Both the position numbers and the translations under genes were made by a program. A DNA stretch of 64,000 bases from a virus (taxonomy: Duplodnaviria > Heunggongvirae > Uroviricota > Caudoviricetes), in the IMG/VR virus record IMGVR_UViG_3300032007_000003, positions 120,029 through 184,028 of that record, one strand, 5' to 3'. This document shows, in pieces, positions 1-64,000 of the stretch. The stretch's first letter is position 1, and each line of letters starts with the position of its first letter. The notes under the pieces are model-generated. The model saw nothing but the letters and a program-made list of their open reading frames with translations. It made no database searches and was not told the origin of the DNA.

Positions 1-121
1 TATTTTTGGGCATGACTTTTTCTAGCGCATTATACCATGCACTATAGTATTGTCTATCCTTCAATGGAACTGGAGCCTTTCTTCTAGTTACCTTTTGTGA
101 ATCCTCTAAAAATAATGCCAT
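1..121 (-). CDS. Hypothetical late protein, partial (runs off window start; MALFLEDSQKVTRRK...)
   Basis: ATG at 121 on the minus strand, 2 nt after the stop of 124..372; frame stays open to position 1. Confidence 0.6.
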   Translation of the reverse strand, partial: MALFLEDSQKVTRRKAPVPLKDRQYYSAWYNALEKVMPKN

Positions 122-123
122 TG

Positions 124-372
124 TTAAATTGTATTTGATGATTTTCTACCACCTACAGCACCCCACTGTTGTGGAGATTGTGCGTCTGCGAATTTCTCAG
201 TATCCATTGGATTAGCCTTCTTAGGGCTTCCGTCCTTATCAGTTATTGTAGGTTGAAGCTCAACTTTGTCCAAACCATCATATTCTGGAATTGTACTCGT
301 TCCAAAGTCTTGGTCTGTTACGCTTTCAAATAATCTTGTATACTGAGATTCATTCAAATTAATTATTTTCAT
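124..372 (-). CDS. Small putative virion/internal protein with N-terminal tag variant (MKIINLNESQYTRLFE)
   Basis: ORF track; TATTTATA on the minus strand 19 nt upstream; N-terminus resembles the tag family. Confidence 0.7.
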   Translation of the reverse strand: MKIINLNESQYTRLFESVTDQDFGTSTIPEYDGLDKVELQPTITDKDGSPKKANPMDTEKFADAQSPQQWGAVGGRKSSNTI

Positions 373-391
373 AATACATTCTTTTATTTGC

Positions 392-405
392 TATAAATAT
401 TTATA
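392..405. promoter_or_regulatory. Bidirectional late-promoter candidate: perfect palindrome TATAAATATTTATA (two back-to-back TATTTATA)
   Basis: Lies between divergent genes starting at 372(-) and 428(+), 19 and 22 nt from the ATGs. Confidence 0.7.
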
Positions 406-427
406 TTAAGCAAATAATGTATAAATA

Positions 428-2416
428 ATGGCAAATTTAAAGGTAAACAATTACAATAATCTATATTTGAGAATTAACGGAGATGAATATTGGGACTTTT
501 TCGTTAATAAGGATACTTATGGCTCATTTAAGATTAATGATGGTTTGTATGATGAATGTCTTATCTCATACATAGATTTGTCAGATGAAGAATGTTTTGA
601 CTCTGATAATTGGATATATGGTAAAAGTGGCTATACATGGGATAAATCTTTAGCACTTGGATACACCTTATATAATATAACATATACTGGAGTCGATAAC
701 GGTCTTTTTACCTATCGTAAAGATAGAATTACTAATAAAGATTTTCTAGAATTATTCCAAAATAATAAACTCATAATTGAAGAAAATGACTATAGATTAA
801 AACTTCATGCGGTGAGTGGAAACACGTTACAGTATGATTATCCACTTCATAAGGAAAACGGATATACAAAACTTAATGGTGGTTTCTATCAAGGATTTTT
901 CAAAACAGAATGTGATAAATATCAAATTTTGCCATTAGCATTTGAACATGGAGATACACTTAATTTAGAGTTTACATTGAAAAAATGTGATTTGGAGAAG
1001 GAATCTGACAAAACATTAAATGACAAATATCCAGAGAATAAAGGTATATTCTTCTATGTTGGTACTAGAGCAGAAAATAAGTGGATTTATCTCTATGATA
1101 AAGATGATGTAGATGGTCTTGAAGAATGTTATGAGTTAGGTGTAGATGACTTTGTTGAAGATGGAGAAATTGATAAAAAAGACCACATAATTGGAAACTT
1201 TTATAGTCCAAATCCCGATTTTGATGGGTATGACCCATTTGAACTTGGTGACTACACAAACTACAATTACTATGATGATGAGTTATATGCTGACGATTAT
1301 TGTGATTGGAATGACATGTACGATTATCTAGAGATAGAATCTGAGAAAAAGCCTAAGACTATAGATGAGAATGCAAAACATTCAACACTTACTTGGTGTT
1401 GTGGTGAAATAAATGAAGACGAATATATACTAAAACCTTGGTTTCGTGGTTGTGGATGTCCAATATCATATAAAAAAATAAAGAAAAAAGATGAAGACCC
1501 ATTTGACCCAAATCCATTGAAGATGGGTACTGAATTTGGTGATGATTACATATTCGATACAAGTGAGGTTATTGGACTTGATGAAGCAATAGATTATATT
1601 GAGGCAGAACTTGATATCACTGATTTTGAATATGAAACAGATAATGGATTCAGAGTTTCTGAAGGAAATCAATACTATTTCTATACTGACAATAAGTTCT
1701 TATTCTTTGATAGAACAAAAACAGGTAAAACCGTTTCAAATTGGGTTGAAGGAACACAATTTATGTATAGTGGACGTAGAAGCAAATTCAAAGGTAATTT
1801 ATTCATTTTAATGAATCGCACAAAGACTGGTTATACAGTTAATACTATTGATGAACTTCGTGACCAATCAGCAAACGAATATAATCCTTATAATGACTTA
1901 TATAACAATGCCTTAGCCTTTAGAATCACTGATAAGGGCGAAATAGGCTATAGAATGCTTGTAATGGATTGTAAAAAGGAAGGAAGGGATAAAACAAGTA
2001 TTATTGAGGGTTATTCATTTGAAAATGTAATACCTAATTGTGAATGGACAACTGTTAATGTTAAGATTATGTTTACATTTGGAAAAATGAAACTAATGTT
2101 CTATGTGAATGGTAAATTGGTTTACATTACCAAAGACCTTCCAATGCTCAATCTCAAGGCTCTTAACGAGATATACGATAAACAAGAGGGCGTGCCATAT
2201 AATATATCTCTTGGTGGTGGAACACAAGGACTTGCAGAAACAATTTTACAAAATTATATGTTGAATCCTACTAGAGTTTATCCACTTGAGAAGAACTTTG
2301 CAGGAACCTTCATCGGTTATATCTCTTCGTTCAAGATTTATAACTGCTTCATGGAACAGATGATTATCGAGCATAATTTCAAATATGAAAATAATAAATT
2401 AAAATTAATAAGCTAA
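428..2416 (+). CDS. Putative structural protein with C-terminal LamG/concanavalin-like beta sandwich
   Basis: 662 aa; C-terminal MFYVNGKLV...FIGYISSFKIYN pattern; acidic D/Y-rich middle; late motif upstream. Confidence 0.55.
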   Translation: MANLKVNNYNNLYLRINGDEYWDFFVNKDTYGSFKINDGLYDECLISYIDLSDEECFDSDNWIYGKSGYTWDKSLALGYTLYNITYTGVDNGLFTYRKDRITNKDFLELFQNNKLIIEENDYRLKLHAVSGNTLQYDYPLHKENGYTKLNGGFYQGFFKTECDKYQILPLAFEHGDTLNLEFTLKKCDLEKESDKTLNDKYPENKGIFFYVGTRAENKWIYLYDKDDVDGLEECYELGVDDFVEDGEIDKKDHIIGNFYSPNPDFDGYDPFELGDYTNYNYYDDELYADDYCDWNDMYDYLEIESEKKPKTIDENAKHSTLTWCCGEINEDEYILKPWFRGCGCPISYKKIKKKDEDPFDPNPLKMGTEFGDDYIFDTSEVIGLDEAIDYIEAELDITDFEYETDNGFRVSEGNQYYFYTDNKFLFFDRTKTGKTVSNWVEGTQFMYSGRRSKFKGNLFILMNRTKTGYTVNTIDELRDQSANEYNPYNDLYNNALAFRITDKGEIGYRMLVMDCKKEGRDKTSIIEGYSFENVIPNCEWTTVNVKIMFTFGKMKLMFYVNGKLVYITKDLPMLNLKALNEIYDKQEGVPYNISLGGGTQGLAETILQNYMLNPTRVYPLEKNFAGTFIGYISSFKIYNCFMEQMIIEHNFKYENNKLKLIS

Positions 2417-2417
2417 T

Positions 2418-3071
2418 ATGCCAAGCAAGAGTAAAGCGCAGCAGAGATTCTTCGGAATGGTAGATGCCTATAAGAAGGGTGAAATGAAGAATGCTAGCAG
2501 CAAGATAAAGAAAGCAGCAGATGGAATGCCAATGAGTGATGTCAAGGATTTTGCTGAGACAAAGCATAAGGGACTCCCAGAGAAGGTTGATGAAAATATC
2601 ATAAGATTGACCGAGAACGACCTTCACAGAATGGTGATGGAAGTGGTAAATCGAATGATAACTGAAAGGAGAGAGGGAGACCATGAATTTGTAAAGGGTA
2701 AGGATGGATATTCACAATATTACATAAATCACGGCAATAAAACAGTATCTGCTATACATGGTTATCCAAGAGCTGGAAAGAACTATGCAAAGAAACATGG
2801 TTATGAATATCATGATTGTGTGGATGAATCTGTAGAAATGGAAGATGTACCACAAGACCATATCTTCTCTGAGAAAGAAATGCAGTGGCTTTATGATAAC
2901 CAAGACAAGTTGAGTCCAATACAGCAGAAGGTTCTAAATGCTGGAATGTGGGTTCGTGCTCGTCAAGCAAATTATCATGGTTACGCAAAGAGGTGGTCAA
3001 ACATCATCCTTAAGAATGGTGAAACCTATTATTATGAAAGTAACGGAGAAATAAGAAAAACTGGAACATAA
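2418..3071 (+). CDS. DUF3008-like N-terminus plus internal IIRLTENDLHRMV tag; putative head/internal protein
   Basis: MPSKSKAQQRFFGMV...VKDFAETKHKGLPEKV matches the phage DUF3008 pattern; followed by the shared tag. Confidence 0.65.
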   Translation: MPSKSKAQQRFFGMVDAYKKGEMKNASSKIKKAADGMPMSDVKDFAETKHKGLPEKVDENIIRLTENDLHRMVMEVVNRMITERREGDHEFVKGKDGYSQYYINHGNKTVSAIHGYPRAGKNYAKKHGYEYHDCVDESVEMEDVPQDHIFSEKEMQWLYDNQDKLSPIQQKVLNAGMWVRARQANYHGYAKRWSNIILKNGETYYYESNGEIRKTGT

Positions 3072-3102
3072 AAGGGAGTGACTCGTTATCACTCCTTTTT
3101 TT
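3070..3102. terminator. Bidirectional intrinsic terminator
   Basis: AAAAGGGAGTGA-loop-TCACTCCTTTTTTT between convergent genes. Confidence 0.75.
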
Positions 3103-3436
3103 ATTGTATATAATCATTCATCATGAAGAAATCATCAATCACTCCAAGTTTGAGTGCAACCCTATATGCTGTTTGATTTCCCTTGAAGAATTCTGTCTTG
3201 GTATCATACTTTAAAGCCTCTTCCTCAATGTGTTTATAAGTCCAATATCCCTTTTTATGTTGTTTTTGTTTAACCATCCAATCCATATCATCGATGTATC
3301 CATATCTGTGAGCTGCCAAAAACGCACTTAGGTTGCCTTTTTGGAATTCTTCTTTGGTGTGATATTTCTTGGCTTCAGCCATCATATTTTCCTTATTTTT
3401 CCAGTAATTTTTAGGGTGTTTTATTTTTTTTTCCAT
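3101..3436 (-). CDS. Two tandem small helical repeats of the type seen in phage endonuclease DNA-binding arms; no nuclease domain
   Basis: YWK...EAKKYHTKEEFQKGN.SA..AA.R.G.IDD and YWT...EALKYDTKTEFFKGN.TAY..A.K.G.IDD. Confidence 0.55.
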   Translation of the reverse strand: MEKKIKHPKNYWKNKENMMAEAKKYHTKEEFQKGNLSAFLAAHRYGYIDDMDWMVKQKQHKKGYWTYKHIEEEALKYDTKTEFFKGNQTAYRVALKLGVIDDFFMMNDYIQ

Positions 3437-3539
3437 TTTTTGTCGGGTTTATATACATAAATACTAATATTTGGAAAACAAGTTAAAAAAGTTTTATATT
3501 TATTATTAAAAATAACATAATAAAATAATAGGTAAAATA

Positions 3540-5861
3540 ATGGCAAACGGACTTTATTACTATAAACTAGTAAGCCCTTATCCAGAAGATGTAACAAAAG
3601 ACTGTAAGTTGACTATCAATGAGATTGACAGTAACTTTGTAACTCTTAAGGATAACGACATCAAGAAGGCTGAGTTTATCAGGGACGAAAAGACTTTAGT
3701 CCTTACAAGAAATAACGGTGAGAAGCTTATCGTTAATCTTGATGATGTTACATACAACTTAGATGTTAATGCTGAGTGTGGTGAGAGTGGAACAACCTTA
3801 ACCATTTCTTATGATGGAAAGGATGGTAAGAACACCGTTACAATCGCTAACATTCTAACTGCTGACAACCTTATGGATATTATTGGCAGTGACATTCTTA
3901 CAAAGGTTATTACCGATGGTACTATTAAGGGTCATGGAACTATGGATTCTCCACTTGGTATTTCTGGTGTTGAGAAGACAGGTATGTTGGCTCCAGCTTT
4001 AGAAGTGTTTGACCTTACAACTGGAGGTACACTTCCATATGTCGCTAAACTTGGTACAAGATATATTACCAAGGAATATGTTAACGACTACGGTTATCTT
4101 TATAACGGTGCTGGACTCGCAAAAATTTCTCAACGTCTAAAGGATGATTACATCGGTAGAAACACTAGAGAAGATGCAAGATATGCATGGAGAGTTCCTT
4201 CCAAGGCTGATTGGGATGCATTGCTTAATTCAATTGAACCATGTAAATATCGTAATCATGGTTCTGCAAAATGCCACGTAGAGCTTGGTAAAGTCGCTGG
4301 TAAATATCTTAAGTCAGAGTGTGGTTGGCAAGGTCAACCAGATTGTGAATGCACAATTACAAAACCTAATACTGGTTGCACATATGATGAAGAAAACTAT
4401 GTTGATGATGGTATAATAGGCGAAAGCGATGTTCCAGTAGAGAGACCAGAATCTCCATTTGGTGTTGACAAGTATGGTATGACAATTCTTCCAGCAGGTG
4501 TAGTTACTCTTGATACTTATGGAAGACCACAAGCTGCTTCATTCCAAGAACAAGCAATATTCTGGACAACTTCACATATATATGGCGATGATGACCAAGA
4601 TGTATATACAAAGATATTTGATTGGAATAAAGCTGGTGTAAGTCAAGTTGGAGAATGCCCAAAACCATATTATTCAGTAAGATTGGTTAAGGATTATAAT
4701 GGCTCTAACTATTATGACAGTGAATATATCGATGGCATCTTATACAAGACAATATTATTCCCAGAAAGTGGACAAATTTGGCTTGCATCTAACTATGCTG
4801 ATAAGAGTGGTTTCGTTGAGTACGAACCAGGTGGTGCAACACCAGAAATTGTTGAAGTAAACAACGGTGAAGTTCTTGAGAAGAGAGTTGAGATGTTCAT
4901 CAATGAGTGGAATGGTCATTATTGGGAGAAGAAAATTATGCATGAGGGTGATACGATTGTTGTTGAAAACCCATGCTTCGACCAAGGTACTGGTGCAACC
5001 ACTAATGTTTGTTGGACTGATAAAGAACATGTACCTCATTGCATAGAGGTTGAAATTCCAAAGGAATCTCAGAGCAATATCGAATATAGAGTATTTACTG
5101 AGGACGAAGGTTGTAACAAGGTTCTTGTTAATACCGATGACCTTGTAGTAGAGAGAATTGTTCAAATTATCGTTCCAATGCTTCAAAGAGAACGTGAAGA
5201 GCGCATCGAAGGTGATAGAATACTTGACGAGAAGATTGATGCTGAAACAGAGAGAGCAGAAGAAGTTGAAGCTCAACTTTGGGATGCAATAGCACAAGAG
5301 GCATCTGCTAGAACTGATGTTGACAACCAATTATGGGATGCAATTGCGCAAGAGGCATCTGCAAGAACTGACGTTGATAATCAGTTGTGGGATGCAATAG
5401 CACAAGAAGCATCTGCTAGAACTGACGTTGACAATCAGATTTGGACTGCACTCAATAATGAAATTAATGGCAGACTTGATGTTGATGCCCAGATGTGGGC
5501 TGCTATCAATGCTGAAGCAGAAGCAAGAGAGACCACTGATAATTTGTTGTGGCAAGCAATTGAGGATGAAACCGCTAGAGCACAAGAGGTTGAGGCACAA
5601 CTTTGGGATGGCATTAACGGAGAAACCGCTAGAGCACAAGAGGTTGAAAGACAACTTTGGGAATCTCTCAATAATGAGATTGAACGTGCAATCGCAAGAG
5701 AGGATGAAATTGATGGACAATTGGTTGATTGGACAAAGAACCCATTCACAATGTCAGTTGCGGTTGAAAAAGGCAAAGATAATCTTGTACTTGAGTCAAA
5801 AGATGAGAATCCAGAGCATTTTATCAAGATTAAATTTGATGGAAGTTTTGGCGAAATTTAA
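3540..5861 (+). CDS. Fibre/adhesin-like virion protein: Fib_succ_major (FISUMP) domain plus 18-residue coiled-coil repeats
   Basis: YGYLYN, WRVPSKADWDAL, AGKYLKS..GW, DKYGMTILPAG, AIFWTT and YSVRLVKD motifs; C-terminal (N/A)QLWDAIAQEASARTDVD repeats. Confidence 0.75.
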   Translation: MANGLYYYKLVSPYPEDVTKDCKLTINEIDSNFVTLKDNDIKKAEFIRDEKTLVLTRNNGEKLIVNLDDVTYNLDVNAECGESGTTLTISYDGKDGKNTVTIANILTADNLMDIIGSDILTKVITDGTIKGHGTMDSPLGISGVEKTGMLAPALEVFDLTTGGTLPYVAKLGTRYITKEYVNDYGYLYNGAGLAKISQRLKDDYIGRNTREDARYAWRVPSKADWDALLNSIEPCKYRNHGSAKCHVELGKVAGKYLKSECGWQGQPDCECTITKPNTGCTYDEENYVDDGIIGESDVPVERPESPFGVDKYGMTILPAGVVTLDTYGRPQAASFQEQAIFWTTSHIYGDDDQDVYTKIFDWNKAGVSQVGECPKPYYSVRLVKDYNGSNYYDSEYIDGILYKTILFPESGQIWLASNYADKSGFVEYEPGGATPEIVEVNNGEVLEKRVEMFINEWNGHYWEKKIMHEGDTIVVENPCFDQGTGATTNVCWTDKEHVPHCIEVEIPKESQSNIEYRVFTEDEGCNKVLVNTDDLVVERIVQIIVPMLQREREERIEGDRILDEKIDAETERAEEVEAQLWDAIAQEASARTDVDNQLWDAIAQEASARTDVDNQLWDAIAQEASARTDVDNQIWTALNNEINGRLDVDAQMWAAINAEAEARETTDNLLWQAIEDETARAQEVEAQLWDGINGETARAQEVERQLWESLNNEIERAIAREDEIDGQLVDWTKNPFTMSVAVEKGKDNLVLESKDENPEHFIKIKFDGSFGEI
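5274..5730 (+). repeat. 54-bp (18-aa) tandem coding repeat; three near-identical units at 5274-5435, then degenerate units
   Basis: TGGGATGCAAT(A/T)GC(A/G)CAAGA(G/A)GCATCTGC(T/A)AGAACTGA(T/C)GTTGA recurring every 54 nt. Confidence 0.85.
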
Positions 5862-5886
5862 TAATATAGGAAAATAAATAAAGACG

Positions 5887-8800
5887 ATGAATAATAGGCT
5901 ACAATTTAGACACCATAATGAGGTGTTCAACACTAGAGAGGACGCTATTGATTATATCAAAAGTCAAATAAGATTTGCGGAAAGTGGTCTCGCATTTGAC
6001 GATAAAACATTCGGCTATTCTTTGTTCGCAGAACCAACTGTTTTGTTGTATAAGAAGGATGAAGGTGAACTACAACCAGGCGTACTCCCAGACCCACACC
6101 TTATGTTGGTTATTGGTTCTCAGACTAATTTGGAAGAACCTGTCCAGTATTCTAATAACAGATTCTGTATTATCGATATTGATAAGACAGAACAAGAAAT
6201 CGCTGATTTACAAGAGGAATTTGAGAAGGCTATAAGGTCTCTTACTCTTATACCTTTAAGTAGTGATACATTAAACTTCTATTCTAACAAGACAGAGGAA
6301 GGCACTTATGTAAGCGGTGATGTTAAGGTTGCTGAGACTCACATCTTTGATGATGTAAGGTACAAAAATAACTTGTTGGTTACACCAGAAGGTTTGTTTA
6401 TTTATGTAAACCTTGAGTACGATAAGGAGAATGAGGAGTTCACCTTCACCGTAAGCAATGCAGATGATACTCTTTCATCAGTAACAGTTGATATTTCTGA
6501 CAATTACCTCGTTAATGGTAGATACAGTGTTCAAGACGAGTCACTTCACCTTTTCATGAAGAAGGGTGAGGAGATTGTGATTGACTGTAAGTACCTTATC
6601 GCTGAGTGGGGCGTTATTGGTGATGCTGCTAAGTCTCCAGTAATTCTTACAAAGGAAGAAGTTAAGTACGGTACTGAGGAATATTCAAGACTTGAGCCTT
6701 GGCAAGACGTACTTAAGGCTAACGTTAGAATCAAGGATGAGGAGTTTGACCCACAGACTGGTAAACCTCTCCCATTGGACAAGGATAAATCTACAAACAT
6801 CTTACAGAGAACACAAGATGGTAGATACTTGTTCGTTGATGGCGTTGCTTCTAATATCATATATTGGCAGAATGGTGAACGTACAAACGTTAAGGAGGTA
6901 CTTGATGAGCTTTCAAACATTAAACTTTCAACCGATAATGACAATATCTTGACAGAGAAGACAGACGGTTTCTTCGCTTCATCTAAGTTGGAGTATGTAT
7001 CTAAGGATAACAAACTTATATTCAAGACTTCTGGACAGAATGGAGAGAAGAAGACAGAAATCCAACTTAATAGTGTTGAACTTTTTGAACATATTTACTA
7101 TGACCCAACTAAGGAGGCTCTTATTGTAACTTATAAAGACAATAAGGGAGAAACTCAGTTCGTTGAAATTCCAATTGGTGAAATGATTCGTGATTGGGAA
7201 TGGGAACCTCAGAATGAAGGACATAACGTTAAGATTGTTAAGATAAGAAAAGTTAGTGGAAATGATAAGGTTTCTGCTGATGCAAAAATTTATCAAGACC
7301 CAGATAACATCTTGGTTGACAAGAACCATGAGTTGTTTGTAAAGGGTACTTCTGATAATATCAGACATGGAGAAGATTCAAACGTTAAGAAAGAAATAGA
7401 TACCCTTCACGAGATAGATGCAGCTCTTGATAACAAGATTAATAATGAGACAGCTAGAGCAAAGCAAGCAGAACAGACTCTTGATAACAAGATTGACCAA
7501 GAGATTGCTGATAGAACATCTGAAATTCAGAGACTTGATGATACTCTTGGAAGTGGTTTCACAACTGATATCCACGAGACTGTTACCTATAAGCTCAATG
7601 AAGAAATTGAAGACAGAATCGCTGATGTTAATGCAGAAGAGGCTCGTGCAAAGGAAGAGGAACTAAGAATAGACACAACAATCGGTAGTGGCTTCTCAAC
7701 AGATGCACACGAGACTGTTACCTATAAATTCAACCAGTTGCAAGACCAAGTTAACTCAGAGGCACAGAAGCTTCAGAATGAGATTAACCGTTCAATAGCA
7801 AAGGATATTGAACATGATGGAAGACTCGATGCAATCGATGCTGAAATTGGCGAAGGGTTCGGTCCACGTAACACCGTAAGAGATGAAATTGAAAATTTAC
7901 AGAGTGAAATCGACTTTGTAAGTGCAGATACATCAATGAGGTTGACAGACGTTATCAATGAGGACGAATCAATTGACGTTGAAACTAGAAACGATGCTAA
8001 TGGTAAACCAACCGTGAAGGTTGTTAAAGTTAATCTTAGTACCGAGGTAGAGGATGAAAGAAAGAATATCATTAAGCTTAACAGCGATGGATTATTTGCA
8101 AATGTCGATTTGTCATATGAAAAGACTGCAAATAAACTTATCTTCCACACATCAAACGGTGAGCCAGACAAGGAAATCCAGCTTGAGAGTATGTCTTCAA
8201 TTATAAGCATTGAATACAATCCGTCTAAGGAAGCTATCGTTATTACTTATATGACTAATGGTCATGAAATTAAGACGGTTGAAATTCCAGTTGGTGACTT
8301 GATTAACGAGTGGAGAGTTGAGGATGGACACCCACACGCAGTTCAACTTGAAAAGGTAAGAATTTCAAGTGGTACAAGTGAGCAAGATATTCTTAAGGCT
8401 TCTGTAATCATAACAGATGACCATGATGATAATATCTTGGTAATGGATGACGGTGCTCTTTATGTATCTGGACAAGGTATTACTAATAACAAGGCTGAGA
8501 TAGATGCTTTGAAGGAAAGAATGACCACAGCAGAGGATGATATTGATGCACTTGAGAATGGTCTTAGAGAAGAGGCTAGCGCTAGAACAATTGCAGACGA
8601 AGCTCTTGGTAGAAGAATTGACCAAGAAATCGAGAATAGAATTGCTGATGTCAATGAAGAGGAAGAGAGAGCTAAGGATGCAGAACTTGCACTTTCCAAC
8701 AAGATTGATACCGATGTTCTTGCAGAAAAGAATCGTGCAATCAGTGCAGAGACAAGTCTTGACACTAAGATTGACCAAGAGATTGCTGATAGAGAGGCAG

Positions 8801-11094
8801 ATGTTCTTTCAGAAGAGAATAGAGCACAAGCAGCAGAGCTTGTACTTTCCCACAAGATTGATGCTGATGTTCTTGCAGAGAAGAATCGTGCAATCAGTGC
8901 AGAGACAGCTCTTGACACTAAGATTGACCAAGAGATTGCTAACAGAATTGCCGACATTAACGAGGAAGAAAATCGTGCAAAGGGTGTTGAAAACATTATT
9001 TCTGGTAATGTTATTTCTGAAGAGACTCGTGCAACTAGTGAGGAAGCAAGAATTGAACACTTGCTTAATGATGAAGTTTCTCGTTCTATTGCCAAGGACA
9101 CTGAACATGACACGAAGATTCAACAGAACGCTGATAACATCTTAGATGAAACTGTACGTGCTAAGGAAATTGAAAACATTATCTCTGGTAATGTTGTTTC
9201 TGAAGAGACTCGTGCAATGTCAGAAGAGGCTTCTATAAAGTCTACTCTTAGCGCTGAAGCAGCAAATAGAATCAGTGGCGACACAATGTTGTCACATTTG
9301 ATTGAGGATGAAGCAGAAAGAAGAATTAGTGGTGACACAGTACTTCAGAGCAACCTTAATACTGAAATCTCTCGTGCTAGAGAAACTGAGGATAGACTTG
9401 ATACAAGGCTTGAGGCAGAAATTGCAAGGGCAAATACAGCAGAAGGATTGCTTAATGCTGCAATTACAGAGGAAACTCTTAGAGCACAAAGTGCTGATAA
9501 TGAGTTATATCAGAGAATTGCTGATGAGTCATCAGATAGAGCAGCATCAGACGCTAGTCTTTCAAATGCAATAATTCAAGAGACTTCAAGAGCAACAATT
9601 GCTGAGAATTCACTTAGAGATGCACTTTCTGCTGAAACCAACAATAGGTTGAATGCTGAAGGAAACCTTGGTAACGCAATCACTGCTGAAACGCAAGCAA
9701 GACAAAGTGCTGATGATGTCTTACAAGATGCTATTAATGCAGCAACTCATTCATATTCAGCAACAACTACAGCAAGAATGAATAAGTCTGCAAATAATGT
9801 GGTCACAACAGATGTAATTATACCAACAGACAATAATATTATCATTGTGGATGAAGGTGTTAAGGCATTTGTAAGATTGGATTATGATGCAGCTACTAAT
9901 CAGTTGATTCTTGAGAAAACAAGTCCTAGTGGCAGAACAAGTGATGTCGTAACATTGAATGCTGGTTCTATCATAAACAGCATAACTTATGACACAGCAA
10001 CTAAGGAGCTTGTAATTAGGTATCAGTCAACGTCTGACCCATCGCATGCTGAAAGGGAGACTAGAGTTAATATTAGTGACTTATTCAATCCTATGATTGT
10101 AAAGAATCCATCGTCTGGTAGTGCTGTGGAACTTAGTATTTCTAAGGGTACTGGAAGACTTGGTGAGGATGAGGTAAGTGGAAAAGTTCTTCTTACAAAC
10201 CTCGCTGACAATGCAGTTAGAATTGTTAACAACGGTCTTTATGTTTCAAACTCTGCAATGACTGAGGCTGAAGAAATTGCTAAATGTGCTAAAAATGAGC
10301 TTAAGGCACTTGAGAAAGCTGTAATAGGTCATCATATTAATGAAGAATGCGGTAGCGGATATACTTATGAGGCTAACCCACAAGCAAGGTATATTAACAG
10401 CGCACAGTCATTTAGCAATGCTGACTATATCCTTGACCAGTCAATAAAGAATGTAGAAGCTAAGGTTGACACACTCTCTAGTGATACAGATTGTATTGAT
10501 GCAAAAGCTAGCAAAATTTATGAACTTCTTTATGGCGAAGGACAGACAATGCCAGAATGTGGTGAAGGTGCTCACTATCAGCCATACATAGGTTCTTGTA
10601 TTATCAGCGCTGCGACATCATTCAATGAGGCTGACCAGATGCTTAACGACCAAATTTGTGAGATTCTCACAATGTGGGTAAGTGGTATAACATGTACCAA
10701 TGAGTCAGAGTGGGTTGAGGATGGAATGAACAAGAAGATACAAGTTCATAGTAGACTTTCACACGGTAAATTCGCACAAGAAACAGACGATGAATTGTTC
10801 ATCAAGGACTTGTATGGTGAGTACATTGACCCAACAAATAGTGGATTCACTGACACCAATGTTCTTAGAATAGTATGTCTTGAGTCAGAGCCTAGTGGTA
10901 CTACCCCATCTGTAGAATCAAAACAGAATGGTATATACTTGAGCAATGAGTGGGATTGTGGATTGTACTACGGTCCTAGTGACACACAAGCTAAGAATAA
11001 GGCAGCAGCTTCTGGATATAAGACAGACCCATATTCAACTGATGAAACTTCAACTGCGCACGATTACAACTACATGAATAATGTAAGACAATAA
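5887..11094 (+). CDS. Long tail-fibre-like protein (1735 aa) alternating repeated beta modules with 11/18-residue coiled coils
   Basis: About four copies of a module (L.Y....N.L.F...I.YDP.KE.L.I.Y...VEIP.GD.I.EW...DNIL....LYV); many E..RA..AE..L...I repeats; internal DNA duplications. Confidence 0.7.
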   Translation: MNNRLQFRHHNEVFNTREDAIDYIKSQIRFAESGLAFDDKTFGYSLFAEPTVLLYKKDEGELQPGVLPDPHLMLVIGSQTNLEEPVQYSNNRFCIIDIDKTEQEIADLQEEFEKAIRSLTLIPLSSDTLNFYSNKTEEGTYVSGDVKVAETHIFDDVRYKNNLLVTPEGLFIYVNLEYDKENEEFTFTVSNADDTLSSVTVDISDNYLVNGRYSVQDESLHLFMKKGEEIVIDCKYLIAEWGVIGDAAKSPVILTKEEVKYGTEEYSRLEPWQDVLKANVRIKDEEFDPQTGKPLPLDKDKSTNILQRTQDGRYLFVDGVASNIIYWQNGERTNVKEVLDELSNIKLSTDNDNILTEKTDGFFASSKLEYVSKDNKLIFKTSGQNGEKKTEIQLNSVELFEHIYYDPTKEALIVTYKDNKGETQFVEIPIGEMIRDWEWEPQNEGHNVKIVKIRKVSGNDKVSADAKIYQDPDNILVDKNHELFVKGTSDNIRHGEDSNVKKEIDTLHEIDAALDNKINNETARAKQAEQTLDNKIDQEIADRTSEIQRLDDTLGSGFTTDIHETVTYKLNEEIEDRIADVNAEEARAKEEELRIDTTIGSGFSTDAHETVTYKFNQLQDQVNSEAQKLQNEINRSIAKDIEHDGRLDAIDAEIGEGFGPRNTVRDEIENLQSEIDFVSADTSMRLTDVINEDESIDVETRNDANGKPTVKVVKVNLSTEVEDERKNIIKLNSDGLFANVDLSYEKTANKLIFHTSNGEPDKEIQLESMSSIISIEYNPSKEAIVITYMTNGHEIKTVEIPVGDLINEWRVEDGHPHAVQLEKVRISSGTSEQDILKASVIITDDHDDNILVMDDGALYVSGQGITNNKAEIDALKERMTTAEDDIDALENGLREEASARTIADEALGRRIDQEIENRIADVNEEEERAKDAELALSNKIDTDVLAEKNRAISAETSLDTKIDQEIADREADVLSEENRAQAAELVLSHKIDADVLAEKNRAISAETALDTKIDQEIANRIADINEEENRAKGVENIISGNVISEETRATSEEARIEHLLNDEVSRSIAKDTEHDTKIQQNADNILDETVRAKEIENIISGNVVSEETRAMSEEASIKSTLSAEAANRISGDTMLSHLIEDEAERRISGDTVLQSNLNTEISRARETEDRLDTRLEAEIARANTAEGLLNAAITEETLRAQSADNELYQRIADESSDRAASDASLSNAIIQETSRATIAENSLRDALSAETNNRLNAEGNLGNAITAETQARQSADDVLQDAINAATHSYSATTTARMNKSANNVVTTDVIIPTDNNIIIVDEGVKAFVRLDYDAATNQLILEKTSPSGRTSDVVTLNAGSIINSITYDTATKELVIRYQSTSDPSHAERETRVNISDLFNPMIVKNPSSGSAVELSISKGTGRLGEDEVSGKVLLTNLADNAVRIVNNGLYVSNSAMTEAEEIAKCAKNELKALEKAVIGHHINEECGSGYTYEANPQARYINSAQSFSNADYILDQSIKNVEAKVDTLSSDTDCIDAKASKIYELLYGEGQTMPECGEGAHYQPYIGSCIISAATSFNEADQMLNDQICEILTMWVSGITCTNESEWVEDGMNKKIQVHSRLSHGKFAQETDDELFIKDLYGEYIDPTNSGFTDTNVLRIVCLESEPSGTTPSVESKQNGIYLSNEWDCGLYYGPSDTQAKNKAAASGYKTDPYSTDETSTAHDYNYMNNVRQ
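8686..8940 (+). repeat. ~100-bp internal direct repeat with 153-bp period in the fibre gene
   Basis: GATGTTCTTGCAGA(A/G)AAGAATCGTGCAATCAGTGCAGAGACA...CTTGACACTAAGATTGACCAAGAGATTGCT occurs twice. Confidence 0.8.
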
Positions 11095-11101
11095 ATAATA
11101 G

Positions 11102-11134
11102 AAAAAGTGGTTAGAGAAATCTAGCCACTTTTTT
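11102..11134 (+). terminator. Intrinsic terminator
   Basis: AAAAAGTGGTTAGA-GAAA-TCTAGCCACTTTTTT after the fibre gene. Confidence 0.8.
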
Positions 11135-11173
11135 ATTGTTATGTGATATTTATATAGAAAATAAACGTTTATT

Positions 11174-11557
11174 ATGAATAAGGGAAAGAATATTAAGAAT
11201 ATTGTAGAAGAGTTAAAGGTTTTGAAAACACAACTCTCAGAAGATTATCTATTTAATGATGAAGAGGGTGTAATGGAAGACCCTCAAGGAATGGGTGGAC
11301 AAATGCCTCCACAAGACCCATCAATGATGCAGCAACAACCACAACAGATGATGGGAAATGGGGATTCTGAGGAAGAGATTGCAATGCATGCTCAAGAGGT
11401 TATTCAACATGAACCAATTATCGGTAAGATTAGAGAAACAGCTATTGAGGGCTTGAAGAAATATGCAGACCATCCAACTAGCTCATTATATGAATTCTTC
11501 AAGAAAGTATTCTTGGAGAGTGATAAGGTATTGACAGATACTGGAAATAAAAAATAA
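11174..11557 (+). CDS. Hypothetical late protein with a Q/M/P-rich low-complexity segment
   Basis: ORF track; TATTTATA at 11147-11154. Confidence 0.65.
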   Translation: MNKGKNIKNIVEELKVLKTQLSEDYLFNDEEGVMEDPQGMGGQMPPQDPSMMQQQPQQMMGNGDSEEEIAMHAQEVIQHEPIIGKIRETAIEGLKKYADHPTSSLYEFFKKVFLESDKVLTDTGNKK

Positions 11558-11562
11558 TAGTT

Positions 11563-12063
11563 ATGGCAATTTATACGAAATTAACGCCAATTGTTCTTAA
11601 ATGGGAAGGTGGTTATGCTGGAAATATTGATGGTATGACTTGTACCATGAAAGGAGTTACGTTGGCTACATATAGAAAATTCTTTGGAAAGAATAAGAAC
11701 TGCAAGGACTTAAAAGAAATAACACAAGCCGAGTGGGATTTAATCTTTAAAGAAGGCTATTGGGATAAGTGGAAAGCTGATGAGATTGAAAATCAATCAA
11801 TCGCTAACTTGCTTGTCGATTGGTGTTGGACTAGTGGTGTTTATGGTATTAAGCTACCACAAAGGGTTCTTGGAGTTAAGGATGATGGTGTTGTTGGGAA
11901 TAAAACCATCGCAGCAATAAATGATTATCCAGACAAGAAAGAGCTTTTCCAAAAGCTATGGAATAGAAGGAAAAAGCATTTCCAAGACATTGCCAAGAAC
12001 GGCAAGGAAAAGTTTTTAAATGGATGGTTGAATAGACTAAATGATTTTAAATACTTTGAATAA
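11563..12063 (+). CDS. Endolysin, glycoside hydrolase family 108 with C-terminal peptidoglycan-binding domain
   Basis: LKWEGGY...TMKGVT catalytic motif; QRVLGVKDDGVVGNKT; KFLNGWLNRL. Confidence 0.88.
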   Translation: MAIYTKLTPIVLKWEGGYAGNIDGMTCTMKGVTLATYRKFFGKNKNCKDLKEITQAEWDLIFKEGYWDKWKADEIENQSIANLLVDWCWTSGVYGIKLPQRVLGVKDDGVVGNKTIAAINDYPDKKELFQKLWNRRKKHFQDIAKNGKEKFLNGWLNRLNDFKYFE

Positions 12064-12064
12064 T

Positions 12065-12214
12065 ATGGGTAAATATAGTGAAGTGGACGTAACATGGGCA
12101 TCTATTGAAAAAAAGTATGATTATGATAAAGTTACTTGGAATACGCTTAATAATGGCATACCTACATACTCGCTTTTCGATGCTGATGGAAATAAGATTA
12201 AAATTGAAATCTAA
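12065..12214 (+). CDS. Small hypothetical protein (49 aa, MGKYSEVDVTW...), not in the ORF track
   Basis: ATG 1 nt after the endolysin stop; ends just before the hairpin cassette. Confidence 0.5.
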   Translation: MGKYSEVDVTWASIEKKYDYDKVTWNTLNNGIPTYSLFDADGNKIKIEI

Positions 12215-12233
12215 ATCTTAATAATAGTTAATA

Positions 12234-12281
12234 ATTGGGGTGATATTTTGTCATCCCAATTTTTTTTCGTATCTTTACAGC
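12234..12281 (+). promoter_or_regulatory. Terminator/promoter fusion cassette 1
   Basis: Hairpin ATTGGGGTGATA-TTT-TGTCATCCCAAT plus T-run; TTTG (12247) N19 TATCTTTAC (12270). Confidence 0.75.
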
Positions 12282-12308
12282 AAATAATAAAAGAAATAAG
12301 AAGTATCT

Positions 12309-12914
12309 ATGATTTACGATGATTTTGTAAAATGGTTAGACAATTTGGACTTATCCACAGTTGATGCAAACCCAATTACCTTCAATCTAACAGACTTTGA
12401 GAGTGATATGGACTTTGCCAACTCAATGGTGTTAGCTGGAAGGCATCTAGTTGACGAGGAAGATATTGTTGTACGTTATTCAAAGCCATATACTGAGGAT
12501 AAGAGCGACATTATCGTGCGCTTTCAGATTCTTAGAAGCAAGGCTAAAATGTTCTTCAATTACCTCAAGGGCAACGATACCAAGATTTGTTGCGTACTCT
12601 GCTCAAACAAGGAGATTAAGGAGGCAATCAAGTTCTTTAATTCCCTTGGTGTCAAGGGTGAGGACATGGTAAGCCTTTCATCAAAGGAAATGGACTATAC
12701 CGCAATGCTTAAGGAGGCTCTTGATGACTATAACAAGGATAAGGGAGAGAATAGCGCATGTTCACTTATCGTTTCAATCTCGATTGAGCATGACGATAAC
12801 ACTGAGAATGATTACCCAATGCTGTCTTATGATTTCATTGAGGGTAATGACTTCAGCAACTTTGATGTCACAAAGGCATGGGTTAAGAGTGAAATCTTAA
12901 AAATTAAGGAATAA
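12309..12914 (+). CDS. Hypothetical early protein
   Basis: ORF track; follows cassette 1. Confidence 0.7.
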   Translation: MIYDDFVKWLDNLDLSTVDANPITFNLTDFESDMDFANSMVLAGRHLVDEEDIVVRYSKPYTEDKSDIIVRFQILRSKAKMFFNYLKGNDTKICCVLCSNKEIKEAIKFFNSLGVKGEDMVSLSSKEMDYTAMLKEALDDYNKDKGENSACSLIVSISIEHDDNTENDYPMLSYDFIEGNDFSNFDVTKAWVKSEILKIKE

Positions 12915-13276
12915 TGAAAAGTATGTTGTCGGATATTTGTTTGGCATGGTTGATAATGGTAGTGATAAACTATGTGTATCTCTATGTAGCAACTAAGTTT
13001 GGAATTTTCAAAGAGTTCACAAAGTGGCTAATGACTGATGATAGTTATTGGTTTACTCGACCAAGGCAAGTTCCGTTTTGGTGGTTCTTCGTTCCACCAT
13101 ATTGCATGATGTTTTCAATTGCTATAGTGGCATTTTTACTATATAGGTTGATTCTTAAACCATTATATAGTATCACTATCTACCCCATATCCAAATTAGT
13201 GGTTTGGATTGGTGATTTCATCTTTAAACCAATTAAAAGAAACATCTTCTACTCTGAACTAGAAAATTCTCATTGA
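12914..13276 (+). CDS. Hypothetical membrane protein
   Basis: Two to three hydrophobic segments; start overlaps the upstream stop. Confidence 0.6.
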   Translation: MKSMLSDICLAWLIMVVINYVYLYVATKFGIFKEFTKWLMTDDSYWFTRPRQVPFWWFFVPPYCMMFSIAIVAFLLYRLILKPLYSITIYPISKLVVWIGDFIFKPIKRNIFYSELENSH

Positions 13277-14304
13277 AGATAAACCTCATCAATTTGCTGG
13301 GCATTACTTAAGTGCCTAGCAATTTCTTTATATCCACCTTTCTGATACAAAGAAGATGGGTCTTCATCCCCTTCAACTGGTATGTATCTCACCTTACCAT
13401 ATAATCTTCCATGATTAAGGAATTTATAGATTTCCTTTACAGTGCTAAAGGCATCGGCATCAAGGAACACGTTTACATTACCATTCGCCTTTGTGATTAA
13501 GTCCCAATATAGCTTATATTCTTTATTGAGTGATTTACCCAATAATGGTACTGAATTAGGTACTACGATGTGGTCAAAAGTTCCCTCTACCAATGTAATA
13601 TCTGCATCCCATTGTATTTTATTCTCGTTAAATATGATTTCCTTTTTCTTTGCAAGTGGGTTATCATATTTAACCCTTTCAAATCCTTCTTTCTTTGGTA
13701 AATAATCTCTACCAACCCAGTAGTTAAGTTCATCGTATTCGTTATACGATGGTATAATTATCCTATATGAAGATTTCTTCCATTTCTTTTCTTCTTCTTT
13801 CTCAGTGAATCCTATTCCATATTGATTAATTATATTCCATCCAATACCTCTTTCATTGAGATACCTCATAGCACCTTTATTATAATATTTACCTTCCTTA
13901 AATGGTTTGAAACTAGGTGGAAATTTAAGGTCTTCCTTTTCAATAATGGAAGTATCGATATTGAAGTCGTTTGATGAGAAATTAAGTTTATATAATTCAC
14001 TATCTCTGATTGTACGAATAATATCCTTATACTCTTGTAGTAAGTTATCATTGCCATACATTCTAATAAGTTTTACAATAGTACCACTCATGTGCTCATC
14101 CATTGATGAGCAAGACCAACAATTAAATAATTGAGATTTGATATTGAGTTCTAAATTAAATTTTCTAGCTTCTGTTATTCCATTTCTTTCAATACATTTT
14201 GGACAAGGAAATTGATATTGAAAATTGTCATTATCAAATCCACTTTTTGATTCCCCTAGAATCAATACTAATATGTCGTAAATTTTTTTAATTTCGTCAA
14301 TCAT
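13270..14304 (-). CDS. DNA primase (DnaG/gp61-like)
   Basis: Zn finger CPKC...FNCWSC; YLNERGI; RIIIPSY...YWVGR; TOPRIM LVEGTFD...FLDADA; DPSSL. Confidence 0.88.
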   Translation of the reverse strand: MIDEIKKIYDILVLILGESKSGFDNDNFQYQFPCPKCIERNGITEARKFNLELNIKSQLFNCWSCSSMDEHMSGTIVKLIRMYGNDNLLQEYKDIIRTIRDSELYKLNFSSNDFNIDTSIIEKEDLKFPPSFKPFKEGKYYNKGAMRYLNERGIGWNIINQYGIGFTEKEEEKKWKKSSYRIIIPSYNEYDELNYWVGRDYLPKKEGFERVKYDNPLAKKKEIIFNENKIQWDADITLVEGTFDHIVVPNSVPLLGKSLNKEYKLYWDLITKANGNVNVFLDADAFSTVKEIYKFLNHGRLYGKVRYIPVEGDEDPSSLYQKGGYKEIARHLSNAQQIDEVYLQ

Positions 14305-15694
14305 TTTTTTTAATTTCTTTTAATAATCTCTCTTTTGTTTTGATTAAATTTTTGTTTTTAATATCTAAATGTGTATATTCTAATAACTTGATATTATGTT
14401 CTTCACAATATTTCTTTTTAATTTTGTCTCTTATTTGATTTAATTCATATTGTTTTTGCAGCGTTTTGGTATCTTTTCCACCAAAGTTAATTGGTTTAAA
14501 ATGTTGTTCTCCTTGACATTCTATTATTATATTTTCTTTTGGTAAATAAAAATCAGGTCTAAGTGCGCTTTTATATTTTAATCCATCAAATGTTTTCTTT
14601 TCTTCAAAATCTATATTATTTTTGGTTAGTAACAATCTAACTTCATTTTCTAAACGATAGTTTTGTTTACACTTCGGACAGCCACTTCCTTGTATGTGAG
14701 AATGAGGAGTAGTGAAAAAAGAGCCGTGTTCTATTCCGTTTGAATCTTTCTTATGACATATTATTTCTATCTTAGTTCTATTATTTTTATACTCAGATTT
14801 AGAATAGTCATATAATTCACCGTGTTTTTCTTTTGACCTTTTAATAAATTCTTCTGTGTTTATTGGTTGATTATTTGCACATTTTGGGCATCCACTACCA
14901 TCTAAATGACTTGATGGCGTTTGCCAAAATTCACCGTGTTTTGGACAAATTATACAAACTTTATCTAAGCTATGTTTATATTTAACTTTTGAATAATCGT
15001 ATTTATCACCATGAATATTTTTACTTTCTTCTATAAATTGTTCTGTAGTTTTGGTTAATATTTTTTTTATTTCTTCTAAACCACATTTGGGACATCCATT
15101 ACCTTGCAGATGACTTGATGGTAACTGCCAGAAGTCGCCATGAATAGGACAAGTTATACAAACTTTTCCGTCTTCTCTTCTTTCTTCAAGATTGGTTTTT
15201 TCATATGAAAATCTATTATCGCCAAATATTTCTTTTGAGCGTTTTATAAAATCATTTGTGGAGATACTTCTTAATTTGCTTATTTTTTCACAAGCACATT
15301 TAGGGCATCCCATACCTTTTAAATGATTATCTGCTTGCTGAATAAAAGAACCATGAATTGGGCATATTATCTCTACGTTGTATCTGTTTCCTATGTATTT
15401 GGTTTTAGAATAATTATATTTGTTATTATGTATTTTGTTGGACTTATTTATAAACCACTCTGTTGTTTGTGTTTTATCTTGTCCAATTTTTTCAAAAGTA
15501 CATTTTGGACATCCGTGACCAAGTAATACATTATTAGGAGTTTTCCAGAATTCACCATGAATTGGACAAATTATACACACTCTACCCTTTTCGTCTCTAT
15601 TATTCACATCAGCTTTTGACAAATCATATTTTGCGTTATATAATTCATTTACTCTTTTGATAAATTCTTCGTTTGTTAATTTTTTACCTTTCAT
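14297..15694 (-). mobile_element. Free-standing homing endonuclease: five C-P-x-H-G...GCPKC zinc repeats plus C-terminal PD-(D/E)xK/Vsr-like nuclease
   Basis: Repeats KYDYSK...IICPIHGEFWQ...HL.G.GCPKC; C-terminal RPDFYLP...IECQGEQH; AT-rich; overlaps the primase start. Confidence 0.8.
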
Positions 15695-15778
15695 ATTAAT
15701 TGTTTTCTTATAAATATTTGCAGCAATTAAAAAGTTATTTATTTATTAAAACTTCTAAGTAATTTTTATTTTATATTG

Positions 15779-15810
15779 CAAAGATATGTTAAAATATCGA
15801 GAAAAACAAA
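15779..15810 (-). promoter_or_regulatory. Bacteroidetes-type promoter driving the endonuclease-primase unit
   Basis: Minus strand reads TTTG-N20-TATCTTTG(CA). Confidence 0.7.
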
Positions 15811-15848
15811 TAATTGGAGATATTTATAAGAAATAAATTTTAGAAAAT

Positions 15849-16118
15849 ATGGCAAAGAAAATCAAGGATAGTGACATTTTAAAGGCTATGGCGATGCATC
15901 TTGATGAAGATTCAGTTGTATTCGGAGCGAATGGTCATTATGCTGTTGGAGCATATTACGATATCACCAAAGTAAGTAGTGTATTTGGTGATAAGGACTA
16001 TAATAGCCAAGACACAATAGATGCTGCTGATTCAACTGAGGCAGCAACAAAATATCGTACAGACGATGATAAAATGATTGAAGGCTTCCAAAAAGCTGAA
16101 TGGTTAAAGGAGTTTTAA
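15849..16118 (+). CDS. Hypothetical late protein
   Basis: ORF track; TATTTATA at 15821-15828. Confidence 0.65.
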   Translation: MAKKIKDSDILKAMAMHLDEDSVVFGANGHYAVGAYYDITKVSSVFGDKDYNSQDTIDAADSTEAATKYRTDDDKMIEGFQKAEWLKEF

Positions 16119-16122
16119 TACT

Positions 16123-17547
16123 ATGAGAAGAGTTGCATCATCAAGTGAATTTTTTGATATATTGGATAAGATTGGTAATGGAAAGTTCGTTACCATCGGT
16201 TATGTGACTGGAGCAAACTTAGATGTTCCAACTGTCAGTAGAAGAAATCCAGCTACTAATAGAATGAAGAAGTATCCAGATTATACTGTATTTGGCGGTG
16301 AAGAAGAAATTGGAGCTTTAGTTAAGATTACTAGTTATAACATGAGGTATCTTAACAGAACCACCGTTGGTCAAAAATATGGTAAATTCAAAGCCTCAGC
16401 TAATGATATCAGAATCAATTTTGGTATTGACCCAATAGCTGATAAGGTTGGTTACAAACAAGGTACGAATTGGAGTCCAAATGGTCCAGAAATCTATAAT
16501 GGTCAAAATGCGGATTTGCAATCTCATTCTTATAATCCTCAAAACATATTTGGAGTTAAGCCAAAAGGTGTTGTTTATGCAATTAACAAGGAGGGTCATA
16601 TTATTAAGGAGCTTTCTCCTGAACAAGTTAGACCTTATCTTAAAGCAAAACGTGAAATTGATGGAGTTGCCGCATTGAGAAAAATGGGTGCAGAAGAGGA
16701 TAGAATTCAAGACTATATTAATCAGATTAACAATTTGAAGTTTAAGTATATCAATTTTGAGTCGAATTCAATTCTTTGGATTGCTGCAACAATTAATGGC
16801 GAAAAGATAGTTTACATTAACGATAACTTATATAGAGCAGTTGATGGTATTGATATAAATCCACAAGATTTCAGAGCAATTGCAAGAGAAAGATATCAAA
16901 TAGATTTGAATGATTTACAAGAAATGACTAAGAAAACTATGGGTAAAAACATATTAAGACTAACTGAGACTGATTTGCATAGAATGGTTATAGAGTCAGC
17001 AAAAAGAGTACTAAAGGAAATGGGTAGATATGATTCTGACCTTGATGCTGATGAAATCTATGGTGATAGGGCTGATAGAGAATATAGACAATCTATGGCA
17101 GACAAACTACATCAAGAAGAATGGGAAATGAGAAATCTCAGACTAAGGCAGAAATATCCTGGGAAATCCCCTGAATGGTATGAGGCAATGATTGACACAT
17201 TTTATGAGAGTAAAAAATCAAAGAAAACCATTAAGGAGGATTGGAAACAAGCACCTTGGGAACAAGCAGACCCAATAGAAGACCAAGGTGAATATGGTGT
17301 AGAATCTTTCAAGAACAATCAAAACTATTCTCACTTTGCAGTAAACAAGGCAACAAATAAGATAGTTAATGGTTGGGATTATAGTGAGTATGACCCAAGC
17401 GAATTGAGACAGTTTAAGAAAGACTATTTTGATGCCGATATGATTGATTATGGCTTTAATCCTAAAGATTATAAAATTGTTACTAGTAAGTTCCTTATTC
17501 GCCAAGGGATTAACCCAGATGATAATAACAATTGGGCAAACAGTTAA
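16123..17547 (+). CDS. Multi-module putative internal head protein with internal ILRLTETDLHRMVIESAKRVLKE tag
   Basis: 474 aa; tag at ~aa 277-300; further L/I-x-E sites (LQE, IKE) between modules. Confidence 0.6.
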   Translation: MRRVASSSEFFDILDKIGNGKFVTIGYVTGANLDVPTVSRRNPATNRMKKYPDYTVFGGEEEIGALVKITSYNMRYLNRTTVGQKYGKFKASANDIRINFGIDPIADKVGYKQGTNWSPNGPEIYNGQNADLQSHSYNPQNIFGVKPKGVVYAINKEGHIIKELSPEQVRPYLKAKREIDGVAALRKMGAEEDRIQDYINQINNLKFKYINFESNSILWIAATINGEKIVYINDNLYRAVDGIDINPQDFRAIARERYQIDLNDLQEMTKKTMGKNILRLTETDLHRMVIESAKRVLKEMGRYDSDLDADEIYGDRADREYRQSMADKLHQEEWEMRNLRLRQKYPGKSPEWYEAMIDTFYESKKSKKTIKEDWKQAPWEQADPIEDQGEYGVESFKNNQNYSHFAVNKATNKIVNGWDYSEYDPSELRQFKKDYFDADMIDYGFNPKDYKIVTSKFLIRQGINPDDNNNWANS

Positions 17548-17549
17548 AT

Positions 17550-19064
17550 ATGAAAAAAAACATTGTTATAATACATTATAATACTCCTTTCCTTACTGAA
17601 TGTTTGGTTAGGAGTATTAATTTATTTGTCAAAGATGCAATTATCTATATTCTAGATAACAGTGATGACCAACCATTTACTGCTGATTTTGACAATGTTT
17701 TGCTTATTGATAATACAAAGGGAGAAATAATTGATTTTGATGCATTATTGAAAAAGTATCCAAATAAGAATAAATCTCATGGTAAGGTTAATGGTTGGGG
17801 AAGTGCCAAACATTGTTATAGTGTAGAAAAATGTATGGAAATTATTAAGGATAACTTTATTTTATTGGATTCTGATGTATTATTAAAAAAAGACATATCT
17901 GATTTATTCGATGAGAACAACATTTATGCTGGAGAAATAATCACACAGCCTTCTAGTTCTATAAAAAGGGTTTTACCATTTATAACCTATATAAATACAA
18001 AGATGTGTTTAGAAAACAATGTACATTACTTCGATGATAATTACATGCACGGATTATATAAGAGTAGTGAAGCTGATAAATATGACACTGGTGCTGCACT
18101 ATTTATAAATGCTTCAAAACATAAACACAAAGATATAAAGTATAGTGATTATGTTCTGCATTATGGTCATGGCTCATGGAATAAAAAAGGTTTTAAACCA
18201 GTATGTACTCCAAATGAATGGTTGAATATACATAAAAAGCTTTGGTCAAGTGATAGAAATAAAAGAGTAATATATACGTGTATAACTGGAGGGTATGATA
18301 CAATAATAAATCCTACAGTGATTACTAAAGGTTTTGATTATGTTTGCTTTACTGACAACATAAAGATGGAAAGCAGTGTTTGGGACATAAGACCATTACC
18401 AAAAGAAACTGATGGTTTATCACAAGTTAAAAAACAGAGGTATGTTAAGATTAACCCACATTTGCTATTAAATGATTATGATATTTCAATATGGGTCGAT
18501 GGAAATGTTACAATTAAGAACGATTTAAATGAATTTGTTGATAAATATCTAATGGACAAATATTCGATATATGTACCGAAGCACCCATCTAGAACTTGCA
18601 TATATTCTGAATCAAATGTTGTGGTTGCAATGAAAAAAGACACTAAAGAAAACGTAACACCTCAAATTGAAAGATATAAGAAAGAAGGTTTTCCAAAAGA
18701 TTATGGGTTGTTACAAAGTAATATAATGCTCAGAAAACATAATGAAAAAGATTGTATAAGATTTATGGAACAATGGTTTGAAGAACTTAAGAATGGTTCT
18801 CACAGAGACCAATTATCTTTCAATTATGTAGCATGGAAAAATAATGATATTAAGGTTTTCTATCTCGATAAGACAATATATAAGTCAAAATGGTTCAATT
18901 GGGGAGGTGGACACAAGAAATTTACTAAGACATCTTTAAAAACACCTTTAAATGCAGTGAAACCATTAAAGAATAAAAAATCAAACGATGAGCTTAAAAA
19001 GAATTTTAAAGCCATCATTGAAAATAGAAATAGAATACCAACTTATAAAGTTAATATGTATTAA
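17550..19064 (+). CDS. Two-domain glycosyltransferase: GT-A/GT2-like plus DUF616 (TOD1/MUCI70)-like
   Basis: IVIIHYNTP...ILDN, LLDSDV (DxD), YDTG; second domain VIYTCITGGYD, YVCFTD, SIWVDGN, HRDQLSFNY; ATG at 17550 preferred over TTG at 17532. Confidence 0.8.
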   Translation: MKKNIVIIHYNTPFLTECLVRSINLFVKDAIIYILDNSDDQPFTADFDNVLLIDNTKGEIIDFDALLKKYPNKNKSHGKVNGWGSAKHCYSVEKCMEIIKDNFILLDSDVLLKKDISDLFDENNIYAGEIITQPSSSIKRVLPFITYINTKMCLENNVHYFDDNYMHGLYKSSEADKYDTGAALFINASKHKHKDIKYSDYVLHYGHGSWNKKGFKPVCTPNEWLNIHKKLWSSDRNKRVIYTCITGGYDTIINPTVITKGFDYVCFTDNIKMESSVWDIRPLPKETDGLSQVKKQRYVKINPHLLLNDYDISIWVDGNVTIKNDLNEFVDKYLMDKYSIYVPKHPSRTCIYSESNVVVAMKKDTKENVTPQIERYKKEGFPKDYGLLQSNIMLRKHNEKDCIRFMEQWFEELKNGSHRDQLSFNYVAWKNNDIKVFYLDKTIYKSKWFNWGGGHKKFTKTSLKTPLNAVKPLKNKKSNDELKKNFKAIIENRNRIPTYKVNMY

Positions 19065-19068
19065 TGTT

Positions 19069-19398
19069 ATGATTACAGTTAAGAATTTAATGACAATAGA
19101 GAGAATTCTATTGGAAATTTACACAAAACATAAGTTTGAACTAGAATTTAATTCAGCTTTTAAGTTATACAACCATCTTAGAATTATTGGTAGAATAACA
19201 AATTATTCTTTCCAAATACAAGATGAATTCATTCAATCAACCTCAGACAAGGAAAAAATGAAAGATTTCCACGAAAAGGTGTTGAATGGAGAGGTTGAAT
19301 ATGATTGGGTTAATGCTGCGTCATTTATTGGTGAACTTATGGAGGAACTTAAGAATGAAGATGTTAATGAAATGGTTAACAAACTGAAGTTTTGGTAA
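19069..19398 (+). CDS. Hypothetical protein
   Basis: Same frame as ORF 18988; ATG at 19069 just after the glycosyltransferase stop. Confidence 0.6.
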   Translation: MITVKNLMTIERILLEIYTKHKFELEFNSAFKLYNHLRIIGRITNYSFQIQDEFIQSTSDKEKMKDFHEKVLNGEVEYDWVNAASFIGELMEELKNEDVNEMVNKLKFW

Positions 19399-19409
19399 AT
19401 AAATGTTAA

Positions 19410-19459
19410 AATTGGATTGATTATTTGGTCAGTTCAATTTTTTTTCGTACCTTTACAGC
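19410..19459 (+). promoter_or_regulatory. Terminator/promoter fusion cassette 2
   Basis: ATTGGATTGATTA-TT-TGGTCAGTTCAAT plus T-run; TTTG (19424) N20 TACCTTTAC (19448). Confidence 0.75.
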
Positions 19460-19481
19460 AAAATTTCAAAAGTTAATCAAT

Positions 19482-19877
19482 ATGAGTGCAACATTAATTA
19501 CATTTATCATTATTGCATGTATTGCAGCAGTAGTGATTATCAATCGTATCTTCATCAAGGAAGAGGAACTGATTAAAAAGGCAGAGAAGAATTGGTTCTA
19601 TCACACTCTCGCAAAAATGACTTGTCCCAAGTATAATGGGTACTACATGAACATTTCGGAGATACTTAGCGAGGAGAGGTTTTTAGAACCATCTGAGTAT
19701 GAAACACATTCGGTTGGCAGTTATCTCAAGATGCGCAAGGAACTGAAGGGTATTCTTGCTACCGCTGGGAATTTTCATGGCTACAAGCTGAATTTCAACT
19801 TTGGTGAGATTAGCACTGGACTTGCTGTAATGGTTTTGTTTGGTATTGTCGTAACATTAGGTGTGATTTATGGATAG
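19482..19877 (+). CDS. Hypothetical membrane protein with N- and C-terminal TM helices
   Basis: ATG at 19482 downstream of cassette 2. Confidence 0.65.
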   Translation: MSATLITFIIIACIAAVVIINRIFIKEEELIKKAEKNWFYHTLAKMTCPKYNGYYMNISEILSEERFLEPSEYETHSVGSYLKMRKELKGILATAGNFHGYKLNFNFGEISTGLAVMVLFGIVVTLGVIYG

Positions 19878-20226
19878 AGAGGAAGAAATTCTTAGCCTTA
19901 TTGAGAAGAAAAAGGAATTACTCAAGAAGACGGAAAATGAACTCCGTTCACTTGATTTTGAACTCCATGAAATAGAGAAGGAGAAAGTCTTAAAGAAATT
20001 TAGCATTGGTGATATTATCATGCATCGTGAAAAGTATCTTTTCAGACTTGATGAAGTTCAAGTGTGCGGTGGTTTTGCTGCAAGTAAACAGTTGATACTA
20101 GTTAACTTTGAAGGTGGTAGTAAATATGACATACCGCAACCTATTTGTAGACTCTGGACTTTATTAGAGTTTGGTAGACTTGCTAATAGTGAGGAAATTG
20201 AACGTTTTAAAAAAGAGTTTGAATAA
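19870..20226 (+). CDS. Hypothetical protein with coiled-coil N-terminus
   Basis: ORF track; overlaps the upstream gene. Confidence 0.65.
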   Translation: MDREEEILSLIEKKKELLKKTENELRSLDFELHEIEKEKVLKKFSIGDIIMHREKYLFRLDEVQVCGGFAASKQLILVNFEGGSKYDIPQPICRLWTLLEFGRLANSEEIERFKKEFE

Positions 20227-20233
20227 GTAACGA

Positions 20234-20273
20234 TAAAAAAGCGAGATTCTTTCGAGTCTCGCTTTCTTTTTTT
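20234..20273. terminator. Bidirectional intrinsic terminator
   Basis: AAAAAAGCGAGATTC-TTC-GAGTCTCGCTTTCTTTTT between convergent genes. Confidence 0.75.
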
Positions 20274-20274
20274 G

Positions 20275-21048
20275 TTAAACATCAATATAAGTCGTTCTTT
20301 TATCTTCTTTATCCCAATATCTGATTATATAGTTGATGATTTTTGTTGTATCGTTTATGTTTTCTGCCTCGCATACAATTTCACTTGAGAATGATAATTC
20401 CCCAAATCGTTTCTTATTCATAAATCCCAACACAGCAACGTAGGCATCACAAGCATCAAAGTTTTCCTTCTTAAGTTCACCGTTCCTATTGTAAAGCCAC
20501 TCAATATCAGGGAAAACATCTGCCACCTTGCCTTGGATAACAGTTTTCTTATCGATAGTCCAAGGATAACCACCAAACAATACTAGTTTACAATCCTTAA
20601 TTTCCTTATGAATCTTTGAGAATTCATATTGTTTTTCATCCTTACCATATTTTCTTATTGACATAAGTTCTGGAAATGAATACTCTCTAGCATCGTATGA
20701 TGATATGTAGTTTGGAACAATGCCTAGAATGTTATAAACGCAGTCTGAGACCATTCCATTGAAGCGTAGAAGGGTTGATACAGTTAAAACATTGTTACTT
20801 CTCATTAATGGCTCTTCAATTATAACTTCATCGACACCAAAGTCTTTATATTTTAGAACAAATTCTTCAAATATCTTTTTTTTCAAAAATAGTTGTTCTA
20901 TTCCCTTTATTTTACTTGAAACTTTAGGACTGATGTGGGTAAGTTCAATTACTTTACCATATTCAGAGCCATCATCTTCAAGTAGACATATACCAATACA
21001 CTGGGTGGATATATCAAGACCCATTAAAATTGGATGATTGTTTCTCAT
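20275..21048 (-). CDS. RuvC-like Holliday junction resolvase
   Basis: ILMGLDISTQCIG; VIIEEP; FDACDAY acidic active-site pattern. Confidence 0.8.
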   Translation of the reverse strand: MRNNHPILMGLDISTQCIGICLLEDDGSEYGKVIELTHISPKVSSKIKGIEQLFLKKKIFEEFVLKYKDFGVDEVIIEEPLMRSNNVLTVSTLLRFNGMVSDCVYNILGIVPNYISSYDAREYSFPELMSIRKYGKDEKQYEFSKIHKEIKDCKLVLFGGYPWTIDKKTVIQGKVADVFPDIEWLYNRNGELKKENFDACDAYVAVLGFMNKKRFGELSFSSEIVCEAENINDTTKIINYIIRYWDKEDKRTTYIDV

Positions 21049-21976
21049 TTATAATTTCTTTTAATAACTCTTCTTTATTTTCGTAAACTTTGTAAGGATA
21101 TTTAATTTCTAAATTACTATAGTAAAGTAGTTTAATATTGTTATTCTCACAAAGATTTAATTTTCTATTATCTCGTTTAACAGTTTCAATGTATTTCTTA
21201 GTACCACCAAAAAACTTAATTTCTTTAAAATGTTCTATCCCTTGGCATTCAATTGCTATGTTATATTCAGGCAGATAAAAGTCTAAACTTAATCTTTTTA
21301 GCCAAGGAAAGTCTTTTTTATTTGCTTGATGAATATATTCTATTTTATTATCATCTAACAACTTAATTATTTCTAATTCTAATTTACTACAAGAACATTT
21401 AGGACATCCGTGATTTAAAAGATGTACGTTTGGTTTTTGCCAAAATTCACCATGTTTAGGACAAATTATGCAAACTTCTGTGTGATTATTAATGTAATCT
21501 ACTTTAGAATAATCATATTTATTACCATGAATTTTTTCTGCTATTGATATGAAATATTCATTATTTTTCCTTTTTACAATACTATTATTTTCATTTGCGC
21601 ACTTTGGACATCCTTGTCCAGTTGAGTGATTTATGCAAGCTTGCATAAATGTTCCGTGTATTGGACATACTATATTTAGTTTTGTATTTGAAGTAAGTTT
21701 TTTAGTGCTATCTATACTGTAGATATACTTTTCTCCGTGTGTTCTTTTAAATTTATCAAGCCACTCCTCATTACTGTGTAAAACTCCACCATTACATTTT
21801 GTACACCCTCTACCTTTTGTGTGGTCTTGAGGTGCTTGCCAAAATTCGCCATGAATGGGGCATACAATACACACCTTAGTTTTGTTATTTATATAATCTA
21901 CTTTTGAGTAGTCGTATTTACCATTATGAACTTTAGTAGATTCTTCTATAAACTCTTCTTTTGTTTTCTTCTTCAT
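21014..21976 (-). mobile_element. Free-standing homing endonuclease: three CPxHG zinc repeats plus PD-(D/E)xK nuclease
   Basis: Paralog of 14297..15694; LDFYLPEYNIAIECQGIEH. Confidence 0.8.
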
Positions 21977-22049
21977 AGTGAAAAATAATAAATAATATAT
22001 TAAAATAATAATATAATATATTACATTATTAAAGATTTTTTAATAAAAA

Positions 22050-22083
22050 TTTGTTTTTTTAACTTTTTTTATATATCTTTGCA
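22050..22083 (+). promoter_or_regulatory. Bacteroidetes-type promoter
   Basis: TTTG (22050) N20 TATCTTTGCA (22074). Confidence 0.75.
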
Positions 22084-22098
22084 TTAAAGACTAATTTA

Positions 22099-22446
22099 AT
22101 GAGCAGATTATATATAAATCCTACACTAGAGAAACAAATTCGTCAATATTGTCAACTCAATGATATTGAGGATATTAACGCTTTTGCTAACAGGTGTGTA
22201 AATCAAGGATTCAATATTATCAAGTTTGGTACTTCACCAAAGGATAATTTTGAGAGAGAAACTAAAGGAATAAAAGACATCAAGAAGACTAATGGAAAAA
22301 AAGAAGTTGACATTAAAAAAGTGGAAGAACAACCCACAATTGAAAGAGAAGAATCAACCGCAGTTAAAAAAGAAGAAAGCAAACCAACTGAAGAAAGAAA
22401 AGAAGGGATAATAGTTCGAAAAATTCAAATTATTAAAAAGAAATGA
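22099..22446 (+). CDS. Hypothetical protein
   Basis: ORF track; first gene of the Rad50/sigma unit. Confidence 0.65.
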   Translation: MSRLYINPTLEKQIRQYCQLNDIEDINAFANRCVNQGFNIIKFGTSPKDNFERETKGIKDIKKTNGKKEVDIKKVEEQPTIEREESTAVKKEESKPTEERKEGIIVRKIQIIKKK

Positions 22447-24812
22447 TAGATGTAAAAAGTAAGGGTAGAATCAATGTACATTGGAATGTATCACCTTATG
22501 ACTATAATAAGGAAAAGGAGAAATCAATAATTGCAAAGTTCAGTAAAAAATACAGTTTACCAAAGGAAAGAATTAAGGTAATACCAGAATTTTTAATGGT
22601 TGATGATGAAGGTAAAGAGATTTCTCTCAATGCTGATGTGATACAGAATGTTCAAGACCCACAATTTCAAATTAAGCTATTCGAATCGTATCTTAAGACA
22701 AAGAATATTGCAAATTATGACTTTGACCTAATAAAGAAGATAGATGCAGATATTAATGGAAAAATCGATTATCAAGTATACGACAAGTACAGAAGGTATT
22801 CTATCAAATGGATACGCTGGAGTAACTTCCTAAGTTATGGCTCTGATAATTATTTTGATTTTACAAACATTCATGGATTAACATCATTAAGTGGTGAAAA
22901 TCAGAGTGGTAAAACAACATTATCAATTGACTTGATTCATTTCTTGCTGTTTGGTAAGACTGAAAAGGTTGCAACTCAAGATAAAATATTTAACAAACAC
23001 TTACCAAAAGAAACAAATGTTATTGTTGAAGGATGTATAACTATTGATGGTGTGGATTATGTTATTAAGAGGACATTATCAAGACCATCATTGGATAGAA
23101 GAAGTGATAAGAGTAAGACAACTCAGAAGGTTGAATATTATAAGATTATAGGTGATTCCAAGGAGGAACTTGAAGATTATGATGTAGAGAATCAACAAGA
23201 GGAAAATGGTGTTCAAACCAACAAAGCCATTAAGGATGCAATTGGTATTGAAAGTGACTTTGATTTGATTATGTCGGTTACAGAGTCAACTCTAGATGAC
23301 CTTGTGAATAAGAAAGAGGCTGATAGAGGAAGACTTTTATCAAGATGGATAGGATTGTTACCACTTGAAGAAAAAGACAAGCTAGCAAGGGAAAAATTCA
23401 ATTCTGAAATCAAACCAATGTTGTTATCCAATAGGTATAACGAGGAAACAATGCTTCAAGAGATTGAGGCATTTGAGTTACAGAAAAAGACTTTGACTGA
23501 GGAAATAGAGAAATTAAATAAAGAAAATAAAGCCTTAGATAAAGAAATAACAACTTTAGAAAAGAATAAGGAAACATTATTAGCTTCAAAGTCTATAATT
23601 GACAATAGCATTCTTAAGATTGATGTTACTACATTAAATAAAAAGATAGAAGATAGTATATTTAATGGTAAGAAAAAGAAAGAAGAAATTGAAGATATTA
23701 GTAAGGAACTCAGTAGAATTGGAGATATTGAATTCTCTGTTGAGGAATATGACACTACTCAAGCAGAACTGACAAAACTTACTGGTGAAATTGCTGTTAT
23801 GAGGGAAAGGTATAAGAATACCGAGCATAATATACAGCATCTTAAATCAAGCGAGATTTGTCCTACTTGTGGAAGAAAATTAGAAAATGTAGACAATTCA
23901 GCAAAGATAAACGAATTTACAAAGGAACTTGAGAAACTTGCTATTGACGGTAAGAAAAAAAGTGAATTAAAGGTGAAGTTAACAACTAAGATTGAACAAC
24001 TCAAGGCTGATAGGGAAAAATACAATAGAAAATCGAATCTGACTGTTAAGAAAGCAGCATTGGAAGTTAATGTTGAAAAGTTACGTGCAGAGTATCAAGA
24101 ATACAAGGCAACGAAAACAGAATATGATAAAAATAGCGAAGCAATTGATAAAAATAACGCAATAGATATTCAGATTCGTAATAATGATGTATTTATACGA
24201 GATAAGAGAAATACCAAAGATACCAATACAAATATAGTTACGAGGAATGAGACTGAGATAAAAAACTATAATAGACAAGTAGAGGATAGAAGAGAGGTAA
24301 TTAAGAAGTTACAAGAAGAGGAAAAACTTGTTAGAAACTGGAAGATTTATCTCGAACTTGTTGGTAAGGATGGTATTTCAAAGATGGTTCTAAGAAAGAC
24401 ATTACCAATAATCAACGCAAAGTTATCTAAGTTATTGAATGATGTATGTGACTTTGATGTTGAGGTAGCAATAAACCAGAAGAATGATGTGATGTTCTAT
24501 CTAATTAAGGATGGTGTCTATTCAGACTTGAGTAGTGGTAGTGGATTTGAGCTTACAGCTAGTGGCATTGCATTAAGAACTGTTCTTTCAGAACTTTCAA
24601 CAATACCAGTTTCAAATATACTAACATATGATGAGGTATGGGGACGTGTAGCGAAAGCTAATTATGAGAATATGAAGAATCTTATTGAGAAGGTTGCAAA
24701 ACAATATGAGGCAGTTTTCTTGATAAGTCACTCAGACGAGGTACGTGATTGGTGTGATTGTCATGTATCTGTTGTAAAGGAAAATAACATTTCAAAGGTT
24801 GTTTTGAAATGA
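22443..24812 (+). CDS. SbcC/Rad50 (T4 gp46-like) ATPase with ~115-aa N-terminal extension
   Basis: NFLSYG; Walker A GENQSGKTT; coiled coil with CPTCG zinc hook; signature LSSGSGFE; Walker B TYDEV; ISH. Confidence 0.88.
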   Translation: MIDVKSKGRINVHWNVSPYDYNKEKEKSIIAKFSKKYSLPKERIKVIPEFLMVDDEGKEISLNADVIQNVQDPQFQIKLFESYLKTKNIANYDFDLIKKIDADINGKIDYQVYDKYRRYSIKWIRWSNFLSYGSDNYFDFTNIHGLTSLSGENQSGKTTLSIDLIHFLLFGKTEKVATQDKIFNKHLPKETNVIVEGCITIDGVDYVIKRTLSRPSLDRRSDKSKTTQKVEYYKIIGDSKEELEDYDVENQQEENGVQTNKAIKDAIGIESDFDLIMSVTESTLDDLVNKKEADRGRLLSRWIGLLPLEEKDKLAREKFNSEIKPMLLSNRYNEETMLQEIEAFELQKKTLTEEIEKLNKENKALDKEITTLEKNKETLLASKSIIDNSILKIDVTTLNKKIEDSIFNGKKKKEEIEDISKELSRIGDIEFSVEEYDTTQAELTKLTGEIAVMRERYKNTEHNIQHLKSSEICPTCGRKLENVDNSAKINEFTKELEKLAIDGKKKSELKVKLTTKIEQLKADREKYNRKSNLTVKKAALEVNVEKLRAEYQEYKATKTEYDKNSEAIDKNNAIDIQIRNNDVFIRDKRNTKDTNTNIVTRNETEIKNYNRQVEDRREVIKKLQEEEKLVRNWKIYLELVGKDGISKMVLRKTLPIINAKLSKLLNDVCDFDVEVAINQKNDVMFYLIKDGVYSDLSSGSGFELTASGIALRTVLSELSTIPVSNILTYDEVWGRVAKANYENMKNLIEKVAKQYEAVFLISHSDEVRDWCDCHVSVVKENNISKVVLK

Positions 24813-24829
24813 GTGTTTAACCAATCGAT

Positions 24830-25555
24830 ATGAATCAATATGTAAATGACTTTAATAGAACAACACAAGTCTATTATAATGATTTAAAGAAATATAAACC
24901 ATTAACAAAGGCTAAAGAAAAAAGATTGCTTAAATTATCAAGAAAGGGTAATTTGAAAGCGAAGAATGAATTATTGGAAGCGAATTTAAAGTTTGTATTC
25001 GACATTGCTAAACATTATACTGGTCGTGGTCTTTCAATTTCAGAGTTAATTTCTGAGGGAAATATGGGATTATTGAAAGCAGTTGAAAAGTTTGATGAAG
25101 AAAAGGACGTTAAGTTTATTTCTTATGCCGTATGGTGGATAAAACAAGGTATGTTGGAAGCCATAAAGAAAAAGCGATTAATTACATTAGTCGAAATTGA
25201 CCCAACAGAGTCTAATGATAACATTTTTGAATGTAAGATAGCTGATTCCGAAGATGAAACAATGGGGGGTGTGAGTGATATTGGTTTCTCGAATGAATCT
25301 GAAGAACACAAGAAAGAGTTGAGTGCTAACCAAAGGGAAGTCATTGGAAAACTATTAAATTCCTTAAATTCAAGAGAAAAGGAGATTATTGAACATTATT
25401 ATGGGCTTAGTAATAAGAGAGAATTAACATTAAATGAGATTGGTAAAAAATATAATCTCAGTTCTGAAAGAGTGAGACAAGTTAAATTAACAGCCATAAG
25501 AAAACTTCGTTCATCAATGATGATGTATGATGATATGGAAGAATTGTTAGGTTAA
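24830..25555 (+). CDS. Phage RNA polymerase sigma-70 family factor
   Basis: Region 2 ANLKFVFDIAKHY...ELISEGNMGLLKAVEKFD...KFISYAVWWIKQ; region 4 TLNEIGKKYNLSSERVRQV. Confidence 0.92.
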   Translation: MNQYVNDFNRTTQVYYNDLKKYKPLTKAKEKRLLKLSRKGNLKAKNELLEANLKFVFDIAKHYTGRGLSISELISEGNMGLLKAVEKFDEEKDVKFISYAVWWIKQGMLEAIKKKRLITLVEIDPTESNDNIFECKIADSEDETMGGVSDIGFSNESEEHKKELSANQREVIGKLLNSLNSREKEIIEHYYGLSNKRELTLNEIGKKYNLSSERVRQVKLTAIRKLRSSMMMYDDMEELLG

Positions 25556-25581
25556 TAATATTTATATATAATAAAACAACT

Positions 25582-26004
25582 ATGGGAAAGAAAGAAACGT
25601 CAAAAAAAACAACTAAGAAAAAGACAACCAAGAAGAGTGTTATAAAAGAAGTTGCGGATAAGATAATTGAATCACAAGAGGTTAAGATGGATTTGATTGA
25701 AGAAGACCCACCAATTGACCAAGAACTTTTAGAAGAAGTATTAAGTGTTGGTGGTGAAATCATTGAGAAGAAGGAACTTGAATATGAACCAACACAAGAA
25801 AAAATTGAAAAGACTATAGAGTTTATGAATGGAGACCCAAGTGTTATTATTCCTTCAAATGATATTCAACTTAAAAAGGCTGAAACAATTGAAGAGGCGG
25901 CATTCAAGGATACATTTAAGAATGTTAAAATAGAAAATAAGAGGAATAGCAGAATTGACAGAACATTTGGCTATTCTTGGAACGGAACAGAAATAGATTA
26001 TTAA
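25582..26004 (+). CDS. Hypothetical late protein with K/T-rich N-terminus
   Basis: ORF track; TATTTATA at 25559. Confidence 0.65.
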   Translation: MGKKETSKKTTKKKTTKKSVIKEVADKIIESQEVKMDLIEEDPPIDQELLEEVLSVGGEIIEKKELEYEPTQEKIEKTIEFMNGDPSVIIPSNDIQLKKAETIEEAAFKDTFKNVKIENKRNSRIDRTFGYSWNGTEIDY

Positions 26005-26009
26005 TCAAA

Positions 26010-26585
26010 ATGAGCGAGAACAGTATGACAAGAAAAATGCTCGATACTTTGAGAAGAGGAAGAATTGAGCAAGCAAAATGGGCAGCAGAGCAGTTTGTTA
26101 ATGAAGCAAAGGAAGAGGACAATTTCATTACAAGAGCTAAAATTTTAATGGAAGAGGCTATTGACGATAGTAAAAAAAAAATCTTAACTGAGGAAGAAGA
26201 GGTTGATGATAACCATAAGGATTCTTTCGAGATTAATAAGGGAACTCCACAATTCGGTGATGTAAGAGTATCACAAGAGGAAGCTATCAGAAAAGCCATT
26301 AACAATAATGTACAATTCTCAGATAATGCTTTGAAGTACTATCCAAAAGCTGATGATATGACATTGGATGGCAAGATACCTTCATTAAATCTCGATTTTC
26401 AGTTTAGATATAATGACCCAAGTGGTGATGGTTGTTATGTTTGGACTGATGCAATGCAGCTTACAGATACCAATGCAAGAACATTGGGAAAAATTAGGGA
26501 TGCATTCTCAAATTGGAAGGATTCAATCACACAAGATGGAGACCTTATGGAGAAGTTAAAGAAAGCAGCAGAAAATAAAGATTAA
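26010..26585 (+). CDS. Hypothetical late/virion protein
   Basis: ATG at 26010 in the frame of ORF 25977; VNE and ILTE sites. Confidence 0.65.
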   Translation: MSENSMTRKMLDTLRRGRIEQAKWAAEQFVNEAKEEDNFITRAKILMEEAIDDSKKKILTEEEEVDDNHKDSFEINKGTPQFGDVRVSQEEAIRKAINNNVQFSDNALKYYPKADDMTLDGKIPSLNLDFQFRYNDPSGDGCYVWTDAMQLTDTNARTLGKIRDAFSNWKDSITQDGDLMEKLKKAAENKD

Positions 26586-26596
26586 TAATTGTTAAA

Positions 26597-26645
26597 AATT
26601 GGATTGATGTTTGGTCAGTTCAATTTTTTTTTGTATATTTACACC
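26597..26645 (+). promoter_or_regulatory. Terminator/promoter fusion cassette 3
   Basis: ATTGGATTGAT-GTTT-GGTCAGTTCAAT plus T-run; TTTG (26610) N20 TATATTTAC (26634). Confidence 0.75.
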
Positions 26646-26665
26646 ATGAATAAAATAATAGAATT

Positions 26666-27412
26666 ATGAGCGAGAAAGATAAAGAAGAGAGGGTAAAAAA
26701 GGTATTAACTCTTTCAAATGAAGAAGTAGATGCTTGGTGGGAAGACAAGTTTAAGGAGTCTCTTAGAAAGAAACATGATGAGGTAAAGGAGCACCCATTT
26801 TGGCGTACCCTTTCAAATGATTTCCATGTTGATTGCATGGATAAAATGCGAGACATGCTTAATGAGTTCATTGAGTTTTTTAACAAGGATACTATTGAAA
26901 GATGTCCTCAAGCCTTAATTATGCTTGAACTGATGCATAACATTTTTGATTCAATGTTAAAGGCAAAGATTATGCCAAAGTATCACCATAAGACAATTAT
27001 GGAAACAAAGGCATTTGGCAATTATATTCTTTGTCTTCAGACAGCGTTGCAGTTGGTACACTATTACCTCGATAACATTTACAGTGAGAGGGATGTCGTA
27101 GGTTATGACCCACATCTTAACTGGAATGATGAGGAGGAAACTTATGACTCTTGCCCATATACCAAATATACAGCTTTGGAAAATGGTGATGGGACATACA
27201 GATTAGTCCAAATTATCGATAAGGATGAAGTGGATAAATTTGCTGAATGGGAAAAGGAAGCTGCCACTGAATATGCTAAGATAGCAAAAGATTTCGCTGA
27301 ACGTGGATTTAAGGACTATGCCGAATATAACATTAAGAAAGCTGAATATTATAAGGAGAAATATGAAGATTTGATTGACAACAAGGAGAAACATTTTATC
27401 ATCAAAAAATAA
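26666..27412 (+). CDS. Hypothetical early protein
   Basis: ORF track; follows cassette 3. Confidence 0.7.
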   Translation: MSEKDKEERVKKVLTLSNEEVDAWWEDKFKESLRKKHDEVKEHPFWRTLSNDFHVDCMDKMRDMLNEFIEFFNKDTIERCPQALIMLELMHNIFDSMLKAKIMPKYHHKTIMETKAFGNYILCLQTALQLVHYYLDNIYSERDVVGYDPHLNWNDEEETYDSCPYTKYTALENGDGTYRLVQIIDKDEVDKFAEWEKEAATEYAKIAKDFAERGFKDYAEYNIKKAEYYKEKYEDLIDNKEKHFIIKK

Positions 27413-27807
27413 TGAACAAATTATCAGTTAAACATTTTAATTTCAAAACTACATACCGTTTGGAGAATGAGGATGGGACTTTGTTAACTAGATTGGAAAT
27501 CGATAGACTATACATGGAGAAATCTCGAAAAGAACGTTTAGGTTTCCCAATCGATGAAAGCGTTTATTATCTCTGTGACTTTGTTACCCCACGAGAACAC
27601 AAGCGCAAGGGTTATGGTAGAGAGCTACTTAACCGAATAAAGGAAGAAACAAAGGGACAGTTCATCTACTTAATTGTTCATTCATCAAATGAGGAAGCTT
27701 TTCCAGATGATAAGTTGGTTGAATTTTACAAGTCAGTCGGATTTAAGGTTCATAAGCAGAAGGATGAATACAAGTATTACACTTGGATGGTATTAGATAA
27801 CAGATAA
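27412..27807 (+). CDS. GNAT-family acetyltransferase
   Basis: Acetyl-CoA motif HKRKGYGRELL; LVEFYKSVGF. Confidence 0.82.
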   Translation: MNKLSVKHFNFKTTYRLENEDGTLLTRLEIDRLYMEKSRKERLGFPIDESVYYLCDFVTPREHKRKGYGRELLNRIKEETKGQFIYLIVHSSNEEAFPDDKLVEFYKSVGFKVHKQKDEYKYYTWMVLDNR

Positions 27808-27835
27808 AGGGTGCTAGAAATAGCATCCTTTTTTT
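27806..27835 (+). terminator. Intrinsic terminator
   Basis: AAGGGTGCTA-GAAA-TAGCATCCTTTTTTT. Confidence 0.75.
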
Positions 27836-27869
27836 GTTATTATGATATTTATATAAAAAATAATGTTAT

Positions 27870-28079
27870 ATGATTTCAGAGAGCAGAATAAGAGAGATTA
27901 TCAATGAGGAAATAAGCAAGACTGAGGTTGAATCGATTGTATCCAACCGTCTATCTTCTGCCTATAATTCAAGGGACTTTAAGAAAGCGGTTAAGGATAT
28001 AACGGCAGATGTAATTGAAGACTTATTCCGCACCTTGTGGAATCGTAGCAGCACATGGAAGGGAGGAGTTACTAGATGA
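27870..28079 (+). CDS. Small late protein with tag-like N-terminus (MISESRIREIINEE)
   Basis: TATTTATA at 27846. Confidence 0.65.
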   Translation: MISESRIREIINEEISKTEVESIVSNRLSSAYNSRDFKKAVKDITADVIEDLFRTLWNRSSTWKGGVTR

Positions 28080-28471
28080 AGTTAATACACATCAATGAGG
28101 CAGTATTCAACAGACTCCTAGAGGATAATAGAAGACCACCTTTTCAAGACTTTTACGACAGCGTTGTTGCGTTCATAGAGGGAATGCGCAAAGACCCTAT
28201 AAGAACAGTCCCAAACGAGCTTTTAAAAGGTTGTGGACTTCATAATGGAGAGCTTAGAAAGAAACTTTATGACTATGGGATAATCACCAAGGATGAGAGA
28301 ATTGATGAACCATATGACGAAACAACTGGTAGCCAACAATCTCGTTATTACGTAACATACGATTGGTCTGAGAGAATTAAGAAGGAAATGAAGGATAAGG
28401 AGAGGATTGGGAATCCAATGAAAAAAGCATTTATAAGGAAACTATATAATGATTTCTTTAATATAAAATAA
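28076..28471 (+). CDS. Late protein with tag variant (MKLIHINEAVFNRLLE)
   Basis: ORF track; ATGA overlap with the upstream gene. Confidence 0.65.
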   Translation: MKLIHINEAVFNRLLEDNRRPPFQDFYDSVVAFIEGMRKDPIRTVPNELLKGCGLHNGELRKKLYDYGIITKDERIDEPYDETTGSQQSRYYVTYDWSERIKKEMKDKERIGNPMKKAFIRKLYNDFFNIK

Positions 28472-28496
28472 AACTTAGTAAAAAAAGAAAAAAAAT

Positions 28497-28667
28497 ATGA
28501 AAGACAAAGTAAGAACTCTTGATTTTTATGGCTTTGATGATGATAATACAATGTATGATGTAAACTCATACTCTATTTCAAGCGTTAAGGAGGTTAAGAA
28601 TAAGAAATACATCAGGCCTGATGAAGAAGAACCAATCACTAGTGGTGATACCGAAACTAATAATTAA
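28497..28667 (+). CDS. Small hypothetical protein (56 aa, MKDKVRTLDFYG...), not in the ORF track
   Basis: Fills the gap in a co-directional late cluster; A-rich leader. Confidence 0.5.
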   Translation: MKDKVRTLDFYGFDDDNTMYDVNSYSISSVKEVKNKKYIRPDEEEPITSGDTETNN

Positions 28668-28693
28668 TTATTAAAATAGAAAGAGATAAAATC

Positions 28694-29098
28694 ATGAATA
28701 AACCTATTCAATTAACAGAGCAAGACCTTCATATGTTGGTGGAGGACGCAGTAAGAGCATACCTTACAGAGAATGGTATGGACGAAGGATGGTTTGGTGA
28801 CAAGTGGAATCAAACTAAGACAGCAGCTAATACCATGTTCCAAGGAAACAAAGGAACTGGTTTGAAACAGAAATTCAATAATGCTAGACAGAATTGGAAC
28901 ACCCAAGGCCAGTTGAATGGATTGAACAATTTAAGACAGCAACTTGAGCAGTTCATCGATACTGGACAGCTAAATCCACAGATGACAATTGCGCAACTTA
29001 TTGGTGGTAAGTACAATGGTAACAAGTTTGGTAGAATGAGTGGTATGATTGGAAATAGACAATCTCAGATTTCTAAAAGAGGTGGTCAATACAACTAA
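28694..29098 (+). CDS. Putative internal head protein (IQLTEQDLHMLVEDAVRAYLTE tag; G/N/Q-rich)
   Basis: Shared tag at the N-terminus followed by MDEGW. Confidence 0.7.
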   Translation: MNKPIQLTEQDLHMLVEDAVRAYLTENGMDEGWFGDKWNQTKTAANTMFQGNKGTGLKQKFNNARQNWNTQGQLNGLNNLRQQLEQFIDTGQLNPQMTIAQLIGGKYNGNKFGRMSGMIGNRQSQISKRGGQYN

Positions 29099-29105
29099 CG
29101 TAATA

Positions 29106-29142
29106 AAATCCAAGAAAGAGGCTAGTCTTTCTTGGATTTTTT
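29106..29142. terminator. Bidirectional intrinsic terminator
   Basis: AAAATCCAAGAAAGA...TCTTTCTTGGATTTTTT between convergent genes. Confidence 0.7.
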
Positions 29143-29511
29143 CTTAAGTGGACAACTGCTTATTGTAATTCCTAAATTAAATTCCGTATTTAGTTGATGC
29201 ATCTTTTTTCTAAACTGAAACCCATGTTTAAAGAAAAGATATTCATTTTTCTTTTTAATTGACTTCACGTAATGATGAATCATTTCGTGGACAATTACCT
29301 CACGCAATACTTCCTCAGTCCAATCAACGTCATTGGTAATCCATATTTTGCCGTGAACAGTACCATCATCATCTTGTTTGTTTGTATAACGACCATATGT
29401 ACATTTATCTAATTTAATATAATGACAGTCGCACATAGATAATTCCCCATTAAAGTACATCTTATTGTACTTTTTGTATAATTCTTTTATTAATTCCTTT
29501 GTAACTTTCAT
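29122..29511 (-). CDS. SprT-like zinc metalloprotease
   Basis: YNKMYFNGEL; VIVHEMIH (HExxH); HGFQFRKKM..LN. Confidence 0.82.
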   Translation of the reverse strand: MKVTKELIKELYKKYNKMYFNGELSMCDCHYIKLDKCTYGRYTNKQDDDGTVHGKIWITNDVDWTEEVLREVIVHEMIHHYVKSIKKKNEYLFFKHGFQFRKKMHQLNTEFNLGITISSCPLKKKSKKD

Positions 29512-29514
29512 AAT

Positions 29515-29547
29515 GTAAATATACGAAATCTTTTATAAATAGCCAAA
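29515..29547 (-). promoter_or_regulatory. Bacteroidetes-type promoter (TTTAC variant); likely leaderless transcript
   Basis: Minus strand reads TTTG-N20-TATATTTAC-ATT-ATG. Confidence 0.65.
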
Positions 29548-29623
29548 TATTAAGTGTTAAATTATGTTTAATAAAAATTTTGGTATAAGTGTGATATTTA
29601 TATTTAAATAAATGTCTTTAGAT

Positions 29624-29965
29624 ATGAACAAGATAATTAGACTTACAGAGAGTGACCTACATAATATTGTAAAGGAAGCTGTATATAGAATATTGAAAGA
29701 AGATGGTGAAATTGGTGGTGGCGGTGCTACAAACTGTGTTGGTATCAACGTAGGTGGTGCTGCTGGACAAGCTAAGAACCATATTGATGCACCTGCTTTT
29801 GGTGGGAAAAATAAAAAAAAAGTAGGAGGAAACGCATTTAGTGAGCCAATTATGAGACAAGCTCATAATCTTGGTGATGTAACTAAAGCCCCAGCAAATC
29901 AAGTTGATATGAAGCCAGCATTGGATAGAACTCCTGGTTTCTCAATGGGCACACGCAAGAAGTAG
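29624..29965 (+). CDS. Putative internal head protein (MNKIIRLTESDLHNIVKEAVYRILKE tag; Gly-rich)
   Basis: Canonical tag; TATTTATA at 29595. Confidence 0.7.
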   Translation: MNKIIRLTESDLHNIVKEAVYRILKEDGEIGGGGATNCVGINVGGAAGQAKNHIDAPAFGGKNKKKVGGNAFSEPIMRQAHNLGDVTKAPANQVDMKPALDRTPGFSMGTRKK

Positions 29966-29971
29966 TTTATT

Positions 29972-30133
29972 ATGATAGATTACGAGGCAAATGAGGAAAC
30001 CATCAAGAAGGTTAGGGAAATCGATGAGCAGATAAAAGAAGAGGACTCTAAGGAAGTTGCTGATGGTGGAAAATTGACAAGGCTCATGTTTGAGCAGTTA
30101 TTAAGAGGAATTTATATAAATCAATTTAAATAA
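29972..30133 (+). CDS. Small hypothetical protein (53 aa, MIDYEANEE...), not in the ORF track
   Basis: Fills the gap between co-directional genes. Confidence 0.5.
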   Translation: MIDYEANEETIKKVREIDEQIKEEDSKEVADGGKLTRLMFEQLLRGIYINQFK

Positions 30134-30140
30134 TAATATT

Positions 30141-30962
30141 ATGATAGCAAAAATTAACGTAGGCGATTTGAGAAGAGTTATCAAGGAAAGTCAAAACGAG
30201 TTTAAGCCAACAGTTTTTGGAATGGATAAGTCGAAAGAAATCAATGACAAGGCTTACAGTGATATCAAGAAGGAAACTGAGAAGTATGATGGTGGTCTCA
30301 CCAAAGAGAAAAAACAAATTGGTGGTGGCATCTCAGCTACTGACAACAAAGGTATGCACGATTTGACTTATGATAACATTAATAAGCCTTTCCAAGACAG
30401 AGTTAAGTCTCAGATGAAAGGTTATCCATCAAAGGATGCCGAAACCAAACACAAGGATGATGAGTTTGGGAATGCAACATTTGACAATGATGGAAATATT
30501 TATAATGCAGCTAAAGACCATGCTAAAGCTGTTAAGGACGGTAAGGACGCAGCAGTTGAAATTGGTCTAACTGGTAGTAAACTTAATAAAACTGACGTAG
30601 AAAAACAAAGAAAAACAATGGGAGAATCAAAGAAAATCAAAATGCTTACCTTTAAGAATACACAATTTATTTCTGAGAATCATATGCTGACAAGAATTCC
30701 AGATGAATATAAGACAGAGGGTAATAGATTTGTGATGAAAGACAGTGCCGATAATCAATATCTTGTTGAATGGCATGCTAAAGAGCCAATGGTTACTAAG
30801 AAACCAAATATGACCTTGGTAAATGAACAGAAGGAAAGAATGAAACAGCTTTGGGGTTACAAATGCGCAGAGGCTAAGACTTCAACTTCTAGTTTTAGAG
30901 TACAAGAGGACAAGGGTTTCGCAGACATGGTAAACAAGGCTAGAAAGTTAATGAAGGATTAA
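30141..30962 (+). CDS. Putative head/internal protein (MIAKINVGDLRRVIKES tag variant)
   Basis: ORF track; several I/L/V-x-E sites (IKE, ISE, VNE). Confidence 0.65.
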   Translation: MIAKINVGDLRRVIKESQNEFKPTVFGMDKSKEINDKAYSDIKKETEKYDGGLTKEKKQIGGGISATDNKGMHDLTYDNINKPFQDRVKSQMKGYPSKDAETKHKDDEFGNATFDNDGNIYNAAKDHAKAVKDGKDAAVEIGLTGSKLNKTDVEKQRKTMGESKKIKMLTFKNTQFISENHMLTRIPDEYKTEGNRFVMKDSADNQYLVEWHAKEPMVTKKPNMTLVNEQKERMKQLWGYKCAEAKTSTSSFRVQEDKGFADMVNKARKLMKD

Positions 30963-30987
30963 TAATGATTTAATTAATAGTGAAGAA

Positions 30988-31755
30988 ATGAAAAACAATG
31001 ACATAAACATTAATTTAAATCAGTCTAGTGGTGATGATAAGATTTCATCAGTTACAAAAGCTATCAAGGGTGCTGCTGATACAATAGCAGATGCTTCATG
31101 GAAAAGAATTGTTAAAGTTTATTTGGTTGTGTTTTTCTTTCTAGCCACAGCATTGGGCGGTCTATTTATATATAATATAGAGACAGACAAAGAGGTAATG
31201 CACCAGACTGCTATGAAAATGGTGCAAGAGAAGAAAGAAGAGAGTATTAGAGATTTCGTTGTAACTCCAAAGGTACAGAAGGATATTGAAATACTTCTTT
31301 ATACTCTCAATGCAGATAGAGTGTTTATATTTGAACTACACAATGGTAAAAAGAACATAAGCGGTTTACCTTTTAAGTATGCTGATATGACATATGAAGT
31401 TGCAAATAGGGAAAGAGGCGTTGATAGGTGTTATACCAAATATCAAGACGTACCTTTGACTATGTACAAATATCCGGACTATATGCATAAGAAAAAGTTC
31501 ATGATTGGCACTGTTGATGATATAGAGAAAATTGATTACGAATTCGCAAAGTGTACTAGAGAAGATGGAGGTGAATACCTTGCAATGGTATATATTAATG
31601 GAAGTGATGGAACACCTTTAGCATTCCTTGGTGTTTCATTCCATAGCAAAAAAGAAGCTCCATCTGATGAAATCATTGAAGATAAATTAAAATCATATGG
31701 TAAAGCCATAGGTGAACTCATTGATTTGAAAGTACAAATGAATAAATCTAATTAA
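30988..31755 (+). CDS. Holin candidate: single TM helix plus GAF-like soluble domain (T4 gpt-like architecture)
   Basis: TM at ~aa 41-61; ADRVFIFELHNG...MTYEV pattern; precedes a spanin-like gene. Confidence 0.55.
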   Translation: MKNNDININLNQSSGDDKISSVTKAIKGAADTIADASWKRIVKVYLVVFFFLATALGGLFIYNIETDKEVMHQTAMKMVQEKKEESIRDFVVTPKVQKDIEILLYTLNADRVFIFELHNGKKNISGLPFKYADMTYEVANRERGVDRCYTKYQDVPLTMYKYPDYMHKKKFMIGTVDDIEKIDYEFAKCTREDGGEYLAMVYINGSDGTPLAFLGVSFHSKKEAPSDEIIEDKLKSYGKAIGELIDLKVQMNKSN

Positions 31756-31758
31756 GTT

Positions 31759-32463
31759 ATGATTAAAGATTTCTTAAAAAAGTTTTATAACAAATATTCT
31801 TCATGGATAATCACATTTTTGATTATCTTGATAGTGGGGTTGGTGGCATATTTCAACTACAGACTTCAACAGAAACAGAAGGAGATAGATGAAATAGAGT
31901 TCACCGACACCACTGGAACGTATCACAAGGTGTATTATGAGAAGAAGTTTAAGGAACTCAAGAAAGAAAATAGAGAGTTGTATGATTCTCTGAAGCAATA
32001 TAAGGATAAAATAGACTATATTGTACAATTCTATCACGAGAAGGAATATAATACTGGTCAAAACAGTAATAAACCAATTATTAAAGATAGCGTTGTTAAC
32101 GATACTAGTTTCATTAAGATTCCTAATGTATGTAGAACATATGAATATACTAGTGAACCAAACGACACGTTCCAATATAAACTCAGTGTGAACTCGCTGA
32201 CGCAGCCTAATTGGTATCTCATACAAGCTAAGGTGAAAAACAAATTCACCATTGTAAATAAAGAAGAAGGTGGAGCTAACCATATAACGATTAAACCAGA
32301 TAATGGTGGAATAATAACAAACCCAACTGTTTGGAAAAAGAAAGAGAATAGAAACTTTTTGGATAGATTCTCATTCGGTCCAGGTATTACAGCTGGTTAT
32401 GACCCAATTAATAAACAATGGGGTGTTGTGGTTGGTGCTTCAGTAACATTTGATTTAAAATGA
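31759..32463 (+). CDS. Membrane-anchored coiled-coil protein; spanin candidate
   Basis: N-terminal TM, coiled coil, C-terminal beta strands FSFGPGITAGY...GVVVGASVTF. Confidence 0.45.
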   Translation: MIKDFLKKFYNKYSSWIITFLIILIVGLVAYFNYRLQQKQKEIDEIEFTDTTGTYHKVYYEKKFKELKKENRELYDSLKQYKDKIDYIVQFYHEKEYNTGQNSNKPIIKDSVVNDTSFIKIPNVCRTYEYTSEPNDTFQYKLSVNSLTQPNWYLIQAKVKNKFTIVNKEEGGANHITIKPDNGGIITNPTVWKKKENRNFLDRFSFGPGITAGYDPINKQWGVVVGASVTFDLK

Positions 32464-32466
32464 GAT

Positions 32467-32506
32467 AAAATGCTCAACAATTATTGAATTGTTGAGCATT
32501 TTTTTT
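32467..32506 (+). terminator. Intrinsic terminator
   Basis: AAAATGCTCAACAATT...AATTGTTGAGCATTTTTTTT. Confidence 0.75.
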
Positions 32507-32541
32507 ATATTTTATATGGAGTAAAAATATTTAATATAACT

Positions 32542-32742
32542 ATGGAAATTAAAAATGGAAGTATAATAAAGACAAAAGATGGTGAATATGTTGTTAAGGA
32601 GATAATGAAAATGGTTAATCCTTTCACATTAAAGCCAATTATAATGTGTCTAGTTAACGTTGGTGGTCTTCAAAGAACAATATCTGAAAATGATATCATC
32701 AGTGTTAGGAATAATCATTTAAAAAATATTGAAGAACCATGA
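32542..32742 (+). CDS. Hypothetical protein
   Basis: ORF track. Confidence 0.55.
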   Translation: MEIKNGSIIKTKDGEYVVKEIMKMVNPFTLKPIIMCLVNVGGLQRTISENDIISVRNNHLKNIEEP

Positions 32743-32930
32743 TTGCAAGTTTATTATTACAATTAAAGGTGTTTTTATTTATAATGGCTATATTGACATT
32801 GATTGTCGATATATTCCATGTTATAAGTGTATTCCATCTTAAGAGTGGAAAACTAGCTACACAGAACGAGCTTATCGTTTTCGGTGTTGCATTATCATAT
32901 ATACTAACAATGTTGATTTGTGGATTTTAA
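32739..32930 (+). CDS. Small two-TM membrane protein
   Basis: Two hydrophobic helices. Confidence 0.6.
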   Translation: MIASLLLQLKVFLFIMAILTLIVDIFHVISVFHLKSGKLATQNELIVFGVALSYILTMLICGF

Positions 32931-33407
32931 ATGAAAAGCTTACAAGAAAGAATGAATGACATGAAGCCTTATTTTCGTGGTATAGAAATGTATAATGAGG
33001 CTTTAATGGTTAAGGTTGTATATCCAAGAAACTGGAAAGCATATCCTTCCAACGATGGTAGGATAAAGGTCACTCCATCAGATGATGGGACTTTAACCTA
33101 TTACTATGCAGATTCAAAGGATACTAGTTATGAAGATATGTTTGACTTGGTTGAGGAAACAATCAAGGCAAACAACGATATCGTGCTTAAACTTAAGCTT
33201 CTTAAGGATAAAGTTACTGAATTGAAGGAATTGTTCTCAGAACTTTCATATGATGAACTTACAACGCTTAAATTTGTCACTGAGAAGGTTAAAAATGAGA
33301 AACCTAAGAGGAAGTACACCAAGAAGAAAAAAGAGGATGAGAAGCCACGAGAAGAGCCTCAAATCGAAGAAAATAATGTGGTAGAAGAAACAACGGAGGA
33401 GCAATAA
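32931..33407 (+). CDS. Hypothetical protein
   Basis: ORF track; tightly coupled to neighbours. Confidence 0.7.
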   Translation: MKSLQERMNDMKPYFRGIEMYNEALMVKVVYPRNWKAYPSNDGRIKVTPSDDGTLTYYYADSKDTSYEDMFDLVEETIKANNDIVLKLKLLKDKVTELKELFSELSYDELTTLKFVTEKVKNEKPKRKYTKKKKEDEKPREEPQIEENNVVEETTEEQ

Positions 33408-33769
33408 TGGAGTGGATTGTTATTTTTGTTTTTTCAATAGTTGCATACGCTATTTCAAACCATTTTGTTTATGCCCACGGTCCAGTTCATATATATGACA
33501 AGATTAGGGATTTAGCTAATAAACTTAGTCCTAATCTTGGAGAGCTGTTCTCATGTATGATATGTTTTCCTACTTGGGTTGGATTTATTCTTAGTGTAGC
33601 GAATTCATTTTTCTTACCAGAACTTGCAGTTACTCCAATGATGCTATTACTTGCTGGTTATGCCCCTTGGTGGGTAATAATGATTCTAGATGGCTTTTTT
33701 GCAAGCGGCATTGTATGGTTGATACATACTTTTCAAGAGGCTTTAGAAAGGAGTAATGCAAATGAATGA
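33407..33769 (+). CDS. DUF1360-like membrane protein
   Basis: GELFSCMICFPTWVG (CxxC..W) within a three-TM protein. Confidence 0.6.
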   Translation: MEWIVIFVFSIVAYAISNHFVYAHGPVHIYDKIRDLANKLSPNLGELFSCMICFPTWVGFILSVANSFFLPELAVTPMMLLLAGYAPWWVIMILDGFFASGIVWLIHTFQEALERSNANE

Positions 33770-33977
33770 ATACGAGAGGGAAGTTATCACTTACAATAGT
33801 GAAAAGAAAATGGATGAACTTGCCTTAAAGGGACATCAATGGAATATTGCAGAACAATTGAATGGTACAATGGGTAAGGATATGGGAGATGTATTAAGCG
33901 GTAAGAAGAAGGTTGAATTTACTTTTTGGACTAAAGTAAAATTTAAGATTAATAATTTCTTAAAGATTTTCAATTAA
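33756..33977 (+). CDS. Hypothetical protein
   Basis: ORF track. Confidence 0.55.
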   Translation: MQMNEYEREVITYNSEKKMDELALKGHQWNIAEQLNGTMGKDMGDVLSGKKKVEFTFWTKVKFKINNFLKIFN

Positions 33978-33978
33978 A

Positions 33979-34230
33979 ATGGAATTTAAATTTGGCACTT
34001 TTAGCATATTTGAACTTGGTCAAATGATTTCAGAGAAACTAAAGGAAGATGGGGTTACAAATCAATCTGTACTTTATGTATATCTCAATGAGGAAGAGTT
34101 CAAGAAGGTCGATGAGGATTTGTTTTTAAGAAATAGAAAGAATGAAGATGAAGAGTTTATACCGTCTGAGGGAGAAATAGATATAAACATTGATTTGACT
34201 AAAATTATTATTAAGCAGAAAACAGTATGA
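33979..34230 (+). CDS. Hypothetical protein
   Basis: ORF track. Confidence 0.55.
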   Translation: MEFKFGTFSIFELGQMISEKLKEDGVTNQSVLYVYLNEEEFKKVDEDLFLRNRKNEDEEFIPSEGEIDINIDLTKIIIKQKTV

Positions 34231-34781
34231 ATGTAATTAAAACTGATATAGAAGGTGTTGTAATTATAGAACCAAAAATATTTGAGGATTCTAGAGGATA
34301 TTTCTTTGAATCGTTCTCACAAAGGGAATTTGATGAAAAGGTTGCACCAATTGTATTCCTACAAGACAATGAAAGCAAATCATCCTATGGTGTTATGAGA
34401 GGATTACATTTTCAAAAGCCACCTTTTACACAAAGTAAGTTGGTAAGATGTGTAAAGGGGTCGGTATTAGACGTTGCCGTAGATATAAGGAAAGGTAGCC
34501 CTACATATGGAAAGCATGTTGCTGTTGAACTAACAGAAGATAACCATAGACAATTATTCATTCCAAAGGGGTTTGCACATGGTTTTGCAGTTCTAAGTGA
34601 TACAGCAATATTCCAATATAAATGTGATGACTTCTATCATCCAGAGGCTGATGGTGGAATAAGTATTCTAGATGAGTCTCTTGAAATAGATTGGAAGATT
34701 CCAACTGATAAGGCAATATTATCAGATAAGGATACAAAACATCCAATGTTGAAGAACTTTGATACACCATTTACAAAATAA
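34227..34781 (+). CDS. rmlC: dTDP-4-dehydrorhamnose 3,5-epimerase
   Basis: DSRGYFFESF, QDNESKS, RGLHFQ, QSKLVRC, DVAVDIR, IPKGFAHGF, YKCD, LSDKD. Confidence 0.95.
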   Translation: MNVIKTDIEGVVIIEPKIFEDSRGYFFESFSQREFDEKVAPIVFLQDNESKSSYGVMRGLHFQKPPFTQSKLVRCVKGSVLDVAVDIRKGSPTYGKHVAVELTEDNHRQLFIPKGFAHGFAVLSDTAIFQYKCDDFYHPEADGGISILDESLEIDWKIPTDKAILSDKDTKHPMLKNFDTPFTK

Positions 34782-34805
34782 TAAGTAAAGAGTGGGGAAT
34801 AGTCC

Positions 34806-35051
34806 TCACTCTTTTTCTTTTGTCCATTTCTTATCTATTTCTCCATTGTCATAACTTTTAAACGATGTGGAACAACCACCATATCTAACTCTCATACCTC
34901 CTTTGTTTCCAACAGAATATAGTTCACAGTTGTTGAATACTATATTTTCTCCATTAGCGTTCACTATGACATATTGTATTGTATTATCGTCAAATATTAT
35001 TAATTGGTCTTTTGTACCATTTATGATACCATCTTGTGTATATTTTTCCAT
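34806..35051 (-). CDS. Hypothetical protein
   Basis: ORF track; last gene of a minus-strand trio, ending at a hairpin (34787-34815). Confidence 0.55.
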   Translation of the reverse strand: MEKYTQDGIINGTKDQLIIFDDNTIQYVIVNANGENIVFNNCELYSVGNKGGMRVRYGGCSTSFKSYDNGEIDKKWTKEKE

Positions 35052-35054
35052 AAT

Positions 35055-35750
35055 TCAAGGGCGTGTACTACCTCTTTTAACTTTCTCATCACTCCAGTGG
35101 GTTAATTCCTTTATTTTTTTAATCCAATCGCTTCTATATTTGCTTTTGCTGACATCACCCATAAAAATGATATATTTGAACTTATTTCTTTTTGATTCCT
35201 CTTCAACTTTATTATATAGTCTTATTCCATCTTGTTTATTTTTACAGATTACCATTTCAAGTTTTCCATTACAATCCACTAATAGTTTATTCTTGTATAT
35301 TTGTACTGTTTTAAACATGTATTTATTTTTGGCATCTGCTGAGATAAAATTATCAAATATCCATTTAAAATCTTTTCTTTGTATTCTTGGATGATAACCA
35401 TATACCCAAAATGTCTCTTCGATGTTATATGGGGCACGGTCAATAACAATCCAATCATCGTCAGTTGTAGTATAGTCAATGAATTCTCCAGAGTCAGTTC
35501 TAACTTTATTAATCAAACTCTCATTTTCATCCCTACATTTAATAATGACAAGTTCGTATTCAGATTCAATCATTACATGTTCATGGTTATTAAATCTTAT
35601 TGGAAACATTACTTTCTTATTTTCCTTTAATAACTTTTCAAACTGTTTATATATCTTTTCTTCTGTTGTATCTGAATATATCGTATGTAATTGTTTACCA
35701 TGATTAATTAATATAATACTATATATTTTCTTTTTGTTTCTACGTGCCAT
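35055..35750 (-). CDS. Hypothetical protein
   Basis: ATG at 35750 (MARRNKK). Confidence 0.7.
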   Translation of the reverse strand: MARRNKKKIYSIILINHGKQLHTIYSDTTEEKIYKQFEKLLKENKKVMFPIRFNNHEHVMIESEYELVIIKCRDENESLINKVRTDSGEFIDYTTTDDDWIVIDRAPYNIEETFWVYGYHPRIQRKDFKWIFDNFISADAKNKYMFKTVQIYKNKLLVDCNGKLEMVICKNKQDGIRLYNKVEEESKRNKFKYIIFMGDVSKSKYRSDWIKKIKELTHWSDEKVKRGSTRP

Positions 35751-35752
35751 AA

Positions 35753-36091
35753 CTAAAACCAAATTTGTACTTCTTTTTTCCCATTTTCGTCTTCAGAAAC
35801 ACATAGGTCAGAACAATAACCATTGTTTGCTCCATAAGCCATACCATCATCTTCAAGTACAAGTAATTTAACATCATCATTTAATGCGCCATTATCTCTA
35901 ACAAATTTTCTTAATTCTTTCATTGTTAATTGTTTAACTGGCCATCCTTGGAAATCGTATTGTTGTTCACCTCTGTGTTCTACCCTAGATAAAAAGAATA
36001 GAGTCTCATTGATGGCAGCTCTTTCACGTATATCTAGTTTATCATTTATTGTTAAGTTGTTTAATATTGTCACTACTTCCTTTGTATCCAT
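35753..36091 (-). CDS. Hypothetical protein
   Basis: ORF track. Confidence 0.6.
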   Translation of the reverse strand: MDTKEVVTILNNLTINDKLDIRERAAINETLFFLSRVEHRGEQQYDFQGWPVKQLTMKELRKFVRDNGALNDDVKLLVLEDDGMAYGANNGYCSDLCVSEDENGKKEVQIWF

Positions 36092-36141
36092 GTTTTTTTT
36101 CTTTAAAAGTTAATTATTTTTTAAATTTAATTAAATAAATA

Positions 36142-36175
36142 TTTGGAATTTTAACTTTTTTTTAATATCTTTGCA
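36142..36175 (+). promoter_or_regulatory. Bacteroidetes-type promoter; ATG 5 nt after the -7 element
   Basis: TTTG (36142) N20 TATCTTTGCA (36166). Confidence 0.75.
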
Positions 36176-36178
36176 TAA

Positions 36179-36364
36179 ATGAAGATAGGTGATATTGTAG
36201 AATATAAGGGCAAAGAATATTATCTCTATAGCATATATAAAGGAGATTTGTGCAGAATAGTTAGATTTAGAGATGGTAAATATACTCACACCAAGCAAGG
36301 CATTGAGTATTTAAATGCTAATATTGTGAACTTAAACATAAATGAACTAAAACTAATAATTTGA
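36179..36364 (+). CDS. Small hypothetical protein (MKIGDIV-type beta-rich)
   Basis: ORF track. Confidence 0.55.
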   Translation: MKIGDIVEYKGKEYYLYSIYKGDLCRIVRFRDGKYTHTKQGIEYLNANIVNLNINELKLII

Positions 36365-36367
36365 ATT

Positions 36368-36838
36368 ATGGCAAAATTTTTTGAAACGTCTGCTGATATA
36401 GCTGAATTGGCTCAAGCAAAGTTTGAAGAGACTGGTCTTCCACAGATGGGCATCGACTTAAAGGTTATATCAGTTACAAAATCTAAGAACGTATTGAAAG
36501 CAACTAAGGCTGGTGCAACAATACAATACCTAACAAAGAAAGATGCAATCCTTGTAATTTATGAAGAGGCTTTTGATAGACTTAGTGACGAATATAAGGA
36601 AAAACTTATGGAAGGTGCTATCAGCAACATTTCCTATGATACAGAAAAGGATAAGTTGAATGTTGATGGCGATATTGCAAAGGAACTTTTCAGAATGCGT
36701 AGGAAGTATGAGAATTATGTTGACGTTATGGAGGCATCCTATATTGTAATTGAGGAAATTGAGGATGAAGAACGCAGACGCAAGGAAGAAGAGAAACTAA
36801 AGAAAGCAGAAGAAAGGGCTGCTAAGAAGAAACAGTAA
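36368..36838 (+). CDS. Phage metallopeptidase-like fold protein lacking HExxH
   Basis: ILVIYEEAFDRLSDEYKEKLMEGAISNI resembles that family, but the His ligands are absent. Confidence 0.45.
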   Translation: MAKFFETSADIAELAQAKFEETGLPQMGIDLKVISVTKSKNVLKATKAGATIQYLTKKDAILVIYEEAFDRLSDEYKEKLMEGAISNISYDTEKDKLNVDGDIAKELFRMRRKYENYVDVMEASYIVIEEIEDEERRRKEEEKLKKAEERAAKKKQ

Positions 36839-36844
36839 ATTGAT

Positions 36845-37066
36845 ATGACTAAAAGTTCTTATGGTAGGGTAATGAAGAAAAAAAGTGAAAAACTTAGAGA
36901 AAAGGCTAAGAGAATGGTACTTAAGGAATACCCTAAACTCATGGAAGATGAGGAAATGAGAAAGAAAACATTTGCTGCAATTGATAATGCTAATGTAGCT
37001 GTTGATGCAAATGGAGAATTACAAATTATATATGAACCTAATAATGATTTAAAAAATTTAAAATAA
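36845..37066 (+). CDS. Hypothetical protein
   Basis: ORF track. Confidence 0.55.
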   Translation: MTKSSYGRVMKKKSEKLREKAKRMVLKEYPKLMEDEEMRKKTFAAIDNANVAVDANGELQIIYEPNNDLKNLK

Positions 37067-37067
37067 A

Positions 37068-37772
37068 ATGAGCAATCTTAACAAAAATTGGATTAACCTT
37101 GTGTTTGTCATTGACAAATCTGGAAGTATGTATTCTTCAAAGGAAGATGTTGTTGGTGGCTTTGACAAGACCATCACAGAGCAAAAGAAGGATAAGGATG
37201 GTAAGGTGACTGTATCACTTTTCACATTTAATGAAAAAGTAAATCAAGAATATCTTGGCGTAGATATTAATGATATTGCAAAGTTCCATTATTCACCGGA
37301 TGGTATGACGGCCATGAACGATGGTATTGGTACTGCAATTGACAAGGTTGGGGAATGGCTTTATGAGAAAGATAAGAGAGGTGCAGAACTTCCAGGTAAG
37401 ACACTCGTTGTTGTTATGACTGACGGTATGGAGAATGCATCAAAGGAATACACACTTAAGCAAGTTCAAGAGAAGATTAAGGAACAAACTGAGAAGTATT
37501 CTTGGGAATTCATCTACATGGGTACTGATATTACCACTTCAAAGGCAGCAGATGACCTTGGATTCAAGTTCAAGACTTATGGTTCTAGGAAGAAGTTTGC
37601 TAATAATTACGATATTATTAACTGTGCAACTACAGCGTATAGGTCAATGGCTAAGACTAGTGCTTCATTAGCAGATACTAGTGCATTGTTCTGTGCAACC
37701 CTTGATGAAGCAGCTACTAAGAATACAGCAGATTATGAGGCTGAGATTGGTAAGAAGATTACCAATACATAA
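37068..37772 (+). CDS. von Willebrand factor A domain protein
   Basis: MIDAS VFVIDKSGSM; GMTAMNDGIG; VVMTDGMENAS; WEFIYMG. Confidence 0.88.
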   Translation: MSNLNKNWINLVFVIDKSGSMYSSKEDVVGGFDKTITEQKKDKDGKVTVSLFTFNEKVNQEYLGVDINDIAKFHYSPDGMTAMNDGIGTAIDKVGEWLYEKDKRGAELPGKTLVVVMTDGMENASKEYTLKQVQEKIKEQTEKYSWEFIYMGTDITTSKAADDLGFKFKTYGSRKKFANNYDIINCATTAYRSMAKTSASLADTSALFCATLDEAATKNTADYEAEIGKKITNT

Positions 37773-37820
37773 AAAATAACAAGGGGATTAGTGCAATCCC
37801 CTTTAATATTTCTTAACAAC

Positions 37821-38132
37821 ATGGAAGATAAAGAAAAAGACTTACAAGACATTGTAAATGAAATTAAGCCAATAGTTAAATCAGTATATAGTGAGAATAG
37901 TAAAATCACGATATTGGAGAATGAGGTTGATGAATATGGAACTAAAACAATTACACTATGTGGAGGCTTAAATGGATGTGGCGAATGGAAAAATTATTTT
38001 ACTGACTTATCAAAGACATTTGAAGAACTAGAGAAAAATGGTTTCGATGTGTGGGTAATTAAGTTAGATAACGATTGTGCAGACGATATATTTTATTGCA
38101 AAATTGGTATAAATAAAAAGAAAAATGAGTGA
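37821..38132 (+). CDS. Hypothetical protein
   Basis: ATG at 37821 in the frame of ORF 37791. Confidence 0.6.
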   Translation: MEDKEKDLQDIVNEIKPIVKSVYSENSKITILENEVDEYGTKTITLCGGLNGCGEWKNYFTDLSKTFEELEKNGFDVWVIKLDNDCADDIFYCKIGINKKKNE

Positions 38133-39018
38133 CATTAAGCTACTTGAAAAAATAAAGAATTACGATAAACCTTGGTGTTATCAATATCAGAAAAGGTTGG
38201 ATACATTACAAGAGGATATGGAGAAATACGGATGGTCTCAAGAATATATCGACAATATTTCTTTGGATGATTTTGTATTTTCTTATATTGATTCAGTGGA
38301 AGATAAAAGGGAGGCTACCGAATTCATTAAACGATATGAATGGTTAGGTACAATTGGTTCTTTTCCAACGCATTGGTTTGCAGCAAGATATAAGGGAATA
38401 TTAGGCGGTGTTATCATTATGGGTATGCCAAATGCCTTTAGTAAATTATTGGGTGAAGAAACAAAAAACCTTGAGAGGTTGATTGCTAGAGGTGCATCTG
38501 CTTCATGGTGTCCATTCAATCTTGGTAGTAAATTTCTTATGTGGACTATAAAATGGATGGTGGAAAACACTAGATACCGTTTGTTCACTTGTTATAGTGA
38601 CCCACAAGCAAAAGAAGTTGGAAGCATTTATCAAGGGCTTAATTTCTTCTATCTTGGGCAAGGTAGTGGTACTACTGTTAGATGTGTTAATCCATACAAC
38701 CAAGATAAAATTATCACAGATAGAGCATTTAGGGCAAGGAGTTTCTACAAGAGATACGCAAATGACCTTGGTATCGAATGGCAGAAGAATTGGAATACAG
38801 ACCAATGTATGCTATGGGAGAATGTTCCAGATGACATAGAGGAGAAACTTAGAAATTATTCCAAGGAAATGTATGCGAAAGCTGAAAAAATACATTTTCC
38901 ATCCAAGCATAAATACGCATTTATACTTGGAAGAGATAAACGAGAAACAAAAGCTCTTAGGAAGAGATTCTTAGAATTGAATAAAGTATACGAATATCCA
39001 AAGGAAAGAGGGAAATAA
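38125..39018 (+). CDS. Mom-like (GNAT-fold) DNA modification protein
   Basis: FIKRYEWLG; GVIIMG.P; CPFNLGSKFLM; CYSDP...GSIYQGLNFFYLG; KHKY; matches the Mom-family pattern. Confidence 0.7.
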   Translation: MSDIKLLEKIKNYDKPWCYQYQKRLDTLQEDMEKYGWSQEYIDNISLDDFVFSYIDSVEDKREATEFIKRYEWLGTIGSFPTHWFAARYKGILGGVIIMGMPNAFSKLLGEETKNLERLIARGASASWCPFNLGSKFLMWTIKWMVENTRYRLFTCYSDPQAKEVGSIYQGLNFFYLGQGSGTTVRCVNPYNQDKIITDRAFRARSFYKRYANDLGIEWQKNWNTDQCMLWENVPDDIEEKLRNYSKEMYAKAEKIHFPSKHKYAFILGRDKRETKALRKRFLELNKVYEYPKERGK

Positions 39019-39225
39019 ATGGCAAGTTTGGAATTACCGAAAAATCAGATTGTGTTAGGTGACTATATACCAATGTATGAACCAGAAACATTGGAGGAAG
39101 CTTTAAGTCAGTTTGTGGGTGAAGTTAACAATGCAATCACTAGGCAAAGGATTATCTTCGCCTTGGATGAATGGAACATGCGTAATGGAACTAACATAAC
39201 AATTGACGATTTAGAATTAAATTAA
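39019..39225 (+). CDS. Hypothetical protein
   Basis: ORF track. Confidence 0.55.
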   Translation: MASLELPKNQIVLGDYIPMYEPETLEEALSQFVGEVNNAITRQRIIFALDEWNMRNGTNITIDDLELN

Positions 39226-39228
39226 GTT

Positions 39229-39420
39229 ATGATAGGATATAAAATAGAATATGGTACAGTTGGTCACGATTGCTGGGGTGCTCTTGAATTTTCTTGGGAT
39301 GGTGACTACAATGGTATAGTTTACACAGACTATAACGAATGCGAAAAGGAAATGAATAAATTAAAGAAAGAACACCCATACGACATGGAGTTCAGAATCT
39401 ATAATGTTGAAATAAGATAA
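39229..39420 (+). CDS. Hypothetical protein
   Basis: ORF track. Confidence 0.55.
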   Translation: MIGYKIEYGTVGHDCWGALEFSWDGDYNGIVYTDYNECEKEMNKLKKEHPYDMEFRIYNVEIR

Positions 39421-39423
39421 TAT

Positions 39424-39975
39424 ATGGCAATAGTAATTAATTTATTCGCAGGACCAGGTGTTGGTAAAAGCACCACAGCAGCACGTATATTTGCTGAACT
39501 TAAACTAATGGGAGTCAACTGTGAAATGGCTCTTGAATTTGCAAAGGATAAAGTATGGGAAGAGTCATTTAAGACGATGGATGACCAAATTTATATCTTC
39601 GGTAAGCAATTTCATAAGATATGGAGATTAAAGGATAAGGTTGATGTAATCATAACAGATTCCCCTCTTCCAATATCAATTGTTTATGATAAGGAGAATT
39701 CACAAGCATTCCACACATTAATAATGGAACAGTTCAATAAGTTCACCAACTTTAATTTCCTACTTGAGAGAGGTGGTGAGTATCAAACTGAGGGTAGAGT
39801 ACAAACCGAAGAGGAAGCAAAGGAGGTTGACAATACTGTTAAGAGAGTTCTAGATGAGAATGGAATCAAGTATACGACATTGCCTATTGATGGCGCATAT
39901 AGTGTGATAACTGATTTTATAATGAGAGAATTTAAGTATCATACTAAACAAAATCTAACAATTATAAACGAATAA
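39424..39975 (+). CDS. P-loop nucleotide kinase (AAA_28/NadR-like)
   Basis: INLFAGPGVGKST; EFAK; IITDSPL; GRVQTEEEA. Confidence 0.78.
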   Translation: MAIVINLFAGPGVGKSTTAARIFAELKLMGVNCEMALEFAKDKVWEESFKTMDDQIYIFGKQFHKIWRLKDKVDVIITDSPLPISIVYDKENSQAFHTLIMEQFNKFTNFNFLLERGGEYQTEGRVQTEEEAKEVDNTVKRVLDENGIKYTTLPIDGAYSVITDFIMREFKYHTKQNLTIINE

Positions 39976-39978
39976 ATA

Positions 39979-40662
39979 ATGGAAAATATTACAAAAGATT
40001 TTAGACATTTTGCAATTGATAAGGTGGGTATGTCACCTTCAGTAATTGACGATAAGATTGGTAAGGTCAATAATCACTTAACACCTTATATTCTTGAGGA
40101 AAGACAGTTGAATGTGGCAACATTTGATGTATTCTCTAGATTGATGTATGATAGAATCATCTATTTCACTGGAGTTGTTAACAGTGACACTTGTGATACA
40201 GCAATTGCACAGTTGCTTTACTTATCATCAGTGGATGAAAGAGACATTAACATGTATATCAATAGTCCTGGTGGCTCTGTTGTAGATGGTCTTGGGCTTG
40301 TAGACACAATGAATTATATTAATTGTGATATTTCAACCACATGTATAGGTATGGCAGCATCTATGGGTTCTGTACTCTTAAGTAATGGCGCAAAGGGTAA
40401 GAGATTCGTATTGCCTCACAGTAGGGTTATGATACATCAAGTAAGCAGTTCTCAGAGTGGTACACTTGCTGACCTTGAGATTGAACTTGAGCAGACTAGA
40501 AGGTGTAAGAACGATGTTTATAAGATTCTTGCAGACAACACTGGACGTTCATTTGATGAAATGGAGAAACTTTGTGACCGTAACAATTGGTTTATCGGAC
40601 AAGAGGCTGTTGACTTGGGTATTGTTGATAAAGTGTTAACTACTACTAAAAAAGAAGGATAA
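39979..40662 (+). CDS. clpP: ATP-dependent Clp protease proteolytic subunit
   Basis: DVFSRLMYDRII; YINSPGGSV; GMAASMGS (Ser); RVMIHQ (His); DRNNW. Confidence 0.93.
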   Translation: MENITKDFRHFAIDKVGMSPSVIDDKIGKVNNHLTPYILEERQLNVATFDVFSRLMYDRIIYFTGVVNSDTCDTAIAQLLYLSSVDERDINMYINSPGGSVVDGLGLVDTMNYINCDISTTCIGMAASMGSVLLSNGAKGKRFVLPHSRVMIHQVSSSQSGTLADLEIELEQTRRCKNDVYKILADNTGRSFDEMEKLCDRNNWFIGQEAVDLGIVDKVLTTTKKEG

Positions 40663-40663
40663 A

Positions 40664-40697
40664 TTTGGTTATTCAAAAAATATTTCATATCTTTGCA
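40664..40697 (+). promoter_or_regulatory. Bacteroidetes-type promoter
   Basis: TTTG (40664) N20 TATCTTTGCA (40688). Confidence 0.75.
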
Positions 40698-40701
40698 ATA
40701 T

Positions 40702-41238
40702 ATGGATAAAATTAAAGTTTTTACACCCATTTATGATAACTGCAATGGCAAAGATGCAACATATGATATTATGCCATTGAGAGTATTTTTAGGAGGCACT
40801 ATAGACAATGGGAAAAGTATAAATTGGCAAGATGAATTGATAGGTGAACTGAGTTCTTGTGACACAGTTCATCCTATCGTAGTTTTTAATCCAAGACGTT
40901 CTGAGTGGCCCTCATCTGATGACCATAGTGAGATTGATAAACAGATTAAATGGGAACTATCTCATTTAGAAGATGCTAGTTTGATTATAATGAATATATT
41001 GGGTAACTCAAAATCACCAATATCATTGATGGAGATTGGATTATTTGCAAAAGACCATAAGTTAATAGTATTTTGTGAACCAAATTTCTATAGATTTGAT
41101 AATGTTAGAGTTGTATGCGAAAGATACTATGTTCCATTATATCAGACTAATGAGATTTCAGCAATTAAAAATAAGATTTTGCAATTTGCTAATATGCATA
41201 AGAATGTACGTTATATAACTCCTAATCGTTATGTTTAA
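40702..41238 (+). CDS. Nucleoside 2-deoxyribosyltransferase-like protein
   Basis: VFLGGTI...WQ; VFNPRR; QIKWE; SPISLMEIG; ATG at 40702. Confidence 0.78.
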   Translation: MDKIKVFTPIYDNCNGKDATYDIMPLRVFLGGTIDNGKSINWQDELIGELSSCDTVHPIVVFNPRRSEWPSSDDHSEIDKQIKWELSHLEDASLIIMNILGNSKSPISLMEIGLFAKDHKLIVFCEPNFYRFDNVRVVCERYYVPLYQTNEISAIKNKILQFANMHKNVRYITPNRYV

Positions 41239-41545
41239 AGATATAAAAAAAATTAAATACGGAAATCTTAAGATATGGCTAAAAGACCAACTTAAGAGAA
41301 AGGTTTGGTTTAAAAATTTCTTTATTACAAGAAATGCATGGGGAGCATTTTCAGTTAATTCCCATATGAACCAGCATACTGGTAAAGAGAAAGTAATGTA
41401 CAACACGATTGAGGGTGCAAAGAAAGCAGCAGAGGCAATGTCAAAGAAACGTGGTGTACATTTTTCTTATTATAAGTGCCTTTTCTGTGATGGCTATCAT
41501 GTTGGAAAGAATAGAGATAATAAAATAGAAGGATATGACAATTGA
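41231..41545 (+). CDS. Small zinc-finger protein (YKCxxCxxYHVG)
   Basis: KVMYNTIEGAKKAA...YKCLFCDGYHVG; paralog at 47929. Confidence 0.65.
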   Translation: MFKDIKKIKYGNLKIWLKDQLKRKVWFKNFFITRNAWGAFSVNSHMNQHTGKEKVMYNTIEGAKKAAEAMSKKRGVHFSYYKCLFCDGYHVGKNRDNKIEGYDN

Positions 41546-41798
41546 TTTTTCCGAAAATACATGGTATGAAATATACTGTAAGAAGCGAGAAAGTCTTCCA
41601 CTTTATTATTATCATGGAATGCCAGTGATATTCGAAAAAGGTATGTATAGATGTGAAGAGGAAGATGAATATAACGTAAGAGTGTACAACACACCTAAAG
41701 GTACTGTTATTTCAAAATTTCTTTTCAATTCATATTTTAAGAAACCAAGTAAAATACAATTGTTTATATATAATCATTTATATTTTTTATGGCTATAA
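41535..41798 (+). CDS. Hypothetical protein
   Basis: ORF track; overlaps both neighbours. Confidence 0.5.
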   Translation: MTIDFSENTWYEIYCKKRESLPLYYYHGMPVIFEKGMYRCEEEDEYNVRVYNTPKGTVISKFLFNSYFKKPSKIQLFIYNHLYFLWL

Positions 41799-42214
41799 AA
41801 TTTAAAAAGTTTACTGTTGAACAAAAGAGTACATTTAGTTATTGGTTCTACCATTGGCTAGCTTTTAATTATACGGCATGGAAGTTAGGCGTATGGAAAC
41901 CAAAGTGGCTATTACACGATATTGAGAAGCCTTGGCTTAAGTTAATATGGGGTGATTATCTCCGTGTAAGAAAATGGCATAAGCATCATAACAGCCATCA
42001 TATCTTCTACGGAAGAAGATATGGAATGAATAAGATTGACTGGCTTGGTGCTGTAATTGATTGGGAATGTTCACATCTAACGAAGTGCGTGGCTGAGAGA
42101 AATGGTAGAGAAGAGGTTGATTATCTAATCAGTAAAAAATCCAAATACACCGCAGATGAAAAGGAGGAAATAAGAAAGAATTGTTATCCAATTTTGAATT
42201 ATCTTGGTTTATAA
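41789..42214 (+). CDS. HD-like His-rich protein (DUF5662-like)
   Basis: LLHDIEK...WHKHHNSHH...VIDWE. Confidence 0.55.
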   Translation: MAIKFKKFTVEQKSTFSYWFYHWLAFNYTAWKLGVWKPKWLLHDIEKPWLKLIWGDYLRVRKWHKHHNSHHIFYGRRYGMNKIDWLGAVIDWECSHLTKCVAERNGREEVDYLISKKSKYTADEKEEIRKNCYPILNYLGL

Positions 42215-42286
42215 GTAAATTTAACGTTATTTGTTTAATAATTTTCATTAACTCATTATATTTATATTAGAAATACACAGAATATA

Positions 42287-42745
42287 ATGAAGAAAATAAT
42301 TAGATTAACTGAGTCAGATTTGCATAATCTTGTCCAACGTAGTGTGCTGAGAATACTGCATGAACAAGATAACAACTTGCTTTTGCAAAATATCGCCCAA
42401 TCCATTGCAAGCCAAGGACAACTAGATGTCGTGGCTGGAGAGAATGAGGGTGAGTTTAGTTTGCAAGGTGGGAACTATGCATATATAACATATAATGTGG
42501 AATGTGACCCATACATGCGACAAGGTATGAGAAGTAATTCTTACGATGTTCCAGATGACGAGGATGAAATAATTGACAAACCAACTGTGGAAGTTGGAAG
42601 CATTGAATTCTGTGATGGTGGAGGAGAAGGGTGTATTCAAATTCACGACAATGGAATTGTAAAGAAAGCTTTGGAAAGTGTTATCAATGTCGATTATACA
42701 GATTTTGATGTTCCAAGCGAAGACGATTATTATTCCGAATATTAA
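42287..42745 (+). CDS. Putative internal head protein (MKKIIRLTESDLHNLVQRSVLRILHE tag; acidic cargo)
   Basis: Canonical tag; TATTTATA at 42259. Confidence 0.7.
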   Translation: MKKIIRLTESDLHNLVQRSVLRILHEQDNNLLLQNIAQSIASQGQLDVVAGENEGEFSLQGGNYAYITYNVECDPYMRQGMRSNSYDVPDDEDEIIDKPTVEVGSIEFCDGGGEGCIQIHDNGIVKKALESVINVDYTDFDVPSEDDYYSEY

Positions 42746-42772
42746 TAACGTTATTTAAAATATATAAAAGCT

Positions 42773-42901
42773 ATGGCATGTGGATGTAAGAATAAACAAA
42801 ATGCTGCCCAAAATAAATCAGCAGCAGTACAAAAACCAAGTAATCCATTGAACAACGGAAGTGTTGGTGGAAGAAGAATTGAAAAGAGAATTATTCGTTA
42901 A
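42773..42901 (+). CDS. Small peptide MACGCKNK... (42 aa), not in the ORF track
   Basis: Open frame; N-terminus shared with 61291. Confidence 0.5.
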   Translation: MACGCKNKQNAAQNKSAAVQKPSNPLNNGSVGGRRIEKRIIR

Positions 42902-42915
42902 ATCTTCTTAATAAA

Positions 42916-42988
42916 TTTGGTTATTTCAAAAATTTTTCATATCTTTGCATTATGAGTTGATATCCTCGATTCATAATGCAATTTTTTT
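42916..42988 (+). promoter_or_regulatory. tRNA-cluster promoter overlapped by a 16-bp hairpin plus T7
   Basis: TTTG (42916) N20 TATCTTTG (42940); TTGCATTATGAGTTGA/TCGATTCATAATGCAA-TTTTTTT. Confidence 0.7.
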
Positions 42989-42992
42989 ATAT

Positions 42993-43080
42993 GGCTCTGT
43001 GGCGAAATTGGTAGTACGCACTAGACTCAAAATCTAGGGAGGCTGATAACCTCGTAAGGGTTCGAGTCCCTTTAGAGCTA
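42993..43080 (+). tRNA. tRNA-Leu(CAA)
   Basis: Acceptor GGCTCTG/TAGAGCT-A; anticodon arm CTAGA-CTCAAAA-TCTAG; long variable arm; GTTCGAGT; no encoded CCA. Confidence 0.9.
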
Positions 43081-43090
43081 CTGTAAAAAT

Positions 43091-43172
43091 GCCCTTGTGC
43101 TGGAATTGGCAGACAGACTACACTAAGGATGTAGTGTCGAAAGGCGTGTGGGTTCGAGTCCCACCGAGGGTA
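43091..43172 (+). tRNA. tRNA-Leu(AAG)
   Basis: GCCCTTG/CGAGGGT-A; CTACA-CTAAGGA-TGTAG (anticodon 43125-43127); variable arm; GTGGG-TTCGAGT-CCCAC. Confidence 0.88.
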
Positions 43173-43194
43173 CAAAACTTAATTTAGAAATATT

Positions 43195-43587
43195 ATGGGA
43201 AACATTGTTTTGGGGGATGAGCGTAATCTCCATAACTTAATTGAGGATATAATCAAGAATAATCCTAATGTTCGTGATTCATTTCCAGATTCATATACAT
43301 CTTATGTGGCAGAGGCTATCATAGGGAAAGCTGGTGATGACATTCTTGGTAATTTGGTTTCTACTATAATGAAGTTCAGTGATATGAAGAGATTCGCAGT
43401 TATTCCTAACAACTATGTAGATGGAAACAGATATTCAACAAAGGATAATGCAGAACTCACTGAATATTACGACACTATAGAAGAGGCTATACCTAGAGCG
43501 ATGGAGTTGTATGCTAGGGAAGATGTTGATGGTGTTAAGGTTAAGGATATATTCAACTGTGGTACGAAATTAGATATTAAGAAATAG
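43195..43587 (+). CDS. Hypothetical protein within the tRNA cluster
   Basis: ORF track. Confidence 0.65.
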   Translation: MGNIVLGDERNLHNLIEDIIKNNPNVRDSFPDSYTSYVAEAIIGKAGDDILGNLVSTIMKFSDMKRFAVIPNNYVDGNRYSTKDNAELTEYYDTIEEAIPRAMELYAREDVDGVKVKDIFNCGTKLDIKK

Positions 43588-43680
43588 GCGAGTTTTTTAA
43601 ATCACGTTTTAGATTACTGCTTCAATAGGAAAAACGGATACTTAGTGGGTATTATGGTTTTGCCCAAATGCCCACATCAT

Positions 43681-43754
43681 TGGTGAGTAGCGCAACTGGC
43701 TAGAGCATCAGAATTTGGGTCTGAGGGTTAAGGGTTCGAATCCCTTCTCGCCAA
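43681..43754 (+). tRNA. tRNA-Gln(TTG) by anticodon; D arm and variable loop look Pro-like
   Basis: TGGTGAG/CTCGCCA-A; TCAGA-ATTTGGG-TCTGA; AAGGG-TTCGAAT-CCCTT. Confidence 0.75.
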
Positions 43755-43761
43755 CAAATAT

Positions 43762-43847
43762 TGGGGGTTGGTCGAGTGGTTTAAGACGCAGGACTTTGAC
43801 TCCTGTTGGGGAATATCCCCTCGCAAGTTCGAATCTTGCACTCCTAA
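43762..43847 (+). tRNA. tRNA with Gln(TTG) anticodon and long variable arm (class II body)
   Basis: TGGGGGT/ACTCCTA-A; GTC-GAGTGGTTTAA-GAC; CAGGA-CTTTGAC-TCCTG; V-arm GGGGA-ATA-TCCCC; GCAAG-TTCGAAT-CTTGC. Confidence 0.85.
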
Positions 43848-43867
43848 CTATTTATATAAAAAGATTT

Positions 43868-44071
43868 ATGTCAAAAGGTAAGAAATTCAAAACCCCAAAA
43901 AGATTTTGGAATAAAATGCCACATAAGAAATCTTGGAGAGCACATGTGATGGGAAGTAAACATAAAAAATTCAAGTGGTTCTTCCGCAAGAAAAAATGGT
44001 TTACTGATGAAGATTTGCAAAAGATGTCAATGAGAAAACCTTTTTCTCATGAGATTTGGGGATGGGATTAG
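43868..44071 (+). CDS. Highly basic K/W/F-rich small protein (MSKGKKFK...)
   Basis: ATG at 43868; the upstream part of ORF 43715 overlaps tRNAs; TATTTATA at 43849. Confidence 0.6.
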   Translation: MSKGKKFKTPKRFWNKMPHKKSWRAHVMGSKHKKFKWFFRKKKWFTDEDLQKMSMRKPFSHEIWGWD

Positions 44072-44115
44072 TTTTTTGTTTCATAAATAAATTTAGAGTA
44101 GTGACTTTTGTTACA

Positions 44116-44158
44116 AAGGTGCTGATTGTCTGTGAAGATAGTCAGCATTCTTCTTTTT
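44116..44158 (+). terminator. Intrinsic terminator
   Basis: GTGCTGATTGTCT-GTGA-AGATAGTCAGCAT then TCTTCTTTTT. Confidence 0.7.
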
Positions 44159-44195
44159 GAAATTACAGTTATATTTATACTAAAATTTAAATGAT

Positions 44196-44366
44196 ATGAA
44201 TATAATTAGTAATGATAAAATTGAATTGAAGTACGATAAGTACGAGAGAAGTTACACATTCACTGTGTATGATAAGTATGGTCATTACATTGATGATGTT
44301 GTGCTAACGAAGGAAGAAGTTAAAGAACTTTATGAAGCCTTAGAATCAATAAAAAATATACTCTAA
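44196..44366 (+). CDS. Small hypothetical protein (56 aa, MNIISNDKIELKY...), not in the ORF track
   Basis: TATTTATA at 44172, 16 nt upstream of the ATG. Confidence 0.55.
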   Translation: MNIISNDKIELKYDKYERSYTFTVYDKYGHYIDDVVLTKEEVKELYEALESIKNIL

Positions 44367-44368
44367 AA

Positions 44369-44402
44369 TTTGTTATTTAAGATTTTTTTTCATATCTTTG
44401 CA
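44369..44402 (+). promoter_or_regulatory. Bacteroidetes-type promoter
   Basis: TTTG (44369) N20 TATCTTTGCA (44393). Confidence 0.75.
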
Positions 44403-44425
44403 GAAAGTAGATATAAGAAATTCTA

Positions 44426-44884
44426 ATGACTGCAACAGAAGTATTTTTATTGTTTCTCAAGAAAGACCTCTCCATGAATGAATATTTGTTTTTTATGCAT
44501 CATTTATCAAGGAGACGAAGAGGTGGTAAAGTGAAACCAGTATTAGGTAAAGGATTTGTAGAGGATTATCTATCTAGGACAAATAGAACTCTTGGGGGTT
44601 TTATGACGAGGTTATTTGTTCTTTGTCCTAATTTGTTGAGATATGGGGCAGACAACTCAACCTATAAGAAAATTTATGATAGTATAAGACCTCATTATTT
44701 TGGTAGGTTTTACGTACCTAAAGAGGATGACGTTTATTACTTCAAAACTCATGTTAATTCAAAGTATGTGTCAGCTTACCGTGAAAGATGGCATCATTTT
44801 TTGTATAAACACATAAGGGGTGAAAAGAAGCTTAACAGTCCATTTAAAGAAGGTGAAACATACAGTTACGAATATATTGAATAA
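44426..44884 (+). CDS. Tandem paralog family member 1
   Basis: MTATEVFLLFLK...FVEDYL.R..R.L..FMTRLF.L.PNL...NSPFKEGE.Y. Confidence 0.7.
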   Translation: MTATEVFLLFLKKDLSMNEYLFFMHHLSRRRRGGKVKPVLGKGFVEDYLSRTNRTLGGFMTRLFVLCPNLLRYGADNSTYKKIYDSIRPHYFGRFYVPKEDDVYYFKTHVNSKYVSAYRERWHHFLYKHIRGEKKLNSPFKEGETYSYEYIE

Positions 44885-45396
44885 TGACAGCAACACAAGT
44901 ATTATTTCTTTTCTTTAAAGAATGTTGCACCATTGATGAAATGAGATTCTTCAAATACATTATATTGAAGAATCATGGCAATAAATATTTTAAGAAAAGA
45001 CCACTATATACTCCAACTTTTGTAGAAGATTATCTAGCTAGGAATGAAAGGGCATTGAATAATTACATGACAAGGTTATTTATTCTTGCCCCTAATTTAA
45101 GGCATAATAGACATAAAAATCCTAGATGGCATTGTATTTGGAGAGAATTTGATGCCAAGAATAAAGGAAAGACTAGAACATTTAGAGTAAAGGATTTTTT
45201 TGGAAATTATACTGGAGAAGTAAAACCATATACCGTTACGTTTCGACCATATAATTGTGGTATGTATATTAACTATTACAAGAGAAAATGGAATAAGTTT
45301 TTAAGAGATAATATAGAGAGTGATAAGAAATTTAATAGCCCATTCAAAAAGGGTGAATGTTACGATTTTAAATTAAAAACAAATGACACCGACTGA
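44884..45396 (+). CDS. Tandem paralog family member 2
   Basis: MTATQVLFLFFK...FVEDYLARNER.L..YMTRLF.L.PNL...NSPFKKGE.Y. Confidence 0.7.
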   Translation: MTATQVLFLFFKECCTIDEMRFFKYIILKNHGNKYFKKRPLYTPTFVEDYLARNERALNNYMTRLFILAPNLRHNRHKNPRWHCIWREFDAKNKGKTRTFRVKDFFGNYTGEVKPYTVTFRPYNCGMYINYYKRKWNKFLRDNIESDKKFNSPFKKGECYDFKLKTNDTD

Positions 45397-45892
45397 GATA
45401 TTCAAGTTGTTTTTAAAACATGGGGTTACTCCAAACGAGAGATTAGCATTGATGACTGAGATACGTACCAATATACGTAATAAGAAGAATCTTTATATAT
45501 GGAGAAAAAAATTTTATTCTGAAAAAGAAAAAGAAATATTTGAAATAGAGAATTCTTTTGCAGAGAGAATTATGTATAATACCTTATATATATCGAATCA
45601 TCTTGGGAGATATGGTGAGTCATCTACTTGTACGTCTCTATCATCTTTTATGAAGTATCTTTTGTATTACATGCCATCAATAATTGGTACACCAAAAAAT
45701 AAAAACAGATTTCTTGAAAGAGAGTTGATTGACATTCCAGAGAAAGTTGGCTATAGAAGGTATTGGGAAACTAGATTGATAAAGAAGTGGCACAATTTTC
45801 TCAAGGAAAATATTGCAAGATATGATAGGTATGTCACTCCTTGGGGGTATTCATACAATAAATGGATGTTAAGGAATGGAGTTGAACTATAA
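45383..45892 (+). CDS. Tandem paralog family member 3 (divergent)
   Basis: MTPTEIFKLFLK...FMKYLLY..P...KKWHNFLKENI. Confidence 0.65.
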   Translation: MTPTEIFKLFLKHGVTPNERLALMTEIRTNIRNKKNLYIWRKKFYSEKEKEIFEIENSFAERIMYNTLYISNHLGRYGESSTCTSLSSFMKYLLYYMPSIIGTPKNKNRFLERELIDIPEKVGYRRYWETRLIKKWHNFLKENIARYDRYVTPWGYSYNKWMLRNGVEL

Positions 45893-45903
45893 TATACGTT
45901 TAC

Positions 45904-46302
45904 ATGGGTAAAATTATTGTTTATAATTCTCACATTGAAGACCATACAAATGGAAGCTGTTGTAATTTCTATATCGGTAGAGGTAGCCCATTAGGAAACC
46001 CATTTACTCATAATGGTGTTAGGAGCATATTTAAAACTATGACGTTTAAGACTAGGGAACAAGCTATTGAAGCCTATGAAAAGTATTTCGATGAAGTCTA
46101 TGGAAAGGATGAATGGTTTACTAGGGCTTTCGATGAAATATATGAACACTACAAGAATGGCGAGGATATATACCTCCAATGTTTCTGCAAGCCAAAGGCA
46201 TGTCATGGTGATGTGATTGCCGAGAAATTACAGAGGAAGCTTATCAAGGAAAAAATGGAGGAAAGGAAGAATGAAAAGATTTCCAATGAAAAGAAAGACT
46301 AA
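45904..46302 (+). CDS. DUF4326 domain protein
   Basis: YIGRGSPLGNPF; TREQAIEAY; LQCFCKPKACHGDVI. Confidence 0.8.
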   Translation: MGKIIVYNSHIEDHTNGSCCNFYIGRGSPLGNPFTHNGVRSIFKTMTFKTREQAIEAYEKYFDEVYGKDEWFTRAFDEIYEHYKNGEDIYLQCFCKPKACHGDVIAEKLQRKLIKEKMEERKNEKISNEKKD

Positions 46303-46444
46303 ATATGCGTTTAGGTCTTATTCATTTCCAGGTGAAAGGGATTATAAGTCTGATAGACAGCATATGTGGAGCAAATGGAGAAAAAAGTATATGAGGCTTT
46401 TCATCAAGCGAGAAGCTGAAGAAGAAATAAGCGAAGAAACGTAA
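46271..46444 (+). CDS. Small basic protein (MKRFPMKRK...)
   Basis: ATG at 46271 in the frame of ORF 46217; terminator follows (46443-46474). Confidence 0.5.
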   Translation: MKRFPMKRKTKYAFRSYSFPGERDYKSDRQHMWSKWRKKYMRLFIKREAEEEISEET

Positions 46445-46510
46445 AGCAACAATAGAAATATTGCTGCTTTTTTTGTAACCATAATATTTATAGTAAATAA
46501 ATAAATTAAT

Positions 46511-47659
46511 ATGGTTTTATCTGAAGATATACAATCTCTATTCAGAACTGTAAGAACGATGCTTGGTGCTCCATTGAGAAAGGTTCAGCTTGAGGATGAG
46601 CAGCTTTGTGACCTTCTAGATGTAGCAATCGGTGATTATTCTGAGAAGGTTCAGAATTGGGTATTAGAGACACAATGGCTTAATATACAGAATAAGAATG
46701 CTATACAGTTTCAAAATGCTAACGAATTGGCATACGCTATGACTGTTAGAACTATGGACTGGTCACGTGATTACTCATATTGGTTCTCTCGTGAGGTTGG
46801 TTTGCAGCAGAGAGGTAACTACGAGCTTAAGAAGGATTTCTTTAGAATCGAAAAGGGAAAGCAAGTGTATGTCATTCCAGCAGGACGTGAGATTAATAAG
46901 GTAATGTATATAACCCCATCCACTACCAAGGCAGCATTGTATGGAAACTTAGGTACACTTGATACAGGTATCGGTGGAGGTTTCGGACAGTATGGTAATA
47001 TGGGTAATGGTATGGGTATCACTGGATTCTATGTCGGTTCTGCATATGATACAGCGTTGATGTCAGTTGATTTGAAATATAAGAACTCTCTATTGAGAGG
47101 TGACTTGGCTTATAAGGTAACTGCTGGTCCAGATGGTACACACCTTGTACACTTGATGTCAGTTCCTGGTTCTCCAAATATGGTTGGCGGTATTGCTGCT
47201 GATGATACTTGGGGATGGAATCGTTATGCTAACTGCATCTGTTGGTACACCTATTATGATGTTAATGGTGCAGAAGATGCAGACCTTTGTATGTTGGAGA
47301 ATAAGGATGATGTGATTATAACACCAGACCAAGTGCCATTGGATAAGATGAAGTACGAACTCATGAACAATCCAACACAGCAGATTATAAGACGTTTGCT
47401 TGTGGCAGAAGCAAAAATATTGCTTGGTATCATAAGAGGTACATTCAGTGGAGCAGTAAAGATTCCAGAGGCTGAAATGCAGATGGACTATAACATGTTG
47501 CTTCAGCAAGGCGAAAAGGAGAAGGAAACTGTGCTTAACGAGATAAAGGAACGTTTGGATAGAATGACCCCTTGGAACTTGATGGAAAAGCAGAGTACCA
47601 TGAATGACCAACTTATTAAGGTATTAAAGAATAAGCCACTAGGCTTTTATGTAAGATAA
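46511..47659 (+). CDS. Head-tail connector/neck protein (T4 gp13-like)
   Basis: VRTMLGAP..KVQLEDEQL N-terminus; AEAKILLGIIRGTF.G...P...LLQQGEKEK C-terminus; TATTTATA at 46485. Confidence 0.75.
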   Translation: MVLSEDIQSLFRTVRTMLGAPLRKVQLEDEQLCDLLDVAIGDYSEKVQNWVLETQWLNIQNKNAIQFQNANELAYAMTVRTMDWSRDYSYWFSREVGLQQRGNYELKKDFFRIEKGKQVYVIPAGREINKVMYITPSTTKAALYGNLGTLDTGIGGGFGQYGNMGNGMGITGFYVGSAYDTALMSVDLKYKNSLLRGDLAYKVTAGPDGTHLVHLMSVPGSPNMVGGIAADDTWGWNRYANCICWYTYYDVNGAEDADLCMLENKDDVIITPDQVPLDKMKYELMNNPTQQIIRRLLVAEAKILLGIIRGTFSGAVKIPEAEMQMDYNMLLQQGEKEKETVLNEIKERLDRMTPWNLMEKQSTMNDQLIKVLKNKPLGFYVR

Positions 47660-47670
47660 ATAATGTTAAA

Positions 47671-47719
47671 ATTTGGGCTGATATTTTGTCAGCTCAATTT
47701 TTTTTCATATCTTTACAAC
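47671..47719 (+). promoter_or_regulatory. Terminator/promoter fusion cassette 4
   Basis: TTGGGCTGATA-TTT-TGTCAGCTCAA plus T-run; TTTG (47685) N19 TATCTTTAC (47708). Confidence 0.75.
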
Positions 47720-47729
47720 AAAAAAAGAC

Positions 47730-47909
47730 ATGGCATTATATAGAGAACAGTTAGAGCCTTACATGTACTCTGAGAAGAGACGTAAGCGCAAGTCCTATAA
47801 GTGGGCTAAGAAACAGATGAACAAGTGGCTTCGCATCAAGAACAAGAAGATTGGCGAAGACGATTCTAGTGGACACGGTAAAAAACAGTGGTATGGGCAT
47901 GAGTGGTAA
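47730..47909 (+). CDS. Small basic protein (59 aa, MALYREQLEPY...), not in the ORF track
   Basis: First ATG after cassette 4; K/R/W-rich. Confidence 0.55.
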   Translation: MALYREQLEPYMYSEKRRKRKSYKWAKKQMNKWLRIKNKKIGEDDSSGHGKKQWYGHEW

Positions 47910-47928
47910 CAAATTCAAACCAACCAAT

Positions 47929-48186
47929 ATGAAATGTACTACTTTTAAGTATATTGGTGAGAATGGCGAGAAGGTTGAGAAACCAAAGAAGCAGTTTAAT
48001 AGCGAGGAAGAAGCGTTTAAGCAAGCTTGCTATTACAATGCCTATGGCAACACCATACATAAGTTATCGACTTACAAGTGTTGGTCTTGTGGAAAATGGC
48101 ACATTGGGAGGACACCACATGTTCTAACTCAAGAGGATAGAGAGAAATATAAGCAAAGACTTGCAGAGTTAAGTAAGAATAGATAA
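47929..48186 (+). CDS. Small zinc-finger protein (YKCxxCxxWHIG), paralog of 41231
   Basis: KKQFNSEEEA...YKCWSCGKWHIG; ATG at 47929. Confidence 0.65.
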   Translation: MKCTTFKYIGENGEKVEKPKKQFNSEEEAFKQACYYNAYGNTIHKLSTYKCWSCGKWHIGRTPHVLTQEDREKYKQRLAELSKNR

Positions 48187-48250
48187 AATTATGAAAGAGA
48201 AGAAGTATGGGGATGGATGGTACTTGAGGAAATAAAAAAAGGCTAAGAAA

Positions 48251-49507
48251 CTAAATCTTAGCCTTTTTTCTTTTTCCTAATGGTTTTTGGGTTTTTGCCC
48301 TCATATTGTCAATTTTATCTGACATAGTATTCAAACGTTTTTGATTCTTCTGAGAATTATATGATTTGATTTCACTTGGGCTAGCCCATCCGTTTTGAAT
48401 AGCTAACTGAATGGTCTTATCAATCTCATCTTTTTTGAATAGATGTTTTAAACCATTGGCTGCTGTTAAACCATGATACTTAACAAAGATAGTATATGGT
48501 TTTCCAGTTTTATTACGGTTAAAGCATACTCTACACAAGTCACAGTGTGGCTCTCCCTCGCCACAAGGACATTTATAGAAAAATTTACCATTATATTCAC
48601 CAAGTATAGGTTGGAAATTATTATCTACTTGGTCTCCACCTTGTAATGAGTCATAGAGATTATCATTTACAGCATGGAATCTTCTTTTTGGTTCTTCACC
48701 TATATTAATCCCTTCATGTGATGGAAGAACTGAGAAATTCTCTGGTCTATTTGAGAAATCTAGATTTCTTGCAGTATAAGCATGTACTTTTATTCCGTAT
48801 TTAGCACCAACTTTTTTAGCGAATTTACTCCAAAGGTCAACTGATAATTGGCAAGGGAAATCTCCAGCTTCATTAAGTCTTATATCAGTTATTTTTGGTT
48901 CTTCTGAAATGTCTTTTACTGTTTGTTCTACCTCTGGAGTTATTACCTTTCCTCTTCTTCTCAAAGAATCTATTGTCTGAGTATATATGTTCTTTGCTGC
49001 TGCATTACCAATTTGGATATACATTTCAACGAGGCTGAAATAATCTCTCATTGGCTTCTTGTTACCTTTTTGGTATTTTCTTAATAGTTCAGTATTCATC
49101 AAGTCATTTTGAAGATTTCTGTTTCTTGAATTTGGATACTGGTTTTCACCTCTTTGTGCATAACAAGCTCCATTCTTAATTGTACAGATACCAAGGTAGT
49201 ATGAAGGGCAAGCCAAAGCAGATGTAATATTAATCATAAGAACATTCTGAGGTACTTTCGCATTACCAGCTAAAGCAATTACTCTTGGAACATCGAGTTT
49301 TTCTTCTCCGTATATTTCAGCTTTGCTTTTAGTCAATTCATCTAAATCATTGAAGGTTTCTTGGAATAGTTCTTGCTGTTTCTTTTTAATCGCAGCCCAT
49401 AGAACATTAAGATTCTCCCCATTTATTTTTTGGTCATTATAATATGGGTTCTCATCCTCCATCAATTTTAGTTTATTATATTGATTTTCTGTAATATTTA
49501 CTCTCAT
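48251..49507 (-). CDS. Gp88-like Cys-rich protein with tag-like N-terminus (MRVNITENQYNKL)
   Basis: GNAK; SALACP...C....CYA; IRLNEAGDF; HAYTAR; CPC...CDLCRVC; ATG at 49507; TATTTAT on the minus strand at 49527-49533. Confidence 0.65.
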   Translation of the reverse strand: MRVNITENQYNKLKLMEDENPYYNDQKINGENLNVLWAAIKKKQQELFQETFNDLDELTKSKAEIYGEEKLDVPRVIALAGNAKVPQNVLMINITSALACPSYYLGICTIKNGACYAQRGENQYPNSRNRNLQNDLMNTELLRKYQKGNKKPMRDYFSLVEMYIQIGNAAAKNIYTQTIDSLRRRGKVITPEVEQTVKDISEEPKITDIRLNEAGDFPCQLSVDLWSKFAKKVGAKYGIKVHAYTARNLDFSNRPENFSVLPSHEGINIGEEPKRRFHAVNDNLYDSLQGGDQVDNNFQPILGEYNGKFFYKCPCGEGEPHCDLCRVCFNRNKTGKPYTIFVKYHGLTAANGLKHLFKKDEIDKTIQLAIQNGWASPSEIKSYNSQKNQKRLNTMSDKIDNMRAKTQKPLGKRKKAKI

Positions 49508-49542
49508 TTTTGCGTAGTTTATAACAATAAATACATTTTTAT

Positions 49543-49575
49543 TTTGAAATTTAACTTTTTTTATATATCTTTGCA
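49543..49575 (+). promoter_or_regulatory. Bacteroidetes-type promoter
   Basis: TTTG (49543) N19 TATCTTTGCA (49566). Confidence 0.72.
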
Positions 49576-49590
49576 TTAAATAACATTCAA

Positions 49591-50763
49591 ATGATACAAC
49601 CAATTAGGAAAAGAGTAGCAGAAGCCAATGGAATAAAGTCTAAGAATGGCGGTTACACAGTAGTTTTCGATATGAACAACATTATGAAGATGGCTTCAGT
49701 TGACCATAAAATGAATAATGATGGTAAAGAATATGGAATAATACTCACATCTATCAAGATGATAGGTGATGTTCTTAGGAAGAAGGACTTTAATTACTGC
49801 ATTGCTGCATACGATGGCGAGGGTAGTGGAGTCCTTAGATGGGAGTTATATAAGGATTATAAAGCCAATAGGGATAAGAACTATGAATTACACAGTCCAA
49901 AACGTACAGATTATGATAAATTCATAGATGGTTATGTGAAATCGGTATTATCACATTCAAGAGAGAAAGCCGACAAAGAGACTGAGGATGAGAGTTTTGC
50001 TAGGCAGAAATCTATTATTCAGCATATATTGGATGAACTTTGCATAAGGCAATATGAGTTTGAAAATGTTGAAGGTGATGATATCATAAGTTACTACGTG
50101 GCATCAAAGAAACCAAATGAAAAGGTAGTTATTGTTTCTTCAGATAAAGACCTTACACAGTTAATATCCGATACCGTTATAATTTATAATCCAAGAAAAA
50201 AGGAATACATAACAAAGGACAATGCAGTAAAGGAAATTGGAGTGTTGTCAGAGAATGTAGTTATTGAAAAAATGATATGCGGTGATGTGTCTGATAATAT
50301 AAAAGGTGTTAAGGGTGTTGGTAATGAAACGTTATGGAAATTGTTTCCAGAGATAAAGGAGAAGAAAATCGATTTGGGTTTCATTCTGAGGCGTTCTAGG
50401 GAGTTGCTTGATGAGAGGAAGGCTGAGAAGAAAAAGCCTCTCAAATCGCTTGAAAATATCCTTAATGGGGTTACAGATGGTTGCCAAGGGGATAGGTTGT
50501 ATGAAATCAATGAGAAAATTATAGATTTATCAAAACCATTATTAACTGATGAGGCAAGAGAGACGATGGATGATGAGTTTTATGCACCTATAGATACATC
50601 AGATAGGAATATTAAGAATATATACGAGATAGTTAAAGAGAACAAGGTAAACGAGATTCTAGACGAACAAAAGTTCGGCAACATACTTGAGCCATTCGCT
50701 AGAATACAAATGATGGAAAACAAAAGATATTATGAGTTTAAAAGAGAGAATGCAAACAAATAA
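49591..50763 (+). CDS. 5'-3' exonuclease/flap endonuclease (T4 RNase H / PolI N-terminal family)
   Basis: YKDYKANR; VEGDDII; SSDKDLTQL; GDVSDNIKGVKGVG. Confidence 0.9.
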   Translation: MIQPIRKRVAEANGIKSKNGGYTVVFDMNNIMKMASVDHKMNNDGKEYGIILTSIKMIGDVLRKKDFNYCIAAYDGEGSGVLRWELYKDYKANRDKNYELHSPKRTDYDKFIDGYVKSVLSHSREKADKETEDESFARQKSIIQHILDELCIRQYEFENVEGDDIISYYVASKKPNEKVVIVSSDKDLTQLISDTVIIYNPRKKEYITKDNAVKEIGVLSENVVIEKMICGDVSDNIKGVKGVGNETLWKLFPEIKEKKIDLGFILRRSRELLDERKAEKKKPLKSLENILNGVTDGCQGDRLYEINEKIIDLSKPLLTDEARETMDDEFYAPIDTSDRNIKNIYEIVKENKVNEILDEQKFGNILEPFARIQMMENKRYYEFKRENANK

Positions 50764-51067
50764 TTGCGACTGGTTAGAAGAGTATCTTAAGAACCTACTC
50801 AAATCAAAGGATTTTAAGAAGTATAATAGGGCTAAGAATCTTATATATTATTTTCCCCAGATAGTTAACGGATTATCTCAGAGCGACTTTGAAATAGCTA
50901 TTTCAAAGTCAGCAGATACCTATATCTGTCTTGGCAGTGAAGATAATAGATATAAGGTATTCGATGATATGTACAAAGAAAAAAACAGCAAAGAGTTTGA
51001 GCCTAATACTTATGGGGATTCTAGATATGTAACGGTTGAAGACGTGTCTAATTACTTTGGTTTATAA
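50750..51067 (+). CDS. Hypothetical protein
   Basis: Frame of ORF 50732; ATG at 50750 (MQTNN) more likely. Confidence 0.5.
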   Translation: MQTNNCDWLEEYLKNLLKSKDFKKYNRAKNLIYYFPQIVNGLSQSDFEIAISKSADTYICLGSEDNRYKVFDDMYKEKNSKEFEPNTYGDSRYVTVEDVSNYFGL

Positions 51068-51094
51068 GTTTTTTAAAACTTTTTAAGTTAAAAA

Positions 51095-51128
51095 TTTGGA
51101 GTTTTAACATTTTTTTAATATCTTTGCA
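51095..51128 (+). promoter_or_regulatory. Bacteroidetes-type promoter
   Basis: TTTG (51095) N20 TATCTTTGCA (51119). Confidence 0.75.
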
Positions 51129-51170
51129 ACACAATTTAACAAATATGTTTAACTTTTAACAATTTAAATT

Positions 51171-51947
51171 ATGGAAAATAAGGAAATTAAGGATTACAAA
51201 GAGGAGAGATTTGAATTTACTGTGTATGTTAATGACAACATTATCTGTAAAAGGAATTTCAGAATCTACAATTTCATTGAGAACAGTATGAACACTTTGG
51301 AGTTTAAGGAAAAACTTGATGAAATCGTTAAATTAATTGACGATGATTTAAAGTCCAAGAGTCGTGTTTATACTTGGTATTATTACAATCCACAGTTCCC
51401 AGAGGATAATGAGGAATTTAACACAAAACTTATTGAACCTTGGGCTTGTACATTTAAGATTGTAATATCTGATAACAAGAAAGACGTAATCACTAGAATT
51501 TGGGATGGTTATGCTTATCCTAAGTACATCCGTGACAAGGTTGACCTAAGTAATAAGAATGTAAAGGTGACAACCAAGGACGGACAAACATTTTCATACG
51601 AGAAGGAGGCTTTCTTTAAGGCAAATGATGGAAGACTTTCATTCGAGCATGAGGTTTTGAAGAAAATGATAATTGACAAGCCAGATGTATTGCTTCAGAT
51701 TACAAAGAAAATTTGTGAGGCTTGTTCCCCTTCGAAGGAGGAGATTAAGGAAAAGGGGTATTTTGACCCTAGAGAGAATGGTAAATATCTCAGCAAGTAC
51801 ACCGTAATTGATGAATACGGTAAGGATGCAGATGGTAAGTCCAAGAAATATGCTTACAGTTTGTATCTAGCAAACAAGAAAATTGAAAAGGATTGGGAAC
51901 GTGCAGTTATGAGTAAAACCAATCGCTATTTCAAGAATCTTTACTAA
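51171..51947 (+). CDS. Hypothetical protein co-transcribed with the helicase
   Basis: ORF track. Confidence 0.7.
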   Translation: MENKEIKDYKEERFEFTVYVNDNIICKRNFRIYNFIENSMNTLEFKEKLDEIVKLIDDDLKSKSRVYTWYYYNPQFPEDNEEFNTKLIEPWACTFKIVISDNKKDVITRIWDGYAYPKYIRDKVDLSNKNVKVTTKDGQTFSYEKEAFFKANDGRLSFEHEVLKKMIIDKPDVLLQITKKICEACSPSKEEIKEKGYFDPRENGKYLSKYTVIDEYGKDADGKSKKYAYSLYLANKKIEKDWERAVMSKTNRYFKNLY

Positions 51948-51979
51948 GAAAATAACAGATTACAAAGAGTGGTTTTTTA

Positions 51980-53386
51980 ATGGCTCAAAATAATAAAAAA
52001 GATTTAGGATTCTTAGGTGAGAAATTTCAATATAAACTCACCCATGAGTTCATGGAAAACCACACTTTCTTTGAGGATTTGAGTTGTATCATAGACCAAA
52101 ATATGTTTACTGACCCAAACCTCAAGACATTTGTTGGTGTAATGAAGAACTTTTTTGAAAGAGAAGGTAATGTACCATCTTACGATATGATGGAAATTGA
52201 ATTGCGAGATATTTCACACTCTGACAAGGAGATTGAAACATATCTCGCAATTATTGAAAAAGTTAAGAATACCCCAAGTGACGGTGTGGACAGAATAAAG
52301 GACTTGGCTGAAAAGTTCTTTAGACAACAAAATATTGTCAGAACAGCCAACGAGATACTTAGAATCGCAGGAAATGGCGATGTGGAAAAGTATGATACTT
52401 GTGTTGGATTATTAAATGATGCCATGACACAAGGAATACATAACGATTTCGGAGAAAAACCTTTTGACCATATAGGCGAAACTTTATCAGATGATTATAG
52501 AATACCAATTCCAACTGGTATAGGAAAAATTGACGAGGCGCTAGAAGGTGGACTTGGTAAGGGAGAGTTAGGAGTAATCATTGGACCGACTAGTTTTGGT
52601 AAGACTTCACTTACCACAGCAATGGCTTCACATGCAGCTTGCTGTGGTTATAAGGTATTACAAATCGTATTTGAGGATAGAATTAAGCAGATTCAGAGAA
52701 AACACCTTGGACGTATCACTGGAATTGAAGCCAAAGATTTATCAAAGCCAGAGAATATTGATAGGGTAAGAGAAACAATTGAGAATTTTCCAGATAAGGA
52801 CAAACTTAATGAGAATCTTAGAATTGTTAAATTCCCAAGTGGTGAGAAGACAGCAAGACAACTTGAGAGGTTTATCAAGAAACTGATTAATAGTGGCTTT
52901 AAGCCAGATTTGACGATTATTGATTATTTCGAGTGTCTTGAACATGAAACTGATAGGACAACGAGTAATGAGTTCTCACAAGAGGGTAAAACTATGCGTA
53001 GGTTTGAAGCGATGGCTGGTGAACTTGATATGGCTATCTGGATTCCATCACAAGGCACTAAGGATTCAATCAACCTAGAACTAGTTACAATGGATAAGAT
53101 TGGTGGTTCGGTTAAGAAAGCTCAGATTGCACATGTTATTATGTCTATTGCAAGAACAGTGGATGATATAGCCAATAATAAAGCAACAATAGCTATCCTC
53201 AAAAATCGTGCAGGAAAGAGTGGAAAGGTCTTTAATAATGTAGAATTCAATAACGGAACATGTCGTATAAGTACTGATAATGTTGATGAATTGGATAGTT
53301 TATTCGAGCTTAAAAAGAAGCAAGAAGATATAAGACTAAATACACAAAAAGAGATTTTTATGAGCGTTAGAAATGAGAAAAAATAA
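51980..53386 (+). CDS. Replicative DNA helicase (DnaB/gp41 family)
   Basis: IPTGIGKIDEALEGGLGKGELGVIIGPTSFGKT; IIDY; WIPSQ; ILKNRAG. Confidence 0.9.
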   Translation: MAQNNKKDLGFLGEKFQYKLTHEFMENHTFFEDLSCIIDQNMFTDPNLKTFVGVMKNFFEREGNVPSYDMMEIELRDISHSDKEIETYLAIIEKVKNTPSDGVDRIKDLAEKFFRQQNIVRTANEILRIAGNGDVEKYDTCVGLLNDAMTQGIHNDFGEKPFDHIGETLSDDYRIPIPTGIGKIDEALEGGLGKGELGVIIGPTSFGKTSLTTAMASHAACCGYKVLQIVFEDRIKQIQRKHLGRITGIEAKDLSKPENIDRVRETIENFPDKDKLNENLRIVKFPSGEKTARQLERFIKKLINSGFKPDLTIIDYFECLEHETDRTTSNEFSQEGKTMRRFEAMAGELDMAIWIPSQGTKDSINLELVTMDKIGGSVKKAQIAHVIMSIARTVDDIANNKATIAILKNRAGKSGKVFNNVEFNNGTCRISTDNVDELDSLFELKKKQEDIRLNTQKEIFMSVRNEKK

Positions 53387-53410
53387 AAAAAAATTTTTTC
53401 ATTTTAGTAT

Positions 53411-53454
53411 AAGTTGGTTATCAGATAGTTGCAATTTTGATGACCAATTTTTTT
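53411..53454 (+). terminator. Intrinsic terminator after the helicase
   Basis: AAGTTGGTTATCAGA...TTGATGACCAATTTTTTT. Confidence 0.6.
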
Positions 53455-53569
53455 AATTTTTGATGTTTTTTTTGTGATTTAATTCCATATTTATTTTAAC
53501 ATCAGATGTAAAATTAATGGTTAACCGAATCAAAAATAATAAAATAATAAAGAAATAAAGTTTTGCTTA

Positions 53570-55729
53570 ATGGAAGTAAGAAAATGTGATGGCTCATTTG
53601 AAGAGTTTAACCCCAACAAGGTTAAAAGGGGTATTCAAGAAGCCTATCTAATGGCTGATGAAAAGAAAAATAGTGGAGAAATAAGTGAAGTCCTCGATGA
53701 AGTGTGTAATAGTGTCTACGATGGTATCTCTACCCAAGAGATAAGGAGAATTATAGAAGATAGACTTGTAAAGAGAAACTTTAAAGCAGGTCGTCAATAT
53801 ATACTTTATTGGGCAAAGAAAGAAGCTGTGAATCAGTTTGTTATTGATAAGGAAAGATTTATTTCCAAATATAAGAAATCCAATAACAATGCAGATGCCA
53901 CAGTTGATGACAACTCAAATGTGAATGGAAAAAACATAAGCCTAATAAACGCTGAAATTCACAAATCTGATAATATACTTGTTAGCAGGGGTATGATTAC
54001 TAGAAAACTACAAGAACTATACCCTAATTTTAACAGCAGAAATTATGTTAAGGATTTGGAGAGTCACATTATATATAAGCACGATGAATCTTCATTTGCT
54101 GGTGCAATTGCCCCATACTGTTGTTCAATATCGATGTATCCATTCCTAATAAATGGTATTGAAAACGTAGGTGGTTTGTCTGCCGCACCTAAAAACATTG
54201 ATTCGTATTGTGGTATGTTCTGCAATCTTTTGTTTGTGGTTGCGTCACAATTTGCTGGGGCTGTTGCAACCCCAGAGTTCCTTATGTACTTTGACTATTT
54301 TGCTAGAAAAGAATGGGGTGATGATTATTATCAACACTATAACGAGGAAATCTCTTGTGGGGTATCAAAGAGGAAGAAAACAATAAAAAGTCAGATACAC
54401 CAGTATTTTCAGCAGATAATTTATACAGCAAATCAGCCAGCATCTAGTAGAAATGGTCAGTCTTGTTTCTTGAATTTCTCTTATTTTGACAAACCTTTCT
54501 TTGATGCAATGTTTGAGAATTTCTATTTTCCAGATGGAACACAGCCATTGTGGGATAGTTTGAATTGGCTTCAGAAAGACTTTATGATGTGGTTCAATGA
54601 GGAAAGACTTAGATGTTTGCTGACATTCCCAGTAGAATCATTTGCATTGATTTATAAGGATGGTAAGTTTGTTGATGAGGAAAATGCAAAGTTCGTTGCT
54701 GATGAATTGGAGAGAGGACACTCATTTTTTATTTATATTTCTGATACAGCAGATAGTCTTAGTTCTTGCTGTCGCTTGAAAAACAAGATTCAAACAAAGG
54801 AATTTAGTTTTACTAATGGTAATATTGGCGTAGAAACTGGAAGTAAATCAGTTATCACACTAAATTTAAACAGAATCACGCAAGACTTTTGTAAAAAAGA
54901 ATTTGGAGCAAGACCATCGTTCAAAGACTTTACAAAAGACAACTTGGAAAATTATAGAAAGCATATTGTAAGAATACTAGAGAGAGTGTATAAATATCAC
55001 AACGCCTATAATGAACTTTTATGGGATATGTATAACGCTAATCTACTTCCAATTTATAAAGCAGGATTTATAGAGCTTAACAAACAATATCTTACAATTG
55101 GTATTAATGGTTTAAATCAAGCAGCAGAATTCCTAAAACTAGAATGTCATAAAAATGATGATTATAGTACATTCTGTAGATTTATCTTTGGTACTATTAA
55201 GGATGAGAATGAGAAGCATAAGACCAAGAAAACAACTTTTAACACAGAACAAGTTCCAGCCGAATCTTTAGCGGTTAAGAACTATAATTGGGATAAAGAA
55301 GATGGATATTGGGTTCCAGAAGATACAAACTTATATGCAAGCTACATCTTTAAACCAAACGATGATGACAGTGTACTTGATAAACTGTATATGATGGGTA
55401 AGAGTTTTGCCACCGACCAATTGGATGGTGGTGCTGCCGCACACATAAACCTTAGTGAACACTTGTCTAGTAAACAGTATTATTTACTCCTTGAATATGC
55501 AGCAAAGGTTGGTTGTTCATATTGGACAGTGAACGTTCCTAATGCAAAGTGTGAATGTGGCTTTATAACGAAGCATCCAATTACCGAATGCCCTAGATGC
55601 GGAAGTAAGAACATTGAGTATTATGATAGGGTAATTGGTTATCTTACAAAGATTAGCAACTGGTCTGAAGGTAGAAGAATTGAACAGAAGAATAGAAAAT
55701 ATTTGAAAGATGAAAAAATTGGTTTATGA
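53570..55729 (+). CDS. nrdD: Anaerobic (class III) ribonucleoside-triphosphate reductase with ATP cone
   Basis: ATP cone EVRKCDGS.E.F...K; IYKHD; PYCC; TFPVE; SSCCRL; C-terminal CEC..CPRCG; RVIGYL glycyl-radical loop. Confidence 0.93.
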   Translation: MEVRKCDGSFEEFNPNKVKRGIQEAYLMADEKKNSGEISEVLDEVCNSVYDGISTQEIRRIIEDRLVKRNFKAGRQYILYWAKKEAVNQFVIDKERFISKYKKSNNNADATVDDNSNVNGKNISLINAEIHKSDNILVSRGMITRKLQELYPNFNSRNYVKDLESHIIYKHDESSFAGAIAPYCCSISMYPFLINGIENVGGLSAAPKNIDSYCGMFCNLLFVVASQFAGAVATPEFLMYFDYFARKEWGDDYYQHYNEEISCGVSKRKKTIKSQIHQYFQQIIYTANQPASSRNGQSCFLNFSYFDKPFFDAMFENFYFPDGTQPLWDSLNWLQKDFMMWFNEERLRCLLTFPVESFALIYKDGKFVDEENAKFVADELERGHSFFIYISDTADSLSSCCRLKNKIQTKEFSFTNGNIGVETGSKSVITLNLNRITQDFCKKEFGARPSFKDFTKDNLENYRKHIVRILERVYKYHNAYNELLWDMYNANLLPIYKAGFIELNKQYLTIGINGLNQAAEFLKLECHKNDDYSTFCRFIFGTIKDENEKHKTKKTTFNTEQVPAESLAVKNYNWDKEDGYWVPEDTNLYASYIFKPNDDDSVLDKLYMMGKSFATDQLDGGAAAHINLSEHLSSKQYYLLLEYAAKVGCSYWTVNVPNAKCECGFITKHPITECPRCGSKNIEYYDRVIGYLTKISNWSEGRRIEQKNRKYLKDEKIGL

Positions 55730-55741
55730 ATAAAATAGAGT

Positions 55742-55771
55742 AAAAAAGAGCGTATCACTTACGCTCTTTTT
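55742..55771 (+). terminator. Intrinsic terminator between nrdD and the HNH gene
   Basis: AAAAAAGAGCGTA-TCACT-TACGCTCTTTTT. Confidence 0.75.
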
Positions 55772-55805
55772 CATCTTTTGAAATATTTATATTAAAAGGT
55801 TACTT

Positions 55806-56852
55806 ATGGATGATAGAATTAAGACGATAGTAGATTTATATACAAAAGAAAATAAAACATTTAGGGAAATATCAGAAATTATTGGTGATGTTAGTCCTTC
55901 TACTGTTAGAAGAATTCTAATTACAAACGACATTAAAATAAAACCAAAAGGTAATTATTCTTCAAAGGACTATCATTTTACTTCCCCATTCAAGCAAGAA
56001 GTAGAAGATATTGAAACCCTCAAGGAGTTGTTCAAAAGGTGTGTACCAGTAAAGAACATCGCAGAGCAATTGGGGGTTGGTAGAAAGGCTGTAGATAGAA
56101 AAATAAAAGAACTAGGGTTAGTTAGACCACGTTCCATGATGTCTAGAGAACAATATGACGATAGTAAAGACAAACGAATAGTCGAATTATATAATTGTGG
56201 CAATAGTCCTAATGAAATAGCAGAAATTGTTGGTTTATCTAGGTGTAGTGTTAAAAATCATCTAAAACATTGCGAGATTGTTCTTAGGGATATTTCCAAT
56301 GGTTTGTTTTTACATAATGGAAAGAAATTTCCAGAGGAGCTTAAGAATTATGAAACATTGTATGATATGTATGTTGTACAAAGGCTATCAAAGAAAGACA
56401 TAGCAGAAACGTTTAACGTTGCGCCAAGTGTTATTAATCGATGCCTTAAATTATATAATATACATGTAAGAGGTGATTCTGAGGCAAAATTTGGGCTAAT
56501 GAAGGGTGAAACCCATCCGAATTGGAAGGGCGGTAGAACTAGCTTATACGCAAGGTTACGTGAATTTTTTGGTGTTCACCAAACTCAAGAAGTTTTGAAA
56601 CGAGACCATTATAAGTGTCAGATGTGTGGAAGTGAGCATAAGTTACAAGTGCATCATATAAGACATTTTAAAAATATTTTTGAGGAAATTTTATCAGAAC
56701 ATAAGGATTTGAGTTTGAAAGATAACGAGAATGAACTTTATGATATTATTACAAAAGACGATAGATTTAACGATTTAGAGAATCTTATTACATATTGTAA
56801 GGAATGTCATTTATATAAGGTTCATAATTATAAAAAACATAAAGATAAATGA
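55806..56852 (+). mobile_element. HNH homing endonuclease with four N-terminal HTH repeats
   Basis: HTH repeats; HPNWKGG; RDHYKCQMCG...LQVHHI...NLITYCKECH; own TATTTATA at 55784. Confidence 0.82.
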
Positions 56853-57217
56853 TTAGAATATATAGGAAGCCTAATTGGATTCTAAACCCAAATGATAAGG
56901 TTGTGAATGCAATTTTGAAGAGGTGTGAGAAGTGTGATGGTTTATGTCCATGTACGCATAATTCTGAGGACTATGAGGGCAAAGATTTACATTGCCCTTG
57001 CACTGACTACATAATGAAAGATAAATGCGAATGTGGACTTTATATTAAGGATGAAACAAAACTTGAAAAAGGTATTAATAAGATAAAATGTAATGCTTGT
57101 GGAACAATTGTAGAATATACTGATAAGGATATAACATATGGTTTTTTATATCCAGAATCTATAAGATGTCCTAAATGTGATGCATTAATAGTGATTAAAG
57201 ATTTGCCAAATGATTAA
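56849..57217 (+). CDS. Ferredoxin:thioredoxin reductase catalytic-subunit-like protein with C-terminal CxxC...CxxC domain
   Basis: WILNPN.K.V..I; CPC, CPC, CECGLY; then CNAC...CPKC. Confidence 0.75.
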   Translation: MIRIYRKPNWILNPNDKVVNAILKRCEKCDGLCPCTHNSEDYEGKDLHCPCTDYIMKDKCECGLYIKDETKLEKGINKIKCNACGTIVEYTDKDITYGFLYPESIRCPKCDALIVIKDLPND

Positions 57218-57707
57218 ATATTATAATGCAATGGTAGTATTCGAAGAAATACCAAACGAAATAACGTTAGCAATTAACATAACGAATTGTCCATGTCATT
57301 GTAAGGGCTGTCATTCAAAGTTCCTTTGGGAAGATGTTGGTACAGAACTTACAATAGATGAGTTAAATAGACTGATTGACAAGAACGATGGAATCACAAC
57401 AGTATGTTTTATGGGTGGTGATGCAACTCCAGAGGCAATAAATACTTTGGCAGAATATGTTCACGAGATAAGAGAACTTAAGGTTGGCTGGTATAGTGGA
57501 ATGGATAATTTTTACAAGAATATAAATTTTAAATGGTTTGATTATGTCAAGTTAGGACATTATGACGAAAGTTTAGGCGGTTTGAATAAAGAAACTACGA
57601 ATCAGAAACTGTTTAAGTTGGCGCATAATAAATTAGAGGATGGTGTTTTAAAAATTGATTTTGAAGATATAACGAAGTTATTCTGTAAGAAAAAGGTGGC
57701 TAAATAG
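57210..57707 (+). CDS. nrdG: Anaerobic RNR activating enzyme (radical SAM)
   Basis: VFEEIPNEITLAINITNCPCHCKGCHS (CxxxCxxC); FMGGD; WYSG; KLGHY...TTNQ. Confidence 0.88.
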   Translation: MIKYYNAMVVFEEIPNEITLAINITNCPCHCKGCHSKFLWEDVGTELTIDELNRLIDKNDGITTVCFMGGDATPEAINTLAEYVHEIRELKVGWYSGMDNFYKNINFKWFDYVKLGHYDESLGGLNKETTNQKLFKLAHNKLEDGVLKIDFEDITKLFCKKKVAK

Positions 57708-57863
57708 TCACCTTTTTTATATATTGGAATATGATGATTTCAATTGCTTTACAGAAATATGGACTATTATAGAATAAAAGTGCAAGACTGACTTGCACTT
57801 TTTTATTTATTTTTGTCTAAAAAAAACTTATCTTTTAAATACTTATAGAAAATATTTTTTCAA

Positions 57864-58253
57864 ATGAATAAAAAGCAATACTTTGGCATAACCTATCCAT
57901 TTCGCAGTGATGGTTTTCAACATTTTTTTATCAATGCCAATGGCGACACTAAAGATAAGGCTAGAAGCGAGTTGATGCATATAGTCTTTACACCAAAGGG
58001 GCAAAGAATAAGAAATCCAGAGTTTGGAACAGACCTCATTAAGTTCATATTTGACCCAAACGAAAGTATTACTTGGGAGGCTGTTAAGAATGAGGTCAGC
58101 GAATCTGTAAGAAGATGGTCTAGGGATATAACTCTTAACAACATACAAGTGGTTAAGAATGAAGAGGATGAAGCTGAGATATATGTAAGATTAGATTACA
58201 GTGTTTCAGAAGGAAATAAAACAACTAATGATAGTATAATAGTACGAGTATAA
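57864..58253 (+). CDS. Baseplate wedge protein (T4 gp25-like)
   Basis: GITYPF; TPKGQRIRNPEFGTDL..FIFDP; TACTTATA at 57840; two hairpin terminators upstream (57690-57718, 57777-57803). Confidence 0.85.
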   Translation: MNKKQYFGITYPFRSDGFQHFFINANGDTKDKARSELMHIVFTPKGQRIRNPEFGTDLIKFIFDPNESITWEAVKNEVSESVRRWSRDITLNNIQVVKNEEDEAEIYVRLDYSVSEGNKTTNDSIIVRV

Positions 58254-59166
58254 TGGCTAAAGAGGAATTCATTGTTAAAGCCAAATTAGTTCAAGACAAA
58301 GAATATGATTATTCGAAAGTTGAATATAAAGACAATAAAACTAAAGTATGTATTATATGTCCAAAACACGGAGAGTTTTGGATAAGGCCAAACGATTTTC
58401 TAAGTGGGCATATGTGCGGAAAATGTGGAATAGAGACTAGGAGCAAAAAGAAACTTATTTCTCAAGAACATTTTATTGAAAAAACCAAAACAATTTTTCC
58501 ACAATATGATTACTCTTTAGTGAAATATATTGGTATGCATACAAAGATTAAATTGATTTGTCCTATTCATGGAAAATTTGAGATTAAGCCATATCATTTA
58601 CTAAATGGTCATGGATGTAAAAAATGCGGACAGATTTCAAGCCACAATAAACAAAGAAAAACAAAAGAAAATTTCATTGCAGAGGCTATAAAAATCCATG
58701 ACAATAAGTATGATTATTCAAAAGTAAAATACATTAATAGAGATACAAATGTTTGTATTATTTGTTCTAAACATGGAGAGTTTTTACAAACACCACATCA
58801 CCATTTGAGAGGATGTGGTTGCCCAATTTGTTCAGAGAGTAGTTTGGAAAAAGAAATTAGAGTATTTTTGAATAAACTTGGCATTAATTATATTCACAAA
58901 AAACAATTTGATTGGCTAGGACAACAGCATTTGGATTTTTATCTGCCAGAATATAACGCAGCAATAGAGTGCCAAGGTATACAACATTTTGAGGTTGTCG
59001 ATTTTTTTGGTGGGGAGAAAGGACTTAAAAAAAGAATTGAAAGAGATAAAAAGAAAAAATCCTATGTGAGAAAAATAACATATTCTTACTATATTATTCA
59101 ACATTTGAATATGAGGGCGTATATACAAATAAAGATTTATTAATAAATGAAATTAAAAGACATTAA
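58253..59166 (+). mobile_element. Free-standing homing endonuclease (CPxHG repeats plus nuclease) with an apparent frameshift near 59054
   Basis: Paralog of 14297 and 21014; the conserved C-terminus continues in the -1 frame to TAA at 59164-59166. Confidence 0.75.
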
Positions 59167-59169
59167 TAT

Positions 59170-61272
59170 ATGAATCGTAAGATTAATTATTTAGCTCGTG
59201 ATTTTGAATCAATTAAAGAAGAGCTGATAAAGTTTAGCAATAAATATTATCCTGAGTTATTTGATGACTTCAATGATTCAAGCATTGGTTCTTGGATGAT
59301 TGACCTTGTTTCTGACGTAGGCGATTCACTTTCTTATCATATTGACAGACAGTATCAAGAGACCAATATTGATAGTGCGAATCTTAGAAGTACTGTGTTG
59401 AATATGGCGAGAACCAATGGATTAAAGATTCCAGGACGAAAAGCATCTTCTTGTGAAGTGGAAATTAGTTGTGAATTGCCAGTTAGTCCTAATAATATAT
59501 CACTTCCAGATTGGAGTTACGCCCCAATATTACAGAGAACTAGTATCGTTTCTGCTGGTGCTTATAATTTTGAACTTACTGAGAACATAGATTTTAAGCA
59601 GCAGTTTAATAGTAACGGCTATTCAAATAGAAAAATTGTCCCATCTAGAGACAATAATGGTAATATAACTGGATATACTGTCACAAAGTCCACTATGGTA
59701 GTAAATGGTAATACTAAGGTATATAAAAAAGTTATATATTCAAGTGATTTACAACCATTTATGGAGTTCGTTTTGCCAGAGTCTAATGTTATGAATATTG
59801 AATCAATTATATTCAAGGAGAGTTCTGATTTTAATGAAAATCCTGAAATATATGAATATTATATTGATTCTGAGGAATATAGAATAACTAAGGAAGCTGT
59901 TATGACTTATCGCTTCTTTGAATGTGATTCATTGGCAGACCAATGGAGATTCGGAAGTGAGTTTAACAAGACTGACAATAACATCATAAAAGATATATAT
60001 AATCCAGAGGTATACGATGATGTTACTGAAACTATATATAAGTTTTATAAAAAAAGTGATGGGTCTTTTGGTGGTATTTGTTATAAAAGGGGTAACGATT
60101 ATATAATTGATGGTACTGATAATGTTGTTGATTTAAACACTTATTATGTTGAACTTTCAACTCAGAAAACTACAAGGTATTATATTGGCAAGTGGAAACC
60201 ATTAACTCAAAAATTCATTACAGAATTCACTGATAATGGGTATATGAAGATAATATTTGGTGCTGGGAACATTTATGACAGTGTACCAACTGCAACCACC
60301 AAGTATGGAGAGTATATTGCTTCAAAGATAATAAACAACGATATGTTGGGCATTCTTCCAAAAGAAGGGTGGACTATGTTCGTCCTATATAGAGTTGGTG
60401 GAGGTGTATCCACTAATCTAGGTCCTGGTTCCATTAATAAGCTTACAATAGCGAATATAGATTGGGGTAACACTGAAGGAACTAACGGTAGCATACGAGG
60501 TGATGTTATCAATTCCATGAAGGTTACTAACATCTCAACAGCATTGGCTGGTAAGAATGAACCATCTACTGAAGAAATAAAAGCACTTATGAAGTATAAC
60601 ACTTCTTCGCAAAATCGTGCCGTGACGGTAAAAGATTATAAGATTAAGTTAATGCAGATGCCACCTAAATACGGTGCTCCATTCAGAAGCAGCGTTATTG
60701 AAACTAATAATAAGATAGAGATTGATATGCTTGGCTTGGATGGTGATGGTAAATTAACATCATTATTGCCTCAGTCACTAGTTGATAATACAATAGAGTA
60801 TATGTCTCATTATAAGCAAATAAACGATTATATTGAGATTAGAAGTGGAAGGATTTATAATATTGGTGTTTCAGTTGATTTGTTCATTGATAAAAACTAT
60901 AATGCAGCAAATGTAATATCAAATGTAATAACAAAAATTTCTGAATATTTCAATGTTGATAAACATGATATGGGAGAAGACATATTTGTTGGTGATTTGG
61001 AAAAGGAAATCAATATGCAAGATGGTGTTATAAGTATTATTAGTCTTAGAATCTATACGTTAACTGGTAGTGGATACAGTTCAGATGTATGCCCACTTCC
61101 AACAATAGTAGAGGGAAGTAGTTGTGATACAGCACCAGAGTCATTATTTAGTGGACAAAAACAATTAGATTTGGATGCAACTCAAAAAGTCCTTTATAGT
61201 GATTTCAATTCAATGTGGGAAATTAAGAACCCAGATGGCGATGATATAAGAATACGTTGTAAAAGTGTTTAA
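59170..61272 (+). CDS. Baseplate wedge protein (T4 gp6 / baseplate J-like)
   Basis: INYLARDFESIKEEL; LSYHID...ET.IDSA; YRVGGG..TN; QNRAVTVKDY. Confidence 0.85.
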   Translation: MNRKINYLARDFESIKEELIKFSNKYYPELFDDFNDSSIGSWMIDLVSDVGDSLSYHIDRQYQETNIDSANLRSTVLNMARTNGLKIPGRKASSCEVEISCELPVSPNNISLPDWSYAPILQRTSIVSAGAYNFELTENIDFKQQFNSNGYSNRKIVPSRDNNGNITGYTVTKSTMVVNGNTKVYKKVIYSSDLQPFMEFVLPESNVMNIESIIFKESSDFNENPEIYEYYIDSEEYRITKEAVMTYRFFECDSLADQWRFGSEFNKTDNNIIKDIYNPEVYDDVTETIYKFYKKSDGSFGGICYKRGNDYIIDGTDNVVDLNTYYVELSTQKTTRYYIGKWKPLTQKFITEFTDNGYMKIIFGAGNIYDSVPTATTKYGEYIASKIINNDMLGILPKEGWTMFVLYRVGGGVSTNLGPGSINKLTIANIDWGNTEGTNGSIRGDVINSMKVTNISTALAGKNEPSTEEIKALMKYNTSSQNRAVTVKDYKIKLMQMPPKYGAPFRSSVIETNNKIEIDMLGLDGDGKLTSLLPQSLVDNTIEYMSHYKQINDYIEIRSGRIYNIGVSVDLFIDKNYNAANVISNVITKISEYFNVDKHDMGEDIFVGDLEKEINMQDGVISIISLRIYTLTGSGYSSDVCPLPTIVEGSSCDTAPESLFSGQKQLDLDATQKVLYSDFNSMWEIKNPDGDDIRIRCKSV

Positions 61273-61290
61273 TGTTAATATATAAGTGTT

Positions 61291-61527
61291 ATGGCTTGTG
61301 CTTGTAAGAATAAAATAGAAATGGAAAAGAAATATGGTACTCCAGCAGAAGAGACCATTCTTGACAAATGTTTTCGATATACATACAGATGTATGATATT
61401 TGCCATTGCAATATTAATTGCATTGGTGGTAACTCCAACAATAATTTTTGTGGCTTTATATAAAATGATTTTTAAAAATGGTGAACCACTTGTTTTGCCA
61501 AACTTTTTATCGAAATATATGAGATAA
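61291..61527 (+). CDS. Small membrane protein with MACACKNK N-terminus
   Basis: One long TM segment. Confidence 0.6.
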   Translation: MACACKNKIEMEKKYGTPAEETILDKCFRYTYRCMIFAIAILIALVVTPTIIFVALYKMIFKNGEPLVLPNFLSKYMR

Positions 61528-61530
61528 TTT

Positions 61531-64000
61531 ATGGAAAAATCATATAGAATACATACAAATATATCTAGTGACACAGTTCTCAATGTCAATATGAAACAAG
61601 ATTTTAATTTCCTTGAAGTCTTGTCATTGAAACTTGCACAGAAGGATGCTTATAAAATACATTCTTCCAACTATGGTGTTATAGTTGGAAGAATTCTTGC
61701 TAATGATGCGTTTGGTATTCCAAATGCAAAAGTATCTGTGTTTATTGAGAGGGATAACACAGATACTACCGAACTTGAGAATATATATCCATACACAAAC
61801 GTATCATCAAAGGATAGAAACAACATTAGATATAATTTGTTACCAGATTATAGTGATGATGAGTGTTATAGAATTGTTGGAACATTTCCTAGTAAAAGAC
61901 TTTTATTGGATGATGATACATATCTTGAGGTTTATGAAAAATATTGGAAATACACAACAGTCACAAATAAAGCTGGTGACTACATGATATTTGGTGTACC
62001 TACTGGTTCACAGCAAGTTCATACTGATATAGACCTTTCAGATATTGGAATATTGTCACAGAAACCACGTGACTTTATCTATAAAGGTTATAATATTACT
62101 GAGTTTGATAATGCAAACCAATTCAAGGAAAGTACCAATCTTGATAATTTAAGACAAATTATCTCACAAGATAAAAGTGTATTTGTTTATCCATTTTGGG
62201 GTGATATAAATAACGGTATTGCAGCAATTACAAGATGCGATATACAAGTTGATTATAAATTTGAGCCAACTTGTATATTTATGGGTTCAATTGTTTCTGA
62301 TAATGATGCTAATGCAATTGGTCATAAATGTGCTCCAGATGAGGAAAATGGAATGAATAGACAATTAGTCGCTGGTGAAGGTACTATTGAAATGATTCGT
62401 AAAACAGTTGATGGACTAGTTGAAGAATATCAAATACAAGGAAATAGACTTATAGATAGTGATGGAGTTTGGTGTTACCAGATACCTATGAACCTTGACT
62501 ATATAGGAACTGACGAATATGGTAATATTGTACCAACAGATAACCCAAATAAGGGTATACCAACAAGAACACAAGTTAGATTCAGATTCAGTAAGACAGA
62601 AACAGGAGAGGAAGGTACGTCTAGACATACTGCAAAATATCTAGTACCAATGAACCCATTATTGAAGGAAGATAAAGTGGGCAGTACAATACCTCAATCC
62701 CAAGTAAGCGGTCTTGACTTTGAGAAACTTTATAATTTTGGTTCAAACACACCACAGAGCTGTTTCCGTGACCTTTATTGGAACAATGTATATAGTGTTA
62801 AAAACTATATACCAAAGGTACAAGTTGCACACAGAGCTTATTCGGAAAACTATGGTGCGTTAAAGGGTGGCAATATTGTAGATGACCAAAACTCAGTACC
62901 ATTCAATAGTATACATATTGATATACCTTTTATGTATATGATTGTATGCATACTATTTACAATCGTAATGGCTATTATAATTGTAATTAACACCATTATT
63001 TGTATTGTTGATAGTATTATTAATATATTTTATCAAATAAAGCATGTATCAATTCTTGGTATTGAACCATTTAGTTGGTTACCTGTACCTCCATTTATTC
63101 CGTGTCTTGCCCTATCTCCAGGTTTAGCTGAAGGAAACACACTCTATCTTCCAGGATGCGACTGCTCTAGGGGTAGAGATGCACATGATTGTCCTGATGA
63201 TATGCCAAATTGTAGAAAGAGTGATAATTCAGGAGAATTGTTAAATAAGGTACAACAGAATCTTGCATTGAAATATGATGTTATTAAATTAGACTTACAT
63301 CAAGATTGGATTAATGGTTGCCTTTATATGCCTTTATGGTATTGGAGAAAAACTAAGAAGAGGACTTTCTTATTTGGTTTATTCTCTAGCAGCGCTAAAA
63401 ATGAATTCTGTGACTGTGATAAAAGATATAGTAGACTAAAGACATATGTCACTTGCGATATACCATATAACGATGAAAGTATGGAAATTGATGCTAGAAC
63501 ATATAAGGATGGTTCTAAAGACAAATGGCATAAGAAGGAATCAAAACAAGTAAGATATCAAAATGGTCTTATAAAAGGTGTTAAAAACAAAGATGGTCTT
63601 ACTGCGTATTATTACGTTGCTATGCAACCTATTGATGAAGGCGAATATGAATTAATTACCAATCGTAAAGAAGGATTTAGAGCAATAAGACTATATGCCA
63701 CAGATATTATATTGTTAGGAAATATAAACGAGAATAATTTATATGGTATTCCGCAACTATTCAAGGTGTTACCATCAACTACAGCCAACATTCCTCCTAT
63801 TGCATCAATAGAAGAGTCGCAAAATGAAGATGAAGAAGGAAAGGTGCCAGAATATGATGTAACTGAACGTGCTGATGCTGGTACTACAGTTATCACTGGT
63901 ATGGATTGGGAAGACGATGCGGATGAAGAATCGCCTAACTATAGAAGCGGTTTGTTCCTAGAGCTTGCATGCACCTATGCAGAAACAAGACTAAAGTCTT
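61531..64000 (+). CDS. Large baseplate/tail-associated structural protein, partial (runs off window end; absent from the ORF track)
   Basis: ATG at 61531 (MEKSYRIHTNIS...NYGVIVGRILANDAFGIPNAKVSVF...TNKAGDYMIFGVPTG); reads as coding through 64000; internal hydrophobic segment near 62920-63030. Confidence 0.75.
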   Translation, partial: MEKSYRIHTNISSDTVLNVNMKQDFNFLEVLSLKLAQKDAYKIHSSNYGVIVGRILANDAFGIPNAKVSVFIERDNTDTTELENIYPYTNVSSKDRNNIRYNLLPDYSDDECYRIVGTFPSKRLLLDDDTYLEVYEKYWKYTTVTNKAGDYMIFGVPTGSQQVHTDIDLSDIGILSQKPRDFIYKGYNITEFDNANQFKESTNLDNLRQIISQDKSVFVYPFWGDINNGIAAITRCDIQVDYKFEPTCIFMGSIVSDNDANAIGHKCAPDEENGMNRQLVAGEGTIEMIRKTVDGLVEEYQIQGNRLIDSDGVWCYQIPMNLDYIGTDEYGNIVPTDNPNKGIPTRTQVRFRFSKTETGEEGTSRHTAKYLVPMNPLLKEDKVGSTIPQSQVSGLDFEKLYNFGSNTPQSCFRDLYWNNVYSVKNYIPKVQVAHRAYSENYGALKGGNIVDDQNSVPFNSIHIDIPFMYMIVCILFTIVMAIIIVINTIICIVDSIINIFYQIKHVSILGIEPFSWLPVPPFIPCLALSPGLAEGNTLYLPGCDCSRGRDAHDCPDDMPNCRKSDNSGELLNKVQQNLALKYDVIKLDLHQDWINGCLYMPLWYWRKTKKRTFLFGLFSSSAKNEFCDCDKRYSRLKTYVTCDIPYNDESMEIDARTYKDGSKDKWHKKESKQVRYQNGLIKGVKNKDGLTAYYYVAMQPIDEGEYELITNRKEGFRAIRLYATDIILLGNINENNLYGIPQLFKVLPSTTANIPPIASIEESQNEDEEGKVPEYDVTERADAGTTVITGMDWEDDADEESPNYRSGLFLELACTYAETRLKS

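Follow-up and report, generated by a model that had tools for sequence, protein, structure and literature searches.

The stretch of DNA analysed here (64 kb in length, referred to as the window) belongs to an uncultured T4-like gut phage with a genome of 412 kb. It contains five copies of a conserved peptide, the type-1 tag, in proteins that share no common Pfam or PHROG family and whose bodies do not match one another, as anticipated by the original prediction, which had located these five copies correctly and described their carriers as unrelated. Three copies, all recognised by the tag HMM, are leaders. The leader MNKIIRLTESDLHNIVKEAVYRILKE (29624..29701, + strand) opens gene 29624-29965, which encodes a 113-aa protein with a basic (pI 9.7), Gly/Lys-rich and disordered body; the sole confident element of its AF2 model is a helix at residues 9-29, corresponding to the tag, and the body has a pLDDT of about 45-55. 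The leader MNKPIQLTEQDLHMLVEDAVRAYLTE (28694..28771, + strand) begins gene 28694-29098, coding for a 134-aa protein with a basic body (pI 10.3), and a further one (42287..42364, + strand) begins gene 42287-42745, coding for a 152-aa protein whose acidic alpha/beta body is predicted by AF2 to be folded (pLDDT 84-92), with the leader projecting as a helix outside the fold (pLDDT about 60). The internal copies, also recognised by the HMM, lie at 2595..2666 (+ strand) in gene 2418-3071, where an N-terminal DUF3008 domain precedes the tag and a C-terminal body follows it, and at 16948..17019 (+ strand) in gene 16123-17547 (474 aa), where the tag joins a basic N-terminal module to an acidic C-terminal one. 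Most of the tagged genes of the window sit amid replication genes, outside the head module.

Leaders of a second, INESQ-type kind (type 2) lie at 325..372 (− strand; MKIINLNESQYTRLFE, gene 124-372) and 28076..28123 (+ strand; MKLIHINEAVFNRLLE, gene 28076-28471), and a weaker one, MRVNITENQYNKLKLME (MRVNITENQYNKL), lies at 49457..49507 (− strand) in gene 48251-49507, the body of which carries a GP88 domain (PF17338). These leaders had been proposed as a subtype of the same tag. None of the three is recognised by the type-1 HMM; the type-2 HMM identifies five copies in the genome, N-terminal copies recur on other bodies in related phages, and these leaders are a real class of their own, separate from type 1 and looser. 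The inclusion of gene 30141-30962 among the tag carriers was likewise upheld in part: its leader MIAKINVGDLRRVIKE (30141..30188, + strand) resembles the helix core of the tag, ends in I-K-E and is conserved as a short variant in 13 orthologues, but receives no score from the tag HMM.

All these genes lie in units headed by the late-type motif ATATTTAT(A/T). On the + strand the motif occurs at 29595..29602 (TATTTATA, heading unit 29624-30962), 42259..42266 (gene 42287), 27846..27853 (unit 27870-29098, with the type-2 gene 28076 and the type-1 gene 28694), 398..405 (unit 428-3071, with the internal tag of gene 2418) and 15821..15828 (unit 15849-17547, with that of gene 16123), and on the − strand at 392..399 (gene 124-372) and 49526..49533 (gene 48251-49507). 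Throughout the genome, such units hold all ten type-1 genes as well as the type-2 genes; since only 29% of all genes lie in units of this kind, the chance of finding 10/10 type-1 genes there is about 4e-6. The host-type motif TAnnTTTG heads 55% of the genes and not one tagged gene, so that the promoter association originally described holds for every carrier. The same late-type motif precedes six head genes, among them those for terminase, portal, protease, scaffold-like and capsid proteins, and from this shared motif the tagged genes are predicted to be expressed late along with the head genes.

The profile search put forward in the original prediction was carried out on the genome and its relatives. 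When the complete genome (412,435 bp; 6,045 six-frame ORFs) was scanned, the tag HMM identified 11 type-1 copies in 10 ORFs with scores of 42-61 bits; this recurrence is far above chance, because the E-values range from 1e-13 to 1e-25 while the runner-up reaches only 9 bits (E 0.3). The consensus comprises 26 residues, M-K-K-I-I-R-L-T-E-S-D-L-H-x-I-V-K-E-S-V-x-R-I-L-x-E, with a net charge of only about +3, and opens with a few residues in extended form, MKKIIRLT, after which comes an amphipathic helix, ESDLHxIVKESVxRILKE. In an alignment of 155 copies the first Glu is kept in all 155, and in the final motif the P3 position is Leu or Ile in 146 and the P1 position Glu in 144. The tag ends in (I/L)-x-E in 93% of the copies, and conservation ends sharply at this motif, the residue after it being already random. 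The helix would thus be flanked by two putative cleavage motifs of the gp21 type, L-T-E and (I/L)-x-E.

In 76 IMG/VR loci from related phage records of 300-412 kb we found 143 further unique copies, 119 of which (83%) directly follow the start Met, with 14 more having a Met 1-6 residues upstream. Genomes contain 10-15 tags each, the tagged bodies form at least 75 BLAST clusters, and in public metagenomes 5,403 protein clusters (50% identity clusters, tag profile match at E<=0.001) bear the tag. Circumstantial evidence supports the proposal that the tag is portable and is carried at the N-terminus of late proteins that are not related to one another. The bodies are diverse in architecture, including a folded alpha/beta domain, a disordered Gly-rich chain, a DUF3008 fusion and WG repeats, and many are disordered and either strongly acidic, like T4 gp67, or basic, like the T4 internal proteins (IP); one carrier has a Dps-like domain (DUF5856 / phrog_858). 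Tagged genes form hyperplastic clusters, and their bodies are small, hydrophilic and variable. A Pfam search of the 143 tagged proteins gave six marginal-to-modest matches only, and no enzyme or effector domain. Because the bodies are essentially devoid of known domains and many of them resemble core or internal proteins, the idea that the tag delivers a varied cargo to be ejected into the host is unsupported, and an effector function is no more likely than a structural, core or internal-protein one.

The view that proteins with internal copies are polyproteins received support at the level of gene architecture. The body of gene 2418 occurs as a separate, N-terminally tagged gene in three related loci (L011, L061 and L018), and the C-terminal module of gene 16123 is found in an N-tagged protein of L061. 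Internal tags therefore mark the joints of fused proteins, and the modules downstream of them exist elsewhere as genes of their own with an N-terminal tag; cutting at these joints, the other half of the proposal, is a prediction.

No counterpart of the tag was recovered from annotated resources. The tag (29 and 44 aa) had no tblastn match in 50,697 deposited phage genomes, and when 18 kb of the window were compared with these genomes by megablast, the only match was one of 387 bp to an unannotated human-faecal phage contig. No Pfam or PHROGs family covers the tag in the tagged proteins searched; AAA_lid_3 and YqbF_HeH were considered as candidate families and rejected, their scores being sums of sub-threshold matches with no significant single stretch, indicative of a generic cap-plus-helix resemblance. 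Among PDB entries the tag profile matched designed helical repeat proteins only, Foldseek comparison of the folded 152-aa protein with PDB and BFVD yielded nothing below E 0.001, and the ESM Atlas gave no usable match. A full-text literature search, using the motif letters and capsid targeting in huge phages, did not find a description of the tag.

The genome encodes its own gp21-family prohead protease (Peptidase_S77, PF03420, 82.8 bits) and a T4-type head gene (Gp23, PF07068, 214 bits). Peptidase_S77 is present in 6/7 complete tag-bearing records, a co-occurrence that is not independent evidence because all the carriers belong to one clade in which the protease is present anyway. The protease itself begins with MKKAELEIIKE, and at residue 60 the capsid protein reads LIYE|A. 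The gene order in about 20 loci is portal, p765, one to five tagged genes together with p144, protease, the acidic scaffold-like p482 and capsid protein. The portal-to-protease slot is the position of the core genes 67 and 68 in T4 (order 20-67-68-21-22-23), and a 109-aa tagged protein in this slot consists of a helix and an acidic tail with a net charge of -24, like T4 gp67. This placement applies to the head-module subset, while the five copies of the window lie elsewhere. The N-terminus of p482, ESAVKALLGEAVRDTYAKLLSE, resembles the tag by eye only and has no HMM score, and we make no claim for it.

Considered together, these observations favour, with a probability of roughly 0.55, the interpretation of the tag as a targeting propeptide for the capsid or prohead core that is cut by a gp21-type protease. 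Late in infection, the tag helix would dock its protein into the assembling scaffolding core or against the inside of the shell. The S77 (T4 gp21-family) prohead protease would then cut after the tag Glu residues, also at the internal tags of fused multi-module proteins, and cutting would free the body inside the head or allow acidic fragments to leave. The tagged proteins would be a mixture of acidic core proteins of the gp67/gp68 kind, basic proteins resembling internal proteins and a few folded ones. We infer encapsidation, cleavage and ejection from sequence, and present the capsid-loading tag as a testable hypothesis and not as a demonstrated mechanism. Against it, (I/L)-x-E is a motif of low information with which amphipathic helices often end, the AF2 helix of the 152-aa protein runs unbroken across the second putative site, and many internal copies consist of the helix alone, without the IIRLT part, which also fits an uncut multivalent binding repeat. 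Further points against it are the profile match to designed helical repeat proteins, the greater length and conservation of the tag relative to the T4 capsid-targeting sequence, its lack of similarity to the T4 head proteins compared, and the position of most tagged genes of the window amid replication genes.

The tag might instead be a permanent docking or oligomerisation helix that is never removed and anchors small late proteins to a common virion or assembly partner (inner shell, portal, core or an outer decoration site), its terminal Glu being structural. The idealised amphipathic character of the helix is compatible with this, as are the multi-copy proteins, in which helix-only internal repeats about 90-130 residues apart resemble a multivalent binder, and the conservation of the tag, which parallels that of the highly conserved capsid protein and not that of the protease or the scaffold-like protein. 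We nevertheless consider it unlikely, given that conservation stops exactly at (I/L)-x-E, that both residues called invariant are the Glu of L-x-E motifs, that the protease gene adjoins tagged genes and that leaders of this kind are cut in T4, the closest model. The probability is lower still that the carriers are one fast-diverging family of late non-virion paralogues, active in host takeover, regulation or anti-defence, whose helix binds a shared cytoplasmic host or phage target with no capsid loading. Small, hydrophilic, variable bodies in hyperplastic clusters are indeed typical of arms-race genes, and most copies of the window lie outside the head module, but the strict link to the late-type motif with no host-type promoter and the portal-to-protease position kept across relatives argue against such a family; the bodies also differ in architecture, therefore favouring tag shuffling over divergence of a single fold.

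Binding of nucleic acid by the tag, as a HeH/SAP-like motif on DNA-condensing or DNA-associated proteins, seems improbable by a wide measure. It could be suggested by the weak YqbF_HeH and AAA_lid_3 matches of multi-tag proteins, by the basic nature of some bodies and by the carrier with the Dps-like domain; yet each of those matches covers a single helix, a second helix is not conserved since the residues beyond the tag vary, and the low charge of the tag and the many strongly acidic bodies are hardly those of a DNA-binding set. Finally, the location of most tags at gene 5' ends and the shuffling of tagged genes between phages might reflect a signal in DNA or RNA, such as a translation-initiation region or the boundary of a recombination cassette. 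This possibility is largely refuted and close to negligible: in DNA alignments the codons vary (Ser as TCA, AGT or AGC; Leu as CTT, TTA, CTA or TTG) and the residues are kept, conservation extends to internal copies a long way from any start, and selection must therefore act on the peptide and not on the DNA, since synonymous sites vary freely.

If the targeting propeptide is the right reading, a 26-residue peptide gives a likely location, the head interior, and a processing route for 10-15 genes per genome and for more than 5,000 unannotated clusters in one clade of T4-like giant phages of the gut, which possibly includes the recently described 'Jug' phages of Bacteroides/Phocaeicola (PMC12880540). 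More tentatively, and at somewhat less than even odds, an excisable docking helix with two flanking protease sites may serve this very abundant clade of 300-412 kb phages as a common grammar of head cargo. The prohead would take up any module bearing the tag, N-terminal or internal, and the protease would release it there; the tag would be the point at which genes fuse, divide or are exchanged, and the proteins of thousands of clusters now lacking annotation would reside inside the virion. Under the targeting-propeptide reading, the T4 principle of capsid targeting would reach megaphages in a longer, two-site and also internal form, fusion and fission of genes at tag boundaries would be explained, and the tag, given its length and conservation, would provide a specific handle for packaging proteins into such capsids.

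A capsid-targeting sequence (CTS) on T4 internal proteins was reportedly described by Mullaney & Black in 1996. In T4 the CTS is carried by IPI, IPII, IPIII and Alt and removed by the prohead protease gp21 (PMC9026906, PMC3012670), which cuts after L/I-x-E (PMC9026906); the site of gp23 itself reads FLTE|A. As in T4, an N-terminal leader ending in (L/I)-x-E is common to unrelated, fast-varying late proteins of hyperplastic genes, in phages with a gp21-family protease and T4-type head genes. The T4 CTS, however, has 10 residues, whereas the tag is 2.5 times longer, far more conserved, bears two Glu motifs around a helix, occurs also at internal joints of fused proteins and is repeated 10-15 times per genome and across thousands of clusters, its function being here a prediction. 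With gp67 and gp68, which are cut at several L/I-x-E sites in T4, the slot proteins share small size, a location between portal and protease, and an N-terminal helix with an acidic tail, but not sequence homology, and the slot here holds one to five tagged genes and an untagged 144-aa protein. The T4 proteins compared with the tag HMM, namely gp67, gp68, gp21, gp22, gp23, gp24 and Alt (NC_000866), scored 0.2 bits or less. In phiKZ, 201phi2-1 and SPN3US, propeptides of head and inner-body proteins are cut after Glu by gp21-like proteases (PMC5694885, PMC7411985, PMC10052503). These too are giant phages, with many head proteins reported to be processed after Glu and redundant propeptide sites, but of another lineage, and the long propeptides described there have no single conserved portable peptide. 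Encapsulin cargo-loading peptides offer an analogy only: short and conserved, they address unrelated cargo into an HK97-fold shell, but are usually C-terminal and uncleaved, and serve bacterial compartments and not phage heads. The tag would most likely be a longer version of the known capsid-targeting trick of T4.

A genome-wide scan with a hidden Markov model built from the genome's own copies of the type-1 leader, the 26-residue tag, recovered 11 copies, each scoring 42-61 bits and distributed over 10 ORFs; the best remaining ORF reached 9 bits. The five close copies of the original prediction lie where it had placed them (28694, 29624 and 42287, with internal copies in genes 2418 and 16123), and outside the window the tag occurs at genome positions 40383, 47953, 48723 (-) and 114357 and twice, internally, in a 661-aa protein at genome 387803. 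The leaders previously grouped as a second subtype, among them those of genes 372 (-), 28076 and 49507 (-), do constitute a real N-terminal class, with the consensus MK-I-x-[IL]-N-E-[SA]-Q-[FY]-x-x-[RK]-L-[FL]-E, which is present five times in this genome and recurs N-terminally in related phages on different bodies, but this type-2 class is separate and looser, and the type-1 model did not detect it in the genome scan. The leader of gene 30141 is a short variant kept in 13 orthologues. In the type-2-tagged 418-aa protein at 48251-49507 (-), a domain was assigned to GP88 (PF17338, E 7e-9) and DUF7227 was weakly matched.

The logo of 155 unique type-1 copies reads M-K-K-I-I-R-L-T-E-S-D-L-H-R-I-V-K-E-S-V-N/K-R-I-L-K-E. 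Its first Glu is invariant (155/155), in its last motif P3 is Leu or Ile in 146/155, P2 varies and P1 is Glu in 144/155, and the residue following the final Glu is already random. The codons of the conserved residues vary freely between copies, and selection therefore acts on the tag peptide rather than on DNA or RNA. Two tagged proteins were folded with AlphaFold2 using 52-sequence alignments, and in both models tag residues 1-8 are extended and a helix begins at residue 9. For the 113-aa product of 29624-29965, confidence is confined to the tag helix (residues 9-29, pLDDT 75-86), the Gly/Lys-rich body being disordered. The 152-aa product of 42287-42745 has an alpha/beta body predicted with confidence (pLDDT 84-92), for which no structural match was found, and its tag projects as a helix (pLDDT ~60) unpacked against that domain.

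A pattern scan of IMG/VR yielded 182 tag-encoding stretches, from which 76 distinct loci were kept. A check of the 30 largest records showed whole genomes as well as fragments (completeness 19-100%); complete members of the group are about 300-412 kb long. Among the 143 unique tags in these loci, 119 sit immediately behind an N-terminal M(N)KK, and for a further 14 a Met is encoded no more than 6 residues upstream; the median length of the tagged proteins is 134 aa and, once the tag is masked, their bodies form at least 75 BLAST clusters. When 1.84 billion representative proteins were searched in full with the profile, 5,403 clusters matched at E<=0.001 and 190 at E<=1e-10; some of the weakest matches may reflect helical repeats in general. 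A word-based search found at least 1,355 proteins with the tag. No family in Pfam or PHROGs matches it, tblastn against deposited phage genomes gave no match, and our literature search found no published description. The leader family is real, very large and undescribed. The 'Jug' phages of Bacteroides/Phocaeicola, T4-like gut phages of 360-402 kb described in a 2026 paper (PMC12880540), may belong to this clade or to a sister clade; the paper mentions no leader.

The window spans bases 120029-184028 of one IMG/VR virus record of 412,435 bp (34% G+C, standard code). Among the genes of this record are those for a major capsid protein of T4 type (Pfam Gp23, 214 bits), a prohead protease of the T4 gp21 family (Peptidase_S77, 82.8 bits; genome 49746-50447, minus strand), a large terminase and a portal. 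Two dominant upstream motifs are clearly split across the genome: TA(nn)TTTG(CA), the promoter type known from Bacteroidota, heads about 55% of genes, whereas ATATTTAT(A/T) lies mostly ~20-30 nt upstream of start codons. Since the latter precedes six head genes, at 23-49 nt from those for terminase, portal, protease, capsid, p765 and p482, we infer that it is a late promoter, the counterpart of T4 TATAAATA; the split between TA(nn)TTTGCA and ATATTTAT(A/T) should be of use for a genome-wide temporal map. As originally predicted, all type-1 genes lie in units headed by the late-type motif and none behind the host-type one. Such units hold 29% of all genes, so that 10/10 would arise by chance with a probability of ~4e-6. 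The late-type motif also stands over the type-2 genes: an operon walk places four of them in such units, and the fifth (49507) joins them when its true start is used. None of these is behind the host-type motif either.

In the window, replication genes (primase, SbcC-like, exonuclease, DnaB-like helicase and NrdD) are mixed with late units. The N-terminal part of a 241-aa protein at 24830-25555 resembles sigma-70 region 2 by eye (…ELLEANLKFVFDIA); this protein may be a sigma factor of the phage and would then bear on the late-promoter motif. The late-gene neighbourhood of gene 2418 also includes a 1,735-aa protein (5887-11094) with local similarity to Vibrio phage tail-fibre proteins (31-39% identity) and to VOG7718 of crAss-like phages, which is likely a tail fibre. 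At 44426-45892, three paralogues encoding proteins of 152-170 aa lie in tandem (starts MTATEVFLLFLK, MTATQVLFLFFK and MTPTEIFKLFLK). Two large HNH/homing-type endonuclease genes (phrog_559) were also found. One, at 14297-15694 (-), abuts the DNA primase gene (13270-14304); the other, at genome 48707-49678 (-) in the head module, is inserted between a tagged gene and the gene of the prohead protease. The products of 21014-21976 and 58253-59143 have by eye a similar N-terminus, 'KYDYSKV...CPIHGEFW'.

Of the ten type-1 genes, three belong to the head module. On one strand it comprises a tagged 183-aa gene, terminase, portal, p765, p144 and a tagged 109-aa gene; on the opposite strand follow a tagged 132-aa gene, the HNH endonuclease and the protease, and then the acidic coiled-coil, scaffold-like p482 and the capsid protein. 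The same order recurs in about 20 related loci, where 1-5 tagged genes lie in the interval from p765 to the protease. The 109-aa protein of this slot consists of the leader and a tail of net charge -24; other tagged bodies are basic (pI 9.7-10.3) or folded. The untagged p144 (genome 47483-47917) and p765 (genome 45085-47382) are conserved and always lie with tagged genes between portal and protease, and are candidate core components or tag receptors.

Internal tags are fusion joints, at which the tag was retained on becoming internal, because the downstream modules occur N-tagged or stand-alone in relatives. The body behind the internal tag of gene 2418, here fused behind a DUF3008 domain, is a separate N-tagged gene in three relatives (46-49% identity over ~160 residues), and the C-terminal module of gene 16123 recurs in an N-tagged protein elsewhere. 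The 661-aa protein (genome 387803-389788) joins a Dps-like N-terminal four-helix domain (DUF5856 / phrog_858, weak matches) to two tagged modules, and one related IMG/VR locus has a stand-alone Dps-like gene followed by two N-tagged genes. The DUF3008 domain of gene 2418 (2418-2594; PF11450, E 2e-6; phrog_28725, E 1e-18) is widespread in phage proteins without assigned function. The 661-aa late protein heads a large family whose members are 580-740 aa long and bear 2-3 tags; shorter, untagged versions of the Dps-like domain occur in relatives.

We consider it slightly better than even (about 0.55) that the tag is a longer version of the T4 capsid targeting sequence (CTS) and gp21 propeptide system, with three putative steps: docking, cleavage and release. 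This reading is favoured because the tag is N-terminal, portable and ends sharply at (I/L)-x-E, has a second, invariant L-T-E, occurs in a late context and in the portal-to-protease slot, is structurally independent of the body and is kept at fusion joints, and because the genome encodes an S77 protease. Co-occurrence with the S77 protease adds little, as the carriers all belong to one clade. Against this reading count the lack of sequence similarity between the tag and T4 head proteins, the low information content of (I/L)-x-E and the model of the 42287 protein, whose helix runs unbroken through the second site. Among the best-scoring database proteins 2-3 tags each are common and many internal copies are helix-only, repeats that would also fit an uncut multivalent binder. 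The proposal that the tag delivers diverse cargo for ejection into the host found no support in a Pfam scan of the 143 carriers, which gave six marginal-to-modest matches and no recognisable enzyme or effector domain, ART-like domains included; many tagged bodies resemble structural proteins, core or internal.

In T4, internal proteins that are otherwise unrelated reach the scaffolding core by means of a 10-residue N-terminal CTS (PMC9026906; PMC3012670), and gp21 cuts after L/I-x-E (PMC9026906). The T4 prohead core proteins gp67 and gp68 are cut into fragments by gp21, and the T4 gene order is 20 (portal), 67, 68, 21 (protease), 22 (scaffold), 23 (capsid). The cleavage site of T4 gp23 itself is FLTE|A, and gp24 and Alt begin with MAKINELLRE and MELITELFDE. 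The tag has no sequence similarity to the T4 head proteins compared (gp67, gp68, gp21-24 and Alt). Like the 109-aa protein described here, gp67 combines an N-terminal helix with an acidic tail, and T4 internal proteins are basic, as are some of the tagged bodies; in contrast to the 10-residue CTS, the tag is longer and two-site. The likeliest account of the leader family is a new and longer variant, with two sites, of the capsid-targeting and propeptide principle of T4.
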